Below, one piece after another: positions 1 to 64,000 of a stretch of 64,000 nt of DNA. The position numbers and the translations under genes were made by a program. The stretch is taken from IMG/VR virus record IMGVR_UViG_3300037248_000049, positions 810 through 64,809 of that record, one strand, 5' to 3'. A model generated the notes under the pieces. The model was not told where the DNA came from. It made no database searches and was given only the letters and a program-made list of their open reading frames with translations. The first letter of the stretch is position 1; the number at the start of each line of letters is the position of its first letter. The DNA comes from a virus. Its lineage: Duplodnaviria; Caudoviricetes.

Positions 1-149
1 CGCCGCCGCCCCTCCTCATGCGGACCCAGCGACCGAAATTCCCGCAGATACTCGCCCTTCGCCGGCAGCCGTATCCGGTAATGCCGGTCGGGATGGTCGG
101 CAAAAAACGCCTCGTCCGCAGTCTCGACAACAGGAAACTCGTCACTCAT
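1..149 (-). CDS. Hypothetical phage protein, truncated at window edge (MSDEFPVVETADEAFFADHPDRHYRIRLP...)
   Basis: ATG at 149 overlaps the end of the upstream ORF; frame stays open to the window start. Confidence 0.6.
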   Translation of the reverse strand, partial: MSDEFPVVETADEAFFADHPDRHYRIRLPAKGEYLREFRSLGPHEEGRR

Positions 150-504
150 TCCGACACCGCGTCGTAGTAGCCTCGGGTTTGCTCGCATGATTTAGTCTGG
201 CCCTTTCCATAGCCAGATAAATATGACATACGATTGATCGTTCCGAATCGAAATCGCGGTTGAAACCGACCAGTTCATTTATGCCCGCTTCCATCATCGC
301 CGGGGCAATCTCTATCTCGCGGGTTGAGGTGGGCTCGCCCTTTGTTTCCATCTCATCCTCGACGTCATTCGCCATCCCCGTCAGCAGCCGCGCCATCTCG
401 CGGTCCTCGGAAACCAGCAGAACCGCAAGGGCCCGCATGATCGCAACCTGATTTGACAGCATCAACTCAGTCACTTCCGCTCCAATCTCCGCTTCGCACG
501 CCAC
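142..504 (-). CDS. Hypothetical protein
   Basis: 120-aa ORF with protein-like composition, in an operon with neighbours. Confidence 0.6.
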   Translation of the reverse strand: MACEAEIGAEVTELMLSNQVAIMRALAVLLVSEDREMARLLTGMANDVEDEMETKGEPTSTREIEIAPAMMEAGINELVGFNRDFDSERSIVCHIYLAMERARLNHASKPEATTTRCRNE

Positions 505-716
505 CGCTTCATATACGCCCGCTGGTAGGCGTTGCGATCAAATTTCGGCCTCGACGAATCGGCCCCAGCCGTTACGACCGGGGCCTCCGCGTTATTCTCC
601 CCAGTTGCGGGTCTATCGGGCACCACCCCCTCTCGCGGCCCAGAGCTTTCGTCCCAGATATGCGGCCCGCCAAGCGCATGCCGACGCCCGCACACCCGGC
701 ATTTCTGCAATTGCAT
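471..716 (-). CDS. Small hypothetical protein (CxxC..H N-terminus, basic C-terminus)
   Basis: KCRVCGRRH motif and DRNAYQRAYMKRWR basic helix. Confidence 0.55.
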   Translation of the reverse strand: MQLQKCRVCGRRHALGGPHIWDESSGPREGVVPDRPATGENNAEAPVVTAGADSSRPKFDRNAYQRAYMKRWRAKRRLERK

Positions 717-753
717 GCGTTAGTCTAACGCGTCCGCGATCGTTAGTCTAACA
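717..753. promoter_or_regulatory. Two palindromic GTTAGTCTAAC sites (operator-like)
   Basis: GCGTTAGTCTAACGC at 717-731 and CGTTAGTCTAAC at 741-752, immediately upstream of the 716 ATG. Confidence 0.55.
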
Positions 754-1008
754 AATCGAGAATTTTCTGGGGGCGACGTGTGGGGTGCGTAACGAATAAT
801 CACAGCGTAGCGTCCCGACGGGGTGGCCGCCTACAACCCTCCCGTGCACGACCATCGGGAGCTTGTGCAGTGCGATTTTCCATAATGGACCTTACGCGCC
901 ATCGGGTGTTGCGCGATATCAATACGTTAGAGGCTTGCGATCGGGTTGTGCTATTGAAATCGCGGTTGAAACACAACATGTTGATCCTAAGCGGTCCATA
1001 AGTGAACC

Positions 1009-1497
1009 ATGAGATCGTCGGCGTATAACCTCGACATCGGAGCCTTGCTACGGCGATTAGGCCAGAGCAGCTCTGCCCGCGCGCGTCGTCGTTCTGTTTC
1101 CCCGCTGTTTAAGCGGCTTGATGCGAGCGTACCACTTGTGGACCGCGTAGCTCGGGTGTTGCTACCTTGGCGAGTTTACGAATATCCGGGTCCGATGCCT
1201 GTGTTGCAGGTGCTGATCGGGTTGCAATCGAAGGGCACGCTTGCGCGGTGGCGGCGTTATGGGATGACGGCGGAGGCTGCGTCGCGGGCTGCTCGGTTCC
1301 TTGAGGGTCGCGTAGCGGTCGAGATGGCGTTGGTGGCCGAGTTGGACGCGTATGCGGCGAAGCGGGCAACCGAGCGTCAACCGCGATATTTTGCGCGGAT
1401 GCCGGTGGACGAGCGTCGGCGGTTGGCTGCGATGGCGCGTGCGAAGCGTGAGGCGGCGAATCGGGCGAGCCGGTCATCCGGGGAAGAGGAGCTCTGA
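1009..1497 (+). CDS. Hypothetical protein
   Basis: 162-aa ORF with ATG start; atypical GT-rich composition. Confidence 0.4.
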   Translation: MRSSAYNLDIGALLRRLGQSSSARARRRSVSPLFKRLDASVPLVDRVARVLLPWRVYEYPGPMPVLQVLIGLQSKGTLARWRRYGMTAEAASRAARFLEGRVAVEMALVAELDAYAAKRATERQPRYFARMPVDERRRLAAMARAKREAANRASRSSGEEEL

Positions 1498-1890
1498 CAG
1501 CCCGTTCGATACGCTGACACGGGCCTACCACGCGAGGGGCGTGCGTCCTCGTCCTTGGTTGACTCGCACCGATGTCCCTCCCGCGCCTGATCAGCCTTGC
1601 GAGACTGTCTTCCCCTGCCGTATAGCCGCAGTCGCTGGGGGCACGCTTCGCGCCTCCGTGTTTACCCGCTCGTTTTCCGTACCGAGGCTTGTGCTTTGTC
1701 AGCCCGGCTCGACGAGCGCCGGGTCCGGCCGTTCGAACGGCTACGACAGCGGCAAGCTGCAGGCAGAGGGAAGGCGTCGTTTCTGGTTCGTCCGTACGAT
1801 CGCGGCTTTCGGCCTCGACCACGGTTGCGGGCTCGTCGCCAATCCGTTCATGCCGATGCTCGTAGCCAATCCGCCACGCCCGGTCAAGCA
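1495..1890 (-). ncRNA. Candidate structured ncRNA
   Basis: No credible ORF; many hairpins, several with G-U pairs or GAAA/GCAA-containing loops on the minus strand. Confidence 0.3.
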
Positions 1891-1899
1891 TCCAATAAA

Positions 1900-1952
1900 A
1901 TACGCGTCACGCTCATTTTGTGATTGACAGAGATACGCGTCGCGCCTATGTT
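1900..1952 (+). promoter_or_regulatory. Sigma70 promoter with two ATACGCGTC(A/G)CGC operator repeats
   Basis: TTGACA (1924-1929), 17 nt, TATGTT (1947-1952); repeats at about 1900 and 1933, the second inside the spacer. Confidence 0.7.
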
Positions 1953-1979
1953 GGGTTTGTTGTGAGAGGAGAAAGCGCA

Positions 1980-2159
1980 ATGACATTGGATGAAGCGAAG
2001 GCGATTGCCCGTGCGCCGTCTCGGCATTCCGTCACCGATGTAACCAAGGCTTTCTTCGCGCTGACCGCGGCGTGGGAAGTCATGCCGGAAGGCTCACGCA
2101 CCAGCGAAGCACTCTACAAGCTGCGCATCAAAGCCGCTCGGCGGATCATAAAAGGGTGA
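1980..2159 (+). CDS. Small hypothetical protein
   Basis: AGGAG RBS, ATG at 1980, directly behind the promoter. Confidence 0.65.
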   Translation: MTLDEAKAIARAPSRHSVTDVTKAFFALTAAWEVMPEGSRTSEALYKLRIKAARRIIKG

Positions 2160-2176
2160 GGAGTGAAGCTAACGAC

Positions 2177-2344
2177 ATGACGCCCATCGAATTCCGCGAG
2201 GCATTGAAGGCGCTGGGAATCACTCAGCGCTCTCTCGCGTCCACGCTCGGGGTCGCCGTCACGACCGTCAACCGATGGGCGCGCGGGCTCGCTCCAGTCC
2301 CGCAATATGCCGTGGCATACCTGGAGCTGCTGCGCCGGACTTAG
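2177..2344 (+). CDS. XRE-family HTH regulator
   Basis: MTPIEFREALKALGITQRSLASTLGVAVTTVNRWARG; GAGGAG RBS. Confidence 0.85.
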   Translation: MTPIEFREALKALGITQRSLASTLGVAVTTVNRWARGLAPVPQYAVAYLELLRRT

Positions 2345-2380
2345 GTCCTGCCTGAGCCGATGCGCCGAGGATAACCACCA

Positions 2381-2578
2381 TCACGCCACACCCTTCGGCT
2401 CGCGGCATCCCGCGCACGTCGGCTTGCTGTTGCTCTTCCAATACGACACCGTCGGGTCGCGCTTGCCGCACAGCGCGCAGTACGCCATCCGGTTTGCCGC
2501 GCTCAGCGGATAATGGCCGGAGAACGGCATCGTGACGCCCGGCGGCACCGCGCGGGGCGGACCTTCGTCAAACCTCAT
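2381..2578 (-). CDS. Small zinc-finger-like protein
   Basis: Two CxxC pairs (CALC, CAGC). Confidence 0.5.
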   Translation of the reverse strand: MRFDEGPPRAVPPGVTMPFSGHYPLSAANRMAYCALCGKRDPTVSYWKSNSKPTCAGCREPKGVA

Positions 2579-2791
2579 TCCGCCTTCCTGTCGCTCGCGT
2601 CACAATTCCCGCTGAGCCCCCGTAGCGCACCGGAAGGGCATTCCCGCCCCCGAGCACCACCCCACGCCCTTTCGCGCATCCTGACCCCCTCAGCGCGGCC
2701 CGTATTCGATTCTGAACGGCTTCCGTGGGGCGGGTAGGCGCATTGCTCCAAGCCGGGTTGCACGAATTCGAGGCTCGGCCCACGCCATCAG

Positions 2792-3103
2792 CTAAACCGG
2801 GCGCGCGAGAAAACTGCGTGATGTAATTTCCCGCACAAGCGGCTGATCTGGGTAATGCGCGGCCCGCAACAGCTCGGAGTAGGTGAGCGCAGGCTCAACT
2901 TTGCAGCTCATTCCTTCGTTCAGCTTGATCAAGCTCTGTAGCGAGGGCGCCACCGCATCGTACGCAAGTTGCGGGTCTCGGTTGGCGACATAGAGACCGT
3001 ACACGTCTGACGACGTGTACGCATGTAAGCCATCTATGAATCGATAGGTGACCCGAATTACGCCCACGGCAGCCGCCGCCAGCAACACCGAGGCGTCGCT
3101 CAT
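2792..3103 (-). CDS. HicB-like / DUF1902-like protein
   Basis: YTSSDVYGLYVANRDPQLAYDAV resembles the HicB partial RNase H fold. Confidence 0.45.
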   Translation of the reverse strand: MSDASVLLAAAAVGVIRVTYRFIDGLHAYTSSDVYGLYVANRDPQLAYDAVAPSLQSLIKLNEGMSCKVEPALTYSELLRAAHYPDQPLVREITSRSFLARPV

Positions 3104-3507
3104 TTTGGCGGAGACTTTGCAGGCTGCGGCGCAACCGACTGCGGCCCGTGCGGGCTCAGCGCCGCGATGCGCTGGTTCGCCGCCGCTAGCTGCTGGTTGA
3201 GGCTTGTGGCCCGCGCTTGGCTGTTCGCCAGCTGTTGCCGCAGGTCGCTCAGTTGCCGCGCCACCGCGTCGGGCGGCGTGACGCTCGCCTGCGGCTTCGG
3301 CGCGTCCTTCTGCGCTTCGAGGCTCGCAATTCGCGCCTGCAGCCGGATGATCGCCTCCTCGTAATTGTCGCGCTGGCCGAACAGGTAGGCGATCAGCCGC
3401 TGGTCCGGCGACTGCTGCTGCGCCGGCGGCTGCGGGGTCGGCGATTGGGCATGGGCCGCGCCGCCCAACAGGATCAGCGCGGCAGCGGCTAGCGACAGGT
3501 TACGCAT
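3100..3507 (-). CDS. Exported coiled-coil protein
   Basis: Signal peptide ending AHA-Q; Gln-rich heptads. Confidence 0.75.
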   Translation of the reverse strand: MRNLSLAAAALILLGGAAHAQSPTPQPPAQQQSPDQRLIAYLFGQRDNYEEAIIRLQARIASLEAQKDAPKPQASVTPPDAVARQLSDLRQQLANSQARATSLNQQLAAANQRIAALSPHGPQSVAPQPAKSPPK

Positions 3508-3821
3508 TTACATTTTGCTCCATTGCCGTTGCGACAGCCTTGTCAAACAAGGCGTAAACTTCCTCGACAGTGCGGCCGGGCTGGTCATTCCAATCAAAAG
3601 GTGGGTAACAGTCAACATGCGCACCTAAGATGTCGATAAAGTTAGCCCAACGATTACCTGCCACACTTTTTCATGGCACCCATAATGCACCGTGGGCCAC
3701 CATCCACGCCGAAGCCATCCTGCGTCCATCCGTGAATTTCGATGTATCGTTTTGCCGCCAGCAAATCAGCGGCGGTTTGGTTCAGTTGGGTTTGGTTCAG
3801 TTGTGTTCCGTCAAACGGCAT
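3500..3821 (-). pseudogene. Frameshifted DUF6197-like phage protein
   Basis: N-half (YIEIHGWTQ..GPRCIMGA) and C-half (FDWNDQPGRTVEEVYALFDKA) are in different frames, joined by deleting one base from the T5 run at 3667-3671. Confidence 0.6.
3774..3803. repeat. 15-bp perfect tandem duplication
   Basis: GGTTTGGTTCAGTTG twice (encodes QLNQT twice on the minus strand). Confidence 0.9.
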
Positions 3822-3845
3822 CGACACTCTCCTCTTCGGCTTCAA

Positions 3846-4628
3846 TCATCGCCACGGCTCCCCGGCGATCGTGTCGGGCAAGCAGTCGGCAACCGATCGT
3901 AAAACAGGCTCTCCAGCGGTCGGCGGCGCTTTCGGCCAGCACAATTCCGGATGCGCAGCGCGCCATGCAGCGGCCTCTGCCCATCGTGCATCACGCTCCG
4001 CAACCAAGCGCTTCGTCTCGCTGTAATCGACCGGCTCAGCTCGGCGCATCGGTTTCATTTTGAGTGCAGCCAGCATGTCTTTCCGTGGCCCCGCCAATTC
4101 CTCTGTCGCATCGAGAAGCTCATCCAATGCCGGCCAAAAACGATAACGCCGGCGACATGCAGCGACCACCACGTCATCGGGATATCGCCCCAGCTCGTCC
4201 GCATAAGCGGCCAGCACGACGTCGAGATTTTCCTGACCAACTGCCCGGCTGATCGTCACCGCCCGCAAGCGCGCCAACTCGCGCCGAAGAGTCGCTGCCG
4301 AGCATGGTCGCAACGAATGCTCGACCAACGCTACCGCTTCGGCAACCTCGGCTTTCGTCGCGGTGTCGGCGACCCGCAAGACGACACGCTCGTCATACCC
4401 ATATTCGCCAATGCTATACGTCCCCTGGGACACGAATTCGACTGACGGCGGCAAGGATGCTTTCAGGCTCGTATCGACCTCGGCCGGCGTCTGCAGATTT
4501 CGGCGATCGAGCGAAGTCGGCAGCGTTCTGCACCCAGTTACGCCATGCAGCTCGCCAGTCCGCGAAACGACTGGCGTGCTTGAGGTGGTAGTCGCGGAAC
4601 CGCTCGCCGTGCTCGGCAATCCATCCAT
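3846..4628 (-). CDS. Replication accessory / helicase-loader-like protein (start uncertain)
   Basis: AYADELGRYPDDVVVAACRRRYRFWPALDEL motif typical of genes downstream of phage initiators. Confidence 0.6.
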   Translation of the reverse strand: MDGLPSTASGSATTTSSTPVVSRTGELHGVTGCRTLPTSLDRRNLQTPAEVDTSLKASLPPSVEFVSQGTYSIGEYGYDERVVLRVADTATKAEVAEAVALVEHSLRPCSAATLRRELARLRAVTISRAVGQENLDVVLAAYADELGRYPDDVVVAACRRRYRFWPALDELLDATEELAGPRKDMLAALKMKPMRRAEPVDYSETKRLVAERDARWAEAAAWRAAHPELCWPKAPPTAGEPVLRSVADCLPDTIAGEPWR

Positions 4629-5208
4629 CGTCGTATCCCTTGGATTTCGCATAGGTGACTTCGTACTCGCCTGGCTCCCAAGCCTCGGCTATCGAAAAAG
4701 CTGGGTTTTTCCTCTCGCGGGGAAGCTCTCCCGAAGGGAGAGAAGGGGAATCTTTCTTCTTGGGTAAGGGTAAGGGTATAGGGGTAGAAGGGCCCCCGTT
4801 ATCCGGAGCGGATAAGGGTTGAGGATTTACCGCAATGTTATCAGGTTGTTGCAGTAGCTTCGGATTGCCGCCTTTTTTACCGTTTTTTACGGCTAAAACT
4901 CGCGCCCTCTCGTCGCGAACCATTCTGCGGTTATAAATCCGCCCCTTTCGATCGCGCGAAAAAACGTGGTTTTCTTCAAGCTCGGCGAGCAACGGCATTA
5001 TCTCAATTTCGTTCTTTCCGACCAGGTCGGACAACTCTAGCGGTGAAAGGGCGCGTCCATTTGCGGACACATAGCCGATGGGCTCGGAGCGTGCCGCGAG
5101 ACTTAGCATTCGCATCCACAACCCCTGCGCACCAAGGCTGCACAATCGTAAGCCAAGGTCATTCTCCCAGTCATTCCAATACCAGCGCGTAGACGGATTC
5201 GACGCCAC
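4414..5208 (-). CDS. Phage replication initiator (DUF1376/YdaU-like N-terminus)
   Basis: WYWNDWENDLGLRLCSLGAQGLWMRML, NRRMVRD, GKKGGNP, and C-terminal DWRAAWRNWV. Confidence 0.8.
   Translation of the reverse strand: MASNPSTRWYWNDWENDLGLRLCSLGAQGLWMRMLSLAARSEPIGYVSANGRALSPLELSDLVGKNEIEIMPLLAELEENHVFSRDRKGRIYNRRMVRDERARVLAVKNGKKGGNPKLLQQPDNIAVNPQPLSAPDNGGPSTPIPLPLPKKKDSPSLPSGELPRERKNPAFSIAEAWEPGEYEVTYAKSKGYDDGWIAEHGERFRDYHLKHASRFADWRAAWRNWVQNAADFARSPKSADAGRGRYEPESILAAVSRIRVPGDV
4760..4895. other. Possible replication origin inside the initiator gene
   Basis: GGGTAA/GGGTA repeats, repeated GTTATC/GATAAG words and T-tracts in the linker-coding region, as in lambda O. Confidence 0.35.
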
Positions 5209-5233
5209 TCCAAAGTTTCCCTCACGAGGCTCG

Positions 5234-5671
5234 TCACACCGCCATCGCGAACTGCTCGGGATGCTCGATCCGCTGGCGCAGCATGGCGACCCGATGCGCC
5301 AATACCCAGTCCTCGCGGCACAGCTGCTCGACTCTGCGAATCGCAAGCATGACCGTCGTGTGGTCGCGATTGCCGAAGTACCGGCCGAGCTCCGGGAGCG
5401 AGTGCTCCGTCAGATGGCGCGCCAGGTACATCGCCACCTGCCGAGGACGGGCCACCGCCCGCGCCCGCCGGCTCGACCGCATGTCAATGAGCGCAATGCC
5501 GAAATGCGCGGCGACATGGCGCTGGATCATGGCGACACGGCCTGTCGGGTCGGCGGCGCGCATCGCACGGATTACGGCGGCCTCGTGCTCCGTCAACTCC
5601 CATACCGTGCGCGGCACGTCCCAATCCGGCAGCTCGTGCTTGACCGGGGTGGCAATGTGCGGGTAGGTCAT
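5234..5671 (-). CDS. DnaA C-terminal (domain IV) HTH protein
   Basis: SSRRARAVARPRQVAMYLARHLTEHSLPELGRYFGNRDHTTVMLAIRRV. Confidence 0.9.
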   Translation of the reverse strand: MTYPHIATPVKHELPDWDVPRTVWELTEHEAAVIRAMRAADPTGRVAMIQRHVAAHFGIALIDMRSSRRARAVARPRQVAMYLARHLTEHSLPELGRYFGNRDHTTVMLAIRRVEQLCREDWVLAHRVAMLRQRIEHPEQFAMAV

Positions 5672-5892
5672 TCCATCTCCCTCTCCAGCGCGTTAGGCCA
5701 GTCCCACTCGCCGGGCGCCGACAGTAGCCGAGGCCCGTCCTGCAATGCCGTGATCGCGGCGGCGCACGTCATCATCCCGCACCGCGCCACCGTAACCGAG
5801 CGGCCGAGCCGCACCGTCCGCTCGCGCTCCATGTAGCGGTTGAACCGCTTCTCGATGTCGAGCGCGCGCCACACGGAAACGCCGTCGCTCAC
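5668..5892 (-). CDS. Hypothetical protein
   Basis: GTGA/ATGA coupling on both sides. Confidence 0.5.
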   Translation of the reverse strand: MSDGVSVWRALDIEKRFNRYMERERTVRLGRSVTVARCGMMTCAAAITALQDGPRLLSAPGEWDWPNALEREME

Positions 5893-6077
5893 GGCAGGAG
5901 GCTCAGCGGTTCGCTCTGCTCGATCCGCAGCAAGGTCGCGAGCACCGCTTCCATCGCCACCAGCTCGAATATCGCGTCGCCCTGCGTCATCTTCGACCGG
6001 CGCACCAAGCCCGGATAGACGACCTTGCGCATCCGAATTTCGCGCCGCACGCACGCGATTTGCTGCCCGATGGTCAT
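5889..6077 (-). CDS. Small conserved-type phage protein
   Basis: QIACVRREIRMRKVVYP motif; coupled overlaps. Confidence 0.7.
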   Translation of the reverse strand: MTIGQQIACVRREIRMRKVVYPGLVRRSKMTQGDAIFELVAMEAVLATLLRIEQSEPLSLLP

Positions 6078-6778
6078 AGCAACACCTGCTGTTTGGGCTT
6101 TTCGTAGATGTCGCGGATCAGGTCGCCTTGGCGATAAACTTGCTCAATACGGGACAGGCCAATCTCAAACCATCGTTGATCGATTTCGATGCCGATAAAT
6201 GCCCGTCCCTCTCGCATGCACGCAAGAGCAGTCGTTGCTGATCCCATATACGGGTCAACTACAGTCTGTGCCGACGTAAAGCCAATTGACCATTGCATCA
6301 CGGCTATGGGCTTTTGCATCGGATGAACTCGGGACTCACCGTGCTCGCCGGCCTTACAAATGCCGTTCCACATGTAGCGGAACAGGCGAGCCGCGCCCGG
6401 CAAACTGCACCACGCCAACTCGCAATCGGCGAAGCTGTTGCTGTCCATACCGTCGCGCTTATCCCACACGAGCCATCGCGAAGAAGCGGGGAGTTGGTCA
6501 GCGAAATGATTCGCTCCCCAAATCACGGCTTCGCGGAAGGAAAGCATTGAAGATGGGTCTATGCCGTCCTTATCGCCAACAACAGCAACTCGCCCGTGCC
6601 GTCGCGCAGGCGCCTTGCGATCGGAAGGGAACCCCGCACCTTTGCCGCTATGCCGATACCCAATTCCATAAGGAGGATCGGCAACGACAGCACTAGAATG
6701 GTCAAGAGTGGGCAGCACGTCGCGACAATCCCCGAGCCACAGCTCGCAATCGCCGATGACCTCGCGCCGGGGCGTCAT
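6074..6778 (-). CDS. DNA N4/N6-methyltransferase (beta class)
   Basis: DPPYG catalytic motif, HPMQKP, VVDPYMGSATT SAM-binding motif, FIGIEID. Confidence 0.92.
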   Translation of the reverse strand: MTPRREVIGDCELWLGDCRDVLPTLDHSSAVVADPPYGIGYRHSGKGAGFPSDRKAPARRHGRVAVVGDKDGIDPSSMLSFREAVIWGANHFADQLPASSRWLVWDKRDGMDSNSFADCELAWCSLPGAARLFRYMWNGICKAGEHGESRVHPMQKPIAVMQWSIGFTSAQTVVDPYMGSATTALACMREGRAFIGIEIDQRWFEIGLSRIEQVYRQGDLIRDIYEKPKQQVLL

Positions 6779-6942
6779 GCGTGCCCTGCCACGCTGATGT
6801 TCATCGATTCAAAAAGTTTCGTAAGTCTCAGATAGGATGCGGCGGCCAATGTAAGTTCAAGCGCAGCAGCCGCGTCTCCGGCCTTCGACGCACGTTGCGC
6901 GCCTACTAACAGACGGCGGGCGGTTGTGAGGTGATCAGTCAC
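6775..6942 (-). CDS. Small hypothetical protein
   Basis: GTGA coupling. Confidence 0.45.
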   Translation of the reverse strand: MTDHLTTARRLLVGAQRASKAGDAAAALELTLAAASYLRLTKLFESMNISVAGHA

Positions 6943-7301
6943 GCCGACCTCGCAATCCGCGTCGGGATGCGCCAGTCGAGCAGCGCGTTCTCGACATCCT
7001 CGATCGACCGGCACACCCGCACCCGAGCGCCGGCATTTTGCAGCGCCGGGATCGTCTCCCTTTGCGCCGCGCTCAGAATGCCCGTACGCGGCACCTTTAG
7101 CTCGATGAAGTAGGCCAACCCATTGGAAATCAGCAAAATATCCGGCGTGCCGCTTCGGTACCCAAGCCCTTTAAGGATCGCGCCGCGCACCTTCCCGCCG
7201 CCGCCGGCCGGTACGGAAGTGAAAAACACTTCGGGCGGCAGCGCGGCGTTAAGCAACACGGCGACAGACCGATGAAGCGTTTGTTCGGGATGGGCGCGCA
7301 T
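6939..7301 (-). CDS. VRR-NUC domain nuclease
   Basis: GYRSGTPDILL..FIELK..LSAAQ. Confidence 0.88.
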   Translation of the reverse strand: MRAHPEQTLHRSVAVLLNAALPPEVFFTSVPAGGGGKVRGAILKGLGYRSGTPDILLISNGLAYFIELKVPRTGILSAAQRETIPALQNAGARVRVCRSIEDVENALLDWRIPTRIARSA

Positions 7302-7334
7302 CGCTACGGTTGTCTCAATACACCTGTTTCGGAA

Positions 7335-7360
7335 TTAACCTTTGTTAACAACGCGTTAAC
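7335..7360. promoter_or_regulatory. CtrA-type binding site
   Basis: TTAA-CAACGCG-TTAAC at 7345-7360 matches TTAA-N7-TTAAC; a third TTAAC half-site at 7335; AT-rich intergenic gap. Confidence 0.7.
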
Positions 7361-7465
7361 GAAATTTTGACGTTGACAGGACGACTTTTTGCGTGATTAG
7401 CTCGTCCCACAGCACAACCGAAAGAAAGTGCGGGGCATGCACGCATCTTTGCGCGACCGATTCGG

Positions 7466-7690
7466 TCATGTCTGATCAGCCTTTCCGAAAAGAGCTTGGC
7501 GGGCGGCCTTCGCCCCTAACGCGGCCCTTAGCTTTTTGTAAAGTCGCAAGTCGTCCGCCGTCATCTCCGGGAGCGGCCCTCCATAAGCCAGCACTCGCGC
7601 TTTCGCCACGTTTGCCCGGTAGACCTCGGGCTGCGCTGCTGCCCGAGCCCGCGCCGCAGCCCGATACCGCGCTGTCGTCTCGCTCATCAC
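7466..7690 (-). CDS. Hypothetical protein
   Basis: GTGA coupling to the upstream gene. Confidence 0.55.
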   Translation of the reverse strand: MMSETTARYRAAARARAAAQPEVYRANVAKARVLAYGGPLPEMTADDLRLYKKLRAALGAKAARQALFGKADQT

Positions 7691-8076
7691 GATTTCCTCG
7701 CGGGGTCGATGGGGACGACGTTGCCCGCAACGCTCCAGGGGCGCAGAGCGACAGCGCCCGCGAGGAACACCAGCGCCGCCAGCAGCAGCGCGAAGCTCGA
7801 CGGCTCAGGGACGGCGACGGCCGCAGCGCCAACACCGGCACCGGCAGAACCGCCGCCGCCTCCCCCGAGCCCAATGGTAGGCCACCAGGCCCAAGCTACT
7901 CCTCCGGCTCCGGCGAGCGGGCCGGCGACGCACACCCACACCCATGCGCCACGCCTTCCCTGAACCCCACGCAGTACGCGGCGATGGCGAAACACAGAAG
8001 GAAGGTGACTGTGCCGAGTAGCGTGATAGCCGATAGCCAAACGAGCATGTGGCCTCCAAAGCCATCCGCAGATCAC
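7687..8076 (-). CDS. PEP-CTERM sorting-domain protein
   Basis: VPEPSSFALLLAALVFLAGAVALR; GTG start overlaps the cro stop. Confidence 0.75.
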   Translation of the reverse strand: MICGWLWRPHARLAIGYHATRHSHLPSVFRHRRVLRGVQGRRGAWVWVCVAGPLAGAGGVAWAWWPTIGLGGGGGGSAGAGVGAAAVAVPEPSSFALLLAALVFLAGAVALRPWSVAGNVVPIDPARKS

Positions 8077-8282
8077 GACGCGGCGTCCTCCATCGGCAGC
8101 TTCCAAACGTCCGGGCGGATTTCGTGAAGAGGAATGCCCAGCGCGGCGTTAATTTTCAGCGCGCGCTTGACCGGCACGCGGTTGACCGCCTTCCAATAGT
8201 TAACGGTCGTGCGGTCTACGCCGGCAACCTTGCCTAGCTTTGCCGTGCCGCCAGCCAACTCGATAAGCTCGTCAATCTCCAT
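8073..8282 (-). CDS. cro: Cro/YdaS-like repressor
   Basis: GGTAKLGKVAGVDRTTVNYWK..RVP..IRPDVW; divergent from cI. Confidence 0.88.
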   Translation of the reverse strand: MEIDELIELAGGTAKLGKVAGVDRTTVNYWKAVNRVPVKRALKINAALGIPLHEIRPDVWKLPMEDAAS

Positions 8283-8290
8283 GCCGAAAG

Positions 8291-8340
8291 GTTGGCACAG
8301 CCAACCCGAGGAGGCAAGTAATTTTGTTGGGTCAGTCAAC
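8291..8340. promoter_or_regulatory. OR-like operator pair GTTG-N7-CAAC
   Basis: Palindromes at 8291-8305 and 8326-8340, 35-bp period. Confidence 0.8.
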
Positions 8341-8376
8341 CCATTGAATCGCAAGGTCTGTCACTTTGACGCTGCG

Positions 8377-8724
8377 ATGACGGACCCCCAGATATTAGGT
8401 GCGCTGCTAAGGCGCTATCGAGAAAGCGCCGGACTCAAGCAGGCCGAGGTTGCGGCGCACATTAGAAGGGACCGTAGCACCTATGCGGGCTACGAGAACG
8501 GCCACAGCCTTCCGGGGAGGGAGGCGCTTGTGGCACTAGCCGATTTGTTCAAGATTTCCTTGGACTTGCTAGCTTCGGCGGACGGCGGCGGCACTGACGC
8601 GGCGTCGCAGGCTCAAACCGAAGCCGAGGCGCTCGTCCTTCATTGCTTCCGCCGGCTTCCGAGCGATGAAGCCAAGGCGTACCTCGACCTTCTCCTCGCA
8701 CGCGTCCGCAATCCCGGCAACTAA
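8377..8724 (+). CDS. cI: CI-like XRE repressor (no S24 peptidase domain)
   Basis: LRRYRESAGLKQAEVAAHIRRDRSTYAGYENG. Confidence 0.85.
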   Translation: MTDPQILGALLRRYRESAGLKQAEVAAHIRRDRSTYAGYENGHSLPGREALVALADLFKISLDLLASADGGGTDAASQAQTEAEALVLHCFRRLPSDEAKAYLDLLLARVRNPGN

Positions 8725-8747
8725 GAGATCGCGGCATTCTGTCGCAG

Positions 8748-8797
8748 GTTAGCTAGGCCAACATTTAGGGTGGACAACCCGCGTTGAACCTGCCAAC
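8748..8797. promoter_or_regulatory. OL-like operator pair GTTR-N7-CAAC
   Basis: 8748-8762 and 8783-8797, same 35-bp period as OR. Confidence 0.75.
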
Positions 8798-8833
8798 CTG
8801 ACCCCGTCAAACCTGATGGGGGTCCGCGCACAG

Positions 8834-9457
8834 ATGAAACAGCTACTCCTCGCCGGCACGATCCTCGGCGCGCTCGCGGCGCCGGCATGGGCCGGCCAAA
8901 TCACGATCGGCGGCAGCCTCGGCACGTCCTACGACCTCGTGTCCACGGGAAACGGCACGATCGCGGCCAACTCGCCGGGGTATTGGGCGTCGGCGCTGTT
9001 CGACTCGGAGGTCGGGACGGTTCCGGACGGCGCGCATTTCGGCCCGACGACGTTCGCGACCGGCCCCGAGGTCGATGGCGTCTTTACGGTCGTCTCGGGC
9101 GGCGAGGAGGCGCTTTCGGTCGCCTTCCCGGACGGCGACACGGCCAGCGGGACGGCGCAGATTACCCAAATCGACGACGGCAGCCCGAACCCGCACATCG
9201 CATTCGACTGGACGTACGTGTCGTCGGGCGACCCGGCGTTCCTCGCCAGCTTCCCCGGAGGGACGACGGATGGCGAATATATCTTCGCGACCGTGACAAC
9301 CCTGCTCGACCAATTCGCATTGTCGCCGGGCGACGAGTTCCTGACCGGCTCGGCGGGGCAAATCGAGGACACGGCGGCCGTGCCGGAAGCTGGCACGCTG
9401 GCGCTCCTGGGGCTGGCGCTCGTCGGGCTCGGGGTTGCCAAGCGGCGCATCACCTAA
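8834..9457 (+). CDS. Secreted PEP-CTERM protein
   Basis: Signal peptide MKQLLLAGTILGALAAPAWA; acidic beta-rich body; VPEAGTLALLGLALVGLGVAKRR tail. Confidence 0.9.
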   Translation: MKQLLLAGTILGALAAPAWAGQITIGGSLGTSYDLVSTGNGTIAANSPGYWASALFDSEVGTVPDGAHFGPTTFATGPEVDGVFTVVSGGEEALSVAFPDGDTASGTAQITQIDDGSPNPHIAFDWTYVSSGDPAFLASFPGGTTDGEYIFATVTTLLDQFALSPGDEFLTGSAGQIEDTAAVPEAGTLALLGLALVGLGVAKRRIT

Positions 9458-9476
9458 AACCGAGGATTTGGCGCAA

Positions 9477-9734
9477 ATGGTGGTCATCCTAAAGGGCAAA
9501 GTGCCCAATGCGCCCTGCGACCGCGTATTAGCGATTGAGGCAGTAGCAAAAGCAATTTGCGAGAGCGTCGGAGAAGACCCGGCAGACGGCACAATGATGC
9601 TACTCACGGCCGCCGTTCATATCGCGATGCAGCACTCCGATAAGTCGATCAAAGATATCGCCACGCTGCTCGCGGAATGCCTCGGATGCGCGATCGTTGC
9701 GGCCGATGATTTCTTTAAACTTCGGAGCATCTAA
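9477..9734 (+). CDS. Hypothetical protein
   Basis: GAGG RBS; TAATG coupling. Confidence 0.6.
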   Translation: MVVILKGKVPNAPCDRVLAIEAVAKAICESVGEDPADGTMMLLTAAVHIAMQHSDKSIKDIATLLAECLGCAIVAADDFFKLRSI

Positions 9735-10024
9735 TGGCCGACTCCCTCAACGACATGCTGCTGACAATCGCGCGGGCCGGCGCCGGGTTGGAGCCGCCTC
9801 CCGACATTATCGACATTTGCTGCGACACCGCACTGGTCGCGATCCGGCTCGACGCGTTTCTGCGCGTGATCAATGACGACCTGGACGACGGCCGACTGCG
9901 CGAGCCCGACATCATGCGGGCGCGGCTGCTGGAGTTGCGCGAGCTGCGGGACCGGCTGACGGCGATTGTCGGGCAGGCCGAGGTATTGGCAGGAGAGGCG
10001 CAATGCCGTCCTATCTCGGGTTAG
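9734..10024 (+). CDS. Hypothetical protein
   Basis: Operonic ORF. Confidence 0.6.
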   Translation: MADSLNDMLLTIARAGAGLEPPPDIIDICCDTALVAIRLDAFLRVINDDLDDGRLREPDIMRARLLELRELRDRLTAIVGQAEVLAGEAQCRPISG

Positions 10025-10251
10025 GCATTCGCGCGTCCTCCGAGCGCGCCCATGACGAGCGCCGCGCGACTGCCGACCTCGACGCGATCGAGGCGGCCGA
10101 AGCGGAGTTCCGCAACCTCGTGACGGCGTGGGCATTGCGCCACCCGACTTACACCGGCGAGAAGGCGATGCCGCACATCGAGAGCTTCCTCGCCGACTAT
10201 TTCGACCATGAGCGCAGAGAGGCGCGCGAGGAGATGGAGGGAGGTTGGTAA
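10003..10251 (+). CDS. Hypothetical protein
   Basis: AGGAG RBS; operonic. Confidence 0.6.
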   Translation: MPSYLGLGIRASSERAHDERRATADLDAIEAAEAEFRNLVTAWALRHPTYTGEKAMPHIESFLADYFDHERREAREEMEGGW

Positions 10252-10493
10252 TGCCATACGTCGAAGTCTGGGTCGATCCTGACGAATACGATCCTCAACA
10301 GGTACGCGCAGTAAGAGACTTGGTTCTGATTGCCGAAAGCATTTGCCCAACTTTACTGCCGCCTCAACAGGAAGAAGTGATTGAAGCAATTGCAAAAGTC
10401 AGGCGAGAGTGTTTGCTTGATGAATCCAATATTGAGCCCTATCCGATCGATATAAAATACAAAAAGTGGCTCTCTGAGAGGGGCGGGGCGTGA
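10251..10493 (+). CDS. Hypothetical protein (lower GC)
   Basis: TAATG coupling. Confidence 0.6.
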   Translation: MPYVEVWVDPDEYDPQQVRAVRDLVLIAESICPTLLPPQQEEVIEAIAKVRRECLLDESNIEPYPIDIKYKKWLSERGGA

Positions 10494-10807
10494 TTGAGCG
10501 GCATTGCCCGGTCTGCGGCGCGACCCTGGTCCCGGCAGAGGAAGAGGGCGCGAAGCACTTTGCCCTTCGCATCACCTGCGGCGAGCGCAAGTGCGTCAGC
10601 GCATTGCGCATCGCGTCGTGCAAGCGGGCCGCCACGGAACGGGATCAGCCGCCGGAAGGCCCGGTGCCGACCGATCGCTGGCCGGCGGAAATGGCGCTGA
10701 CGCGGCCGTTCGCCGACGACGTGCGAACGACGGCGCGCGGCAGCATCGGGTTGCCGGCGACATTGGCCGGCGGGTGTTCTTCATCGTCAGGGTGGGGAGT
10801 GAAATGA
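10490..10807 (+). CDS. Zinc-finger-like hypothetical protein
   Basis: RHCPVCG..TCGERKC. Confidence 0.55.
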   Translation: MIERHCPVCGATLVPAEEEGAKHFALRITCGERKCVSALRIASCKRAATERDQPPEGPVPTDRWPAEMALTRPFADDVRTTARGSIGLPATLAGGCSSSSGWGVK

Positions 10808-11040
10808 CCAAATTTCTGATTGAGGACGGCATACCAATACCGCCAAAAGGCGGAACAACCCAATATCCATGGCCCGAAATCGGCATGGGTCAGAGCGTTT
10901 TTGTTCCCGGCGACCAGCGTGTCGTCAGGCTAACGCGGACCGCTTTGAGTGCGTGGGCAATCAGTAACGGCCGTAAATTCACGTGCCGCGTTTGTACGGA
11001 GAATGGCGTTGCTGGCATCCGCGTCTGGCGTATCGAATGA
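10804..11040 (+). CDS. Small phage protein (IEDGIPIP..YPW..GQSVFV..GIRVWR family)
   Basis: Recurrent phage motif; ATGA coupling. Confidence 0.75.
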   Translation: MTKFLIEDGIPIPPKGGTTQYPWPEIGMGQSVFVPGDQRVVRLTRTALSAWAISNGRKFTCRVCTENGVAGIRVWRIE

Positions 11041-11056
11041 CCGGGGAAGGCGTATC

Positions 11057-11245
11057 ATGATCGACCCGACAATCCGCAACTACGCGCACGAGGCCCGGCG
11101 GCGCGACTGCTCGCGGCTGCGCCCATTGCCGCAGGTGGAGGCGCGCACGGAAATCGCGGCGGAGTTCGCGCTGGCCGAGGAATTGCGGCTGGTGGTGCTG
11201 CGGTCCCTGACCGTGCCGCTGGCCGAGATTGCGAGGATGGCGTGA
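11057..11245 (+). CDS. Hypothetical protein
   Basis: Operonic ORF. Confidence 0.5.
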   Translation: MIDPTIRNYAHEARRRDCSRLRPLPQVEARTEIAAEFALAEELRLVVLRSLTVPLAEIARMA

Positions 11246-11457
11246 CCTTGCAGAAAATTGACTGCCAGAACGAGCGACCGGCGCCCGCCGTCGATCCTCT
11301 CGACTGTCGAGTGACGTATCGACTGGACGAGTACGGCGAGCCGGTCGCGGTGCAGAAGCCCGAATGGTCGCCGCCGTTCCGGTTCTGGGTCGCGGCGGTG
11401 GTCGGCGCCGTCGCCGCGTGGGCGATCTTCTGGCTGACGTGGGTAGAGCTGCCATGA
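11242..11457 (+). CDS. Small membrane protein
   Basis: C-terminal TM segment. Confidence 0.55.
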   Translation: MTLQKIDCQNERPAPAVDPLDCRVTYRLDEYGEPVAVQKPEWSPPFRFWVAAVVGAVAAWAIFWLTWVELP

Positions 11458-11479
11458 TCATCAACTGCGAGGAGCAAGG

Positions 11480-11695
11480 GTGATGGACCCTACCGGATAT
11501 ATGCTGGGGATATTTTTCGCGACGGCTGTTGGCGTTTTTGGCGGTGCCCTCATAGTCGGCGCTTGCTGGTCAACAGCAAATGCAAAAGTCGAATGGGCAA
11601 TGGACGTGGCGATCCGCGAGGCTCAGCGACAGAAGGCTGACGCCGAGCGCGAATTAATAGCGGCCGCTACCCGAAAGCTCAGTGGCGATACCTGA
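11480..11695 (+). CDS. Small membrane protein
   Basis: N-terminal TM; GAGGAG RBS. Confidence 0.55.
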   Translation: MMDPTGYMLGIFFATAVGVFGGALIVGACWSTANAKVEWAMDVAIREAQRQKADAERELIAAATRKLSGDT

Positions 11696-11723
11696 CCTGA
11701 AACCCTAGTTAGCGAGAGCTGCC

Positions 11724-12461
11724 ATGAACGCCTTCGAGCGCCACGGCATCAGGCATCTGTCGGCGTCGAGCATCAACCTCTACCGGGCCGAGCCGGCGCT
11801 GTGGGTCATGAAATATCTCTGGCGCGTCAGCGACGACGCCGGCCCCGGTGCATGGCGTGGGCAGGCGGTCGAGGCCGCGGTTGACCTTGTGCTTTACAAG
11901 AACTGCCCGGACGACGAAGCGATCGAAGTCGCGATCCAATCCTTCGAGTCCAAGGCTCAGGGCGACCTGGACGAGAAGGTAGTCAAGGAGCGCGAGGCGT
12001 TGCCGGCTTTCGTGCGCCAGGCCGCAAAGCTGCTACGCCCGCTCGGCGAGCCCGTCGCACGCCAGTACCGGGTTGAGCAATGGCTGGAGGGGATCGACGT
12101 GCCGATTGTCGGGTATGTCGACTATGTGTGGCCCGATCACCTGATGGAATTAAAGACGACGATGCGGATGCCGTCCTTCCCGCGCGACGACCATGCGGCG
12201 CAGGTCGTGTCCTATGCCGACGCAATGGAGCGGCCGGCGGGGATTGCCTACGTGACGCCGGCCAAGGGGATCATCTACCCGAGCCTGATGCTCGACGCGA
12301 CGGCGGCGCGATGGTCGATGCTGAGGGGCGCCAGGGCCATTCGCGGGCTGCTGTCGCGCATCGACGACAAAGAGCAGGCCGCCGCGATGTTCTCGCCGAA
12401 CCTGTCGTCGTTCTATTGGACCGATGCGACCAAGGCTGTCGCGATGCAGATATGGGGCTGA
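11724..12461 (+). CDS. PD-(D/E)xK recombination exonuclease
   Basis: HLSASSI..; IVGYVDYVW..LMELKT; adjacent to ERF. Confidence 0.82.
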   Translation: MNAFERHGIRHLSASSINLYRAEPALWVMKYLWRVSDDAGPGAWRGQAVEAAVDLVLYKNCPDDEAIEVAIQSFESKAQGDLDEKVVKEREALPAFVRQAAKLLRPLGEPVARQYRVEQWLEGIDVPIVGYVDYVWPDHLMELKTTMRMPSFPRDDHAAQVVSYADAMERPAGIAYVTPAKGIIYPSLMLDATAARWSMLRGARAIRGLLSRIDDKEQAAAMFSPNLSSFYWTDATKAVAMQIWG

Positions 12462-12463
12462 CT

Positions 12464-13183
12464 ATGGATACCGACGCCTGCCGCCGCAGCGAAGAGTGTG
12501 GCGAGTTGTTCACCGCTCTGGCGAGCGTGCAGCAGACGCTCGAGAATGTCGAGCGCGACGCCGAGAACCCCGGCTTCAAGCGCGGCAACAAGCCCAGCAC
12601 CTATGCCTCGCTCGGGGCGGTCCTGGACCTTGTGCGGCCGAAGCTCGCGGGCGCCGGGCTGTCCATCTGTCAGATGCCGGTGAACGGCGACGGCAGCAAC
12701 ATCGGCGTCACGACGCTGCTTGGACACAAGAGCGGCCAGTGGATCGAGTCGACCCTCTATGTCGCGCCGCAGCAATTCACCGCGCAGGGGGCGGGCAGCG
12801 TGATCACCTACCTGCGCCGGTACGCGGCAATGGCGATGGTCGGGCTGGCGCCGGAGGACGACGACGGCAATGCCGCGTCCATCAATGCGCCGACGACGAC
12901 ACAAGCGCAGCCAGCTGTCCGGTCGCCACCATCGCGCCCCGGTGGCCCCGCAAGGCGCGCTCCGGTTGACGGGCCTTCCGAGGAGGAATTGGCGTGCGCG
13001 CGCGGCGCATGGAAGCGGCTGCACGACGCGATGGAGAAGGCGAAGCTGCCGAAGCTGATCGACGAGATTGTGGAAATCGGCGCCGACGACCTCGCCAAGA
13101 TCAAGGCATCAAGCCCGGACGCCTATGACGGGCTGATCCAATTCTCCATCGCGCGCAAGAACGAGATGTTGTCCGCCGCATGA
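12464..13183 (+). CDS. erf: ERF-family ssDNA annealing protein
   Basis: YASLGAVLD, LGHKSGQWIES, QGAGSVITYLRRYA..GLAPEDDDGNAA. Confidence 0.93.
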   Translation: MDTDACRRSEECGELFTALASVQQTLENVERDAENPGFKRGNKPSTYASLGAVLDLVRPKLAGAGLSICQMPVNGDGSNIGVTTLLGHKSGQWIESTLYVAPQQFTAQGAGSVITYLRRYAAMAMVGLAPEDDDGNAASINAPTTTQAQPAVRSPPSRPGGPARRAPVDGPSEEELACARGAWKRLHDAMEKAKLPKLIDEIVEIGADDLAKIKASSPDAYDGLIQFSIARKNEMLSAA

Positions 13184-13656
13184 CCGCGATCGAAGCGACC
13201 TTCGTGGACCTGCGCACGGTGAAAACTAGGGCCGTGCTCCAGATCATCCTTGAATTGCCGTTGGAAAGGGCGGACGAGGCCCTACAGGCCCTCGGCGGCA
13301 TTCCGCAGCCCGGCACCGACCGCTGGGTCGGGATCGCCCGCCTGACGCCGCCAGAAGCCCGCGCGGAGCCCGCACAGCCCCACAAAGACCTCGCCCGGTC
13401 GATGGCCGGCAAGGCGCGCTATGCCGCACAGACGCCCGGCGAGAGAGCCGTGGTGCGCGCTGGGGTGCTAGCGAAGGACGAGCGGTTCCAGGCGTGGCTT
13501 GTCAAGATGGGTCGGACAGATCAGGCAAACGAGCACGTCGCGGCGGACTGCATCCGGCGCGCATGTGGCTGTCGTGAGTCGCGCCGTGAGATCGCAACCG
13601 ATCCCGACTGTCTGCGGCGCTTCGAAGCGCTAGAAGCGGCGTACCAGAATTATTGA
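13180..13656 (+). CDS. Hypothetical phage protein
   Basis: ATGA coupling; IRRACGCRESRREI motif. Confidence 0.7.
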   Translation: MTAIEATFVDLRTVKTRAVLQIILELPLERADEALQALGGIPQPGTDRWVGIARLTPPEARAEPAQPHKDLARSMAGKARYAAQTPGERAVVRAGVLAKDERFQAWLVKMGRTDQANEHVAADCIRRACGCRESRREIATDPDCLRRFEALEAAYQNY

Positions 13657-13666
13657 GACGGGTACG

Positions 13667-13867
13667 ATGCTCTGTGAAACCTGCCGCGACCGTGGCGGCC
13701 CCATGGGTCCGGGATGGATCATGGAGCTCGGCGCGGACGAGAACGGCCGGCGCACCGTCACATACCGGCCGTGCCTCGAATGTATCGGAGGGACGGCAAA
13801 CTGCTGCGGCGACGCAATAACTCAGGCCGGCAATCCTGAACCTTACGGGGAGAAAGCACATGACTGA
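13667..13867 (+). CDS. Small Cys-rich protein
   Basis: CETC..CLEC.GG..CC. Confidence 0.55.
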   Translation: MLCETCRDRGGPMGPGWIMELGADENGRRTVTYRPCLECIGGTANCCGDAITQAGNPEPYGEKAHD

Positions 13868-14081
13868 CTTTGAAGGCCGCGCGCATTGGCTGATCGGCGA
13901 AGCGCACGCGAAGTGGGCCGAGCGTTTCCCGGACAGCAGCGAGCCCGTCGCGCCATGCTCGTCCCGCGACGACGAAATCGCCAAGCGGGTCGCCGAGGAC
14001 TATTGGCATTATTTCCGCTGGTCGATCGCGCTGATAGCGGTCGCGTACCTGCTCGGCATGATAACGCCGTGGCTGGCGTGA
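13860..14081 (+). CDS. Small membrane protein
   Basis: C-terminal TM. Confidence 0.55.
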   Translation: MTDFEGRAHWLIGEAHAKWAERFPDSSEPVAPCSSRDDEIAKRVAEDYWHYFRWSIALIAVAYLLGMITPWLA

Positions 14082-14082
14082 G

Positions 14083-14301
14083 ATGGGCACAACAGGAATG
14101 CCGTCACTAACCGGCATGACAAGCTGGCACGCCGGCCTTCGCTGCATGCAGGCGGATGATCCGGGCGCTTTCCCCGGTAAATTCGAGGTCGTCTTGCGGT
14201 TTGACGACCTGGCTGTCGTCAAGGCGTGGTGCGCCTGGATCATCATGACAAATGATGCGGCATGGCAGGGCGCCGAGATCGCCCGCGAGCGCGATGGCTG
14301 A
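14083..14301 (+). CDS. Hypothetical protein
   Basis: Operonic ORF. Confidence 0.45.
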   Translation: MGTTGMPSLTGMTSWHAGLRCMQADDPGAFPGKFEVVLRFDDLAVVKAWCAWIIMTNDAAWQGAEIARERDG

Positions 14302-14539
14302 ACGCTTCCTCCCGCGCGGGCTGACGCCCCGGCTCCTGTCGCGAGACGCCGCCTCTGCCTACTGCGGCATGTCGCCGACCCATTTTGACGAGCACGTCGC
14401 GCCATCCGTCCCGCCGCTCGTCCTGGGGCGGCGAAACCTTTGGGATGTGAGGGCCTTGGACCGCTGGCTTGACCAACGCTCCGGGCTCAGCGACGTTTTT
14501 GTTGCCGAGAACGCATGGTTGGAGAAATTGGGGCGATGA
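14294..14539 (+). CDS. xis: Excisionase / AlpA-like winged HTH
   Basis: PRLLSRDAASAYCGMSPTHFD..LWDVRALDRWLD; just upstream of the integrase. Confidence 0.8.
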   Translation: MAERFLPRGLTPRLLSRDAASAYCGMSPTHFDEHVAPSVPPLVLGRRNLWDVRALDRWLDQRSGLSDVFVAENAWLEKLGR

Positions 14540-14832
14540 GTGACGACTGGCGGCCAATCGCTACAGCACCGCGAGATGGATCAATTTTGATTCTGTATTT
14601 GGGGGAAGACATTGAACGAACCTACGTGTCTCCAAAGGAAGCCGCGCGTTATTGCCTCGGTTTCTTTGAGGTCGCCGATCCCGAATGGGGCCGTCGAGGC
14701 GAATGGCTATCCATTGAGAGCGCTGAGGAAACATGGGGATATGGGTCAGAACTAACCGGCCCAATGACGGATACTAGCTGCATTCCATGCAAGCCGACGC
14801 ACTGGATGCCGCTGCCGGAACCGCCGAAGTGA
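14536..14832 (+). CDS. DUF551-like protein
   Basis: WRPIATAPRDG...PTHWMPLPEPP. Confidence 0.85.
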   Translation: MSDDWRPIATAPRDGSILILYLGEDIERTYVSPKEAARYCLGFFEVADPEWGRRGEWLSIESAEETWGYGSELTGPMTDTSCIPCKPTHWMPLPEPPK

Positions 14833-15887
14833 TCGTGCGCATTCGCGGCGTTAAGCGCGTTCGCTCGAAAGGGCGCACCTACTACTACCACCGCGCTACC
14901 GGCACACGGATCACCGCGCCACCGCACTCCGCCGCGTTTGTCGCCGAGGTCCATCGGCTCGATAAGGCGACCGATAGCACTCTTATTTTGACAAAGTCGC
15001 GGCTCCAATCGCGGACAGAGCCCTATAAACGCGGCTCGTGGGGCTCTCTGGTGGCGGCATACCGCGCCAGCCCGGAGTTCTCCCGCCTCGCTCCTCGCAC
15101 CAAGAGCGATTACGGCAAGGTGCTCGACTACCTCGCAGCGCTCGACGACATGCCGCTTGTTCAACTCACGTCGGCAACCTGCCTCAAAATCCGCGATCGG
15201 GCCTTCGCGCAGCACAAACGCAGGTTCGGCAACTATGTCGTCCACATGCTCTCGGTCGTGCTCGGCTGGGGCAAGCCGCGCGGCTATGTCGCCGAGAACG
15301 CCGCGCTCGGTCTTCCGAAGATCGCCAAGCCGCGCGACGCACCCGAAGCGAACCGCGCCTGGTCGGACGATGAATGCGCCGCTGTGCTCGACGCCGCGAC
15401 CGGCGGGCTCAAGGTCGCGGTCGCGCTCGCCATGTGGGCTGGCCCGCGCGGCGAGGATGTCGTGCGGATGTCGTGGTCGGCGTATGACGGGCAGCATGTC
15501 GAGTGGCGCCAGGGCAAGACCGGCAACGCCGTATGGCTGCCGGCGGACTATCGGCTGCGGGAAATCCTCGATGCGACCCCGAGAGTGGCGACGACCATCG
15601 TCACGGGCGCGTCAGGACGGCCGTGGAAGCCTGCCACGCTGCGGAAAGAGTTTCGGGCGCTGATCCTGCGGCTGCTGGCGGATGGCCTCGTGCGGCCCGG
15701 CATCACGTTCCATGGGATGCGCACGACGGCGGGGAAGAACCTCGGCGACCTCGGCGGCGACATTCGGGCGATCCAGGCGCGGCTGGGGCACAGCTCGCCG
15801 AACATGGCGCTGCATTATAGCCGTGGGTCCGATCGGAAAGAGGCTGCCAAAAGGGCGGTGCATGTGCTGGAACGGAGGAAGAAGTGA
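14829..15887 (+). CDS. int: Tyrosine integrase
   Basis: Catalytic R (GPRGED), HxxR (FHGMRTT), LGH and Y (LHYS); N-terminal arm-binding segment. Confidence 0.95.
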   Translation: MIVRIRGVKRVRSKGRTYYYHRATGTRITAPPHSAAFVAEVHRLDKATDSTLILTKSRLQSRTEPYKRGSWGSLVAAYRASPEFSRLAPRTKSDYGKVLDYLAALDDMPLVQLTSATCLKIRDRAFAQHKRRFGNYVVHMLSVVLGWGKPRGYVAENAALGLPKIAKPRDAPEANRAWSDDECAAVLDAATGGLKVAVALAMWAGPRGEDVVRMSWSAYDGQHVEWRQGKTGNAVWLPADYRLREILDATPRVATTIVTGASGRPWKPATLRKEFRALILRLLADGLVRPGITFHGMRTTAGKNLGDLGGDIRAIQARLGHSSPNMALHYSRGSDRKEAAKRAVHVLERRKK

Positions 15888-15964
15888 GCACCCGTAGCTC
15901 AATAGGACAGAGCGTCCGATTTCTAATCGGAAGGCTGAGGGTTCGAGTCCTTCCGGGTGCGCCA
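15888..15964 (+). tRNA. tRNA-Arg(TCT)
   Basis: 77-nt cloverleaf: acceptor GCACCCG/CGGGTGC, anticodon loop TTTCTAA, TTCGAGT T-loop, encoded CCA. Confidence 0.95.
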
Positions 15965-16200
15965 CCCTGGAAAACGGTTTTCCAAAAATTCCGGTATATC
16001 CGCAGACTTTTCCAAAGTTGCAGAAATGCCACCTTGCAAATCAACACGGAAGAGAATGGGGTCCGGTGACCCCCACGGTCTTCAAATCCGAGCGGCATTT
16101 CCGGTTTCCGCGCTCGGAATGACCAGTTTTCCAAGAATTTCGTCACCCTGCTATCATGGGCTTCACCCTGATATGGAAAACCCGAACGCGAAACCTGATT
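15965..16200. other. attP region with arm-type repeats
   Basis: TTTTCCAA at 15978, 16008 and 16127, and inverted TGGAAAA at 15968 and 16174, flanking a tRNA fragment next to int. Confidence 0.75.
16048..16090 (+). pseudogene. selC: 5' half of tRNA-Sec (selC), att core
   Basis: GGAAGAGA-ATGGGGTCCGGTGACCCCCA-CGGT-CTTCAAA: selC-type 5' end, long D stem and UCA anticodon loop; no T-arm or 3' acceptor follows. Confidence 0.75.
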
Positions 16201-16251
16201 TCCCTGCGGTCGACGGCAACCAGGATGCGGACGCGAACTTTCGGTTGAGAG

Positions 16252-16632
16252 TCAGCCATTTTTCTCCCCAGTCGGCGCGTTCGGATTCGCTACCCCGACT
16301 AAATTGCCGAGCTGAAAAATGGCCGCGGCTAGCCGCGGATGATTCTTGACAAGAATATTATCTGGATCATCCCCGCCGCCGTAGCGTAACCACGTCACGC
16401 GCTGAGCTGCTACAGTGAGGTCGCGGAGATCGCGCATATAAAGCGCGATTCTCCGGTAATCATTGAAAAGCCGCAGGAAATTTTCTGGGTCATTGACCGC
16501 TGACCAATCATCGGCGTGCCAATTACCTTGCTCTAGCCGCGGCTTGTGGGTCGTCGGCTTGGCGTCGTTCGCCTTGGCGTTGTCAGGCATTCGCGATCCT
16601 CCGAACAAGACGATAGGCACTCCATCCGACAA
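16252..16632 (-). CDS. Hypothetical protein
   Basis: ORF of about 110-126 aa; start uncertain. Confidence 0.55.
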   Translation of the reverse strand: MSDGVPIVLFGGSRMPDNAKANDAKPTTHKPRLEQGNWHADDWSAVNDPENFLRLFNDYRRIALYMRDLRDLTVAAQRVTWLRYGGGDDPDNILVKNHPRLAAAIFQLGNLVGVANPNAPTGEKNG

Positions 16633-16738
16633 GGCCCCAAAACATGATCGGGCAGACCATAAGGGCTAGGCCAACCCAGGCCGGAACCTCGATCCCGCCT
16701 TGTAGCGTCATCTTCTGATCAGGATTGGTCGGCATCAC

Positions 16739-17050
16739 TCAGTCTCCAATGGCCGGAGTGGCACCGAAGTAAATGCCGTGTTGGTAGAACCCGGTGGCAA
16801 ATGGTATTACGATCCAGCCTGGCGGAAATATCGCTACAAACGCTGCCATCCCTTGATTGCCGCGAACCATGCTGGCATCGCATACGTCTTGCCACCGATG
16901 ATGACAGCTCCAATCCAAATCGGCATTAGCCGCCCCGAACGTGGTTATCACGCCAATAGCATAAGCGACGCCGACGATCCGGAGTCTCATTGCCGCGCTT
17001 CTCGCGGAGCCCCAGACAACCAACGAGGTATGTCGGCCACGATTCCTCAT
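16739..17050 (-). CDS. Membrane protein
   Basis: Two hydrophobic segments. Confidence 0.55.
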   Translation of the reverse strand: MRNRGRHTSLVVWGSARSAAMRLRIVGVAYAIGVITTFGAANADLDWSCHHRWQDVCDASMVRGNQGMAAFVAIFPPGWIVIPFATGFYQHGIYFGATPAIGD

Positions 17051-17051
17051 G

Positions 17052-17255
17052 TCACTTCTCCTCGATTGGTCGGTAATCCACCACGGCGATTAGACCGAGA
17101 GCGCGGAGCAATTTCTCCCCAGGATTCCGGTTGCCGCGCAGCACCTCGTTGACGTAGGTCTGCGCTAGGCCATGCTCGCGCGCCCACGCCGCCTGCGACC
17201 CCGCCTGGGCGCAGCGCGATCGGAGCAGGTGGATCACTTCGGACAGTTCCATCAC
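17052..17255 (-). CDS. Small HTH protein
   Basis: GSQAAWAREHGLAQTYVNEVLRGNRNPG. Confidence 0.75.
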   Translation of the reverse strand: MMELSEVIHLLRSRCAQAGSQAAWAREHGLAQTYVNEVLRGNRNPGEKLLRALGLIAVVDYRPIEEK

Positions 17256-17265
17256 ATGGAGCGTT

Positions 17266-17490
17266 TCATTCGTGTCCTAGCCAATCGGGCAATCCTTGCA
17301 GCATATAGCGCACCATCTCGGTAGCTTGTTCGGCGTCAAAGAGATTGGTTCCTGTCGGCCAATCGTGATCAGCCGGCGGGTGCGCATAATTCGGCCGCCG
17401 GTAGCTGATCCCGTTGTCGGGATTCCACGGCTGCGGCAATCGCCAGCCGAGAAAACGATCAACCATGTGTTTGATCTGATCTTCGGTCAT
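17266..17490 (-). CDS. Hypothetical phage protein
   Basis: MVDRFLGWRLP..PTGTNLFDAEQA motif. Confidence 0.7.
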   Translation of the reverse strand: MTEDQIKHMVDRFLGWRLPQPWNPDNGISYRRPNYAHPPADHDWPTGTNLFDAEQATEMVRYMLQGLPDWLGHE

Positions 17491-17675
17491 CAATCGTTCC
17501 TCGCATGTGGGTAGCCGCAGTTGCCGGGACGCCCCGGTGTCGGACAAAGGTCAGGCCGCGCGCCGTCCTTGCACTTCCAACAGTTGTGTTGAGCGAAGAT
17601 ACCGGGGCGTGAATAATCGGGGTCACGAGGATCGATTTTATGAGCCTCGTTAGCGCTGTCTTTTGCGTCAGTCAT
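17490..17675 (-). CDS. Small Cys-containing protein
   Basis: HNCWKCKDG..CP..CGYPHARND. Confidence 0.6.
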   Translation of the reverse strand: MTDAKDSANEAHKIDPRDPDYSRPGIFAQHNCWKCKDGARPDLCPTPGRPGNCGYPHARND

Positions 17676-17727
17676 ACGGCGATCTCCCGCTTGGTGTGCG
17701 TCGCCGTCTACATAGCGCGGTTTGGGG

Positions 17728-17757
17728 TTGACAGCAAGGGGGAGGACCAACTATGAT
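17728..17757 (+). promoter_or_regulatory. Sigma70 promoter of tRNA-Arg(CCG)
   Basis: TTGACA, 18 nt, TATGAT, ending 10 nt before the tRNA. Confidence 0.7.
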
Positions 17758-17767
17758 CGTGACATTC

Positions 17768-17844
17768 GGCCCCGTAGCTCAATTGGATAGAGCGCCGGTT
17801 TCCGGAACCGGAGGTTCTGGGTTCAACTCCTGGCGGGGTCGCCA
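17768..17844 (+). tRNA. tRNA-Arg(CCG)
   Basis: 77-nt cloverleaf: GGCCCCG/CGGGGTC acceptor, loop TTCCGGA, TTCAACT T-loop, CCA. Confidence 0.93.
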
Positions 17845-17856
17845 GTCCCGTAGAAA

Positions 17857-18018
17857 GGTAGCGCCGGTCAGCATGCGCCAGAGTGCCAGGCAAAGCGGCC
17901 TCGCCAGCCACCCCACCGAGGAGGGGATATCAGCGAACAGCCATTGTCTCCGCTGGCTACGGAGCTACTCGGGGCTGTTCAGCATCTTCGGGCTCTGGTG
18001 CATGCTGATTAGCTAGCC
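17857..18018 (+). ncRNA. Candidate rod-shaped ncRNA behind the tRNA
   Basis: 22-bp closing helix 17863-17884/17992-18013 with four G-U pairs, plus inner helices. Confidence 0.55.
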
Positions 18019-18031
18019 GAGGATAGCGACA

Positions 18032-18295
18032 ATGGAATTTCTGGACAAACGTGGGACAATTAAGTTGCAGGTCATGCTGCCGCTGATGATCCTGCCAGCA
18101 ATCGGCGGGATGTCCTATGGTGCGGCGCTATCCGTTGGGCCGGCGCTCGGTCTGTTCTTTCTCTGTTTTCTGTGTTTCATAAGTCTGATGGTGGCGGTAA
18201 TGAACCACGATGAGATTCAAAAACTGAAAGAAGATAATGCCCGCCTACGCGATGCCGTGCTGGCCGTGTCAGTCGGTCCGGGCGATCAGTTGTGA
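18032..18295 (+). CDS. Two-TM membrane protein
   Basis: GAGGA RBS; two hydrophobic helices and a short coiled coil. Confidence 0.65.
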   Translation: MEFLDKRGTIKLQVMLPLMILPAIGGMSYGAALSVGPALGLFFLCFLCFISLMVAVMNHDEIQKLKEDNARLRDAVLAVSVGPGDQL

Positions 18296-18365
18296 GCCAT
18301 GCCGCGATACAGTTTTACGCGATTGCTGATCGTCTGCTTGGCGTCGTCAGCCATCTTGTCTTTCG

Positions 18366-18596
18366 TCACTGACCGGCCTGACGCTGGTTGATCGGCACGA
18401 CGGCTCCGGTGCGCTGCTGCGGGTCAACCTGCCCCGGCGGGTGCGTGAACAGCCCCGCAAGGCCGGTGAACACCGCCCCGGCCGCCGTCAGGTAGCCGGC
18501 GTAGTATCCCGGCACGACCGGCGCAAATCCGCTGGCGACCAGCGCCAAGGCCAGGAAGGCCATCGCCAGGGAGCGCATCCAATTGGATGTCGTCAT
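18366..18596 (-). CDS. Holin-like two-TM protein
   Basis: 76 aa with two TM segments, in the lysis cluster. Confidence 0.55.
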   Translation of the reverse strand: MTTSNWMRSLAMAFLALALVASGFAPVVPGYYAGYLTAAGAVFTGLAGLFTHPPGQVDPQQRTGAVVPINQRQAGQ

Positions 18597-18651
18597 TCAG
18601 TCCGATCCGCGAATCGGAAGGCGCGACCCGCCCCGGCCGCGCCTCGCCGGA

Positions 18652-19371
18652 TCACATGCCGCTCGTTTCGTTGTACTGCATCGGCGCCACAAAGGTCGTC
18701 GGGGGCGGCGTGACGACGGCGGCCGTGATGTTCACCGTCAGCGGCGAGCCGACGATCGCGGGCTGAACGCCGGCCGGGTCGGTCCAGGTCGCGAACAGCG
18801 TAACCGATTCGGTCGGGGCCGATGCGCCGGCCGTAAAGGTGAACGTGACGCCGTCGGAAGCGAGCGCCACCGAGAGGTCGGACGGGCTCGCTTCGCTGAG
18901 CGGCATCGACCAGGTGATTTGCGAGCCGGGAAAGACCTGCGGCGTCGGAGACGAATCTTCGCACTGAACCCCGTCCGACGACCCGCCGGCGGTGAGGTTG
19001 ATGCTCGTAACGACAGACATGGCGGCTGCACTCCAATATTGCAGTGGCGGGGAGAACGGGATTGTCGGGTTGACCTCCGATTCGATCAACGTCAGCTCGG
19101 CGCTGATTGCGTCCAGCTCCGAATTGACGGTGGCGAACTGGCTGTTCAAAAGTGCTGTCAGGGTCGCGGCAGTGGTGGTGACGAGCTGGCTCAGGGCGGC
19201 TATCGCCGCCTTGATGGCGGCAGTGTCGCTTTGCAGGTCGGCGATTACGCTGCCCTGGCTCTTCTGGTTGTTGATGACGACGTTGATGTTCTCGACGATC
19301 TGCACGATGTCGGAATTGGTAGCCGTTTGGGCGACTGCCGCATCAGCGTGGTGGTGGAACGGAGTGTGCAT
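18652..19371 (-). CDS. Coiled-coil plus Ig-like beta-domain protein
   Basis: Heptad N-half, Thr/Val/Ser-rich beta C-half. Confidence 0.7.
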   Translation of the reverse strand: MHTPFHHHADAAVAQTATNSDIVQIVENINVVINNQKSQGSVIADLQSDTAAIKAAIAALSQLVTTTAATLTALLNSQFATVNSELDAISAELTLIESEVNPTIPFSPPLQYWSAAAMSVVTSINLTAGGSSDGVQCEDSSPTPQVFPGSQITWSMPLSEASPSDLSVALASDGVTFTFTAGASAPTESVTLFATWTDPAGVQPAIVGSPLTVNITAAVVTPPPTTFVAPMQYNETSGM

Positions 19372-19403
19372 GGGGCTATTGTAGCACGAGCCGGGCCATT
19401 GGG

Positions 19404-19646
19404 CTATTGGAGGTTTTTACCGGGATCGCGGTCGCCCTTCTGCTCGATCGTTTTCCGCTTTGCCCTCACGGCGTCGTCCAGAGCGTGCAGCGCCCTCGTG
19501 ATATGGTGGTCGCGCACCACTCTGCGACTGGCGTGGTAGTGATGCGCCGGCGGGGGCAACAGGATGATTGGGGCGGGCTCTGGTGGAGGCGGCGCTACAG
19601 GCGGGGTCGCCGCAGTGCAGCCGCCGAGCAACAGCAGGGTGGTCAC
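19404..19646 (-). CDS. Pro-rich lipoprotein (o-spanin-like)
   Basis: LLLLGGC lipobox followed by a Pro-rich stretch. Confidence 0.5.
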   Translation of the reverse strand: MTTLLLLGGCTAATPPVAPPPPEPAPIILLPPPAHHYHASRRVVRDHHITRALHALDDAVRAKRKTIEQKGDRDPGKNLQ

Positions 19647-19650
19647 GGCC

Positions 19651-19761
19651 CTAATCTTTGCGCCGCAGCAATTTGATAAATCTCCAAATTTCATCTGCCA
19701 CCCAAAGAGCTAGCGCTAAATCTATCAGCACATAAGCAATGATTTGGATGTCATTCATCAT
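19651..19761 (-). CDS. Tiny single-TM protein
   Basis: ATGA coupling; 36 aa, hydrophobic with a basic tail. Confidence 0.5.
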   Translation of the reverse strand: MMNDIQIIAYVLIDLALALWVADEIWRFIKLLRRKD

Positions 19762-20183
19762 CGTACGTGAATATTTTCCTTCGTCGCGAGCTGCACCTTC
19801 AAGTCGGCGAGAGCCTGGAGCATGATCGCGTTCTGACTGTCGATCTTGTCCCATCGGCTCACGTCGCTCGCGTAGTGCTCCGCCTCTTCCTTCTCGACAT
19901 AGGTCAGCCGCTCTTCGACCGAGGCCGCCTTGGCTTCGTCGGCGGCGATCCGGTTGAGGGCGGAGTCGATGGCGTACTGACTGGCGCGCTGAGATGCGTT
20001 GATCGCGTCCGACAGGTGCCAGGTCGTCCCTACCGCAGCGCCGACGATCATCACCGTGCCAGTGACCAGCGTCACAATCATGGAGGCCCCAGGCGAGACA
20101 TCCTTCAACGCGGTCAATGCGTTCTCGCCCCACGCCCACAGAGGAAAACTACGTGAGACATATGTACCATTACGAACGGTCAT
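19758..20183 (-). CDS. TM plus coiled-coil protein (i-spanin-like)
   Basis: One TM followed by a long helical domain. Confidence 0.55.
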   Translation of the reverse strand: MTVRNGTYVSRSFPLWAWGENALTALKDVSPGASMIVTLVTGTVMIVGAAVGTTWHLSDAINASQRASQYAIDSALNRIAADEAKAASVEERLTYVEKEEAEHYASDVSRWDKIDSQNAIMLQALADLKVQLATKENIHVR

Positions 20184-20226
20184 GGCGATACCGAAAATCT
20201 GCCAAATCGCTCATGGCTAACAATTT

Positions 20227-20382
20227 TCAGAACCGGCCGTGCCCGACGAGGAGCCAGATAACCAGGATCACCAGCAAAAGGCCGCCAATGCCGAACCCGC
20301 CACCATAGCCATACCGGCTGTATCCCCACCCGCCTCCGCCGAATATGAGCAGGAGCAGGACGACGATTATCAATAGGCTCAC
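20227..20382 (-). CDS. DUF3309-like small membrane protein
   Basis: MSLLIIVVLLLLIFGGGGWGYSRYGYGGGFGIGGLLLVILVIWLLVGHGRF; GGAGG RBS (below ORF-track cutoff). Confidence 0.8.
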   Translation of the reverse strand: MSLLIIVVLLLLIFGGGGWGYSRYGYGGGFGIGGLLLVILVIWLLVGHGRF

Positions 20383-20383
20383 G

Positions 20384-20521
20384 TCAGCCTCCGCCTTGGA
20401 GTGAAAGGTAGCTCGCTATTTGCGCAATATACACGATTCCGCCGAGGATCGCCGCCACCAGTAGGATCGCCACCAAGCAGCCCGGCAGCATCCAATCCCA
20501 AGGATCGCGGCGCTTCGTCAT
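20384..20521 (-). CDS. Tiny single-TM protein
   Basis: 45 aa; ATGA coupling. Confidence 0.55.
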   Translation of the reverse strand: MTKRRDPWDWMLPGCLVAILLVAAILGGIVYIAQIASYLSLQGGG

Positions 20522-21024
20522 TTCACCACAGTCGGCGGAGCCGCCACCGTCACGGGAATGGCCGGGGAGTGCGGCAGCGCTACGATCGCCACGATGACCA
20601 CGATCAGGGCAGTAATCACGCTGAGGACAAACCCCGCGACGGCAATGAAGGTCGTCACGTCCGACCGGCGTTCCTGGCGAGTTCCGCGAGAGCCTTCCGA
20701 GGAGCCTTCGCCACGGTCGACTATGCGCTGCAGGGCGTTCATCCGGTCGCTCATGGCGTTGGTGTTTGCGGTCGCGAGGGTCTTTAGTGCCTCGATCTCC
20801 CGCGACACCGCGCTGTCGCTTTTGGTAATGGCGACCTCGTGAGCCGTGTTCAGCGCGTTTGCCAGCTTCTCGAATTCGACAAACCGCTGCTCGACGAGTT
20901 TTTCCAGAGAGGCGATTTCGCGGCGCATGCGGTCTTCAAGATCGACGGCAGCCTGCCGCGTCAGCAGCGTCGGGTCGGGTGAGCCGGGTCGGTATGGGCC
21001 GATACCGTTACGGTCGTCGCTCAT
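20518..21024 (-). CDS. Coiled-coil protein with C-terminal TM
   Basis: Heptads followed by a hydrophobic anchor. Confidence 0.7.
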   Translation of the reverse strand: MSDDRNGIGPYRPGSPDPTLLTRQAAVDLEDRMRREIASLEKLVEQRFVEFEKLANALNTAHEVAITKSDSAVSREIEALKTLATANTNAMSDRMNALQRIVDRGEGSSEGSRGTRQERRSDVTTFIAVAGFVLSVITALIVVIVAIVALPHSPAIPVTVAAPPTVVK

Positions 21025-21027
21025 TGG

Positions 21028-21399
21028 TCACGCGAAAGGCCCCTGCGCGGCAAACCCGTAAATCCAACCGTCATCCGCGAACGACGTGCCCCACTGGGAT
21101 ACCTGCCCATACGTGCGGAGCAGCCAGAGGGCCGCGACATCCTGGCTGGCCGGCGAGAAATCCGGCACGCCGGTCGCTGCTTGCGCGCCAGCCCAGGTCG
21201 CGGGCTCGAACTGATATGCCCCAGCGGCGTGCGTCATCGAGCCGTTCTGCAATGCCACCCCGGCCCACTGCGGGAACGTGGCGAACTCGGTAAACCGCCC
21301 AAAGCCGTAGAGGGCGTTGTAGCGGCCCAGCGCCTGCTCTCCGAGGATTTGGCCGAGGATCGACTGCTCTTCCTGCGTCGGGTCGAAGGCGTATGTCAT
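21028..21399 (-). CDS. Endolysin, lambda-R-like lytic transglycosylase
   Basis: GRYNALYG, AAGAYQFEPATW, DFSPASQDVAA. Confidence 0.85.
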   Translation of the reverse strand: MTYAFDPTQEEQSILGQILGEQALGRYNALYGFGRFTEFATFPQWAGVALQNGSMTHAAGAYQFEPATWAGAQAATGVPDFSPASQDVAALWLLRTYGQVSQWGTSFADDGWIYGFAAQGPFA

Positions 21400-21737
21400 G
21401 GACTACCTGAGCGACCGAAATTATTCATTCTGTCGCGGGTCGCATCGCTGAGCCACACCCCCGGACCATCGTGCTCGATTAACCATTGCAGCGCATCGTC
21501 GACCGCATTGCAGTCGTGATCCGGCATCAGAACGAGCAGCCGATCGATGATCTTCGCGGCGTGACCGAGCCGGATGCGGTTGGAGATGGTCGTTTGGGAT
21601 GCCATTGCGCTATGATGACGACATGGGGTGTACACGCACGCCTGGTGGCGTTGACAGGTGCTAATCGGACATTCCTGCCACGGCGTCGCCTGCTTCCCGT
21701 CGCTTGATCCACAATCCGGGCAGCGGTTGCCGCGCAT
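21396..21737 (-). CDS. Cys-rich hypothetical protein
   Basis: TGATG/ATGA coupling. Confidence 0.55.
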   Translation of the reverse strand: MRGNRCPDCGSSDGKQATPWQECPISTCQRHQACVYTPCRHHSAMASQTTISNRIRLGHAAKIIDRLLVLMPDHDCNAVDDALQWLIEHDGPGVWLSDATRDRMNNFGRSGSP

Positions 21738-22099
21738 CACTGGATGACCGGCGTCGGAGGTATGGTCGTCCCGGTCGGCGCCGTGGTCGGGGGCGTCACG
21801 GGCAATGCCGGCGACGGCACGGTCGGCGGCGAGACGGGGTTTGCCGGGACGATCGGGGTTGTCACCGGCGCCGTCGTACCGACCATCGGCACCGTCGTCA
21901 CCATGCCCGGCGTCGCGTTGACCTGCTGCAGCCCGACCTGCAGATTGTGGAGCGCCACGGCCTTTTCCATGATCAACTGCGGCAGCAGCTGGTCGATCTG
22001 GCTCGAAACATCCGTGACCGCTCCGCCGAGGCTGCCGGCGGCCGTGCAGCCGGAAAGTCCCAGCGCCAGCACGGCGGCGCAAACCGCTTTGCTCGTCAT
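21737..22099 (-). CDS. Lipoprotein with Pro/Thr tail
   Basis: LALGLSGC lipobox. Confidence 0.75.
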   Translation of the reverse strand: MTSKAVCAAVLALGLSGCTAAGSLGGAVTDVSSQIDQLLPQLIMEKAVALHNLQVGLQQVNATPGMVTTVPMVGTTAPVTTPIVPANPVSPPTVPSPALPVTPPTTAPTGTTIPPTPVIQ

Positions 22100-22323
22100 G
22101 ATATTTTCACCCCGTCCTTAGCGCCATACGCCTCGCGCTCGACGACGCACACCTTCACGCAATCCTGACCCTCCCGCACCGGGCAATACTCGCAATGCAC
22201 CTTCTGCGTGCCGCCGCGCCATTTCGGCTGCCCGGCTGCGTCATAGGGCGTGCGGTCGTCTACCGGGAACAGCTCACGCCTGCGCTTGCCGACCGCGTCA
22301 GCATCGAACACGCCTGGGTTCAT
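22096..22323 (-). CDS. Hypothetical protein
   Basis: ATGA coupling. Confidence 0.55.
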   Translation of the reverse strand: MNPGVFDADAVGKRRRELFPVDDRTPYDAAGQPKWRGGTQKVHCEYCPVREGQDCVKVCVVEREAYGAKDGVKIS

Positions 22324-22577
22324 GACGGCTTGTGCCTCGCTTGCTCTTCCAGTGTCAGCGGCTGCGCAGTTTCCTCGCGCCTGATCTCCGCCAGCCGGTC
22401 GCCGATCGCGCCTAAGTCGGCGAATACCGACTGCGGCACCGCGCGCGGCATTGGCTCAATATAGCGCGTATGGCAGGATTGCGCATCCCAGCTCGTCCTC
22501 GCGACGCCGCAGTGCCGACACTTCTCGTCAACCACGGCACCGTTGCCCTCATGCTCAGTGACCGGCTTCCTGCTCAT
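22320..22577 (-). CDS. Hypothetical protein
   Basis: ATGA coupling; CRHC motif. Confidence 0.55.
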   Translation of the reverse strand: MSRKPVTEHEGNGAVVDEKCRHCGVARTSWDAQSCHTRYIEPMPRAVPQSVFADLGAIGDRLAEIRREETAQPLTLEEQARHKPS

Positions 22578-22590
22578 CAGGCTATGCCCC

Positions 22591-25500
22591 CTAGAAATGG
22601 TTGTCGTAGAGCCAGCGCGGGTTCGTGTTGAATATCGTCGATATCGGCGCGACCTGCGTCAGGGTAGAGGCAATCGCCGCAGTCGTCGTGGGGTTGGACC
22701 CAGTCAGGGCCTCCCACCAGTTCGCCATTCCGTAGCCCTCGGCGCCGCGCCCGACGGGATTCTGATAATCGTTGCCGCTCTCGATATCACCGTAGGAGGG
22801 AGCCGGGCACGACAGGCCGGTTATGAACCCGAACTGGCTGGCCCCGGTATTGGCCGGGTAGATGACCGCGCTCGGTGGCGTCGCCGTCGAAAGTGTCGTC
22901 AGCGTGCCCTGCGTCCCGGACGATCCCACCTGCGTCCAGATGAACTGCTGGCCCTCGGTAATCGCGATCGAGTGGCCCATCCCATCGGTCGCGGTGAACG
23001 GAAATGCCCCCGATTGGTAGTCATTTGGCGTCGTGCCGTGGGCCTGGTCAATATTGGCCAGAGTGACGATCGTCCCGGTGGGCCACGGCGTGCTGACCGT
23101 CGATGGTTGGGGGCCGGGGTCCGGATAGTCGTTTCTCGGTGAGAAACCTAGCTGGTCATAGAAGACCAACTGGTCGCCGGATGCTGGGCACGGCATGTTT
23201 GTAGTGCATTCCCACTGCCAGCTTCCCTGTGCGGTCTGCTGAAGGGTGACTGTGGTCCCGCTGATCGACTTGACGCTGATATTCGACCCGTTCGAGAAGT
23301 AATGCGGTGTCACATTCGGGTTGGATACATCCAGGACAAGCTGCCCAGGAACTATTCCGGCATTCGATGCGACTGTCACGGTCGTAGTCGCAACCGTGGC
23401 CGCAGCGGTAGTGGTCGTAGAGATTGATGCCGGCATCGTAACTGAGCCACTCAGAGTCAGGCCGGTAAGGCCGGTAGAGCCGGTAACGTAAGTGCCCCAT
23501 GGTACGTTCGCTGGCGTAGTAAGATCGTAAACCTCACTGCCGTCGATGATGGTCGCGGTGCCTCCCGGATTGTAGAAGTTGATCAGGTCGCCGGAGGCAA
23601 CGGTCACGGTATTGCTTATCGTAACCGTTGTCGTGCCCACAGCCGAGACCCGCGTTCCGCTCGGGATCGCCGATGGATTCGTGAGGTCGAAGACGTACTG
23701 AGCATTGTCGGAAAACGCGGGGCCGCCGGAGAAGTTGAGGACATTGCTTGCGCTGGTGGCCGAAGTCGTCGCCTGCACGACCGTCCCGTTATCCGTGTTG
23801 CTGTTGACCGTGATCGTCGATCCCGAAGACGACGCGACTGGGAATGCCCACCATCCCTCGGCGGTATTCGCCGTGTACCCAGCAAGGAACACGTCGCTCC
23901 CAGCCTCATAGTTAAGCGCGTTGCCGTTTCGATTGTACTGGATATAGGCGTTGCCGGCCTGTAGCGTTGTGGCATCCCAAGACGTAAGCGGCTGTAGCGT
24001 CGTCGTACTTACGAATGTTGGAAATACATAGACGAAGGCATTGTAGATGCACTGCGACAGGTCCGGCATCGCGAAGTTATTGAATACGGCATCGGCAACC
24101 GTCACCAATGCCGGAATGGCCCCGCCAAGATGCATGTACTCGTTCTCAATCTCCAGATCGGCATAGCCCTCGGTAAAGAACTCCTGCATGATGCCGCCAT
24201 AGGGTGCCGGCGGTGATAGTGGCGTGGTGTACCCGATAAACGGAATGTAAAGGCCATTGGCGGTCATGCTGTAGCCCTTGCTGATCGCCGTCGGCGACGT
24301 AGTTCCGGCGGTTCCGCTTCCGACATAGGGGAACCACGCCGCATACGCGTCCCAAGCCTGGACGGTCTTGTAATAGGCCATCTGGCCGTCGGGCTCATTG
24401 TAGTCGAACAACGCCACCGGCTCGAAAGCATGCATCCCCCAGGCCGACGCGCGCACCGATCCCTGGACCGGCCCCTCGGTATAGTACGTGTTGCCGTTGA
24501 ACGCGACGTTGCGAGCCTGTGGCGCGTAGATGTTCATGTCCACAAGCGTGCCGTTGAAGTCCAGCTCGAAGAGCATGTACCGGCGCCCTTCGGTGATGTA
24601 CGGGTAGATTGCAAAGTTGCCGAAGTGCTGCACGTCGAATGCGCCGCCGCCTGAGCCTCCGTAGGGCTCATCTAATCCCCAGGCCATATCGAACTGCGTC
24701 GGTGGACCCACGGTTGACCCCATACCAGCATTGGGGCGCACCGGGTCAGTGAACCTGCCGGGTTTCGTCCAGCCTGACGCCCCGTTCGGAATCCAGTTGA
24801 CCGGATTGCTCGTCAATGGCTCGCGTGGGCCGCCGATCTGACCGTCATTGCCCAGCGCCCCGACGCGTCCGCTCTGAGCGAACGAAGCTCCGCCGTCGGG
24901 CGCCGTGTCCTCTACCTCGTAATGCCACGCATTGACCGTAGTCTCTGCGCCGAGCCACCCGTGGTCGCCGGCCTGACCGGAGTCCGACACATCGTCGTTG
25001 CAGTCGAACGAGTACGGCACGTAGGGGCAAGCCATAAAGGTCGCGCCCATCCAGTCGTGGTCGTCTGTCGCCGGCAGCGTATTGCTCACCATCGTAATCT
25101 GTTGGAGCGGCGGCAGGATATGCGAGGCGTGCAGATATGTCTTGTCCGATGTCGTCAGGCTGGCGACCACATTATTGTAGGCCGTCGAGCTCGACAGCGA
25201 GCCCCCGACTACCCAGAAGGGCAGCCCCGCAGTATCGACAAACCACCAGGCGCCCCCGCTGGCGACCATGTTGATGCCGGTGTATCCGGTATTGCCGTTG
25301 GCGGCGCCGTAGAGCTCGGTCGAGTTGTTCAGCAAGTCGGCATTGAAGGTCCAATTCTGGATCGTCCCGCCGGCCGAATAGACGGCATTGTCGCTCTCGA
25401 TCGCGACGCTATAGCCCCAAATGCCGCCGCCGGAGTTCTTCCACGCCTCCACGATGGCATGAAACCACACTGGCTGGATGACCGTCTTCCATGAGCAGCT

Positions 25501-27198
25501 TCCGTCGCTGATTGCGGTCCCGACCCCTACGGGCGCGGTCGAGCCGGACGTGCAGTTGGCGTTCGGCTGGTAGGCATTTCCGAGCGAGCTTACCGTGCTG
25601 CTGGTCGTGTAAGGGGTGCTCGCCGCCCATGCCGACAGCCCGGCGTCAACGGGATAGCCCCACACCTGGTAGCCGTTCTTGACGCTGTCGCCGGCGTATT
25701 GGCAGACCTGCGACGTGGTGGCGCCCAGGTTGGTGCAGAGCGGCACGCTGGTCGTGCCGGAGAAGATGGCGCCGAGGTCGAAGTAGAATGTGCCGCTGCC
25801 GACAGTCGGGCATCCCGAGCCGGGCGTGTTGACGACGACGCCATTCGGCCAGGTAACCCCGGACCCGTTGACGTAAGAGGTGAACGACAGCACCGGGGCC
25901 GTGCCCGAGCACCCTTGGACCGTCACGGTGAGGCCGCCGCAATTCGACCCTCCCCCGCCGCAATTAAACCCGAGGATGGGGTTGTCGTTTATGACGCCGC
26001 TGCTGACCGCACCACTGCCGGACGGCACGACGATCCCGGCGAGCATTCCCTGCGTAATGTTGTTGACGGGGACGTAAGCCGTCGTGACATCGGTCAGCTT
26101 GACCTTGAAATCGGTCCCGGAGAAGTCAGTCGATAGGCTTCCGCCAGTGACGCTCGGCCAACCGCCGGAGCAGTCGAGTGTCCACGAGACAGTGGAATAG
26201 GTGTCGGAGGCGATGTTGGTCGGCTTGAACCCCGAAAATGAGAAGAACCGCGTCGAGCCGTCCTCCCAGGTGTCCGCGAAGTCGCTGGCGCTCCATTGCG
26301 CGAGCGTCACGCCGCCAATGCTGGGGTCCGCGTGGCAGCCGCTCGGCACCGCGCCCTTGGGGAAGTAGACCCCGGAGTTGACCGGCGTTACACCGCTAGG
26401 CGACGCGGAGCCGCTGTTGTTGAAAAACGAGTTCGTCTCGACGAACGTGCCGCCGGTAATCGTGAACGCCTGTTGCTGCGGGCTGTTCGATATGCCGGCT
26501 TGCGAGATCGAGAGACACACCTGATAGGTGCCGGCCGCCAGCGTGGTCGCCAGCTCGAGGTTCCAGGACGGCGCGCTGCCGGCGACCTGGAAATCGGCGT
26601 TGTTCGCCCCATTCGTCCCGTTGCATGTGGCGCCCGTCGTGGCGAGCACGACCGTTCCCGTGGTCGCGGGCGAGGCCGGCGACATCGGCGCGGTAATCTG
26701 CCCGACGATTGTTCCTGTTCCCAGGCCGCCCGTGAAGGTCGTGTTGGACAAGCTCGGCGCCGGAGTGACAAAGGTCTGCGCGGCCGGCGGACTGCACGTC
26801 ACCACGACAGCCTGCGTGTATGGCGATCCGCCGAGCCCGGCCTGCGTCGCGACGATGTTCAGGTTCAGCGTCGTCGTGCTGCCGCAGGTCGGCGTGCTAC
26901 CGTTGGTCGTCAGGTTCGCCGGCAGGGTCGTGCTCGACAGCGAGAAGTCCGCCGCCGCAGTCCCGGTCAGCGACAGCGTGCCGGTAAAGAGAGGGGACAT
27001 CGGGCTCAGCGTCACCGCAACGGCGGCGATCACCGTTCCCGAACTCGCCCCGCTCGTATAGCTGCCGGTTGACGGCGAGACGCTGGCAATCGACTGGCCT
27101 GCCGTCGGCGATCCGCCCGTAAAATGCAGTAAACGGGCACTAGCCGGCGAGAGCGCCGCGAGCAGTAAGACCAGCCATAACTGGACGACCCTCAACAC
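22591..27198 (-). CDS. Large exported multidomain protein: cadherin/Ig-like repeats, CBM-like repeat, PL26/YetA-like core
   Basis: Signal peptide ending ASA; GVYFPKGAVP..WEDGSTR; AWAASTPY..ISDGSCSW; VRASAWG helical-barrel motif. Confidence 0.7.
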   Translation of the reverse strand: MLRVVQLWLVLLLAALSPASARLLHFTGGSPTAGQSIASVSPSTGSYTSGASSGTVIAAVAVTLSPMSPLFTGTLSLTGTAAADFSLSSTTLPANLTTNGSTPTCGSTTTLNLNIVATQAGLGGSPYTQAVVVTCSPPAAQTFVTPAPSLSNTTFTGGLGTGTIVGQITAPMSPASPATTGTVVLATTGATCNGTNGANNADFQVAGSAPSWNLELATTLAAGTYQVCLSISQAGISNSPQQQAFTITGGTFVETNSFFNNSGSASPSGVTPVNSGVYFPKGAVPSGCHADPSIGGVTLAQWSASDFADTWEDGSTRFFSFSGFKPTNIASDTYSTVSWTLDCSGGWPSVTGGSLSTDFSGTDFKVKLTDVTTAYVPVNNITQGMLAGIVVPSGSGAVSSGVINDNPILGFNCGGGGSNCGGLTVTVQGCSGTAPVLSFTSYVNGSGVTWPNGVVVNTPGSGCPTVGSGTFYFDLGAIFSGTTSVPLCTNLGATTSQVCQYAGDSVKNGYQVWGYPVDAGLSAWAASTPYTTSSTVSSLGNAYQPNANCTSGSTAPVGVGTAISDGSCSWKTVIQPVWFHAIVEAWKNSGGGIWGYSVAIESDNAVYSAGGTIQNWTFNADLLNNSTELYGAANGNTGYTGINMVASGGAWWFVDTAGLPFWVVGGSLSSSTAYNNVVASLTTSDKTYLHASHILPPLQQITMVSNTLPATDDHDWMGATFMACPYVPYSFDCNDDVSDSGQAGDHGWLGAETTVNAWHYEVEDTAPDGGASFAQSGRVGALGNDGQIGGPREPLTSNPVNWIPNGASGWTKPGRFTDPVRPNAGMGSTVGPPTQFDMAWGLDEPYGGSGGGAFDVQHFGNFAIYPYITEGRRYMLFELDFNGTLVDMNIYAPQARNVAFNGNTYYTEGPVQGSVRASAWGMHAFEPVALFDYNEPDGQMAYYKTVQAWDAYAAWFPYVGSGTAGTTSPTAISKGYSMTANGLYIPFIGYTTPLSPPAPYGGIMQEFFTEGYADLEIENEYMHLGGAIPALVTVADAVFNNFAMPDLSQCIYNAFVYVFPTFVSTTTLQPLTSWDATTLQAGNAYIQYNRNGNALNYEAGSDVFLAGYTANTAEGWWAFPVASSSGSTITVNSNTDNGTVVQATTSATSASNVLNFSGGPAFSDNAQYVFDLTNPSAIPSGTRVSAVGTTTVTISNTVTVASGDLINFYNPGGTATIIDGSEVYDLTTPANVPWGTYVTGSTGLTGLTLSGSVTMPASISTTTTAAATVATTTVTVASNAGIVPGQLVLDVSNPNVTPHYFSNGSNISVKSISGTTVTLQQTAQGSWQWECTTNMPCPASGDQLVFYDQLGFSPRNDYPDPGPQPSTVSTPWPTGTIVTLANIDQAHGTTPNDYQSGAFPFTATDGMGHSIAITEGQQFIWTQVGSSGTQGTLTTLSTATPPSAVIYPANTGASQFGFITGLSCPAPSYGDIESGNDYQNPVGRGAEGYGMANWWEALTGSNPTTTAAIASTLTQVAPISTIFNTNPRWLYDNHF

Positions 27199-30100
27199 CC
27201 GTACCCCGCTGAGTACGTGCAACCTAAGAGCCAATAGGGAACGGCCCCGCCAGCAGTCGCATTGATCGGGTTGTAATTGGTGATCGTCGTATCGGCGTCG
27301 GTAAAATCTCCCAACACTGCCTTGGCATAGCTCGCATCGGCCTGGTACTCGGCGAACCGACTGTCGCTTCCAGCGCGGCCAGTCACAATCTCCCAATTGG
27401 CATTACCGCTAGGACACGAGGCGTTCGGCACGATCCCCCAATTGGATTGCGTATTGGCCGTGAAGGTCAGCACTCCGGTACACGATCCGCCCGAGAATCC
27501 CGTTGCGACCTCCCCGTGGGTGGCATCGGTCGGGCAGTAGTAGTACCAGGTTCCCTCTACGGCCGGAGGCGGCGGCCACGGCCCGACGTTGTATCCATTG
27601 GGCGTCATCAGGACCTCGCCGCCCTCATCGACGTTCGCGGGAGTAATTCGCGACCCCGCCGGCATCGGCGTTCCAGACGACAGAGGGTAGTCGGTCGTGT
27701 TTCCTCCGACGCTGGTGAGAACGCTGGACCCGTTAGTCGTCGTCCAACCGCCCTGATGTTCGGGGATGATGGCGCTGAGCATTGGCTGCTGCGGATTGGT
27801 CGGATCGGTGCTGTTCCAGCCCGGTATCGGAGTTAGACCACCGATTGTCGTCAGGAGTTCGTCAGGCACATAGTCGATTGTGTTGTAAGGGCACGATTGA
27901 CCCGTTTCCTTGACGAAGTAATTCCGCACCATGTAGGTGATGATCTGGTCCAGGTCAGGAAACGTGTGGTCGTACCACTTGTACTCTTTCAGCAGCTCCA
28001 TGACCCAGTACCCGGCCATGAATTGTGCCAGCACCTGATTACCGCCGCAGCTCTGGTACTGACCCATCGTAGCGAAGCTGGCTGAGCGCGTGTCGCCGGT
28101 TGGGCCGTATCCATTGCCGCACTGGCCGACGAACTCGATGACACGCCTGATGATCGCGTAGTCGATGCCGTTCAGGTATTGGTAATACGACTGATCAGGT
28201 TCGGAGGTTGGAAGGAAAATCGCGGCCTGCGCTATTGCCGACATCGACCAGGCTACTTGCCTAACGCCATCTCCGGTGCAGCCAGCCGTCGGCGTCGTAA
28301 CTGGCGACGTGCCGGTGCTGAAATAGATTTGGCGATCGGTCGTGTAGCACTCGATGGCCGCCGCGGATGCGGCATCGTCCATCGCACGCAGTACCCAGCG
28401 CTCGCCCTCGATCATGTAGTCAAGCTGGAAGTGCCCCGAACCCCAGTGACCCCAGTCGAGCACGGTCTGACCGGCTGTCTGTGTCAGGGGCGTGGCGCCG
28501 CTGGCAGTCATGTCGTAGGTCGATGCGGTCGTCCGCACTGGGGTCATAACGGATGCGGAAGACCAGCCCGAGGAGCCGATGTAGTTCACGGCGTACCCAG
28601 TCGCCGGCTCCTTGTTGCCGGCGGTGATCGCGTTCTGCCCCGCTGCGGCCATACGCATGCTCTCGAGCCATCCCCAGCCGTGGTCCGACGCGATCGGGGC
28701 GACGAGATACCACATGGCCTCATTGAGCGGCAGCGGGCCGACGAAGTTGTGCGAGCCGCCGTTCCCGAGCACCAGGACCGCATCCACGCAATCGAAACCG
28801 AATGGATAGTAGGAACACTCGTCGGTAGACCCGTTCTGCGTTCCCGTCTCTGTCAGCACCTGCGGCGTGACGAGGCTCGACGTGCGCGCGTTGTCGTCGT
28901 AGGGCGGGATCAGCCCCGTACCTTTCAGGTAAGCCTCATCCCCGGTCGTCGGCGTCGGGAAGACTGCCTTCAATACTGCGTCATTGGCCGAGAGCGCCCC
29001 TGTCGAATCGAAATTGTCGACCTGGTTATTGGCATCGTTCGTCAGCCAGCCGCCGAACAGCGGATGCTGAATGCCCTCGTACTCCGGGTTGGCCGTCACC
29101 CCACTGCCGCCGCACCAGCCCCGGATCGGAGCCGAGCCGTTCTGCCAGCACGCATCATACATCCAGCTCGGAACGGTCGTGCTGGCTTGGTAGAAGCCGG
29201 AGCTTATCATCCCGTTCGCACGAAACCCGTAGGTCGTGCCGTCGACGTTCTTCAGGTGCTCGACGATGATGTCGTAGGCCAGCCACGGATGCGGCGCGCC
29301 TCCGGTATTGTCCAAGCACGGGCCGCGAGCCTCCCATGCGTCATCGAGCGGCCCCTTTTTGAACTGGACCGCAGTGGACGCCGTCGTATTGAACTCGCAG
29401 ACGTAGCTGCCGGAGCCGTCGACGGCGCAGCCTGAACCGCCACTGACGACGCTTGCCGACGCGGCCAGGTTAGTCGACCCGCTGTAGGTCACGTCGACCA
29501 CGGGCGCTACCGAGCATCCGTAAATCGTCCCGACCGCCTGAGTGCCGCACCCGGCCCCGGAATTAGTACAGTCGTAGCCCAAGGTGGCGACGGTGCCGCC
29601 CAGGCCGCCCGCGTAGCGCACGAACGCGCTTGTGACAGCGCCGCCGCTGACGTGCCAGCCTATTGCATTGTAAGGCGGGACGCCCGGCAGATTGGACGTG
29701 ACCTGCGACTCATTGTTTAGCTCGACCTTGTAATCCGTGGCGCCAGTCACGTCGGCGACCGTGCCGGAGGACGTGTTGTTGTAGCTTCCGAGCTGGGAAG
29801 TCCAGGTGATTTGTTCCGAGCCTCCCGCCGTCAGCTGAGGCAGAAAGAACGTGAACACCCCGCCGCGCAGCGACCCGTCAGGCCAATACACAAGTTCATC
29901 GGCCTGGTAGAGAACAGGCGACCCGCCGACGGTCGGAACCGCGATATAGCCCGTGGGCACAACTCCAAGGGCGAACCAAGCCGGCTGCTGCTTGGGGAAG
30001 CAAGTGTTGCCGCTGGTGACGCAGGTCTGTTTCGCAGCCGTCGGAGTCGTCGAGCCGGACGTATTCGTGACCGTCATCGTATAGACGACAGAGCTTCCGC

Positions 30101-30389
30101 TGCTCGGCGGCGATCCGCCATGGACCTTGATCAGCAGTGCCGCATCGAGCGGCCCGGCGGCGGCCAGGATCAACAAAAGGGCGAGCCAAAGACGCTGAAT
30201 GTATGTACGATAGCAGCTGGCGCGGCTCAGGGCCGCGATCCCGGAGGCAAAACGTGAAGCATCTTCGCTCGAACGACGCCGGGCTGTGGCAGATTTTGCG
30301 CGGATTCTGGTGGATGATCCGGTCTTACCGCACGCTGCGGCGACACCAGCTGCCGCTGCCGCCAGGGCCGTAAGGATGTTCCGCGTCAT
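27192..30389 (-). CDS. Large exported PL26/YetA-like protein, paralog of 22591-27198
   Basis: LWLALLLILAAAGPLDA signal after a basic leader; YQADELVYWPDGSLR; VRQVAWS. Confidence 0.7.
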   Translation of the reverse strand: MTRNILTALAAAAAGVAAACGKTGSSTRIRAKSATARRRSSEDASRFASGIAALSRASCYRTYIQRLWLALLLILAAAGPLDAALLIKVHGGSPPSSGSSVVYTMTVTNTSGSTTPTAAKQTCVTSGNTCFPKQQPAWFALGVVPTGYIAVPTVGGSPVLYQADELVYWPDGSLRGGVFTFFLPQLTAGGSEQITWTSQLGSYNNTSSGTVADVTGATDYKVELNNESQVTSNLPGVPPYNAIGWHVSGGAVTSAFVRYAGGLGGTVATLGYDCTNSGAGCGTQAVGTIYGCSVAPVVDVTYSGSTNLAASASVVSGGSGCAVDGSGSYVCEFNTTASTAVQFKKGPLDDAWEARGPCLDNTGGAPHPWLAYDIIVEHLKNVDGTTYGFRANGMISSGFYQASTTVPSWMYDACWQNGSAPIRGWCGGSGVTANPEYEGIQHPLFGGWLTNDANNQVDNFDSTGALSANDAVLKAVFPTPTTGDEAYLKGTGLIPPYDDNARTSSLVTPQVLTETGTQNGSTDECSYYPFGFDCVDAVLVLGNGGSHNFVGPLPLNEAMWYLVAPIASDHGWGWLESMRMAAAGQNAITAGNKEPATGYAVNYIGSSGWSSASVMTPVRTTASTYDMTASGATPLTQTAGQTVLDWGHWGSGHFQLDYMIEGERWVLRAMDDAASAAAIECYTTDRQIYFSTGTSPVTTPTAGCTGDGVRQVAWSMSAIAQAAIFLPTSEPDQSYYQYLNGIDYAIIRRVIEFVGQCGNGYGPTGDTRSASFATMGQYQSCGGNQVLAQFMAGYWVMELLKEYKWYDHTFPDLDQIITYMVRNYFVKETGQSCPYNTIDYVPDELLTTIGGLTPIPGWNSTDPTNPQQPMLSAIIPEHQGGWTTTNGSSVLTSVGGNTTDYPLSSGTPMPAGSRITPANVDEGGEVLMTPNGYNVGPWPPPPAVEGTWYYYCPTDATHGEVATGFSGGSCTGVLTFTANTQSNWGIVPNASCPSGNANWEIVTGRAGSDSRFAEYQADASYAKAVLGDFTDADTTITNYNPINATAGGAVPYWLLGCTYSAGYGC

Positions 30390-32116
30390 GGCATTAGCGC
30401 GAATTTCATAGAGCGCGTGCCGGACGCACCGTTCGAGTCCTGCGTCCACGAGCCGCCGGTGCTCGTGTAGGTGCTGCCGTTGGCGGAGCCGTAAGCGTTG
30501 TTGTTATCGTAGGTAAAAGTTACGGTGCCATACCCGTTGTTGTTCCCGGCTTGGATAATTATTGCATATTGACCCGCAGTCAGCGTGGCCGGCGAGGACC
30601 AGGTGAACAGGGTATCCTGCGGCGACCAAGACAGGGTGCTTCCAGCGACAACCGCAGAGGCCACTGTCGCGCCAGGAGCGGTTCCGGTCCAAGGCGCCAG
30701 CGAGACGGTCACATTTGCCGAAGAGTTGGCAACGAACCCGTTACAGTCGGAGCTGACCGTCCCGCAATTGATCCCGATGACCAGATGCACGCCATGCGTC
30801 GTGCCGGATGGTGCGGTAATGACCTGCAACTTTGACAAGCCGCTGGATATGCCGTTGCTGCCAGCAGCGCTGTTGTAGGTTGGCGTCGCTCCGTTAATCA
30901 GGTAATCCTGAACAGTCGCCCCGCTCGGGGGGCTGGGCGGTGCTGCGGCTGTTCCTCCTATGAGGGTCGTGGCCGGCACGCAATTCGAGATCGACAGCGA
31001 CGTGCCGGAGACGGTGATGATCCCGAAATAATTATTGCTCAGCGCCTGGTTTGGGTAGCCGTCCGCCGTATCTCCCTGCGCCACTCCAGATGTCGCAAAG
31101 AGCGCGGAATGAAACAGGATGTAGGTGTTCCCGCCAAGCGTCGCGGTATCGTCAAGGAACGGCTGGCCGCCACAGCTTAGCGCCAACAGAGTCGATCCCG
31201 CAGTGGGGGCCGCTGCCGTCAGGCTGGATGGACTGGCGAAATAGTAATATGTGACCCCTACGCCATTGCAATACAGGCATGGCGCCGTACCCTTCGTGAA
31301 GAATACGTTGTTGCCGCTCTGAAATTCGCCGTTTCCTTCGCACTCATATCCAAACCCAGGGCCGAAAGTGCCGGTGCCGGTCAGGCCGTTGGAGGTCAGC
31401 TGCTCGATGTGGCAGGTGAACGTTGAATCATTATAGAGGATGTAATGGTTTCCGCTCCAGTCGAACGGCACCACGTCGTCAAATGGATAGTTGGCGCCAC
31501 CCTCTAATGTGGGGGCGGTTCCTGGGTTGGCGCAATCGGTCGACCCTCCTTCACCTATGCCGCCGGGATGCGCACATGATACCAGCCCAAGCGGAACAGA
31601 GGTCTGGCCGTAGACCAAGAACCAAAGATTAAACTGCCCGGTGTTCGTGTTGTAGGCCATCCTGGGCTCGTCGCACCACTTGAAGGCTTCGGCGCTTTGG
31701 CAGATAGAGGCCCAATTCGTCGCGGAGTTAGACGGGTTGAACACATGCCCGATCGGCGTCCACTGCACGCGGTCGGTAGACTTGTAGACATTGAAGCCGC
31801 AGAACGGCGTGTTGAGTGCGGAGTCGAGAAGATACCCGCATGAGAAGTCAGTCGCGTAGCCATAGAATGTCCCGGCCGGGCAGTTCGCCCATCCGGCTTG
31901 ACATTGTAGGATCGTGCCGTAGAAGCCGCCGATCTGGTTGCCGGACGTGTCGAACAAGGCGACTTGGTTAGCCGGCGCAGTGCCGATCCCATCAAAGTTC
32001 TCAATGACGGGCGGAGCGCCAGTCCCCCCGTAACCGCCGTTCGGCCTTATCAGGATATGCCCGTCAGCCGATACCGACAACAGCAGCAACAGGCATGCGA
32101 GCGCTCTGAAAAGCAT
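30386..32116 (-). CDS. Exported GH43-like five-bladed propeller protein with C-terminal beta domain
   Basis: Signal peptide; GFNVYKSTDRVQW, EPRMAYNTNTGQFNLWF, YECEG. Confidence 0.65.
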   Translation of the reverse strand: MLFRALACLLLLLSVSADGHILIRPNGGYGGTGAPPVIENFDGIGTAPANQVALFDTSGNQIGGFYGTILQCQAGWANCPAGTFYGYATDFSCGYLLDSALNTPFCGFNVYKSTDRVQWTPIGHVFNPSNSATNWASICQSAEAFKWCDEPRMAYNTNTGQFNLWFLVYGQTSVPLGLVSCAHPGGIGEGGSTDCANPGTAPTLEGGANYPFDDVVPFDWSGNHYILYNDSTFTCHIEQLTSNGLTGTGTFGPGFGYECEGNGEFQSGNNVFFTKGTAPCLYCNGVGVTYYYFASPSSLTAAAPTAGSTLLALSCGGQPFLDDTATLGGNTYILFHSALFATSGVAQGDTADGYPNQALSNNYFGIITVSGTSLSISNCVPATTLIGGTAAAPPSPPSGATVQDYLINGATPTYNSAAGSNGISSGLSKLQVITAPSGTTHGVHLVIGINCGTVSSDCNGFVANSSANVTVSLAPWTGTAPGATVASAVVAGSTLSWSPQDTLFTWSSPATLTAGQYAIIIQAGNNNGYGTVTFTYDNNNAYGSANGSTYTSTGGSWTQDSNGASGTRSMKFALMP

Positions 32117-35100
32117 CAGGTGCCTTGCTGGGTAAGCGTGCAGCTCGTCTGGCCCGCTAAGCTCGTCGGCGTAGCTTGGAGGTCGTCGACGCGGATGCCG
32201 GTCACGGCGCTGCCGGTCGGAAAAGAACCTGTGCCGCCTACCGTGTAGGTGACCGTTCCGTTGTAATTGTACTCGTTATATGTAATGATCTTGCTAGCGT
32301 CATTGCTGGCCCCTGTCGATGTTGCCAACCCAAGCATGTTAACAACAAAACTGGTGCCAATAGTTCCTGTGGTGGCAGATGAATTACCTATAAATCCATT
32401 TGTCGCAGGGGACGTAATCTCCGACGGTGCGGTTGCAGAATTTGTATAGAACGAATTATTGACGTAACCAGTCGTTTCCCAGCTTCCGTCATAGAATTGA
32501 ATGCCAACCTGGTTGGTGGCACCGGCAATGATATTACGGCACTGAAGGAGGTAGTTGTTTCGACTGAGGCCGGTATAGGCGACACAGGCCGTTGAGCCGG
32601 GGCAGTTCGCGCCCGTGGCCGCCGCCTGCGTCCACACGCACTGCCCCGAGTAGGTCGAGAGCGTGAAACCGGAGTCGCAGGTAGCGCCGCCGCTGCCGCT
32701 CCCGGTGCAGCCCTGCGACCCGACCGCGATCGTGTAGGTCCCGGCGCCGCCGTTGGTCGAAAGCACCTTGCCGATGACCTGGCCGCTCGACGGGCAAGTG
32801 GCCGCCCCGGTGTCGTGCCCGTCGCCCGCTGTCGTCGAGCTGATCTGGACGTAATCCCCGGCGGTCGTCGCCCCGTCGAAGGCGAGGCTGGCCTGCCCTT
32901 CCTTGGCAATCTGGGCATTACCGCTCGTTCCGGCGCCGGCCATGACGACGCCTGAGATTCCGTTTGTATCGGTCGTCGCGGCGATGACCGCCGTGGCCCC
33001 GACAATCTTGGCGAGCTTGTTGACCGTCGTCCCGGTCGTCCCGGCATTCGTCACGTCAGTCGTGAAGTAGCTGGTCGCAATGTCGAGCGGCCCGGTAATG
33101 CCAATGCCGTTTGCGCCGGGGCAGGTATTTGAAGACGGAAGGTCCAGGCAGCCGTTGGAGCCGAGGGTCATGTTGTTGACCGGGCTCGTCGAGCCACTGA
33201 GCGTCGTGCCCCAGGTGATCGCTGTCGGCGTCGAGCCGGTAGACCAGGTTCCCGTCGTCACGAAAGACATATTCGCTTGCGAGCCGGTCGTATAGGCCGA
33301 GCCATTGTAGCCACGGCCGGCGACAGCGAGGATCGTCGAGCTTCCCGCGAGAGCAGTTGGAGACGCGACGGTGCCGCTCGTTGCATACCCCGTAAAGACA
33401 ACGTTAGCGCCGTTGCTCGCCAGCGCATTGTACCCACTGTTGCTGCCGTCTACGGCAACATCGAGCACCCCGCCACCTGTCGGCGTCAGGCCGGACGGAA
33501 CAGAAGCGGTATTGAAGTTACCGTTGAGGTTGTTGCCGCTGTCATAAAGCCACTTCGGCTCAAACGACACGGCGGTTCCGGTCGTCGCGTAGTAGGTCGC
33601 CGCGCCGGCCACGGTCGAGTTGTTGACCGTTCCCGAGCCACCCCCACTACAGAGATTGCCGGCGACGTTGATCGTCCCGGAGCCGTTGGTCGTCACGGTC
33701 GCCACACACCCGGCATTGACCGCGACGGAACCGCCGGCACCCGTCGTGCCCGCCGCCGACGTGATCACGTCCGGCGAGGTCGCCGCGATCGTGCCTGCGT
33801 TGATCGCGTTGATGACCACCCCGCCGTTTGACGGCAAGGTCGTCGATACCGGCACCGTCGATGTCAGGCTCGCGGAATTGAGGTTGATCGTCTGTCCCCA
33901 CGCGAACTGCGCCACGGTCGGCGATGCGCCGGTCCCGGAGGTCGATGTCGTCGCCTGCGTGACCCCGGCCCCGACGATGGTCGACTCGACGTAGCAGTTC
34001 GCCGAGATCGGCGCCGGGCACGAGGTCTCGGCCTGGAAATCGTAGACCTGGCCGTTGTTCAGCAATTCGCCGCCGCCGAGCGCCTGGAGGCCGGTCGGGG
34101 TCATCTTCGCCACCGCTGCGGCCGAGGTGCCGTTGACGCTCAGTGTGGTCGCCCCGGTGTTCGCCGTGCCGATCGTCGAGCGGACGACATAGCCGTTGGT
34201 GAAGACAAAGCCGGTCGGCGCCGTGGTCGCGAGGGTCTGCGCGTTCGCCGAGCCGGCTGTCGGGCCGCCGACGAAGATGACCGCAGTGCCGCCGCCGGAA
34301 CCGCAAGCAGCCCCGGCATCTTCTATCCCAGGCCCCCATTCCAGGCAGTGCCCTGTAGTGACAGAGCCGTCCTGCGTAGTGAACGACCCGGTATTTCCTG
34401 GCGTTATTGCCAGCGCCGCAGCAACGCCCGTGCCCAGCCCCGAGAGGCCCGTCGAGACCGGCAGGCCCGTCGCGTTCGTCAGCGTCGCGGAGGAAGGCGT
34501 GCCAAGCGCGGGCGTCACGAATGTCGGGGAAGTCGTCAGCGAGATGGCGCCGGAGCCGTTTACCGCAACCCCCAAGGCCGTCGCGACCCCGGTGCCTAGA
34601 CCAGAGACGCCCGTAGAAATCGGAAGCCCGGTGCCGTTTGTGAGCGTGCCTGACGACGGAGTTCCGAGTGCGCCGCCATTGACGACAAATGCTCCGGCGC
34701 TCCCAACGTTGTCGCCGAGAGCCGTCGTGACGCCGGTGCCGGGAACGACCGTGCCGGCAAGTCCGGTTCCTGATGCCCAAATGCCGAATGCGCCAGTAGA
34801 AATCGAGCCGGAGGTCGAGACATTCCCGCCGCCCGACGGCGTGGCCCATGTCCCATCGCCGCGCCAGAAGGTTGACGATGATGCTGACGTGCCGGAATTA
34901 AGATTGCCTACTGGCAAATTGCCCGTTACGCCGCCAGCACCGCCTGCCGCCAGGTTAATTGCCGGCAAGTCGGCGCCAACCAGCGCGCGCGGCGACACGG
35001 CACCTGCCGACCCGTTCGGCGAGGCCAAAACCTCATTTGCGGTTTCGCTCGTCCCGGTGATCGCCAGCGTGCCCGAGCTTGTGACCGGGGAGCCGCCAAC

Positions 35101-35493
35101 AGTGAGCCACGCGGGGGTCGTCAGCCCGACGCTGGTAACGGTGCCGGCGCCCGAGGGTGTGGCCCACGTGCCGTCTCCGCGCCAATACGTTGACGACGAG
35201 GCTCCAGTGCCGGAGTTCAGGTTCCCGACCGGCAAATTCCCCGTCACCCCGCCGGCGCCACCGACCGCCAGGTTAATTGCCGGCAAATGGGCGTTCATGT
35301 ACGTCGAGAGCTGCGCGGCCGAGGCTTGCACCGAGGGAACCGAGGAGCTGCACCCGTTTGTCGCACAATCCTGAAACGTATCGGTTCCCGATACCGACCC
35401 GACAGCGGTCATTTGCGAGATGTACTTGTTCTGCGCCCATGCCGGCGAAGACAGCAGCGCCACAATGGCGACCAGCGACCAAAAAAGGCGCAT
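32116..35493 (-). CDS. Exported fibre-like protein with internal repeats and DUF2190-like domain
   Basis: Signal ending AWA-Q; [24 protein letters not shown] twice; LGTPSS.TLTN.TGLP twice; [14 protein letters not shown]. Confidence 0.75.
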
Positions 35494-35495
35494 CC

Positions 35496-36002
35496 CTAAT
35501 CTCCTACGCATGTCGTCGTGTCGCCGCCGGCCAAGGTGCAGCTTGTGGTGTCGCCGCCGACCAGCACGTAACCGCTGCTGCCGCCGCCGCCGGGAGCCCA
35601 CTGCGAGCCGTTCCAGACGAGGGACTGGCCTATCGTGGGCGCCGTTGACGCCACCGGGCGGCCCTGCAACCCGACGACCGTGGCCGGCACGGAGCCCGTG
35701 CCCGATGCCGTCACGTCCTGCGTGAGCGCCGAGAGGCCGGTCGAGCAAAGCGTGTCGCCGAGCAATGTCCCTTTGGTGTTCGCCCACGTAGCGCAATGGC
35801 CCAAAGTCGTTGCCGCCGGCCCGACCACGCCGCCCGTCGTAAACGGGAATTGGTAATTGGTCCCGTTGATGTTGAAGTACAGCGGCAGCGGGGCGGCGCC
35901 AGCATAGGAATTGTAGCTCAGGAACGCGCCGGTCGCCGGCGTTTGTGCGTGCGCGGCGCCAATGACAACTGCCGTCAACAGAACCGCGACAAGAAATTTC
36001 AT
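35496..36002 (-). CDS. Small exported fibre-associated protein
   Basis: Signal ending AHA-Q; [16 protein letters not shown]; [13 protein letters not shown]. Confidence 0.75.
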
Positions 36003-37753
36003 TGCGACCGCCATTCCTCGCGACAGCCCGTCGAGGATGACGAGTTCGCGACGCAGCCAAATCTGATCGCTTGGGAACCAGACGCATTGGCCGTATAGGT
36101 GGCCCCACTCGCCAGATAAATATTGCCGCCTTGGATGATTTCCATTCCAGAAGATACGGGCGGATACAGCGTAAACTCGCGGCCCGGCCACACCCCGCCA
36201 ATCATCGCCGTAATGTTCGTCGTGCCCGTAAGAACAAAGCAGTCGCCGCTATTAGGCACGACCAGCGATGCTGCGGAGGCCAGTGGCGCGCATTGCGGTA
36301 TGACTGTGCCGGTGTTCGGGAACACTGTCAGTGTCGGCGTATTCGTGTCGATTTCATGGATCGTGATCGGGTTCCACGGCACAGGAGTCGGAGTGGTTGC
36401 AAATGAAACGAAGGGAGCGACACCGCCATGCGCGCTGTAAAAGCTCGCGTGTTCGATGTCCACCGGGCTGTTCGACACTGTGTCCGGCGACTGGACCGTG
36501 GTATCGATGTAGTTGATCGGCATGGCGGGGCCGCCGTTGACGATCAGGTGGCCGATCTTGACCTGGCCGGCCATGATCCCGGTGCCTCCGCCGATCGTCA
36601 GTCCATCGGTCTGTGCCGCTCCGATAAAAAGCCGTCCAAATGTCGTCGTGGTTGTCGGAACGGAAGAATTCTGGATTACGACATTCTGGGCAAACGCGCC
36701 CGGCACCACCGCGTCGGCGATGCTCACAAAGCCGTTGAAGTCGCCGTAATCCACCAGCAGCCCGATGCTACTGCCCGGCGAGCACGCCGAGTCGAAGTCC
36801 GACCAGATTTTACCGACCTGGAGGATTTGCGGGTTGCCAGAGGTCGCCGACTGTAACTCAATCCCGACGGTCGCATACAGAAACACCAGCACGTCATCGA
36901 CGAAATCGCCCTGGGCATGCTCGAGAAAAAAGCCCTTGCCGGGCCGCACCAGGGCCGTGCAGCCAGTGGCTTGCGAGGTCGATGTCAGCGGCGAGATTTC
37001 GAGGTGCAGGTAATCCCCGATGTCACTGTCATTGCCTCCGTAAATCGCCGCATTCGTGACGCCGGAGCAATCCACTTTGTCGTACTCGACCCTGGCGCGA
37101 CTGGACCCGTAGGTATCGATGCAGGTGTCGAAGCCGACAATCACGCTGTTTGTGACGCCGACATCGCGATAGCCGCCGCCGTAGAATGCCGTGCTGCCGG
37201 TCGGGAATGTCGCCGGATTGGTCGTCGGGAACGCCATGCCATTGCGATAGATCAGGCAGTTGGCAATCCGGGCGCCTTGGCCGCCAGCCGTGATCGTATG
37301 GCTGCCGTCCAGCATGATCGCCGGAAGGTTTCCCCACTCGGTGGGCGTATTGTCCTCGTTGTTCGGAAAGCTCGCCTGGCAATTCAGCGTCGTAAAAGCC
37401 GGGATCGTGATGTTGCCGAGCACCTCCAGGGAGACTTGCGGGCTCACCGCGCAAGCGCTGCCGGTAGCCGCATTCAGGCACGCCTGCAATGCCGAGGTCG
37501 CATCCCCGGCCGTGGTGCCAATCGACGCGGCACTGCCGATCGCCGGCAGGTGCGCGTTCATGTACGTCGAGAGCTGCGCGGCCGAGGCGCTGTTCGACGC
37601 GATTGCCGAGCTGCACAAGTTGCCGGCGCAATCCTGAAAGGTGTCGGTTGCCTGGACGGTGCCCACTGGCGTCATTTGCGAAATGGTGCGGTTCTGCGCC
37701 GCCGCCGGCGAGGACAACAGTGCCAGCAGGATTATGAGCCATGCGGCTTTCAT
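35999..37753 (-). CDS. Exported beta-helix (tailspike/pectin-lyase-like) protein
   Basis: Signal ending AAA-Q; [13 protein letters not shown] cap motif followed by beta-helix-like rungs. Confidence 0.75.
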
Positions 37754-39939
37754 TGGCCGGCAGCCAAGGTGCAGGTGCCTTCGACGGAGAAGGGGCCGGT
37801 TCCACTGCCGAAATCGCTAGCCGGGATCGGCTGGGTAGACACGCCGCCGCCGCTCTCGACCAAAAGCGCCTGACTTGTGCCTCCCGCTGCGTAGATGCCG
37901 CTCATTACGGTGTAATTGGAATCCAGCACAATGCCGGAGTGGCTGGAAATCGAGCAGAACGCGTTCTGGTTTGTCGTGCCGTTCAGGGTGAACGGCAGGC
38001 CCTTGACCGCCACGCTGCCGGTCATGCCGCTGGTTCCGCTGACGTTGACGTTGAACGAAACCGTCAGCAGCGACCCGTCGTACCAGAACGTCCCGACCTG
38101 CGTCGTATAGGTCACGGTCCCGGCCGTCGTCGTCCCGACGACCGTCGGCGTCCACTGCTGGCGCGTCCCTCGGATCGCATAGGTGCCGCCCGCCGAAACC
38201 GGCGGGATGACCGTGCCGCCGTTCTTCGGGTTGACGACATTCGGCTGGTTGGCGACGGATATCCACCCGGCCGTCCCGGCGTTCAGCCCGACCGAGCTAT
38301 TGTTGTCGTTGTTGAAATTCCACAACTGAGCGTTCGCGATCGAGAGCCGGCCGGCAGCGGTCGGGATGTCCACGCAATTGCTGCCGGCGTCGAAACACTG
38401 GAAATTAGCGATGTCGACCGTGCCGCCGCCGTCGTCGCGATATCCTTCCGAGCCGGCGAGGTATGCGCCGCCGAGAAACACGTCGCCGTCAGTGCGCAGG
38501 TTGCCGATTTGCAGCTGCGTCCCGCTGGCGCCCGGCTTGACCCACGCCGAAAACTTTGTCGCGTCAACTTGGAGAGAGCCGATCTGCGCGCCGGTCGTAA
38601 TCCCGTTGGATGAAACGCCGAACGCCATCCCGCTGTGGTAGCCGTAGACAAAGACCTTGCCGACAAAGGGGCTGTCGGCGCGGTCGTACAAAATCGGGTC
38701 TACATTGGCCTGCTGGTAGGCGCCGACGTAGGGGCTGGCGCTCCAAAAGGTCCAGAAGTCGATGTTGTCGAGAAACGAGATGTCGTGCTGCTGATCCGAA
38801 AAAATGCACGCGCCTTCGGGCTGACCGGAAATATTGGCGACGTGGCTGCGTGCCGAGTTGACCAGGCTGATGCAGCCGGTAGTGTTGTAAAACAGCAGGT
38901 TATCCCAGTCGAGGCGGCCAAGGTTGCCGGTGGCGCTGAACCACGGCGGGTAATTTGTCGGAGCCCAGCCCGGCCCGACAGCGGGCTGCACGTCATAGAA
39001 TGCGATGTTACCGAACCCCGGCGTGGCACCCTGGCCAGTGACGCCCGTGATCGTGACTGGATTGAAGCCGGGGCTCGACCGGGATATCCACGTCCCGGTC
39101 ATGTAGGACGGCGACAGCGATGGTGCCTGGACAGCCTCGTTCCACCCGGCACCCTGAAAGCACGGCTGCTGGGCCGTCATCGTCACGGCCGAATTCCACT
39201 GCCAAATCCCGGCCGGGATCAGGACGCAGCCGACATTCGCGTTGTAAGCCGCCTGAACGTAGGGGGCCATGTCGGCCGACTGGGTTGCTCCCCAAACGCG
39301 GAGGTCTGTGGCGGACTGAGGCTGCTTGTTCCAGCATCCGCCCCCGATTGTCGGCTGGACCTGCGATCCGTTGTCGCCGGCTCCCGTGTTGATCGAGCAC
39401 CCCGAGGTCGAATAGGCATAGGTAGCCGCCCCGCCGTCCCCTGCCAAGTAGAACCCGGCACGGTAGACGACCGCCCCGGTTGGGGGAGCCGCAATCGCTT
39501 TCAATGCGGCATTCGACGGCACCGTAGAGAAACACGGCGCGCCGAGGTCGCCCAGTAGCGTTCCGCCGGTATTGGCCCACAGAGCGCAATCGCCGACTGC
39601 GCTTAATGACGGGCCGACGACCGACCCGCCGCCGCCCCCCGGTGGAGGCCCGACGCTGCCGATGGTGGCCTGCGCCCCCATGCACAGCAGGCGATACCCG
39701 CCCGAGGCCGGGTCGTTGCTTCTGACGCAGCTAGGCGTCCCGGTATTGGTGATCCCGAGCTCGGTCAGATTGCCGTTCTGCGCCCCGCCGGCGTCTTGCG
39801 CGACACCGTTCGTCGTCGCCCGCAACGTATGTCCCGGCGTCAGCGGCCCCTGCTGCCAGATCGGCATATTTTGTGCGTAAACTGGCGCTCCGACCCATAG
39901 GAATAGAGCGAGCAGAGCCAGCATCCGCAGGATGCGCAC
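37750..39939 (-). CDS. Exported beta-helix tailspike-like protein
   Basis: Signal ending VYA-Q; GFYLAGDGGAATY, DLRVWGA..DMAPYVQAA..VLIPAG; C-terminal WTPTV..GLPF fibre-tip motif. Confidence 0.8.
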   Translation of the reverse strand: MRILRMLALLALFLWVGAPVYAQNMPIWQQGPLTPGHTLRATTNGVAQDAGGAQNGNLTELGITNTGTPSCVRSNDPASGGYRLLCMGAQATIGSVGPPPGGGGGSVVGPSLSAVGDCALWANTGGTLLGDLGAPCFSTVPSNAALKAIAAPPTGAVVYRAGFYLAGDGGAATYAYSTSGCSINTGAGDNGSQVQPTIGGGCWNKQPQSATDLRVWGATQSADMAPYVQAAYNANVGCVLIPAGIWQWNSAVTMTAQQPCFQGAGWNEAVQAPSLSPSYMTGTWISRSSPGFNPVTITGVTGQGATPGFGNIAFYDVQPAVGPGWAPTNYPPWFSATGNLGRLDWDNLLFYNTTGCISLVNSARSHVANISGQPEGACIFSDQQHDISFLDNIDFWTFWSASPYVGAYQQANVDPILYDRADSPFVGKVFVYGYHSGMAFGVSSNGITTGAQIGSLQVDATKFSAWVKPGASGTQLQIGNLRTDGDVFLGGAYLAGSEGYRDDGGGTVDIANFQCFDAGSNCVDIPTAAGRLSIANAQLWNFNNDNNSSVGLNAGTAGWISVANQPNVVNPKNGGTVIPPVSAGGTYAIRGTRQQWTPTVVGTTTAGTVTYTTQVGTFWYDGSLLTVSFNVNVSGTSGMTGSVAVKGLPFTLNGTTNQNAFCSISSHSGIVLDSNYTVMSGIYAAGGTSQALLVESGGGVSTQPIPASDFGSGTGPFSVEGTCTLAAGQ

Positions 39940-39997
39940 GACGTTCCCAATGGGGTTTGCCGGGACTATCCCGATTTGTTCCCCAAAAAAACGCACG

Positions 39998-40132
39998 TCA
40001 GCGCCTCGCGCCCTTGCGCTTTGCGCGGCTGCCGCCCGCACGCTTCCAGCCGTGGCTTTCCAGTGCCCGCTTGCCGATTTCGGTCACGCGCGTCTGAGCG
40101 ACATGCCGGCCTTTGCGGTCAGGCTTCCTCAT
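39998..40132 (-). CDS. Tiny basic protein
   Basis: MRKPDRKGRHVAQ...KRKGARR; ATGA coupling. Confidence 0.55.
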   Translation of the reverse strand: MRKPDRKGRHVAQTRVTEIGKRALESHGWKRAGGSRAKRKGARR

Positions 40133-40320
40133 CGCCGCACACTTTTCCGCTTCGATCGCGACTTGCCGCGCGCCACGACCGCGTTTGCCTGACGGATTGC
40201 CGACCCCTCGGAAGCGCCGCGCGAGAGGGCGCTATTGGCGACATCTTTCCATTGGCGGCTCGATTTACCGGAAGACGCCTTGCGGGTGTGACGCTTGGCA
40301 TCGCCAGCCGACCACGGCAT
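40129..40320 (-). CDS. Small basic protein (ChaB-like)
   Basis: RQWKDVANSAL..SEGSAIRQANAVV. Confidence 0.7.
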   Translation of the reverse strand: MPWSAGDAKRHTRKASSGKSSRQWKDVANSALSRGASEGSAIRQANAVVARGKSRSKRKSVRR

Positions 40321-40628
40321 CACTTCCTCCGCAGCATGTAGTTCAACGCGAGGATAAAGCCGCCGTAGAGCGCCAGCCCGACCAGCTTCTGTGGGCTCGG
40401 CTCCGGCAGCGTCACGTAAAACAGCCACCATACGCTCGCGGCAGAAGCCGCCATGAACAGGTTGCCGAGCGCAATCACGGCGCGCTGCGACAGTGCTCGC
40501 AGGCTGACGAACAAAAGGCTGGTCAGGGCGGCGGCGGACGGGCTCTGCGGCGGCTGCGGCGGCGCTTCGGGCTCATCCCCGATCAGGGTGTCGCCGACCT
40601 CGACTGGCGTGAGCCGCGCGCTACGCAT
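40320..40628 (-). CDS. Two-TM membrane protein
   Basis: Hydrophobic helices; coupled overlaps. Confidence 0.7.
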   Translation of the reverse strand: MRSARLTPVEVGDTLIGDEPEAPPQPPQSPSAAALTSLLFVSLRALSQRAVIALGNLFMAASAASVWWLFYVTLPEPSPQKLVGLALYGGFILALNYMLRRK

Positions 40629-40857
40629 CCTTGCCTCCAACGGTTCGCAGCCCAGTCTTCAACGCATCGAACGAGCCGCCCGCCGAATCGTCGGACGGAA
40701 GATTCTTAGCCGCTTTGCTTATGCCGATGTGATAGGTCGTTACAACCTTGAACGCGTCCAATTTATCAGGCAGCGGCGTCTGATCGCGCAGGGCCACCTC
40801 GAGGATTGACCGCGCCAATTCCTCGAGCTGTCTGCCGATGCTCTTCGGGCGGCTCAT
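40621..40857 (-). CDS. Hypothetical protein
   Basis: ATGA coupling. Confidence 0.65.
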   Translation of the reverse strand: MSRPKSIGRQLEELARSILEVALRDQTPLPDKLDAFKVVTTYHIGISKAAKNLPSDDSAGGSFDALKTGLRTVGGKDA

Positions 40858-42260
40858 GGGGGCATTCCGACCCGTGCCGCATATGGGTCTGTCACCGATT
40901 GCGGAAGCGCAGGAGGGTTCTCGGAAGCAGCGGCAGGGATGGCCCGAGCCGCCGTAGGCGACAACGTCACGCCACCTGGTCGCGGGCGAGCGGCCAAATT
41001 CTGTACTGGCCTAGATAGTGCGGCACCCCGCGCAGGACCGCGCAACAGCGATGCGACTGCCGCCTCTGGGTGGCCGGCCGCCGCCGCGCCAGCGCCGAAG
41101 AAGAAATCCAGCACGCTCATATTCTCTTCGTGCCCAAACCCAGCCGGCATTTGCGTGGCCTTTGGGAAAGCCGCCGCTGCATTTGCGATCGTGTCGAGCT
41201 CGCCAGTTAACGGCCGCCCCTTCGCCGCCAACCTCGCGATACCCCGCGCGTTTACGTCTCCGGTCGCAGGATTTGTGGCCCCTTCGACATCATAGGAACG
41301 CGCAATCAAGCGGCGAGCCTGACGATATTGATCGACCAGCTCCGAGCCCGGCTGCGCCCCCTGAATATTGCGCTCTACCAAGTCGTCGATAGCGTCAGCG
41401 GCTTGCCGCTGGGCTATGCCAAGGGCATGCTTGCTGGGCTCGCCGAGCGCGCGCAAATTAGCGTTTGCATTGAACCGCAGCTCTTTGACAATCTCCAGAG
41501 CGACATCAGTTGGTATCTGACGTACGCTCTTCATCTCGTCTACCAAATCTTTGATGCCGGGGTTTGCGGTGATTTTCGGAAACAGCTTGGCCGCCTGACT
41601 GTTTGCGCCGCCAAGCCCAGCCACGACTTGATCATAAGCCTGATCTGCATGGATGACCGGGATGGCATTGGCGACTGCCTGATAAGCCTGCCCGGCCTTG
41701 GCGCGGACGGCATTGAATGTCTGATCAGAAAGAACGGTGCCCTCGGGCAGTTCCAGAGCCTTGACGGCGAGGCCATTCGTCACCTCCTGGTTTCGAGCTG
41801 ACGCGGCCTGTTGAGTCTTGATCTTTCCACCCCAGCCAGCCAAGACCTGAGAAATGATCCCTGGCTTCTCGCTAATCGCGCCGGGCGGAAGCACATACCC
41901 CGCCTGGCGAGCTGTGACCGCCGCCGGTCGAGCAACCGTTTTGGGAACAGACGCCCCCTCAAGAGAGGCTGGCCCTGCAATAGCCGCCAATTGCTCGGCG
42001 GTCTGCATGTCGGAGGGGTCGGATACGCGCTGAGCAAGGGTTTCGCCCTTGTGAGCAGCAGCCTGTCGTGCGGCCTCTTGCGGAAAATCCGCAATTCCTT
42101 TGGCGACAGCCGGGATGTCAAGCTGTGGCTCAAAAACGCTGAGGTTCAAAAACGGCCTGCGTGGCGCAGGCGCAGCGGACGGAGCGCCCAAAACCGCATC
42201 GACCGATGGCGTGTCGGATTTCCCGGAAGCCGGTCCCAGCAATTCGTCGACGGTTGGCAT
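40854..42260 (-). CDS. Internal virion / DNA-ejection protein
   Basis: Ala-rich helical protein in the podovirus ejection block. Confidence 0.7.
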   Translation of the reverse strand: MPTVDELLGPASGKSDTPSVDAVLGAPSAAPAPRRPFLNLSVFEPQLDIPAVAKGIADFPQEAARQAAAHKGETLAQRVSDPSDMQTAEQLAAIAGPASLEGASVPKTVARPAAVTARQAGYVLPPGAISEKPGIISQVLAGWGGKIKTQQAASARNQEVTNGLAVKALELPEGTVLSDQTFNAVRAKAGQAYQAVANAIPVIHADQAYDQVVAGLGGANSQAAKLFPKITANPGIKDLVDEMKSVRQIPTDVALEIVKELRFNANANLRALGEPSKHALGIAQRQAADAIDDLVERNIQGAQPGSELVDQYRQARRLIARSYDVEGATNPATGDVNARGIARLAAKGRPLTGELDTIANAAAAFPKATQMPAGFGHEENMSVLDFFFGAGAAAAGHPEAAVASLLRGPARGAALSRPVQNLAARPRPGGVTLSPTAARAIPAAASENPPALPQSVTDPYAARVGMPP

Positions 42261-44353
42261 TACTGAGCCCAACCATGGTCGCGGAGGATTTTTGCGGCAT
42301 CGTCTCGACTCAACGTGCCGGCCTTGTATGCCGAAACCACGTCAGCCGACGACTTGTAGTCTGCCGCCGGTGACGGCGTATTGCTGCCCGACAAGTTCGG
42401 CAATCCACCTTGTTCGCCACCGGCAAACCCCTGCCGGAAGGTCTGCAACATCTCCTGGGGAGCCCGCAAAGCTGCGTTGATTTCTCGGTTGATCGCCGCA
42501 ACAGCGGTTTCGTACTGGCCCTTGCTCCAATTCGTGTTGAGGAGGTTGGTCGCCTGCGACCGGGCGGCATCGGTGAGCTGTGCGTTGCCGCGACCGATGA
42601 CCTGCGCATAGGCGTCGATCAATGCGACGTTCGCCTCCACAAAGTTGATCACGTCCTCGTTGCCGGTGCCCTCCATGACTGCGAGTTGCGCCTTGTTGAG
42701 CGACGGAAACTGTGTCCGATCTACCTTGGCCGACGCGGCAAGCGCCAACGGGGTAAATTGCTTGGCTTCCTGCGCGCCAATCGTCAGCTGCGCGACGCGA
42801 CCGAAGCCGGTGCGCTCCGCTTGTTGCAGACCACCGTACTCCGCGATGCCAACCGCCAGTCTCCGGCCAATGTCAGCAGAGATTTCTTCCTTCTCGGCAT
42901 CCGTAGGCGGACGACCGTGTTGTTCCTGAAACTCTGCCGTAGCGCGGGTCATTTCCTTTTGCGAGATGGCGGTTCGCACGGCCGCGCGGTTCGTTGCTCC
43001 CGTGTTGCCGTAACCGAGACCCTGCAGCACCGACTTGTCGCCGGCGATGTACTGATCCGCCATCTGCGACACAGTGCCTTGATCGAGTTGACCGCCGCCC
43101 ATTCCGCCCATCTGGGCCGTGCGCGACTTGTAAAATTCGGTCTGCGCACGAGTCTTGTCGAGGTCAACCTGCGCTTTTTGCAGCGCGTTGGTCATCTGGT
43201 AGACCTGAACCCAGTTGCCGAGCGCCGCCTGGTCAAGTTGGTTCTGCATCCCGTACAAACGGAACACGTTGTCCAGCTTTTCCTGACGCTCCGACTCGGT
43301 CAGCTTCTCGTTCTCGACAATCTGGTTGATTTCCTGATTCTGGAACGACAGCGCCTGGCTGACGAGCGCCGTCTGGTCGTGCCATTGCGTATAAGCGCGC
43401 TCGAATTGCTCATGGTTGTTCGTGTTCATCGCCTCCATTGCCGACCCGGCGGCGCCGAGGGCGGCCGTCAGCGGGCGACGAGAGAACAGCCCCCCGGCCA
43501 TCGCGATAATCGAGGCGAGAGAGCCGAAATTCTGCATCATGTCGACCGGCTTTTCGGTCGGCGGATGCGCGGCCAAATCCTCGAACGTCCGCGCCAGCCG
43601 CTCGGAATGCTCCATCGCCTGCTGCATGGCCTGCTGGCGTTCCTGAGAGCCGGGGGCGGCCTTGTTCGCCTCTTCCATCAGCTGTTGCAGCATTCCGCTC
43701 TCGCGCTGCTGGATGTCCTGGTTGCGTTTGACGAATTCCTGAAAGGTCGGCGTGGCGCCAGCCTGCATCTCGCCCGCCGGCGGGCCGGGGCGCTCGAATT
43801 TCGCCTTGAAGGCGTCGTAAGCCGCGCTCTCGGTAGAGGACTTCTTGACCGCCTCGAAAGCCGGCTTCTCCGTCGTGTTCAACTCCTGCCATGCGAAGTC
43901 GAGCTGCTGTTGCGCGGTCGGACGCGGGCCGTACTGAGCGATCAACCGTCGTTGGCGGTCGGCGCGCCATTGCGCGATCCCCGCCGCTCCCTGCCCGCCG
44001 CCCGCCGGGTTGAAGGCGTCCGGGTCGCCGCCGCTCTCGTCCATGAATGCGCGGGTCATGCCCTTGGCCTGCGCGGGCGTCAGGCCCTTGCGGACGAAAT
44101 AATCGGTGATCTGGTCGGGCGGGATGCGGCCGTTGTCGGATGGCGCTGGCGCGGCCGGTGGTGCAGCGGGAGGCGGTTGCGGCGGAGCGGCAGCCGCAGG
44201 CGGGGCAGCGGGTGGCGGCGCGGGTGGCGCGGCTTGGGGCTGCGCCGGGGCAGTTGGAACCGTAACCGAGCGCACCGGGGCGACCGGCGCCTGAACCGTG
44301 ACGCCTGGGACGTATTGAATTTGGTCGGACGGCAGGGTTGCCGCGTCGGGCAT
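42260..44353 (-). CDS. Ejection protein with phage tail lysozyme domain
   Basis: KGLTPAQAKG..MDESG..GAAGIAQWRADR..QQLDFAWQEL..FERP (Phage_lysozyme2-type). Confidence 0.85.
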   Translation of the reverse strand: MPDAATLPSDQIQYVPGVTVQAPVAPVRSVTVPTAPAQPQAAPPAPPPAAPPAAAAPPQPPPAAPPAAPAPSDNGRIPPDQITDYFVRKGLTPAQAKGMTRAFMDESGGDPDAFNPAGGGQGAAGIAQWRADRQRRLIAQYGPRPTAQQQLDFAWQELNTTEKPAFEAVKKSSTESAAYDAFKAKFERPGPPAGEMQAGATPTFQEFVKRNQDIQQRESGMLQQLMEEANKAAPGSQERQQAMQQAMEHSERLARTFEDLAAHPPTEKPVDMMQNFGSLASIIAMAGGLFSRRPLTAALGAAGSAMEAMNTNNHEQFERAYTQWHDQTALVSQALSFQNQEINQIVENEKLTESERQEKLDNVFRLYGMQNQLDQAALGNWVQVYQMTNALQKAQVDLDKTRAQTEFYKSRTAQMGGMGGGQLDQGTVSQMADQYIAGDKSVLQGLGYGNTGATNRAAVRTAISQKEMTRATAEFQEQHGRPPTDAEKEEISADIGRRLAVGIAEYGGLQQAERTGFGRVAQLTIGAQEAKQFTPLALAASAKVDRTQFPSLNKAQLAVMEGTGNEDVINFVEANVALIDAYAQVIGRGNAQLTDAARSQATNLLNTNWSKGQYETAVAAINREINAALRAPQEMLQTFRQGFAGGEQGGLPNLSGSNTPSPAADYKSSADVVSAYKAGTLSRDDAAKILRDHGWAQ

Positions 44354-45651
44354 CAGCTCGTCCCCGTGTTCAGCTTCGCCCCGGCAAGGCCCGCCGCGAA
44401 CTGGCTAAGGCTTTTCTGGAAGGCCGTATCCTGGTCTAGTGTGGATTTCAGCAATTGCTCGAAGACGCCGCTCGAAAGCTGCGTGTAGTTCGCCCCCTGC
44501 TGTAGAAGCTGTTGAGCAATCTGCTCGCCCTGCGCCGACGCTTGCTGGTCAACCTGCGCCATGCGGTCGGCTTCCCACGTCGAGCCGCTGAGCCCGAGCT
44601 GAGCCGCCGTCGAGCGCACCTGAGACTTTGCCGCCGTCGTCGCGAGGTTGATCGACTCCTGCGCGCCCGGCGGCAACGTCCCGCTCGAAACATACGAGGC
44701 GAGCTGGTTGCCCTCCGCCGCCGTCTGCGCGCCGATCGTGTTGAGCTGCGCCTGCTCGGGAAGCGGCTGGTTCTGTTTCAGTGCCTCCAAGCCGAGAATG
44801 CCGGCGCTCGCCACAGCGCCGGGGTTGTTCGCCGCGAACCCGCCGATCTTGCTCAGGAGGCCGCCCCCGCCTCCGCCGGAAAAGTCCTGATCCGCCGATC
44901 CCGGCGGCAAGGTCGCACCACTGGCTGCCGCAGCCGCCGGGTCGAAGCTGCCGCCGCCGGCGCCCCCAGCGCCAGCACCGCCGCCGATCGCCCCCGCCCC
45001 CACGTCCTGGGGCGCCCCGACACTGGTCAGCCCGTAGCTGCCATATGCCCCGCCGCCTGCCGAGGGGAGCGTTGTCGAAGGGCCGAGGAGGTCGCCCGAC
45101 GCCGCAATGCCGCCGCCCGGCAACGCCGCGCTCGCCGCAGAGGCGCCGGCGCCCGCCGTGCCGCCTGCCGGCACCGCCGAGGCGGCTGGGGAGGGGGTGG
45201 CCGTCGTGCCAGCGCCTCCTATTCCAGACAATCCAGCAGCCAGTCCACCGGCACCGCCGGTTAATGCGCCCGAAAGAGGATTCTGCCCGGTGACTTCTGC
45301 GCCAACGAGGCCTCCGCCAGCACCGGCGGCGACATCCCCGATGGTAGCGGCCGTTCCTGCTGAGAGCCCGGTAGCGCCGCCGAGCGCGCTTCCGATTGCC
45401 GGCCCCAAGGCCCCGACGGCACCGCCCGAGATACCGCCGGTTAATGCGCCGAGACCCGGCTTGCCGCCAGTTAGGCCCGCAAGCGCCGCGCCACCGCCAG
45501 CGCCAATCGCGGCATCCGTCAAACCACCCGCTACAGCGGCGCCGAGGCCAGAACCGAGCGCGGGGACAAGGATCCCAGTCAGCGCCTCGGTTATACCAAA
45601 AAACAACAGTTGCCGGGTTTCAATCGATTCGGGATCGTGTTTCCTAAACAT
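44353..45651 (-). CDS. Gly-rich DNA-transfer/pilot protein
   Basis: Glycine-zipper N-half and Gln-rich helical C-half. Confidence 0.75.
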   Translation of the reverse strand: MFRKHDPESIETRQLLFFGITEALTGILVPALGSGLGAAVAGGLTDAAIGAGGGAALAGLTGGKPGLGALTGGISGGAVGALGPAIGSALGGATGLSAGTAATIGDVAAGAGGGLVGAEVTGQNPLSGALTGGAGGLAAGLSGIGGAGTTATPSPAASAVPAGGTAGAGASAASAALPGGGIAASGDLLGPSTTLPSAGGGAYGSYGLTSVGAPQDVGAGAIGGGAGAGGAGGGSFDPAAAAASGATLPPGSADQDFSGGGGGGLLSKIGGFAANNPGAVASAGILGLEALKQNQPLPEQAQLNTIGAQTAAEGNQLASYVSSGTLPPGAQESINLATTAAKSQVRSTAAQLGLSGSTWEADRMAQVDQQASAQGEQIAQQLLQQGANYTQLSSGVFEQLLKSTLDQDTAFQKSLSQFAAGLAGAKLNTGTS

Positions 45652-45654
45652 GGA

Positions 45655-46095
45655 CAGAGTCCGCCTTCCGTATCCTCACCTCACGATGAGGAGCCAGCTT
45701 AGAGGGTATAGCACTGCTGCCTTGTATCGGGGGCCAGCCGCTCACCCCTGCTTTATGACCTTTCGGCCGTTTGGCGCAGGAAGCCGTAGACGAGGATCGT
45801 CGCAGTGTTGCCCGCAATCCTAGCTGGCGTCGGAAATGCAGCGGTCGAAAGGTGAAGTGCCCGCCCTCTCCAGCGCTTGCTCCACCACGCTTCAATTTAC
45901 GGGAGCATGGGCGACCGTGAGCAGCGATCGGGCATTCGAGGCTTGCGAGACGCGGGATCATCGCGTATATCCCCGACAGGAAATCAGGCCGCCACCACGA
46001 CTGATCTCCAGAGCCGGCCTTTGAGGGTGGAGTTTTGACCCCTCGGGCCGGCTCGCTATTTTCGGATAGCGGGAACTGCCCGCTCTGACAATCAG
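45655..46095 (-). ncRNA. Candidate large (about 440 nt) structured ncRNA
   Basis: Many helices with G-U pairs and GAAA/GUGA tetraloops on the minus strand; no credible ORF. Confidence 0.5.
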
Positions 46096-46103
46096 GAACA
46101 TCC

Positions 46104-46355
46104 ATGAACTTTACGTTCTTTAGCTCATTGATATTAATTGTATCTCTGGGCGGGTGCGCCGCGCCATATCTGCCGATATCGGCCTATCCTCCGACACCGG
46201 ACGTTCATGTCGCGAACCGCGCTTGCGTTCACGAAATGCTGGCCGAAACCGAGGGTGCAAATTACTTCGGCCTTGCCGGCGGACTCGCCGCCATGCCGGA
46301 ACGGGACGCGATCTATGATTCCTGCATGCGGTCTCATGGGTACGCACAACGTTAG
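46104..46355 (+). CDS. Small lipoprotein, antisense moron
   Basis: SLGGC lipobox, AGGA RBS, C..C..CMRSHGY motif, AT-rich start. Confidence 0.75.
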   Translation: MNFTFFSSLILIVSLGGCAAPYLPISAYPPTPDVHVANRACVHEMLAETEGANYFGLAGGLAAMPERDAIYDSCMRSHGYAQR

Positions 46356-47089
46356 TGGCACGGGTCAAAGCGGATTTCGCCGCCCTCCATCGTCAGAATG
46401 CCGGCGTCGAACCGGATGCGCGGCGGCTCCAGGCTCAGTAGCGCAATCGGCTCATGCCGAGCCGCAGCACACCACCTGTTGTACCACAGCACGCCCTTCA
46501 CAACCTGCCCGGCCTTGATCATTGCGAGCGCAATCGAGACAATCCGATTGTGGTCGGGGTCGGGGTCGTGCGGCTCGCCGACCGAGACCTGCCGGTTCAG
46601 CCATTCGTGAAATCGCGCCCCGTCGTCCTCTGACTCGTGCAGCGCCCAATCCTGGATTGTCAGCGCGTAAATCGTGCATGGCACGCGCTTGCCACGGAAC
46701 AGGCACTCCGGCGGCGTCGAGAACTGCACCCGGAACCCCATTGCGCGCGCCAAGGCCGCAGCGGCGACATGGCCCTCGGGGACACGCGTCAGAATCTCCA
46801 CCGCGTCGGTTGCCGTGAACATATAGCGCGCGCCGGCCAGCGCAAAATCACGCGCCCACCGCCCGCGCCCTTCCGGCAGGATTTGCGTGTGAACTTCGAA
46901 CGTCCCAGGGAAGAACTTGAAGCAGAAGAACGCGCCGTGCTCGCCGACGAGACAGACGTTGCCGGCGTCCGCGACCTGCCGCGACACGTCGAGCGGCCCT
47001 TCCGCAGTGTCCGCCACCCATGGCCGCACGTCGGGATGGTTCAGGATCGCATTGATCCGCTCGGCCGACGTGGCGCGCTCGATGTTCAC
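46352..47089 (-). CDS. GNAT-fold / DUF2824-like virion assembly protein
   Basis: FEVHTQILPEGRGRW..ALARAMGF. Confidence 0.75.
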   Translation of the reverse strand: MNIERATSAERINAILNHPDVRPWVADTAEGPLDVSRQVADAGNVCLVGEHGAFFCFKFFPGTFEVHTQILPEGRGRWARDFALAGARYMFTATDAVEILTRVPEGHVAAAALARAMGFRVQFSTPPECLFRGKRVPCTIYALTIQDWALHESEDDGARFHEWLNRQVSVGEPHDPDPDHNRIVSIALAMIKAGQVVKGVLWYNRWCAAARHEPIALLSLEPPRIRFDAGILTMEGGEIRFDPCH

Positions 47090-47628
47090 TTCGGTTTCCT
47101 CAAATCGCGGTGTGCGCCGTCGTAATAATATGCGTAGCATCGGTCGACCAGGTTGCCCCGGTCCATGTCGGAGCCGCCCTCCATCTCGTACCGGACGGCG
47201 TTTTGGTGGACGCCCCACGCCTCGATGTGCCGGTAGACCCGCAGCATGGCGTTCCACGCCCGGTGCCGCCTTGCGGTCGAGAACATGAAGATTTGCCGGA
47301 TGACGACTGCGCCGTCCATCGGGTCCGCCTCGGCGCGCGCGAGGCCGATCGCCTCGTTGTTGTGAACCAGCATGCAGTCCGGCATGACCATGAACTCGCG
47401 GACGCGCATCTCGGCACGCTGCGCCGTCATGCCGGGCCAGACCTCGGTGATGCGCGTCAACAACAGGTCGCGCCAGACCTGGAACGACTGCGGCGTCAAC
47501 CGGGCAACCTCGCCAAAATCCACGGCGGGCAACGGCGGCAGCGGCCCTTTGTGCCACGGATCCCAGTCCCAGCTCGGCGGCGGAGCCTTCTTGGGTTGCC
47601 AGACGGATTTAACGCGCACCTTGCCCAC
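47086..47628 (-). CDS. Hypothetical protein, possible GNAT-like fold
   Basis: Operonic; GTGA coupling. Confidence 0.6.
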   Translation of the reverse strand: MGKVRVKSVWQPKKAPPPSWDWDPWHKGPLPPLPAVDFGEVARLTPQSFQVWRDLLLTRITEVWPGMTAQRAEMRVREFMVMPDCMLVHNNEAIGLARAEADPMDGAVVIRQIFMFSTARRHRAWNAMLRVYRHIEAWGVHQNAVRYEMEGGSDMDRGNLVDRCYAYYYDGAHRDLRKPK

Positions 47629-47630
47629 CG

Positions 47631-47969
47631 TTACGTGACCCCGAGCATTTGTTCGGCGAGAAGATGCTCATTGCCGTGGAGGCGGACGAAATTCTCCAAT
47701 TCGTCGGAGCGCGTCAGGTCGCCGGTCGTGAAGTCGGCGCCCAAAATCCCCAGGATGCCGTCCTGCGCGTCGTGCGCCTGCTGGTGGTTACGCGCCCACG
47801 TCTGGTAGTCGAACCACGGGATCGGGTCGAGCGGGTAGGTCGGCACCATGACCCCGTATTTCTTCTGGATCGCCGCCGCGATCTTGATGTGCGAGTCGGC
47901 GTTCGCGAAGCTGAACTGCAGCCAGTCCTCGCGGGAGTGCGGCAAGCTGAACAAGGCCCCGATCGCCAT
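47631..47969 (-). CDS. Hypothetical structural-region protein
   Basis: TAATG coupling; His-rich helices. Confidence 0.65.
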   Translation of the reverse strand: MAIGALFSLPHSREDWLQFSFANADSHIKIAAAIQKKYGVMVPTYPLDPIPWFDYQTWARNHQQAHDAQDGILGILGADFTTGDLTRSDELENFVRLHGNEHLLAEQMLGVT

Positions 47970-50224
47970 TACAGCCTCGTGGTTTCGTCTTGGCCGATCA
48001 CGGTCAGCGACATGACCGTGGCATCGCCCCCGGTAGTCGACACCGTCACACCGATCAGGCTGCCGTTCTGGCCGCACGGGACCGGCCCGAACACGTTGAA
48101 TTCATCCGACGACGCAAGGACGCTGACCGAACCGCCGCCGCTGCCCGGCCCCAACTCGTTGTCAACCGTGACGGTCAGCGGCGCCGACGCGTTCTGAACG
48201 ATCCCGAACAGCTCGTTTGCCGTCTTGGTGATCCAATATGCGGGGTTGGCGTACAGCTTCGACTGAAACGTCTTGGTGAAGCCTGTTGAAGGCTGATCGA
48301 ACAGCGGAAAGATATTTGTCCCGTCGGTGCCCCAGGCCTGTAAATTCGAGGCTTGCTCAAAGGTCGAAATGTAGGTGAGATTCCGGTCTTGCTGTGAGGT
48401 GAACCACGGCTTTGAAGGACTGTTGCCATCCCACAGCAGTAGCTTGTTGACCGTATCGCCTGTCACCTGGTCAATTACGGGCAACAGCAGCATGTAAACC
48501 ACATTCCCAAATATCTGGGCAACCGCCGACGGGTAGTCGATGCCGCCGAGTGCAGTGGTAAAGTATATGCCATCCAGCGGGGAGGAGACTTTCGTCACGG
48601 CGCCGCCGAGCGACACGTTAATGCCGACAATATTCCCAAACATGACGTTTCGACTATAGACCGTAGTGCTTGACGGCCAAGCCGAGCCTATTTGCGGGTC
48701 GGCATTCTGGTTGTTGAATGTCGTCGTCGCGGTTGTCGAAGTCGATGTCGTCGTGACGCCGGAGATATAATCCAGCGACGAATCCGCGACCATGTAGAGG
48801 AAGCCGTTGGTCTGATGCAGCGAATAATAGCCGACGCGGGCGAACGAGTTCGTGACGAGAAACGCGCCCCCGTCGTCGCCGAAGTCGGAGGGATCGCCAC
48901 CCGCCGAGTAGATCACGCGGCCCTTGGGCGGGAAACTCGCTGCTGCCGCACCATTGGCGATCCAGACGTGGCCCTGGTAAACCTCCATTGCCGTGCCTGA
49001 CACGCCGAACGGCATCAGGTTCAGCGTCGCGACCGCTGGGCCGTCGCCTCCCGCGAAGATCGCCCATGTCGGGTTGGTGTACCCTTTGCCGCCGGCCTGT
49101 ATCTGCACCTGGGCAACCGACCCGCCGACTCCGACCGTCGCAATGCCGGTGGCGCCCGCCCCGGTAGCGCCGACGAACTGCACCGTGGGCGTGGCTTGCA
49201 ATCCCGAGCCGGGCGTCACAACCGTGACACTGGTGATGACGCCTTGGTCGACGAAGGCCAGGGCCGCAGCGCCTGAGCCGCCGCCTCCCGTAAAGCTCAA
49301 TGTGGGCGCGGTATAATTGCTCCCGCCCGACACGATCTGCAGCGACGTGATGATGCCGCCCGCCATCCCGTTGACGATGATCTGCGCCCCGGTTCCCGTC
49401 GAATCGGTGATCACCACCGTTGGCGGCGTCTGCACGCCGGTGGAGCTTTGGTATCCCTGCCCCCCGGACTGCAGGAACGTGCTGGTGATGACGCCGTTGC
49501 TGATGTTGGCCGTGCCGACCGGGGTAGTCGTGCCGTTGCCGCCGGCAAAGATCACCACCAGCGAATCGCCGATCTGATACCCCGACCCTGGGTTGACGAC
49601 CGTGACGAGCGACACTGCCCCGTTGTCGATCTGCGCGGTCAGCACAATGCCCGAGCCGGAGCCGCCGATCGCACTGACGCCGGGAATCGACGTGTAGCCC
49701 GATCCCCCGTCCGAAATATCGACGATCGGCCCGGCCGTGCCTGAACCGAACAGGCTTGTCCCGTTCCATATCCAGTAGCCGTTCGTCTGGTCCTTGGCGA
49801 ACAGCATGTAAAGGCTGCCCCATTGCGAAAAGCCGAAGATGGAAGTGGGGCTTGAGATTGTTCCCGGAGGCATGACGGTGGTCGCCACCCCGCCCGGCAC
49901 CGTCACGGCCGTCAACTCGCCGTTTGCATGCAGCACAAAGCAATAATTCGCGTTCCCGATGTTGCCGAAGCCGAACCATACGATGTCGGCGCCGGTCCCT
50001 GACGTGTACAGGATGGGGCCGGTTCCGTGCAGCACGCGCAGCATGTTGGGCGCAACCGGCATCCACCCGTCGCAGACGCTCAGTTCCGTGTCCTTGATCG
50101 CGGCGCGCGGCTCCTTGGTGTTGAGCCCCGAAAACCCTTCGATCAGGATTTGCCGAAGGCTCTCCGGCAGGCCGGGGATTTGCGACGGGGCGCCAGGGAC
50201 GCCGGAAGCGCGACCCTCAGACAT
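47969..50224 (-). CDS. Tail nozzle / DNA stabilisation protein (P22 gp10-like) with inserted GSGY repeats
   Basis: FSGLNT start, propeller-like strands, RVIYSAGGDPSDF; position after the adaptors. Confidence 0.7.
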   Translation of the reverse strand: MSEGRASGVPGAPSQIPGLPESLRQILIEGFSGLNTKEPRAAIKDTELSVCDGWMPVAPNMLRVLHGTGPILYTSGTGADIVWFGFGNIGNANYCFVLHANGELTAVTVPGGVATTVMPPGTISSPTSIFGFSQWGSLYMLFAKDQTNGYWIWNGTSLFGSGTAGPIVDISDGGSGYTSIPGVSAIGGSGSGIVLTAQIDNGAVSLVTVVNPGSGYQIGDSLVVIFAGGNGTTTPVGTANISNGVITSTFLQSGGQGYQSSTGVQTPPTVVITDSTGTGAQIIVNGMAGGIITSLQIVSGGSNYTAPTLSFTGGGGSGAAALAFVDQGVITSVTVVTPGSGLQATPTVQFVGATGAGATGIATVGVGGSVAQVQIQAGGKGYTNPTWAIFAGGDGPAVATLNLMPFGVSGTAMEVYQGHVWIANGAAAASFPPKGRVIYSAGGDPSDFGDDGGAFLVTNSFARVGYYSLHQTNGFLYMVADSSLDYISGVTTTSTSTTATTTFNNQNADPQIGSAWPSSTTVYSRNVMFGNIVGINVSLGGAVTKVSSPLDGIYFTTALGGIDYPSAVAQIFGNVVYMLLLPVIDQVTGDTVNKLLLWDGNSPSKPWFTSQQDRNLTYISTFEQASNLQAWGTDGTNIFPLFDQPSTGFTKTFQSKLYANPAYWITKTANELFGIVQNASAPLTVTVDNELGPGSGGGSVSVLASSDEFNVFGPVPCGQNGSLIGVTVSTTGGDATVMSLTVIGQDETTRL

Positions 50225-50318
50225 TGACCGCAGCCCAGCGAAAGGCATAGATTGAGCGGGACGGGCGAGCGCTGGACACGCTCAGCGCCGTCCCTAACCA
50301 GCGATGGAGAAGCACCGC

Positions 50319-50639
50319 GTGGCTGACGACAATCCTATCAAAATCCCGGAGATGGTCGAGCGCGTTGCGCAACGGCTTTATGATGGCGACCGGGAAATTT
50401 ATTCCCAGCTTTCTGACAAATTGCGGAAAGACGGCTGCCCCGTCGAAATCTGGGCGGATGTATTGCTGCCAAGTTGGCTTGATCAGATGGGGAAGGCCGG
50501 ATGGTACAGCGAGGCCCGCGCTGCCGTTGCCGCTATGCGCGAGCCGACCGGGACAATGGTTAGCAACCTGACTGCCCGTAACGCACACTCCACAGACGTT
50601 GTATGGAGAGCGATGATCGACGCGGCGCTGGGGGAGTGA
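50319..50639 (+). CDS. Hypothetical protein
   Basis: ARAAVAAMREPT..VWRAMIDAAL motif. Confidence 0.7.
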   Translation: MADDNPIKIPEMVERVAQRLYDGDREIYSQLSDKLRKDGCPVEIWADVLLPSWLDQMGKAGWYSEARAAVAAMREPTGTMVSNLTARNAHSTDVVWRAMIDAALGE

Positions 50640-50642
50640 GCG

Positions 50643-51161
50643 ATGGGCTACAAAGGCGCGCGGGAAGACCTGACCTACGAACGCGCACACGAGGTCTTTA
50701 GCTACGATCCCGAGACGGGGGTGTTTCGGTACAGGATAGCCCCCTATCGTAGCACAAAGCGTCCAGGCGAAATAGCTGGGTGGATAGGGCCGGGGGGGCA
50801 CATCGGCCTGAGTTGCGATAGCATACAGTACCTTGCACATCGCGTGGCTTGGCTGATGATGACCGGGGCATGGCCCATTCTCGGGCTGGATCATAAGGAT
50901 TTGGACCCATCGAACAATAGATGGGCCAATCTTCGTGAAGCATCGCCTACTCAAAATGCCGCCAACCGCGCCAAGCCTCCCCACAACGCGAGCGGCTATA
51001 AGGGCGTAAGCTTCAAGAAAAGCCGAGGCAAGTTCGTTGCCTATCTTGGCCTCAAGAACGCCCAAATATACGTTGGCATTTTTGATACGGCAGAAGAAGC
51101 CTTTGCGGCGCGAACGAAGAAGGCGGCAGAAATATATGGGAGCTTCGCGCATCACTTATAG
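50643..51161 (+). CDS. HNH-AP2 homing endonuclease
   Basis: YDPETGVF, YLAHRVAW, LDHKDLDPSNNRWANLREA, SGYKGVS..GIFDTAEEA. Confidence 0.93.
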   Translation: MGYKGAREDLTYERAHEVFSYDPETGVFRYRIAPYRSTKRPGEIAGWIGPGGHIGLSCDSIQYLAHRVAWLMMTGAWPILGLDHKDLDPSNNRWANLREASPTQNAANRAKPPHNASGYKGVSFKKSRGKFVAYLGLKNAQIYVGIFDTAEEAFAARTKKAAEIYGSFAHHL

Positions 51162-52076
51162 TCTACCGTATGGGTTTACAAGTAGACGCGGCCTTGCCCC
51201 TGAGCTATATCGGCTGGTCACTTCTTTATACATATCGAACATTGCTCTTGCAGAGTTGAAATTTTGAATCTCTAGGAAGGAGAGCCATGCCGCATAAAAC
51301 GGGACCGCATCAGTCCAGGGTTCTGGTAACGCTTCAAAATCTTCGTCATCCTCAAGTTCGGATGGGAGACACAGGCAATCCACTTCCCATTGGTATAGGG
51401 CGTTTGGAAGAGGATATAAATACATCGACCCTCCCGCGCCTTGGCCATATTGAGCCATTACGGTAGGAACATAAAAATACTGTTGAGGATACGACCTGAC
51501 TAAAGATTGATACATACTCCACGGATAATTAAGTAATGTGTACCGGAAATTGTTGAAGATGATCGACCCGGAGAATATCGCGTACACTGAGCGAATGCCC
51601 GGAAGCGTCGTCAGCGGGAAATCCGAGAAGTTGTAGATTTCCTGAAACGGGTTGACGGTCAGGATCGGCGAAACGGTCGCGACCGCAGTGGCGCCCGAGC
51701 CGGTTGGGTCGGTAAAGCTGACGCTGGGCTGAAAATATCCGTACCCGCCATAGGAGACGCTGATGCTGGCAATCTGCCCGCCGATTTGCTGCGCGAGCCC
51801 GGTCGCCTGCGACCCGCCGGGGAACGGCACTGTGCCGGACGGAAAGTCCGGGCCGCTGATCACGACTTGCGGGTTGGTGTAGCCGGAACCGCCGGCCGTG
51901 ACCTCGATCGTCAGGACCGAACCGGAGACCGGCGGCAGGCGGCGGATCGACTGCGTTCGCAGCGCGAGGTCGCGGCGGGCGCGGTTGATGTAGAAAACCA
52001 GGTCCTCGGTGTTCATCTGCCGCTGCGAGCGGTCGCGGAGCAGCCCCTCCGTGATTTTGAGGTAGTCGTAAAGCAT
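51156..52076 (-). CDS. Head-tail adaptor (paralog 3, with GSGY insert)
   Basis: YINRAR..QYGQG..DCLCLP..WTDAVPFYAA. Confidence 0.75.
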   Translation of the reverse strand: MLYDYLKITEGLLRDRSQRQMNTEDLVFYINRARRDLALRTQSIRRLPPVSGSVLTIEVTAGGSGYTNPQVVISGPDFPSGTVPFPGGSQATGLAQQIGGQIASISVSYGGYGYFQPSVSFTDPTGSGATAVATVSPILTVNPFQEIYNFSDFPLTTLPGIRSVYAIFSGSIIFNNFRYTLLNYPWSMYQSLVRSYPQQYFYVPTVMAQYGQGAGGSMYLYPLPNALYQWEVDCLCLPSELEDDEDFEALPEPWTDAVPFYAAWLSFLEIQNFNSARAMFDMYKEVTSRYSSGARPRLLVNPYGRL

Positions 52077-52088
52077 CTTGATCAGCGC

Positions 52089-52568
52089 TTACCCGCCGAC
52101 ATTGGCCCGGCAAACCCAGTTGGCGACGTTCGACGACGTGGCGGTCTGGGTCAGCGTGATGGCCGTCGCCGACACCGCGTAGCTCTGCGACGCCAGCGGA
52201 GTCGCTTGCCATGTCACGGTGCAATTCGGCGCCGTCACAAACGCCTTGACGAAGGTGATGACGCATCCGGTCGGCGAGCCAGTTCCCATCGTGACCGTGC
52301 CTTCGCCATCGGTGCCGGTGTCGCTTGGGCTGGTTCCGCAACTTGTCAGAGCAGGCGATGTCGAACCCGTCGGCGGAGCGTTGTGGCCGCCCCTGAACGA
52401 GCCGTCGTAGACATACTGCGGCGACGTGCTCTTGGGGCCGACCTGAACCAATTCGTTTCCGGTGACGGTCGCGATCGTGTAGGGCGCGTACTGCGCGCCA
52501 GCGGCGCCGACAACCCCGGCCAGGACCGCCAGTGCCAGCCCGCCCGAAACAATCTTCCAATTCGTCAT
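52089..52568 (-). CDS. Exported small beta-sandwich protein within the neck module
   Basis: Signal MTNWKIVSGGLALAVLAGVVGAAGA-Q; four Cys; CVITFVKAFVTAPNC. Confidence 0.75.
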   Translation of the reverse strand: MTNWKIVSGGLALAVLAGVVGAAGAQYAPYTIATVTGNELVQVGPKSTSPQYVYDGSFRGGHNAPPTGSTSPALTSCGTSPSDTGTDGEGTVTMGTGSPTGCVITFVKAFVTAPNCTVTWQATPLASQSYAVSATAITLTQTATSSNVANWVCRANVGG

Positions 52569-53278
52569 GCTGCTGACCTTCTCTGTTGGATGCCGAGCTT
52601 GTTGCCGACAGTCGGGTCGGACGTGCCGGCGAATTGGTGGGGCAGCTCGCTCGGCGTTGCGGCGGCGCGCGCTCGCTGCATGAACTCGCCGTAGTACCGC
52701 ATCATGTTGTCGGCGTTGTCTTTGTCGCTCTGCTGGAGAAACGCCATGTAGGCGGCATAGTAGGGCACCGCGTCGGTCCACAGTCGCGGGATCGCCTCTA
52801 CTGTCGTGTCGTCAACCAGCGGGATCGGCAGGCAGGCCGTATCGAGGTTCAGCGTGTAGGCGCTGTCCGGGATGTTGACAAAGACCGTCCCTTGCGTGCC
52901 CTGCCCGTACTGCGCCCAGTATTTAGGCGGCCCCGGCACCGGGACCGGTGACGACAGAATGTAGCGATTGAACCACTCCCATTCGCGCGAATAGACCTTC
53001 TTGGCCCCGCCGGCAATCTGCCAGGTGACGTCCCGCACCGCCTGGACGGCCGCGACGCCCTGCGTGCCGGCCGGGAACGCGATGGCCGAGAACGGATATT
53101 GCTGGGTCGGGTTGTTGACCGCGAGCGTCGAGTAAACCCGAATGCATTCGCTCTCGCCCGCTATCTGGCCGCGCGCTGTGTTGACCCAGTCCCGCAGGTC
53201 AAACTCGTTGACCTTCACGAACGTCTGATCGTTGAGAACCAAGCGCCGCGTGGTTTGGAGGTACTGGAACAGCATCAT
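52565..53278 (-). CDS. Head-tail adaptor (paralog 2)
   Basis: WVNTAR..ECIR..QYGQG..CLP..WTDAVPYYAA. Confidence 0.75.
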   Translation of the reverse strand: MMLFQYLQTTRRLVLNDQTFVKVNEFDLRDWVNTARGQIAGESECIRVYSTLAVNNPTQQYPFSAIAFPAGTQGVAAVQAVRDVTWQIAGGAKKVYSREWEWFNRYILSSPVPVPGPPKYWAQYGQGTQGTVFVNIPDSAYTLNLDTACLPIPLVDDTTVEAIPRLWTDAVPYYAAYMAFLQQSDKDNADNMMRYYGEFMQRARAAATPSELPHQFAGTSDPTVGNKLGIQQRRSAA

Positions 53279-53979
53279 GGGCCTCGCCCGGCCTGCGACG
53301 GCGCCGTGAGCGTCGCCTTGAGCGCGGCGGCGTGAGCGCCAATGCCGCCCGGCAGATTGTCGGGCAGGACAGTGGGCGTCGCCTCCTGACGGCCGCGCAT
53401 CGCCAGCTCTTTGTACCGCCCCAACATCACCTGCGCGTCGGCTTGGCGCTGGAGCTGCATCATCGCCAGCCACGCGGCATAGAACGGCACCGCATCGGTC
53501 CACAGAGCCGGGATCGCCTCGGGCGTAGAGTCGTTGACCAGCGGAACCGGCAGGCAGGCAACATCGAACGACGCCGTGCCGACAGCGTTCGGGACCGGGC
53601 TGAAATAGAAGGTTCCTGACAGGCCCTGTCCCTCCTGCGCCATGACTGTCGGCACGCCCGACGCAGGGTTGCCGAGATAATACGCGGCGAACCACTCCCA
53701 TGACCTGATTTCCAATGGCATCAGCGCGCCAGTAACCTGCCCGACACGCACCGTGAACGTGCCGAGAGTGCCCCCAATTGTCGGGACAAAAGCGCTGATC
53801 GGATAACTCCGAACGCCAGACGCAAAGGTCAGAGCCGCCGGCGACCTGATGCATTCCGCATCCGCCGCGAGCTGCGCGCGCGCTGTGTTGATGTAACTGT
53901 CGAGCGTCGGCGTCGAAATCAGCCCGGACCGCACCGACTGGATCAGTTGCTGAACCGCAGTTTCATAGGCTGTGAGCAT
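53275..53979 (-). CDS. Head-tail adaptor (paralog 1)
   Basis: YINTAR..ECIR..QEGQG..CLP..WTDAVPFYAA. Confidence 0.75.
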   Translation of the reverse strand: MLTAYETAVQQLIQSVRSGLISTPTLDSYINTARAQLAADAECIRSPAALTFASGVRSYPISAFVPTIGGTLGTFTVRVGQVTGALMPLEIRSWEWFAAYYLGNPASGVPTVMAQEGQGLSGTFYFSPVPNAVGTASFDVACLPVPLVNDSTPEAIPALWTDAVPFYAAWLAMMQLQRQADAQVMLGRYKELAMRGRQEATPTVLPDNLPGGIGAHAAALKATLTAPSQAGRGP

Positions 53980-54022
53980 CGACTATGCCTCTGCGGTGCG
54001 GGGGCTTCCCCCGCAAGGCGGA

Positions 54023-54469
54023 TCAGGCCGGCTTGTCGGCGGTCGGTGAAACCGGAAGCGTCTGCGCCGGAGGGGCAGTCGCGAACACGACGGGGGTTCC
54101 CTCGGCTTGCGCCTTCGGGGCGTCTTTGGATGTCTCTTCGTCCTCCGGCGTCGGCGCTTGGACCATCCATGAGAACATGCCGTCGTCAAAACCGGCGTAC
54201 CGAACCATCATCGGCTTGACGGCTTCCCTGATCTCGGCGGACACGTCGTCCGACAGGGCATTGCCGTCCCATCGCGCGGCGACATGGACCCACGGATGAT
54301 CGACGCCGGGGCGGTGGCCGACGACCCGATAGGCGTCGGGCAGCTTTGCGCGAAGCGCCGCCATCGACCGCATCGCGGCCATTTCACCCGGCGAGCACAG
54401 GTGCCGGATGGCGAGCGACTCGATGCCTTCCTTGGTCGGTTTTACCGCGTCGTCGTATTTTGCGAACAT
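54023..54469 (-). CDS. Hypothetical protein
   Basis: GAGG RBS; operonic. Confidence 0.65.
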   Translation of the reverse strand: MFAKYDDAVKPTKEGIESLAIRHLCSPGEMAAMRSMAALRAKLPDAYRVVGHRPGVDHPWVHVAARWDGNALSDDVSAEIREAVKPMMVRYAGFDDGMFSWMVQAPTPEDEETSKDAPKAQAEGTPVVFATAPPAQTLPVSPTADKPA

Positions 54470-54475
54470 GGCGCC

Positions 54476-55333
54476 TCAACAGGGCTGAATGGTCAAAACG
54501 TCGTTCGCCGCCGCGACCACGGTCGCCGGGCTGGTCGTCGCCGTGGCGGACGAGCCGACGCCGTTCACCGTCAAGGTCGGCGCCGTGGTCAGCGACTGGC
54601 CGGCATTCGTGAGCAGCAATCCGGTGAGCGTCCCGGCGCCGGTCAGCGCGACGGTCACGAGCCCCGGATTGGGCGACCACAGGACCGCCGTGCCAGCGAT
54701 AAACGCCGGGTCGGTTTGGTCGGGAAACAGGTAGATCGGCGGCGCCGAGGTATAGCCGGCGCCTGCGGTGCGGATCGTTACCGTGCCGACGGCCCCCGAC
54801 GACAGCGCGCAAGTCGCCGTCGCCGCAATACCTGGGGCGGGAGGCGCCGGGATGACGACGATCGGCGCCTTCGTCCACCCCGAGCCGGCATTGAACCCGG
54901 TTCCGGTATTGGTCGTAAACGTCCCGAGCGCGCCGCCGACGATGGGCTGCCAGGTCGAGTTGCCGGTCCCTGCGGTTACGGTCGTCGAGCTTTGCGCGTA
55001 GCCGGTGCCGGCCACGCTCACAATGCCGGTGTACCAGCTGTCCGAAAGATTGATCACCCGGTAGTTGGCGCCGTCGCTGAAATATTCGGTCTGCCATGCG
55101 GCGCCGGGGCCAAGCAGGTTGACCCATTCGAGGCGCACCGGGTCGAACCACTGCAACGCGGAAACCGAGCCGGAGACGGAGAGTTGCCACTTGCCGCGCG
55201 GTACATACCACGCCTGCGCCGGCACCAGCGAAATCCGGTTGGTGCCGACCTGATACGGCTCGTTCGTAATGTTGAACGGGTAGACGAATTGCGGGAACGG
55301 CAGGTTGCCGACGCCAATGTCGCTCTGAGGCAT
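54476..55333 (-). CDS. Capsid decoration / minor structural protein
   Basis: Directly after the MCP; SDGANYRVIN; AG.GY repeats. Confidence 0.65.
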   Translation of the reverse strand: MPQSDIGVGNLPFPQFVYPFNITNEPYQVGTNRISLVPAQAWYVPRGKWQLSVSGSVSALQWFDPVRLEWVNLLGPGAAWQTEYFSDGANYRVINLSDSWYTGIVSVAGTGYAQSSTTVTAGTGNSTWQPIVGGALGTFTTNTGTGFNAGSGWTKAPIVVIPAPPAPGIAATATCALSSGAVGTVTIRTAGAGYTSAPPIYLFPDQTDPAFIAGTAVLWSPNPGLVTVALTGAGTLTGLLLTNAGQSLTTAPTLTVNGVGSSATATTSPATVVAAANDVLTIQPC

Positions 55334-55354
55334 TTAGGGGCTAGCTCCCGCTCA

Positions 55355-56410
55355 TCAAATCGGGTTGTTGAACGCCGGGTTGCCGACGCCGGTAACGATG
55401 GCGTTGGCGACGCATTTGCTCGTGACCTGGTTGTATCCCAGCACGACCACGCCCTGCTGGCCCATCTGGCCAAGCGGAATCAGCGGGTAGAACCCGGAGA
55501 AGTCGAAGGCGGCGTCCTCCGACATGTACATTTTGGTGTACTTGCTGTTTGGAAACAGCACCGTCCCCTGCGGGCAGAAGTGGTCGGCGAAGATCGGCAC
55601 GCCCGCGACGTTGAGGTTCGGGAACGACGACCGGACGGCGGTGGACATCGAATATTCGCGACCCGGCGTCACGAATTGCTGCTCGATCCCGATAAAGTCG
55701 GCATTCAATGTCGCGAGGTCGCCGGGGTTCATCAATCCGAACGTCGGCGGTTCGCCACCGGCCTTGTCGGTTGATTGCATGATCTGGTTGGACATCGTCG
55801 TCCGGGTGTAGCCGGAGGTTCCCGGCAGCCCGGTCCCGGTCGCGGCAACGTAATACTGGCCTTTCCACGACTGGTTGCCGGGCGCCAGCCGGTTGATACC
55901 GCCGTAGACCGTGACGTTCGTCCCGTCGTCGAAAGCGTCGATCATGCTGTTGGGCAGCAGCGTGTTGGTCTGCGTGTTGTTGTTCAGGAACATCAGGCGC
56001 GCGATGTTTTGCACCGTGACGTTCCACACGTCATTCATGCGCGCCTTGACGGTCGAGATCACCGTGTCGGTTGCCTGCAGCACCCGCTCGCCGAAGTACA
56101 ACGGAACCGGGACGACCCAGTAGACCAGCGGGAATTGCGCGTTCTGGATCGCCGGGATGATCTGCGGCGCGTTGAAGCCGCCCGCCGGGCCGGTGAACTG
56201 GCCCTGGACCATCGACTGACCCTGGATCGGGATCGTGATCTGCGAAAGACCGCCCGCTGCTTTTTCCGCGCCGCCCAAGAAGAAGAATAAACTTGGAGCG
56301 GCGTAATAAATTTGAACGAACAGAACGGGAACGAAAGCCCTCCGTACCACGGAAGTTAGTTCCAAATACAAGTTACCTGTTGGTACTACGCCCTGACCGG
56401 GAAGCGGCAT
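55355..56410 (-). CDS. Major capsid protein (HK97 fold)
   Basis: 351 aa after the scaffold; DDGTNVTVYGGINR..W, VAGVPIFADHFCP. Confidence 0.85.
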   Translation of the reverse strand: MPLPGQGVVPTGNLYLELTSVVRRAFVPVLFVQIYYAAPSLFFFLGGAEKAAGGLSQITIPIQGQSMVQGQFTGPAGGFNAPQIIPAIQNAQFPLVYWVVPVPLYFGERVLQATDTVISTVKARMNDVWNVTVQNIARLMFLNNNTQTNTLLPNSMIDAFDDGTNVTVYGGINRLAPGNQSWKGQYYVAATGTGLPGTSGYTRTTMSNQIMQSTDKAGGEPPTFGLMNPGDLATLNADFIGIEQQFVTPGREYSMSTAVRSSFPNLNVAGVPIFADHFCPQGTVLFPNSKYTKMYMSEDAAFDFSGFYPLIPLGQMGQQGVVVLGYNQVTSKCVANAIVTGVGNPAFNNPI

Positions 56411-56424
56411 AATTTACGTTCCTT

Positions 56425-57000
56425 TTACTGCCCGGTTGCGCGGAAGTCGGCGCGGGCCTTGTCGATCGCCTGACCGAGGAATTCGTCGTAGTTCTGGTCG
56501 AGCAGCAATTTCACGTCGGGCTGGTCTTTCTCGGCCCCGTCGAACCATCCGAAGCGGGAGGAGCCGTTCATGACCGGGGGCGGGGTCGGGTGCATCTTCT
56601 CGAAAAGCGCCAGGCCCGCCTCGTGGTCGACGATGTTGCGTTCGCCCATCAGCTTTTCGATTTCGCCGATCGCCTCGTCGGACACCCGCAACTCGCGCAG
56701 CTTCTGCTGGCCGCGCGACCACTGACGGTCCCAGTCGGCCTTGGTCTTTTTGTCCGCCTCCTCGGCCGCCTGCTTGGCGCGCTCGTCGCGGTCCTTCTGG
56801 ATGTCCTCGCGGAGCGCCTTCAGCTCGTCATGCAGCGGGTCGGCGGCGTCGAGCTCGGGAATGGCCTTGTCGGGATTGAGCGCCTTGTCGGCTTCGAGGA
56901 TTTTGCGCCGCGTCTTCGGGTTGTTGAGCGCGGTCTGCACAAAGCGCGAAAGCTGCTGGTACGTCGCCAGCTGGGCTTCGTCGACTTCGACCATCGGCAT
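56425..57000 (-). CDS. Scaffolding protein
   Basis: Charged coiled coil immediately upstream of the MCP. Confidence 0.7.
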   Translation of the reverse strand: MPMVEVDEAQLATYQQLSRFVQTALNNPKTRRKILEADKALNPDKAIPELDAADPLHDELKALREDIQKDRDERAKQAAEEADKKTKADWDRQWSRGQQKLRELRVSDEAIGEIEKLMGERNIVDHEAGLALFEKMHPTPPPVMNGSSRFGWFDGAEKDQPDVKLLLDQNYDEFLGQAIDKARADFRATGQ

Positions 57001-57006
57001 CGCGGA

Positions 57007-57177
57007 TTACCTCGTGGTGCCGGCGTTCGGGACGTGCCGGATCGCCATGTCGCCCTCTTTGTTGGGCGTCGGAATGTGGTCGGTGCGACCGCCGATCTGC
57101 GACTGCGTGAAGTCGATCTTCTTAATCTGCGAATCCGACTTCGGCATCCGCTGGGTATTGTCGCGAAAGATGTCCAC
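57007..57177 (-). CDS. Small hypothetical protein
   Basis: GGAG RBS; GTG start, 56 aa. Confidence 0.6.
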   Translation of the reverse strand: MDIFRDNTQRMPKSDSQIKKIDFTQSQIGGRTDHIPTPNKEGDMAIRHVPNAGTTR

Positions 57178-57191
57178 TGGGGCTCTCCGTC

Positions 57192-57623
57192 CTATGCGGC
57201 CATTGCGGGCGCGCCGCCGGCGGCCGGGGCGCCGCCTTGTCCGCCTTGCTGCTGTTGCCGCATTGCCTGCAGCCGCATCGCGTTCTGCCGCGCGGCAAGC
57301 TGCATCGCGTCCGCCTGGGTCTTCTCGACGCCCGGCGGCGCCGACTGCGGCTTGGCGTGTTTCGCGATCCGGTTGACCGCATCCGAAATCTCGCGCTGCT
57401 CGTCGGACCCGAACGGCAGCTTGGTGACAAGTTGGGAAATCTGGTGGGCGTGCATGCCGATGGCCATCAGGGCCATTTGCTCCGTCCCGCGATTCGCCAC
57501 TGGCGTCGTCGCCGGGTTTTGGCCGGAGGCCTGACCGGGCTGGGGAGACGCAGGGGCCGTTGGGGGAGGCTGCGGCGAGCCGCCGGGCGGCGGCGACCCC
57601 GGAGCCATCGGCATGTCAGGCAT
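57192..57623 (-). CDS. Pro/Gln-rich head-module protein
   Basis: Operonic; LPFGSDE motif. Confidence 0.7.
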   Translation of the reverse strand: MPDMPMAPGSPPPGGSPQPPPTAPASPQPGQASGQNPATTPVANRGTEQMALMAIGMHAHQISQLVTKLPFGSDEQREISDAVNRIAKHAKPQSAPPGVEKTQADAMQLAARQNAMRLQAMRQQQQGGQGGAPAAGGAPAMAA

Positions 57624-57625
57624 GT

Positions 57626-57682
57626 CTAGCGCCGCTTGTGACGGCGCTTGCCGCGATACCGCACGCCGGGCATCGTCAACAT
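57626..57682 (-). CDS. 18-aa Arg/Lys-rich peptide MLTMPGVRYRGKRRHKRR
   Basis: GGAG RBS 7 nt upstream; stop 2 nt before the next ATG. Confidence 0.55.
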   Translation of the reverse strand: MLTMPGVRYRGKRRHKRR

Positions 57683-57829
57683 GGCTCTTCTCCATCTCTC
57701 AGTTGCACACTGCCGGGAGCCCCCGCTAAAGCGGTGCGAGACGAGCCCGGACGGAGCAGCATTTGCGAGAGACCGGAGTTGCGCGCAATTCTATTGCGGT
57801 TGAATCGGTGTGACCGTACAATAAGGGAC

Positions 57830-58054
57830 ATGAGCGAGCCAAAGCCTGCGCCCGTTACTGAGCTGACCTCTCAGCAGCTTGCCGGTCAATTAAAGGTGAC
57901 GCCGCAGACGCTGTTGAACTGGCGCCATCGCGAGCAAGGGCCGCCTTACTACCGGATCGTCAACCGGATCGTCTATTACCAGCACGAGGTCGACGAATGG
58001 CGGGCTCAGACCCGCTGGGCTAAGCGGCCTTCTTGCGACCCCCGCCCTGAATAA
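57830..58054 (+). CDS. Excisionase/AlpA-like HTH regulator, antisense in the head module
   Basis: LTSQQLAGQLKVTPQTLLNWRHREQGPPY..IVYYQHEVDEW. Confidence 0.85.
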   Translation: MSEPKPAPVTELTSQQLAGQLKVTPQTLLNWRHREQGPPYYRIVNRIVYYQHEVDEWRAQTRWAKRPSCDPRPE

Positions 58055-59741
58055 CCTTCGCGAAGGCTTCCGGGTCTTCCTGCTCCAGCTTTTGTAGCTG
58101 CGCCTGCTGCTGCGCCATCCGCTCCTTGGCGCGCTGGATCAACAGGTCGCGGTTCGGCAGGTTCAGCATTTCCAGTGCCGAAATCGGGTCGAGAATCCCC
58201 GACTTCACCAGGAACGCAATCAGCTGAATGTGGTCGTCGTGGTAGATCGGCGACGACGAATGCGAGTCGACGCTGACGCGCCGCGACTTCGGCATCTGCG
58301 ACAACAGAAAGTCCGACCCTTCGTCGTTCGCGTCGGTCCAATAGACCGTCGTGCCCTTGGCCTGCAGGATCGCCAACGTCAGGTCGCCGGCTTTCGCGCA
58401 TTGCCGCTCGATCCAGAGCGAACGGTCGCGCAGCCGGGGCGAGCCGGTTTTGACCAAGGTGTCGGCGTGGACCCCCGCGCGCACCCCAGGCTCGCCGCCG
58501 CCCGACATGATGGGCGGGAAACCGGACACCCGCTCCATCAGAAACAGGATTTCGCGGATCAGCGGGATTGCGTTCTCCGGCATCTTCGGCGTCAGGTCCA
58601 CCGCGTTGCCGCCAGCCCCGAGGTTTACGAAACCCTGCGCCTTGTCCATCGCGTACTGCTCGGCATTGATGCCGTCGGCCCCCGAATAGGCGATGAACTT
58701 GTCGAATTGCTGCCCCATGATCTTGTTGATGTCGCTGAGGTGCGTCGTCAGCCACGCTTGAAGCTGCATCAGGTCGGCGATTTCGGAACGGCCCCAGAAA
58801 TACCCCGGCTCGAAATTCGCCTGGATCATCTGGTACGGATGATACCCCGGCACGCACAGGTTGGTCGGCCTGCCAAAAGGCGAGATCAGGATGTCGGGCC
58901 GCATCCACAGCATCGTCGTGTAGTCGTCGGTGTCGTCGTCGTGGACCCAAATCTCCTCCATCGGGTAGAGGTCGATGTCCACTTGCGGGCCGGCATTCGG
59001 GTAGTTGTTGCCGCCGCCGGTCTGAACCCAGCCGCCGGGTCGCGGCTGCCCGGCCGCCGCCGGGGAAAGCTCGAGGGTGGCCGTCGAGAGAACCTGGTGC
59101 ATGAAGGAGGTCGGCGGCGACACCCCGGCCTGCTTTTCCGAATTGGCCTTAATGCGCTTCAACAGCTTGTCCGCGTCCGGCAGGTGCCTGATCCGGCGCC
59201 ATACCTCCCATTCGTTCAGCATCATCGTCTCGACAAAGGCTTCCTGCTTGTCGAGGTCGTTGACCGTCTCGTCCATGACGCCAAACATCTGCGGCATCAC
59301 CAGGCGAGCGCCGTGCATCTCGGCATTGCCGTCGGCGTCCCGCCCGACGAGCTGCTTCAAGAAGCATGCACCGTAGTCGACCGCCGGCTTCACGGCGGCG
59401 CCGAACAACAGGTCGATGTTGCCGTTCTTCCATTCGTCAGTGACGGCTCGGGCGCAGACCTGCCCGCGCTCCAACCACTCGCGTCTCAATCGCTCCTCGA
59501 ACGGGACGGCGAAGTTCAGCTCGAACGGGCTGAACAGGTAGGCGGCGAGGCGATCGGTATGGCTGTACAGCATGTTGGCGAGCGCCAGCCCGCCCGCCCC
59601 GTCGTCCGACGCCCAGCCGCGCTCGATCCACTGGCCGTAAATCCGATAGGCCGACTCGCGGTGGCCGCGCGACGCCTGGCATTTGGTGACGATCATCTCG
59701 GCGAGCTTGGCGCGCGCCTGTTGACCGCGCGGGATGATCAT
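58020..59741 (-). CDS. Portal protein
   Basis: About 570 aa; PGYFWGRSEIADL; position between TerL and scaffold. Confidence 0.82.
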   Translation of the reverse strand: MIIPRGQQARAKLAEMIVTKCQASRGHRESAYRIYGQWIERGWASDDGAGGLALANMLYSHTDRLAAYLFSPFELNFAVPFEERLRREWLERGQVCARAVTDEWKNGNIDLLFGAAVKPAVDYGACFLKQLVGRDADGNAEMHGARLVMPQMFGVMDETVNDLDKQEAFVETMMLNEWEVWRRIRHLPDADKLLKRIKANSEKQAGVSPPTSFMHQVLSTATLELSPAAAGQPRPGGWVQTGGGNNYPNAGPQVDIDLYPMEEIWVHDDDTDDYTTMLWMRPDILISPFGRPTNLCVPGYHPYQMIQANFEPGYFWGRSEIADLMQLQAWLTTHLSDINKIMGQQFDKFIAYSGADGINAEQYAMDKAQGFVNLGAGGNAVDLTPKMPENAIPLIREILFLMERVSGFPPIMSGGGEPGVRAGVHADTLVKTGSPRLRDRSLWIERQCAKAGDLTLAILQAKGTTVYWTDANDEGSDFLLSQMPKSRRVSVDSHSSSPIYHDDHIQLIAFLVKSGILDPISALEMLNLPNRDLLIQRAKERMAQQQAQLQKLEQEDPEAFAKVIQGGGRKKAA

Positions 59742-60271
59742 CGGTTCATCCTGCCGGCCGACACCAGCCTGTCGGCGACCCGCGCATGGTTCGGCATGAT
59801 GGCGGTGCTGTGCGTCAGCGCCCCGGCGTCGGGCCGGCCGAGCGCATATTGAGCGCCCGGCTGCTGGGTATTGAACCCGACCATGTTCGGGTGCTGTTGC
59901 ATGACCTGCGCGACTGCGTTGCCGGGCGGCATGATGGCGGCGGTGTCGCCCTCGCGCATCTCGCCGGCCTCGCGCATGTTGGTGATCTTGATGTGCGACA
60001 TCTCGACATCCGGCACCCCGGCAACCGATGCAGCCTCCTTGGCGCGCTGGATCGAGGACGCCTCCATTTGCCGGTAGAGCTTGTGCTCGGATGCCACCAG
60101 GGCGCTCTTGCGGATACCCGGCGCCTTTGGGACAAAGGCCGGCGCTGCATTGTCGTCCAGCACGGCCCCGCACAGTTGGCAGCAGTCGGGCGGCGGCGAA
60201 TCGGAAAGGGCGTGGAAGAACTTGAAAATGCCGTTGCACGCCGAGCAGTGGTAGTGCTGGAATTTAGCCAT
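59738..60271 (-). CDS. FmdB-like zinc-ribbon protein
   Basis: YHCSACNGIF..CQLCG. Confidence 0.75.
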   Translation of the reverse strand: MAKFQHYHCSACNGIFKFFHALSDSPPPDCCQLCGAVLDDNAAPAFVPKAPGIRKSALVASEHKLYRQMEASSIQRAKEAASVAGVPDVEMSHIKITNMREAGEMREGDTAAIMPPGNAVAQVMQQHPNMVGFNTQQPGAQYALGRPDAGALTHSTAIMPNHARVADRLVSAGRMNR

Positions 60272-60518
60272 CGACCCACGCCTTCACTACGCGCGCTTGC
60301 AAAAGGGTCGCCCCCGCGACCATGTCGTGTCGATCGGCGACGCCGGCATTCCAGCCGCTCACAAGGCTGTCGTTGGCGCGAACCAGGAAGTATCCGAACC
60401 CTTTGATTTCGCGGCGGCGCGCTTGACTCAGAAGGGCGCGGAGATTGCTCACCATTTCAGCGTCAGGCTCTGTAATAGGGCCTGCCTCAAAAAGCCGATG
60501 CACCTTGGATTTCGCCAT
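60264..60518 (-). CDS. Hypothetical protein
   Basis: Coupled ORF. Confidence 0.6.
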   Translation of the reverse strand: MAKSKVHRLFEAGPITEPDAEMVSNLRALLSQARRREIKGFGYFLVRANDSLVSGWNAGVADRHDMVAGATLLQARVVKAWVDG

Positions 60519-60766
60519 CACAGAGACTCCACCGGCATAAAGGCTTGCGGATTTGCCCACCACGTTACCTCGCAACCGCAATCAAAGTCCCCGTCAGGCC
60601 ACTCTTGCCAATTGGAAACCTGAGAATTCCAACTCGCCATCCTCAGCTTCCCCAACCACACAACAAACAGCGGGACATCTTCCGGGGGACGAACCTCATG
60701 GGGTTGGAACCAGTGTATCGTTCTAACAATACTAAGGGCCTGAAATTCTATAGGCTTTGATATCAT
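60518..60766 (-). CDS. Hypothetical protein (lower GC)
   Basis: Trp-rich, DUF551-like ending EVTWWA. Confidence 0.55.
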   Translation of the reverse strand: MISKPIEFQALSIVRTIHWFQPHEVRPPEDVPLFVVWLGKLRMASWNSQVSNWQEWPDGDFDCGCEVTWWANPQAFMPVESL

Positions 60767-60778
60767 TCACCGCATCCT

Positions 60779-61036
60779 TTAGCCATTAGAATCCCCGCCT
60801 CTTAACGCGGCAACTTTCTCATCGTTTTCAGATATAGATATCCTCTCGATTTGCGCCGAGAACCCGCCTCCACCACGCTCCCATACCAAAAAATCCGCCT
60901 CGTCGGGCGCGTCTTCAATCCTGACAATCTGAAGGTGCCCATTCACCAAGGCCACCTTCTGATAATTAAGCTGCCTCTTGATTTGGGCAATCTCTTCCGG
61001 CGTCATCTTCCTAAGATCGCAATCTCTAATCATCAC
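60779..61036 (-). CDS. Hypothetical protein (lower GC)
   Basis: GTGA coupling to the TerL stop. Confidence 0.55.
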   Translation of the reverse strand: MMIRDCDLRKMTPEEIAQIKRQLNYQKVALVNGHLQIVRIEDAPDEADFLVWERGGGGFSAQIERISISENDEKVAALRGGDSNG

Positions 61037-63018
61037 CGCATCCTGAAGCCGTGGCGCTGCAATGACGCCAGCCGCGCCGCCTGTCTGCCCGCAGCCTTAC
61101 GCTTGAACATGTCCTCAAGCAAATTCTTCTGAAACAGCGCCATCATGTCCACTGGCGAGCCGGCACGCCGGATGCGGTCGGATTCGCGGGTCCGGTTCGT
61201 CCTGTTGAGGTCGCGCCGCAGCCGTTCCTCCCACGCCCGCACACCAAAGGCCAATGCCGAATTGCGGTCGTCGCGCTTGCCCGACGGCGCGCCGATCTTG
61301 TCGCCCTCGCGGGCGATCGTCTTCATCTCCTCCAGCGCGTCATACGACCGGACCAGCACCGTGTCGTTATGAAAATATCCGCGCAGGCCGTCCATCATCT
61401 GCACCTTCAGCTGGCCAGAGGTCTTCCACCACCAATTATGCCCGGTGCTCATCGAATCCGACCGGCTGTAGACGTAGTTCTTGCCATTGTGGAAGATGTT
61501 GTTGATCCCGGCTTCCCTCGCAGCCGAGCGCATGTAGCCGTCTCGCAACAGGGTGCGTGTCACGTTGTACTGCCGCAACACCTCTTCGCCCGAACCGTTC
61601 AATTCGCAAATGCAGACCACCTGGCTCTGGTGCGCCGAGCCGTACCACCCGACCAGCGTCCACAGCAGCCACGCGAACTGATGCGGCTCGATGATGGCCG
61701 AGGTGTACTCGGCAACCTGCTCGACCGCGTCGGCATAGCAGCGCAGCACCTGAGCGCACGAATTGTTGTTGAACTCGTTGCGCCCATAGGCGGGGTCGCC
61801 CGACACGACGTAGCAGCCGTCGGAAACCGGGTCTTCCCAGACTTTCAGCTCGACCTCTTTCCAGGTCTTCGACGGCTGCACGTCGCAACTGATGATCGAA
61901 TCTCCCGGCCAGAACCGATAGGGCCGGTATTTGATGCTCTTCGCCGCCTGGCTCGCGACCGTGAGCTTGTCGGCGCGGAAAAACGGCGCGCCGGACTGCT
62001 GAAAGGCCTCATCGGCAGTCCACGGCTGATCCTGTATCTGATATCCGTCGGCAGGCTCATCCTCCTCCCGCTCGCGCGACGGGTCGATGTAGCGGCGGTA
62101 CCAAGCAAGTTGCTCCAGATCGACTTCAAAACCGTATAATTCCTTGACGGCCTTGATACGCCTCAACTCCGCCTCGGTCGGCGGATCGGCGCCGTAGACC
62201 TTCCACTGCGGCGTGCCGCGCAGAATTCGCTGGTCGTCCTTGGCCCACCATCCGGCGAAGTAGGCTATTTCCTCCAACTCGTTGTTGACGGCATCCATCC
62301 ACTCGTCATGCCAGATGTTGAACGAGCGAGCGGTGGACTCCTCGATGTAGACGCGGTCAGGATTGGTCTGCGACAGGGCGTTTTTTAGCGAAACCAACCC
62401 TTCCGTATTCTGCCACGAGCACAACTCGCTTCCCCACAGCAGATTAAGGCCGGACGCCCGCCCAAGAGTCCCGGAGCTTGATGTCTCACGCACCCCGGCC
62501 GACATGAACAGCAATTGGCTTTGATTTTCTAGTGTCAAGCCATCCCTATTGTCGGCCACGACGCGGGGAAATTTGTAGTTGGCAGGTAGATTGTCGATCA
62601 GGGTCTTGATCCGCCTGCGCGCAGCCGCCGTATGCGGCCCGGTATCGAAGACCACGCCACCTTGCGTACCGTCAAAGACGCCAATCCAAAACGTTACGAT
62701 CAATTCGACGATCGTCGATATGCCTAGCTGTCGGCTTTTCAGGCATTTAATAGTGTGTTTGTCTTCAGCTAAGCCGTCAAACAGGCGGCGGACAAACTGT
62801 TTTTGGCCCCAATACAAGCCCTTGACGATCGGGTAGTTGCCGCCCTTTTCCTTGGAATTGATGCGGACGTGCCCGGCGAATTCCCAGAAGGCCTTCTCGA
62901 AAGCCGCGACCTTCTGGGGGTTCCAGCCGAGGTTGACCTCCTCGGGCTCAGGGGCGGCAATCCTGCGGCGCGAGGCGGCGCCGGGGCGGGAGGGCGTCAG
63001 GTCTTTCTTAGAAAGCAC
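61033..63018 (-). CDS. terL: Terminase large subunit
   Basis: LKSRQLGIST Walker A, LLWGSE Walker B, EESTA coupling motif, VSGDPAYG and RDDR nuclease acidic residues. Confidence 0.92.
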   Translation of the reverse strand: MLSKKDLTPSRPGAASRRRIAAPEPEEVNLGWNPQKVAAFEKAFWEFAGHVRINSKEKGGNYPIVKGLYWGQKQFVRRLFDGLAEDKHTIKCLKSRQLGISTIVELIVTFWIGVFDGTQGGVVFDTGPHTAAARRRIKTLIDNLPANYKFPRVVADNRDGLTLENQSQLLFMSAGVRETSSSGTLGRASGLNLLWGSELCSWQNTEGLVSLKNALSQTNPDRVYIEESTARSFNIWHDEWMDAVNNELEEIAYFAGWWAKDDQRILRGTPQWKVYGADPPTEAELRRIKAVKELYGFEVDLEQLAWYRRYIDPSREREEDEPADGYQIQDQPWTADEAFQQSGAPFFRADKLTVASQAAKSIKYRPYRFWPGDSIISCDVQPSKTWKEVELKVWEDPVSDGCYVVSGDPAYGRNEFNNNSCAQVLRCYADAVEQVAEYTSAIIEPHQFAWLLWTLVGWYGSAHQSQVVCICELNGSGEEVLRQYNVTRTLLRDGYMRSAAREAGINNIFHNGKNYVYSRSDSMSTGHNWWWKTSGQLKVQMMDGLRGYFHNDTVLVRSYDALEEMKTIAREGDKIGAPSGKRDDRNSALAFGVRAWEERLRRDLNRTNRTRESDRIRRAGSPVDMMALFQKNLLEDMFKRKAAGRQAARLASLQRHGFRMR

Positions 63019-63027
63019 ATATGCTGT

Positions 63028-63264
63028 TTAGGCACACCACCGCGCAAAATCAATATCTAGCGTCTTGAGAACCGCAGCCGCGCAACCAGCGGCGTCGTCA
63101 CAATTGCCCTCGGCGATAGCCTTAAGCACCGCTTTATGAAGATCGTCCTCGCGGGTGTGCGCCGCTTCGTTATCACCGCTTATTGTTCGGATGGCATCCA
63201 CTTCCGAAACGCACCATTCTACCGTTACCTTTTGAGGTAACTTCATTCCAGCCAGCCTGATCAT
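63028..63264 (-). CDS. Hypothetical phage protein
   Basis: GDNEAAHTREDDLH..FARWCA motif. Confidence 0.7.
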   Translation of the reverse strand: MIRLAGMKLPQKVTVEWCVSEVDAIRTISGDNEAAHTREDDLHKAVLKAIAEGNCDDAAGCAAAVLKTLDIDFARWCA

Positions 63265-63503
63265 CGGTATTGTCCAAACACTGGGGCCGCTGCCTTCTGG
63301 GCGAAGTCGGTGGCGGCAATCTCGATCTTGCTCTTCGCCGTGGACCAGAACACCACTTCGTCGCGCGTGCCCTGCATCATCAGCGTAATCTCGGTGCCGT
63401 CCGGCGCCACCAGGACAAGCGCGCCGTTGAAGTCGGCGGGCTCAATCGCGCGAATGCGCTCGGCCATGCGGGTAAAGGCGTCGGCAAGGTCAGCCACCGC
63501 CAT
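63261..63503 (-). CDS. Hypothetical protein
   Basis: ATGA coupling. Confidence 0.65.
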   Translation of the reverse strand: MAVADLADAFTRMAERIRAIEPADFNGALVLVAPDGTEITLMMQGTRDEVVFWSTAKSKIEIAATDFAQKAAAPVFGQYR

Positions 63504-63867
63504 ACCTGTGCGGATGACTGGGGTTCTGCCGCAGGCCGCGCAGCGCCGACCCTACCGACGCCGAATTCATGATCTTGTCCGCGTGCTCGGCCGTGACCCC
63601 GGCGTAGACGCTGTGGCGGCCGTTGTTGGCCCAGATGACGTGCAGCTCGCCGGATACCGGGTCATGCCCTATCTGCGATACGGTCTGGGACCACGGCGAC
63701 CGCCACTCGACAGCTCCGGCGCTGTCCGGGGCGGCCAGTTGTCCCGCGTCGACGGGACCGTCAGCGCCGGGTTGAACGGCATCGCCGCCATCGGCTCCGG
63801 CTCCTCCGGCATCGGCTCGGCCGGCATCGGAACCGGCGCCGCCCTGGGCATCTCGCCTTCCATCCAT
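63490..63867 (-). CDS. KTSC-domain protein (start uncertain)
   Basis: SQTVSQIGHDPVSGELHVIW..YAGV..SASVGS. Confidence 0.7.
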   Translation of the reverse strand: MDGRRDAQGGAGSDAGRADAGGAGADGGDAVQPGADGPVDAGQLAAPDSAGAVEWRSPWSQTVSQIGHDPVSGELHVIWANNGRHSVYAGVTAEHADKIMNSASVGSALRGLRQNPSHPHRYGGG

Positions 63868-64000
63868 CTCGCCGCTCCCAGCTTTGTCAAGTCGAGAAAA
63901 TGCTGCGCCTCCGGGTTCTGCGCAAAGTCGCGCCCCGCCATCAGCCACGTCCCGCCGGGCAACAGCGCCATGTCGGTAAACCGCCGGATCACCCGCACGT

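Follow-up and report, generated by a model that had tools for sequence, protein, structure and literature searches.

Tailed-phage virions assemble in the cytoplasm, and the tailspike depolymerases of phages, to our knowledge, are made without a signal peptide and are attached to the particle in that compartment. In multi-RBP podophages (the K1-5/SP6 adaptor, the KP32-type second RBP, phiK64-1), several depolymerases have in common short N-terminal modules by which they are fitted to an adaptor; as far as we know, docking in these phages is cytoplasmic and no protein is exported. Spike-less particles can be completed outside the cell, as when P22 tailspikes or T4 fibres are added in vitro. The N-termini of Bcep22 gp62 and gp64-66 are without hydrophobic segments, and these proteins have 1-4 Cys.

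The closest exported counterpart is WceF of Pantoea stewartii (PDB 6tgf), which is described as a Tat-exported, trimeric, tailspike-like EPS glycanase with a P22-like, head-binding-like N-domain (PMC7949094). WceF, which cuts exopolysaccharide, resembles the module described here in joining an export signal to a tailspike-type N-terminal domain and a right-handed beta-helix; a homologue of the module's first gene also lies in a bacterial polysaccharide locus. Unlike WceF, whose gene is chromosomal, in an EPS cluster, and has a Tat signal, the module consists of phage fibre-slot genes, seven together, with Sec-type signals and Cys-rich products with even Cys counts. Export of phage late proteins by host Sec before lysis is described for the signal-peptide protein Lys44 of fOg44 and for signal-anchor-release (SAR) endolysins (PMC6116005); unlike fibre- or tailspike-type proteins, these enzymes serve lysis, and virion docking is no issue for them. 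A survey of prophage CAZymes (auxiliary metabolic genes) gives predicted signal peptides (SignalP) in 3261 of 64,678, with tail fibres and other structural proteins excluded by design (PMC13507307). Unlike the set covered there, here the fibre-slot genes themselves appear to be exported, and fibre N-terminal modules are retained.

The module is in a 64.8-kb temperate phage, of which the stretch analysed (the window) is 64,000 nucleotides long. Seven consecutive minus-strand genes (22591-39939; Table 1) lie in the canonical fibre slot between ejection and lysis genes and take up 17.3 of the 64.8 kb. This order had been predicted from the sequence, with one correction: G1 does not directly follow the last ejection gene but comes after about 900 bp in which there are four small ORFs. 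Translational coupling, predicted for all seven genes, fits five junctions, with ATGA overlaps at G1/G2 and G2/G3, a gap of 2 nt at G3/G4, and overlaps of 1 nt at G4/G5 and 7 nt at G6/G7. It does not extend to G5-G6, where the arrangement is unclear: only an ATT (30200) is immediately 5' of the G6 hydrophobic core, no canonical start codon is beside the signal, and starting at the upstream ATG (30389) would add 63 residues, a doubtful extension with codon-position GC of.56/.76/.60 versus.56/.54/.77 in the G6 body. In the ejection region, 42260-44353 matches Phage_lysozyme2 (2.6e-19).

Table 1. Features of the fibre-slot module and its flanks, in window coordinates.
Feature	Coordinates	Strand	Remarks
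Three ejection/internal-virion-type proteins	40854-45651	-	432, 697 and 472 aa; upstream of module; 0 Cys each
G1	37750-39939	-	GTG start; further ATG at 39924
G2	35999-37753	-	ORF, second gene of module
G3	35496-36002	-	ORF; 168-aa precursor
G4	32116-35493	-	ORF; repeat fibre
G5	30386-32116	-	ORF; probable distant GH43 relative
Spacer or doubtful 5' extension, G5-G6	30201-30389	-	in frame with G6 from ATG 30389
G6	27192-~30200	-	predicted PL26-like; start codon uncertain (ATT 30200)
G7	22591-27198	-	ORF; G6 paralogue
Lysis region	19404-22099	-	downstream of module
Lipoprotein	21737-22099	-	putative; read from sequence, no family match
Endolysin-like gene	21028-21399	-	PHROG endolysin families
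i-spanin-like	19758-20183	-	putative; read from sequence, no family match
Pro-rich lipoprotein (o-spanin-like)	19404-19694	-	putative; read from sequence, no family match

All seven module genes have a Sec-type signal-like N-terminus. We called signals with our own heuristic score and inspection by eye, in a strict and a loose form. Applied to controls, the loose rule called a signal in 2 of 12 proteins and in 6 of 16 rows of the major capsid protein (MCP), the strict rule in 0 of the 16 MCP rows. The Kyte-Doolittle mean of the N-terminal 12-residue window was 2.5-3.2 in all seven, and at most 1.8 in other structural ORFs. By the stricter score the seven ranged from 3.3 to 3.95, while none of 12 other window proteins reached 3.0 (the best two were 2.15 and 2.86), in agreement with the predicted presence of a Sec-type signal on each of the seven. 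Small-x-small sites are found in all seven, 17-22 residues from the start, and cleavage is predicted, from G1 to G7, at VYA-Q, AAA-Q, AHA-Q, AWA-Q, VSA-D, LDA-A and ASA-R (hyphens mark the cut). The G1 signal (39874-39939) is MRILRMLALLALFLWVGAPVYA, followed by Q; the hydrophobic core of G6 is LWLALLLILAAAGPLDA, followed by A; and the G7 signal is MLRVVQLWLVLLLAALSPASA, followed by R. GC3 was 0.71 in the pooled signal codons and 0.78 in the gene bodies, so the signal codons look translated.

The module proteins are also rich in Cys, mostly in close pairs, as had been noticed beforehand. The predicted mature counts for G1 to G7 are 14, 14, 4, 18, 16, 22 and 20, even in seven of seven, compared to 0 in the three ejection proteins and 2 in the MCP. 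Of the 33 G1 homologues called by the strict rule, 31 had an even mature count (p 6.5e-8, binomial), as did all six G2/G5 homologues. In the G6 family they were even in 12 of 17 members with a Sec signal, 16 of 20 with a Tat signal and 7 of 14 with none, and the median number of Cys per 100 aa was 1.47, 1.24 and 0.96, respectively (Sec versus none, p 0.001).

Signals are kept as a property in divergent homologues, and the signal sequences themselves are not conserved. Among non-self G1 homologues (from a search with residues 18-260), signals were found in 43 of 43 by the loose rule plus inspection and in 33 of 43 by the strict rule; signal-like N-termini were also present in 4 of 4 non-self G2 homologues and in both G5 homologues. 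The G6 family (72 representatives) is mixed, the 70 non-self representatives comprising 22 Sec-like, 19 Tat-like and 29 with none or fragments. MCP relatives numbered 100 in viral contigs. In 18 related genomes (52-67 kb, 17 of them at least 60 kb), 55 of 168 ORFs of at least 200 aa in the fibre slot were signal-flagged; in MCP-centred loci 12 were flagged among 207 (OR 7.9 and p 1e-11 by Fisher test). As with phage tailspike depolymerases, the module follows the ejection genes and varies between sibling phages: sibling G001, with an MCP 96% and an ejection protein 81% identical to those of the window phage, has 8 signal-bearing genes in its fibre slot, mostly unrelated to those of the window. 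One G1 homologue, P0084 from Rhizobium, lies outside any prophage, among glycosyltransferase and methyltransferase genes in a polysaccharide-synthesis locus.

Signal-less relatives appear to begin where the predicted cleavage would fall. The mature G1 N-terminus has a fibre motif (QQG.LTPGH...DAG) that is at the very N-terminus of signal-less relatives; in 22 distinct ORFs, the motif was directly after a signal in 12 and 5-12 residues from the Met in 10. The N-domain of 53 residues common to G2 and G4 is a different one. G5-G7, once cleaved, would begin with a short hydrophobic strand that has GG at its end. Signal-less G6-family members (e.g. P0020 and P0062) begin at this GG strand, and in 32 of 39 signal-bearing members GG was at most 22 residues from the hydrophobic core. 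A search of the window for further ORFs with the fibre N-motif found none besides the module, so the claim that no signal-less fibre is encoded elsewhere in the window holds for this motif.

The bodies of the seven proteins are glycan-active folds: tailspike beta-helix in G1 and G2, repeat fibre in G4 with the small G3, GH43-like in G5, and PL26-like in G6 and G7. A Pfam search of all seven gave no matches at E<=0.1, and the GH43 and PL26 labels therefore rest on indirect or fold evidence. The original prediction had most of these folds right (beta-helix for G1, GH43-like for G5, PL26-like for G6/G7), the exception being a DUF2190-like domain, which found no support in that search.

Modelling predicts that G1 is a tailspike beta-helix. 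Its order is signal, fibre N-motif (QQGPLTPGH...DAG), tailspike-type beta-helix and C-terminal beta-domain, with PHROGs matches to a tail fibre family (residues 45-251) and a pectin lyase family (279-565). The AF2 model had a pLDDT of 83.0, with the N-domain (residues 1-130) poorly modelled. Foldseek, one of the proposed checks, led from this model to phage tailspike depolymerases (K2-2 TSP 8iq5 and Det7 gp208 6f7k, both E 6e-11, then CBA120 TSP2 6w4q and Fri1 gp49 6c72; E to 3e-8, prob 1.0), with 6tgf at rank 25 (E 1.1e-6). G2 has a signal, a 53-residue N-domain and a beta-helix-type body; its homologues have 10 invariant Cys columns, and one (P0004) matches PF12708 at 27.3 bits, barely above the cut-off. 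G3 is small and signal-bearing and has a 16-letter motif in common with G1; the relatives L082, L100, L102 and L098 gave tblastn matches to it within their fibre slots. G4 consists of a signal, the N-domain in common with G2 (40 of 53 residues identical), two copies of a 31-letter repeat and a long Gly/Thr/Ser-rich fibre; it had no Pfam or PHROG match, and P0005 has a signal and the N-domain in common with it.

G5 has a signal followed by HILIRPNGG and, by transitive homology, is probably a distant relative of the GH43-like, five-bladed propeller family: homologue P0008 (26% identity) matches GH43 at 55.5 bits and homologue P0007 (45% identity) at 23.9 bits, under the cut-off. G6 (ALLIKVHGG after the core) and its paralogue G7 (RLLHFTGG after the signal) are predicted to have PL26-like architecture. 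The G6 model (AF2 pLDDT 83.9, pTM 0.89) is multidomain, with beta-sandwiches and an alpha/alpha barrel; the peptide with the GG strand (residues 18-30) is of low confidence, as expected of a docking peptide in a monomer. Searches of G6 by sequence against Pfam and PDB gave no match, and Foldseek matched the model to PL26 (5xqg, E 3.6e-5, prob 1.0). By VIA, the comparison gave Z 10.6 and rmsd 4.3 A over 541 residues (span 33-1002); the GH105/GH88/YteR barrels, the family ranked next, were at Z about 7, lower by about 3. The match to the PL26 exo-rhamnogalacturonan lyase of Penicillium chrysogenum (5xqg/5xq3), a fungal secreted enzyme and not a phage protein, is to the whole-length architecture (model 33-1002 versus chain 22-919); identity was 8-9% and TM only 0.26-0.30, and the comparison is one of architecture, not of catalytic residues. 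G7 is 27% identical to G6 over ~900 aa (BLASTP, E 1e-33) and has extra N- and C-terminal domains.

We judge it an evenly balanced proposition that, in this temperate and podovirus-like phage, the seven genes form a hypervariable module for receptor binding and depolymerisation, with products made as Sec precursors and partly docking. The host, hints to which come from MAG binning only, we infer to be diderm and exopolysaccharide-making. Export with disulfide folding is highly probable, and this part of the original prediction is well supported: the signals are conserved, signal-less relatives start at the cleavage point, Cys counts are even, and Cys density in the G6 family falls from Sec to Tat to none. 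Secretion signals and paired Cys mean that the proteins probably fold outside the cytoplasm, the site of virion building. Precursors would cross the inner membrane late in infection and be cleaved by signal peptidase I after the AXA site, leaving four mature chains that begin with Gln, which may cyclise; a host periplasmic oxidase would then pair all Cys. The folded proteins would be held in the periplasm, and, since virions are assembled in the cytoplasm, export would keep them apart from assembly until endolysin and spanins break the envelope and the released proteins meet the finished particles. At least some of the proteins would attach to the tail, at lysis or later, and the surplus would work unattached as a depolymerase of capsule or biofilm. 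We propose docking tentatively, at somewhat below an even chance, because the mature N-termini correspond to the N-termini of signal-less relatives.

Instead, all seven might be free enzymes only: depolymerases or lectins that are exported and at no stage become part of the virion. Working outward from the periplasm, and also once the cell has lysed, they would strip or loosen the capsule or biofilm of the host, letting progeny escape and spread; in a lysogen their role might be EPS remodelling of the WceF kind, and adsorption proper would fall to something among the upstream tail proteins (47969-53854). A secreted glycanase set had been offered beforehand as the alternative, and it gains weight, and is viable, because of the Rhizobium polysaccharide locus around P0084 and because of WceF, with its Tat signal, P22-like N-domain and EPS locus (PMC7949094). 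By analogy with WceF, a protein with both an export signal and a tailspike N-domain need not belong to the virion. Signal peptides on prophage CAZymes are known from the survey cited above (PMC13507307), many G6-family members are of the Tat type, typical of bacterial exported enzymes, and in three related genomes (L094, L096 and L103) a signal-less fibre N-motif protein is present beside signal-bearing ones and could occupy the docking sites first. The window, however, has no signal-less fibre-motif protein, the set, lying in the canonical fibre slot, takes up 17.3 kb of the phage's 64.8 kb, and G2 and G4 have a common N-terminal module, as in stacked receptor-binding proteins. Mature N-termini that match those of signal-less relatives to the residue would also be needless in a free enzyme, unless the peptide aids trimer stability, as proposed for WceF. 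We consider an exclusively free-enzyme role rather unlikely.

It is improbable that alternative starts or incomplete export yield two forms from one gene, a cytoplasmic virion copy and an exported soluble depolymerase. Soluble and virion-bound forms from alternative starts are known for phage depolymerases, and an internal in-frame ATG in G1 (39867), two residues past the predicted cleavage, would yield a signal-less form, MPIWQQGPLTPGH, laid out as in signal-less relatives (MGFVQQSGNITPGH and others); the public gene call for the G1 sequence itself (P0081) begins there. But no Shine-Dalgarno-like sequence precedes this ATG (by eye), most signal-bearing homologues carry Leu there in place of Met, no such Met is present in G3, G5, G6 or G7, that of G2/G4 is inside a conserved motif, and a cytoplasmic G1 copy would hold 14 unpaired Cys. 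Uncleaved signal-anchor or SAR N-termini, keeping the enzymes inactive on the inner membrane until holin depolarisation as in SAR endolysins, are very improbable. SAR domains are weak Gly/Ala/Ser-rich segments, unlike the Leu-rich, strongly hydrophobic cores here (KD 2.5-3.2), a small-x-small site is present 17-22 residues into each of the seven proteins, and signal-less relatives begin just past the predicted site; in favour of anchors, the module adjoins lysis genes, and SAR endolysins exemplify phage use of N-terminal export segments for timing (PMC6116005). That the hydrophobic segments are untranslated 5' sequence, with the real starts downstream, was already unlikely and is barely conceivable. 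Public calls do start elsewhere (P0081 for G1 at the internal ATG, P0006 for G5 inside the core, P0009 for G6 at the upstream ATG) and G6 is without a canonical start, but signals are on seven of seven consecutive genes versus 0 of 12 controls, signal codons have a GC3 of 0.71, the starts of G2, G3, G4 and G5 are fixed by overlapping stop/start pairs, and homologues with unrelated signal sequences keep the property.

A literature search for a phage that completes its tail with exported proteins found none. Tailspike- and fibre-type proteins that bear export signals and probably fold outside the cytoplasm, in this phage and in many uncultured relatives, are unexplained by known phage assembly.

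All seven genes in the fibre slot of the window (G1 to G7) encode proteins that begin with a Sec-type signal-like sequence. The ORFs were found where the original prediction placed them, and its proposal of seven signals held for each. Using a home-made heuristic whose loose form is permissive, we obtained scores of 3.3-3.95 for the seven N-termini, and none of 12 control proteins from the window reached 3.0 (best stricter scores, 2.15 and 2.86). The heuristic looks for a short basic n-region, a hydrophobic core of ~8-15 residues, and a small-x-small site, all within ~30 residues of the start. In G1 to G7, a short and mostly basic stretch precedes a Leu-rich core, and the small-x-small site lies 17-22 residues from the start. 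The pooled signal codons had a GC3 of 0.71, which fits translation. SAR segments are N-terminal, weakly hydrophobic, rich in Gly, Ala, and Ser, and lack a cleavage site. The cores in G1 to G7 are Leu/Ile/Val-rich (KD hydrophobicity of 2.5-3.2 over 12 residues, with no other structural ORF coming near) and are followed by AXA-type sites, and SAR domains were rejected.

The starts of G2 to G5 are fixed by stop/start overlaps. The signal of G6 is present only if translation starts at an ATT, which alone precedes the hydrophobic core. The 189 nt between G5 and the G6 signal form an open stretch in the frame of G6, beginning at an ATGA-overlapping ATG; starting there would add 63 residues to G6, comprising a lipobox-like LAAAAAGVAAAC plus an Arg-rich linker, and the codon-position GC of this stretch is non-coding-like. 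A 97%-identical public protein has the same arrangement. Use of an in-frame ATG in G1, two residues past the predicted cleavage site, would produce a form that lacks the signal and begins MPIWQQGPLTPGH. This is the layout of the signal-less fibres of relatives, and one public gene call begins there.

Cysteine content was consistent with disulfide pairing. As originally noted, cysteines are many and closely spaced: the mature forms of G1 to G7 hold 14, 14, 4, 18, 16, 22, and 20, most in close pairs. All seven counts are even (chance probability 1/128), as are 31 of the 33 mature counts in strictly called G1 homologues (p = 6.5e-8). In the G6 family, the median number of cysteines per 100 residues was 1.47 in proteins with Sec signals, 1.24 in those with Tat signals, which carry fewer than the Sec type, and 0.96 in those without a signal; counts were even in 12 of 17, 16 of 20, and 7 of 14, respectively.

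The signal property was retained in homologues of G1 and G2 and in related fibre slots. All four non-self homologues of G2 have signal-like N-termini. A search with residues 18-260 of G1, a query that includes almost none of the signal, found 43 non-self proteins, each with what reads as a signal; the strict score accepts 33 of them and none of 16 sequences of the major capsid protein (MCP). The G6 family has 72 representatives, and its 70 non-self members comprise 22 with Sec-like signals, 19 with Tat-like signals, and 29 that lack a signal, are fragments, or were missed. Tat-type signals (for example, SRRDFLLGAA) occur in family members P0023-P0030, P0037, P0038, P0055, P0057, and P0064, and also in L109:4598-6388, a locus from a related record. 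One fibre-slot gene of a related phage (G018) begins MISRRRLLISAAV. Searches of viral contigs found no matches to G1 or G2, or to the G6-family proteins P0062 and P0020.

We compared fibre slots with the surroundings of the capsid gene across the lineage. Viral contigs, many of them 60-67 kb long, encode 100 relatives of the MCP. Fibre slots were placed from MCP coordinates because the PF18013 landmark was found in only 1 of 18 related records, and ORFs were chosen length-greedily because GC3-based picking missed genes in lower-GC relatives. Of these length-greedy ORFs, 55 of 168 in the fibre slots of 18 related genomes were signal-flagged versus 12 of 207 around the capsid gene (odds ratio 7.9, p = 1e-11). 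The sibling genome G001 (MCP 96% and ejection protein 81% identical) has eight signal-bearing slot genes, mostly unrelated to the seven in the window. This unrelated set, together with the signals of the homologues, indicates that the content of the module is exchanged freely and that the property of export persists. We conclude that the observation is genuine, is not due to chance, and applies generally to a large group of uncultured phages.

The genome carrying the module is that of a phage with no close relative among isolated phages: the MCP matched only two isolate records (33-34% identity), and G2 and G6 matched none. G1 matched 11, in the beta-helix or mid-region only, including Bcep22, BcepMigl, and Bcep43/781; unlike the seven in the window, the Bcep22 fibre proteins have no signal. 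The virus record (G000:C1) is 64,809 bp, nearly all of it in the window. Record positions 1-281 and 64529-64809 repeat one another (281 bases, 9 mismatches); the pair is a terminal repeat or else comes from the circular assembly of a mixed population. The window encodes an integrase abutting a tRNA-Arg(TCT), Erf, a PD-(D/E)XK nuclease, an HTH regulator, and a DNA methylase. The tRNA region is the likely attachment region because the tRNA starts one base after the integrase stop. The late block, on the minus strand, has a terminase-like gene, the MCP, tail proteins, and three Cys-free ejection-type proteins, one with a Phage_lysozyme2 domain, followed by four small ORFs, G1 to G7, and a lysis region with endolysin-like and spanin-like genes. 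Of the small ORFs, one is predicted to have two membrane segments and two are strongly basic; past the last of them, just before G1, there is a T-run. In the seven-gene module, promoter predictions were not above shuffles (3 versus a shuffle mean of 4.1), and a terminator scan found only weak terminator-like sites.

Positions in the window of features discussed in the text
Feature	Position	Strand	Remark
HTH regulator	8209-8724
PEP-CTERM protein gene	8816-9457	+	beside the HTH regulator
tRNA-Arg (TCT)	15888-15964	+
tRNA-Arg (CCG)	17768-17844	+
GG peptide of G7	~27130		RLLHFTGG; post-signal, hydrophobic/basic
GG peptide of G6	~30135		ALLIKVHGG; post-signal, hydrophobic/basic
ATT start of G6	30200
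Open stretch between G5 and the G6 signal	30201-30389	-
GG peptide of G5	~32050		HILIRPNGG; post-signal, hydrophobic/basic
In-frame ATG in G1	39867
Four small ORFs	39990-40856	-	between ejection genes and G1; include 40320-40628
Second copy of the end repeat	63720-64000

The folds originally proposed were largely right, in that the tailspike beta-helix and PL26-like assignments stood and a GH43-like one is plausible; a DUF2190-like domain in G4 was unsupported, with no Pfam match. None of the seven proteins matched Pfam at E<=0.1. G1 matches PHROG tail-fibre and pectin-lyase families. Its structural model (41 sequences; pLDDT 83.0) is mostly above 90 over residues 130-724 and at 41-64 in the N-domain (1-130). 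Foldseek matched this model to 72 PDB chains at E<=0.001. Phage tailspikes led the list (the depolymerases 8iq5, 6f7k, and 6w4q; lowest E, 6e-11), which also included the bacterial enzyme WceF (6tgf). The modelled body of G1 is a right-handed parallel beta-helix of the tailspike depolymerase type, and a virion-bound trimer is a putative state. G2 and its four homologues have ten invariant cysteines, and its beta-helix is supported only through the homologue P0004, which scores 27.3 bits to PF12708 (pectate-lyase-like), barely over the cut-off. The mature N-termini of G2 and G4 are identical at 40 of the first 53 residues, and beyond this N-module G4 is a repeat fibre.

G5 appears to be tied to GH43 through two homologues. 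Its relative P0007 (45% identity) scores 23.9 bits to PF04616, below the 32.2 cut-off, and P0008 (26% identity to G5, 90% coverage) scores 55.5 bits; in the three-way alignment, the invariant positions include D115, E205, and E238. G6 and G7 are paralogues. Sequence searches did not connect either to PL26 (no Pfam match at E<=0.1; phmmer against the PDB, 0 at E<=1), and PDB sequence searches returned nothing for G5, a 759-aa tail protein, or the putative portal. The G6 model (50 sequences; pLDDT 83.9, pTM 0.89) aligned over its whole span with a PL26 exo-rhamnogalacturonan lyase (VIA Z of 10.6, 541 residues), and the next family was three Z units lower. Foldseek gave this pair a probability of 1.0 but a low TM, 0.26-0.30. 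Judging from the model, G6 shares the whole-length multidomain PL26 architecture, and lyase activity is putative. G6 also matched one weak viral cluster in the ESM Atlas (score 0.80) and two uncharacterised phage proteins in BFVD.

The sequences just after the predicted cleavage sites are conserved. Across the lineage, 22 distinct ORFs carry the fibre N-motif QQSG.VTPGH...W...G...D.G. It comes directly after a signal in 12, such that cleavage would leave 2-7 residues ahead of it, and lies 5-12 residues past the initiator Met in 10; three genomes have both kinds. The signal-less ORFs are mostly ~155 residues with 0-2 cysteines, and those with a signal are long and rich in cysteine (p = 0.0008, leaving out ORFs <150 aa and locus L020, whose motif match is out of frame, and counting L097 as signal-less although it reads as a signal). 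In three near-identical 67-kb relatives (G013-G015; loci L103, L104, and L105, at ~11.0-15.0 kb in each), two N-motif proteins are side by side, one signal-less (156-163 aa, 0 Cys) and one signal-bearing (478 aa, 10 Cys). The contig of G015 also encodes P0007.

Of the 39 signal-bearing members of the G6 family, 32 have a short hydrophobic strand with a GG end after the signal, and this strand is the extreme N-terminus of signal-less members (MIRILRGG, MSLTFRRGG). The G001 counterpart is LRLRGGG, and the peptide has low confidence in the G6 model. These findings suggest the GG peptide as a candidate docking strand. Conservation of the mature N-terminus fits an end that needs freedom to dock and, equally, a genuine cleavage event.

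The host appears to be diderm, as lipoprotein and spanin-like lysis genes, read by eye, point to. Alignment of the MCP to genome contigs gave nine loci, each of them in a MAG: four are on contigs of 57-62 kb, one is on a contig of 43 kb, and four are on contigs no longer than 15 kb. Binning labels were mixed, also among MAG contigs that contain whole phages: 4 Acidobacteriota, 3 alphaproteobacterial, 1 'delta', and 1 Verrucomicrobia. G2 had no match in genome contigs. Among 401 genomes from the phylum of the genome G019, an MCP profile matched only G019 itself, and P0030 (G6 family) had no match in 401 genomes from the class of the genome G021. The phage also carries a gene whose product starts with a Sec-type signal (MKQLLLAGTILGALAAPAWA|G) and has a PEP-CTERM sorting motif at its C-terminus (PF07589, 23.7 bits versus a cut-off of 20.7). 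It looks like a lysogenic-conversion gene, and a phage-borne PEP-CTERM protein suggests that the host has an exosortase system and so produces EPS.

Export and disulfide formation are well supported: the patterns of signals, cysteines, and N-termini make it very probable that G1 to G7 would be exported by Sec, cleaved, and disulfide-bonded. What the proteins would then do is where the readings diverge. That they join virions after lysis is a good, testable, and unproven idea, to which we give somewhat less than an even chance. In favour of docking, the module is large, highly variable, and in the canonical slot, G2 and G4 have a common N-module, and the mature N-termini are conserved. The window also has no signal-less gene with the fibre motif, as originally reported. 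Against docking, exported proteins would be topologically separated from assembly, and the signal-less N-motif proteins of three relatives could take the docking sites first.

Clear bacterial parallels also count against docking, as do prophage enzymes with signal peptides. WceF is described as Tat-exported and trimming EPS while keeping a P22-like head-binding domain (PMC7949094), and a prophage survey, which took out tail fibres, already counts CAZymes with signal peptides (PMC13507307). The signal-bearing beta-helix homologue P0084 of G1 is on plasmid pAtAB2-73f of Rhizobium sp. AB2/73 (locus L112, record 716996-758918). The flanking genes encode two Hint-domain proteins, glycosyltransferases (a TPR-glycosyltransferase and GT4 enzymes), methyltransferases of the FkbM type and others, and an outer-membrane beta-barrel protein; the surroundings are those of a polysaccharide locus and not of a prophage. 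P0084 thus has the bacterial EPS-cluster location that the window module lacks, and a WceF-like EPS-cluster gene was ruled out as the identity of the module, as the terminase, MCP, integrase, and lysis genes are those of a phage genome. We consider it rather unlikely that G1 to G7 are free enzymes only, and readings other than these two were rated lower. In full-text literature searches, we found no report of signal-bearing fibres or tailspikes; exported endolysins (PMC6116005) alone turned up.

If docking does occur, the tailspikes and fibres would leave the cytoplasm through Sec (or Tat, in some relatives) and would fold oxidatively in the periplasm with all cysteines paired, while fibre-less particles would assemble in the cytoplasm. 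The exported proteins would plug onto particles only at envelope breakage, through the exact mature N-termini made by signal peptidase. That a widespread lineage of uncultured temperate 60-67-kb phages completes its virions outside the cytoplasm by such two-compartment assembly is a doubtful proposition at present. The finding is a variation on tailspike depolymerases and exported tailspike-like EPS enzymes, with a fair chance that it hides a new assembly route.

The accepted view is that the fibres and tailspikes of tailed phages fold, and are added to the particle, in the reducing cytoplasm. In the window, an entire receptor-binding module, and its counterparts in many related uncultured phages, has export signals and even numbers of cysteines, which are predicted to pair. 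Pipelines that drop signal-bearing proteins from structural sets, or fibre-like proteins from CAZyme sets, will miss this class, and disulfide-stabilised depolymerases are attractive enzymes; proteins like G1 to G7 may be in the prophage CAZyme catalogue (PMC13507307). If there is no docking, then a quarter of the genome is spent on secreted polysaccharide-degrading enzymes, with a bearing on carbon turnover in soil and biofilms and on how such phages adsorb. If docking after lysis is true, there would be an unrecognised extracytoplasmic step in virion assembly, receptor-binding proteins could be exchanged in trans among co-lysing phages, and two-compartment assembly would make disulfide-stabilised enzymes of host origin usable as receptor-binding proteins.
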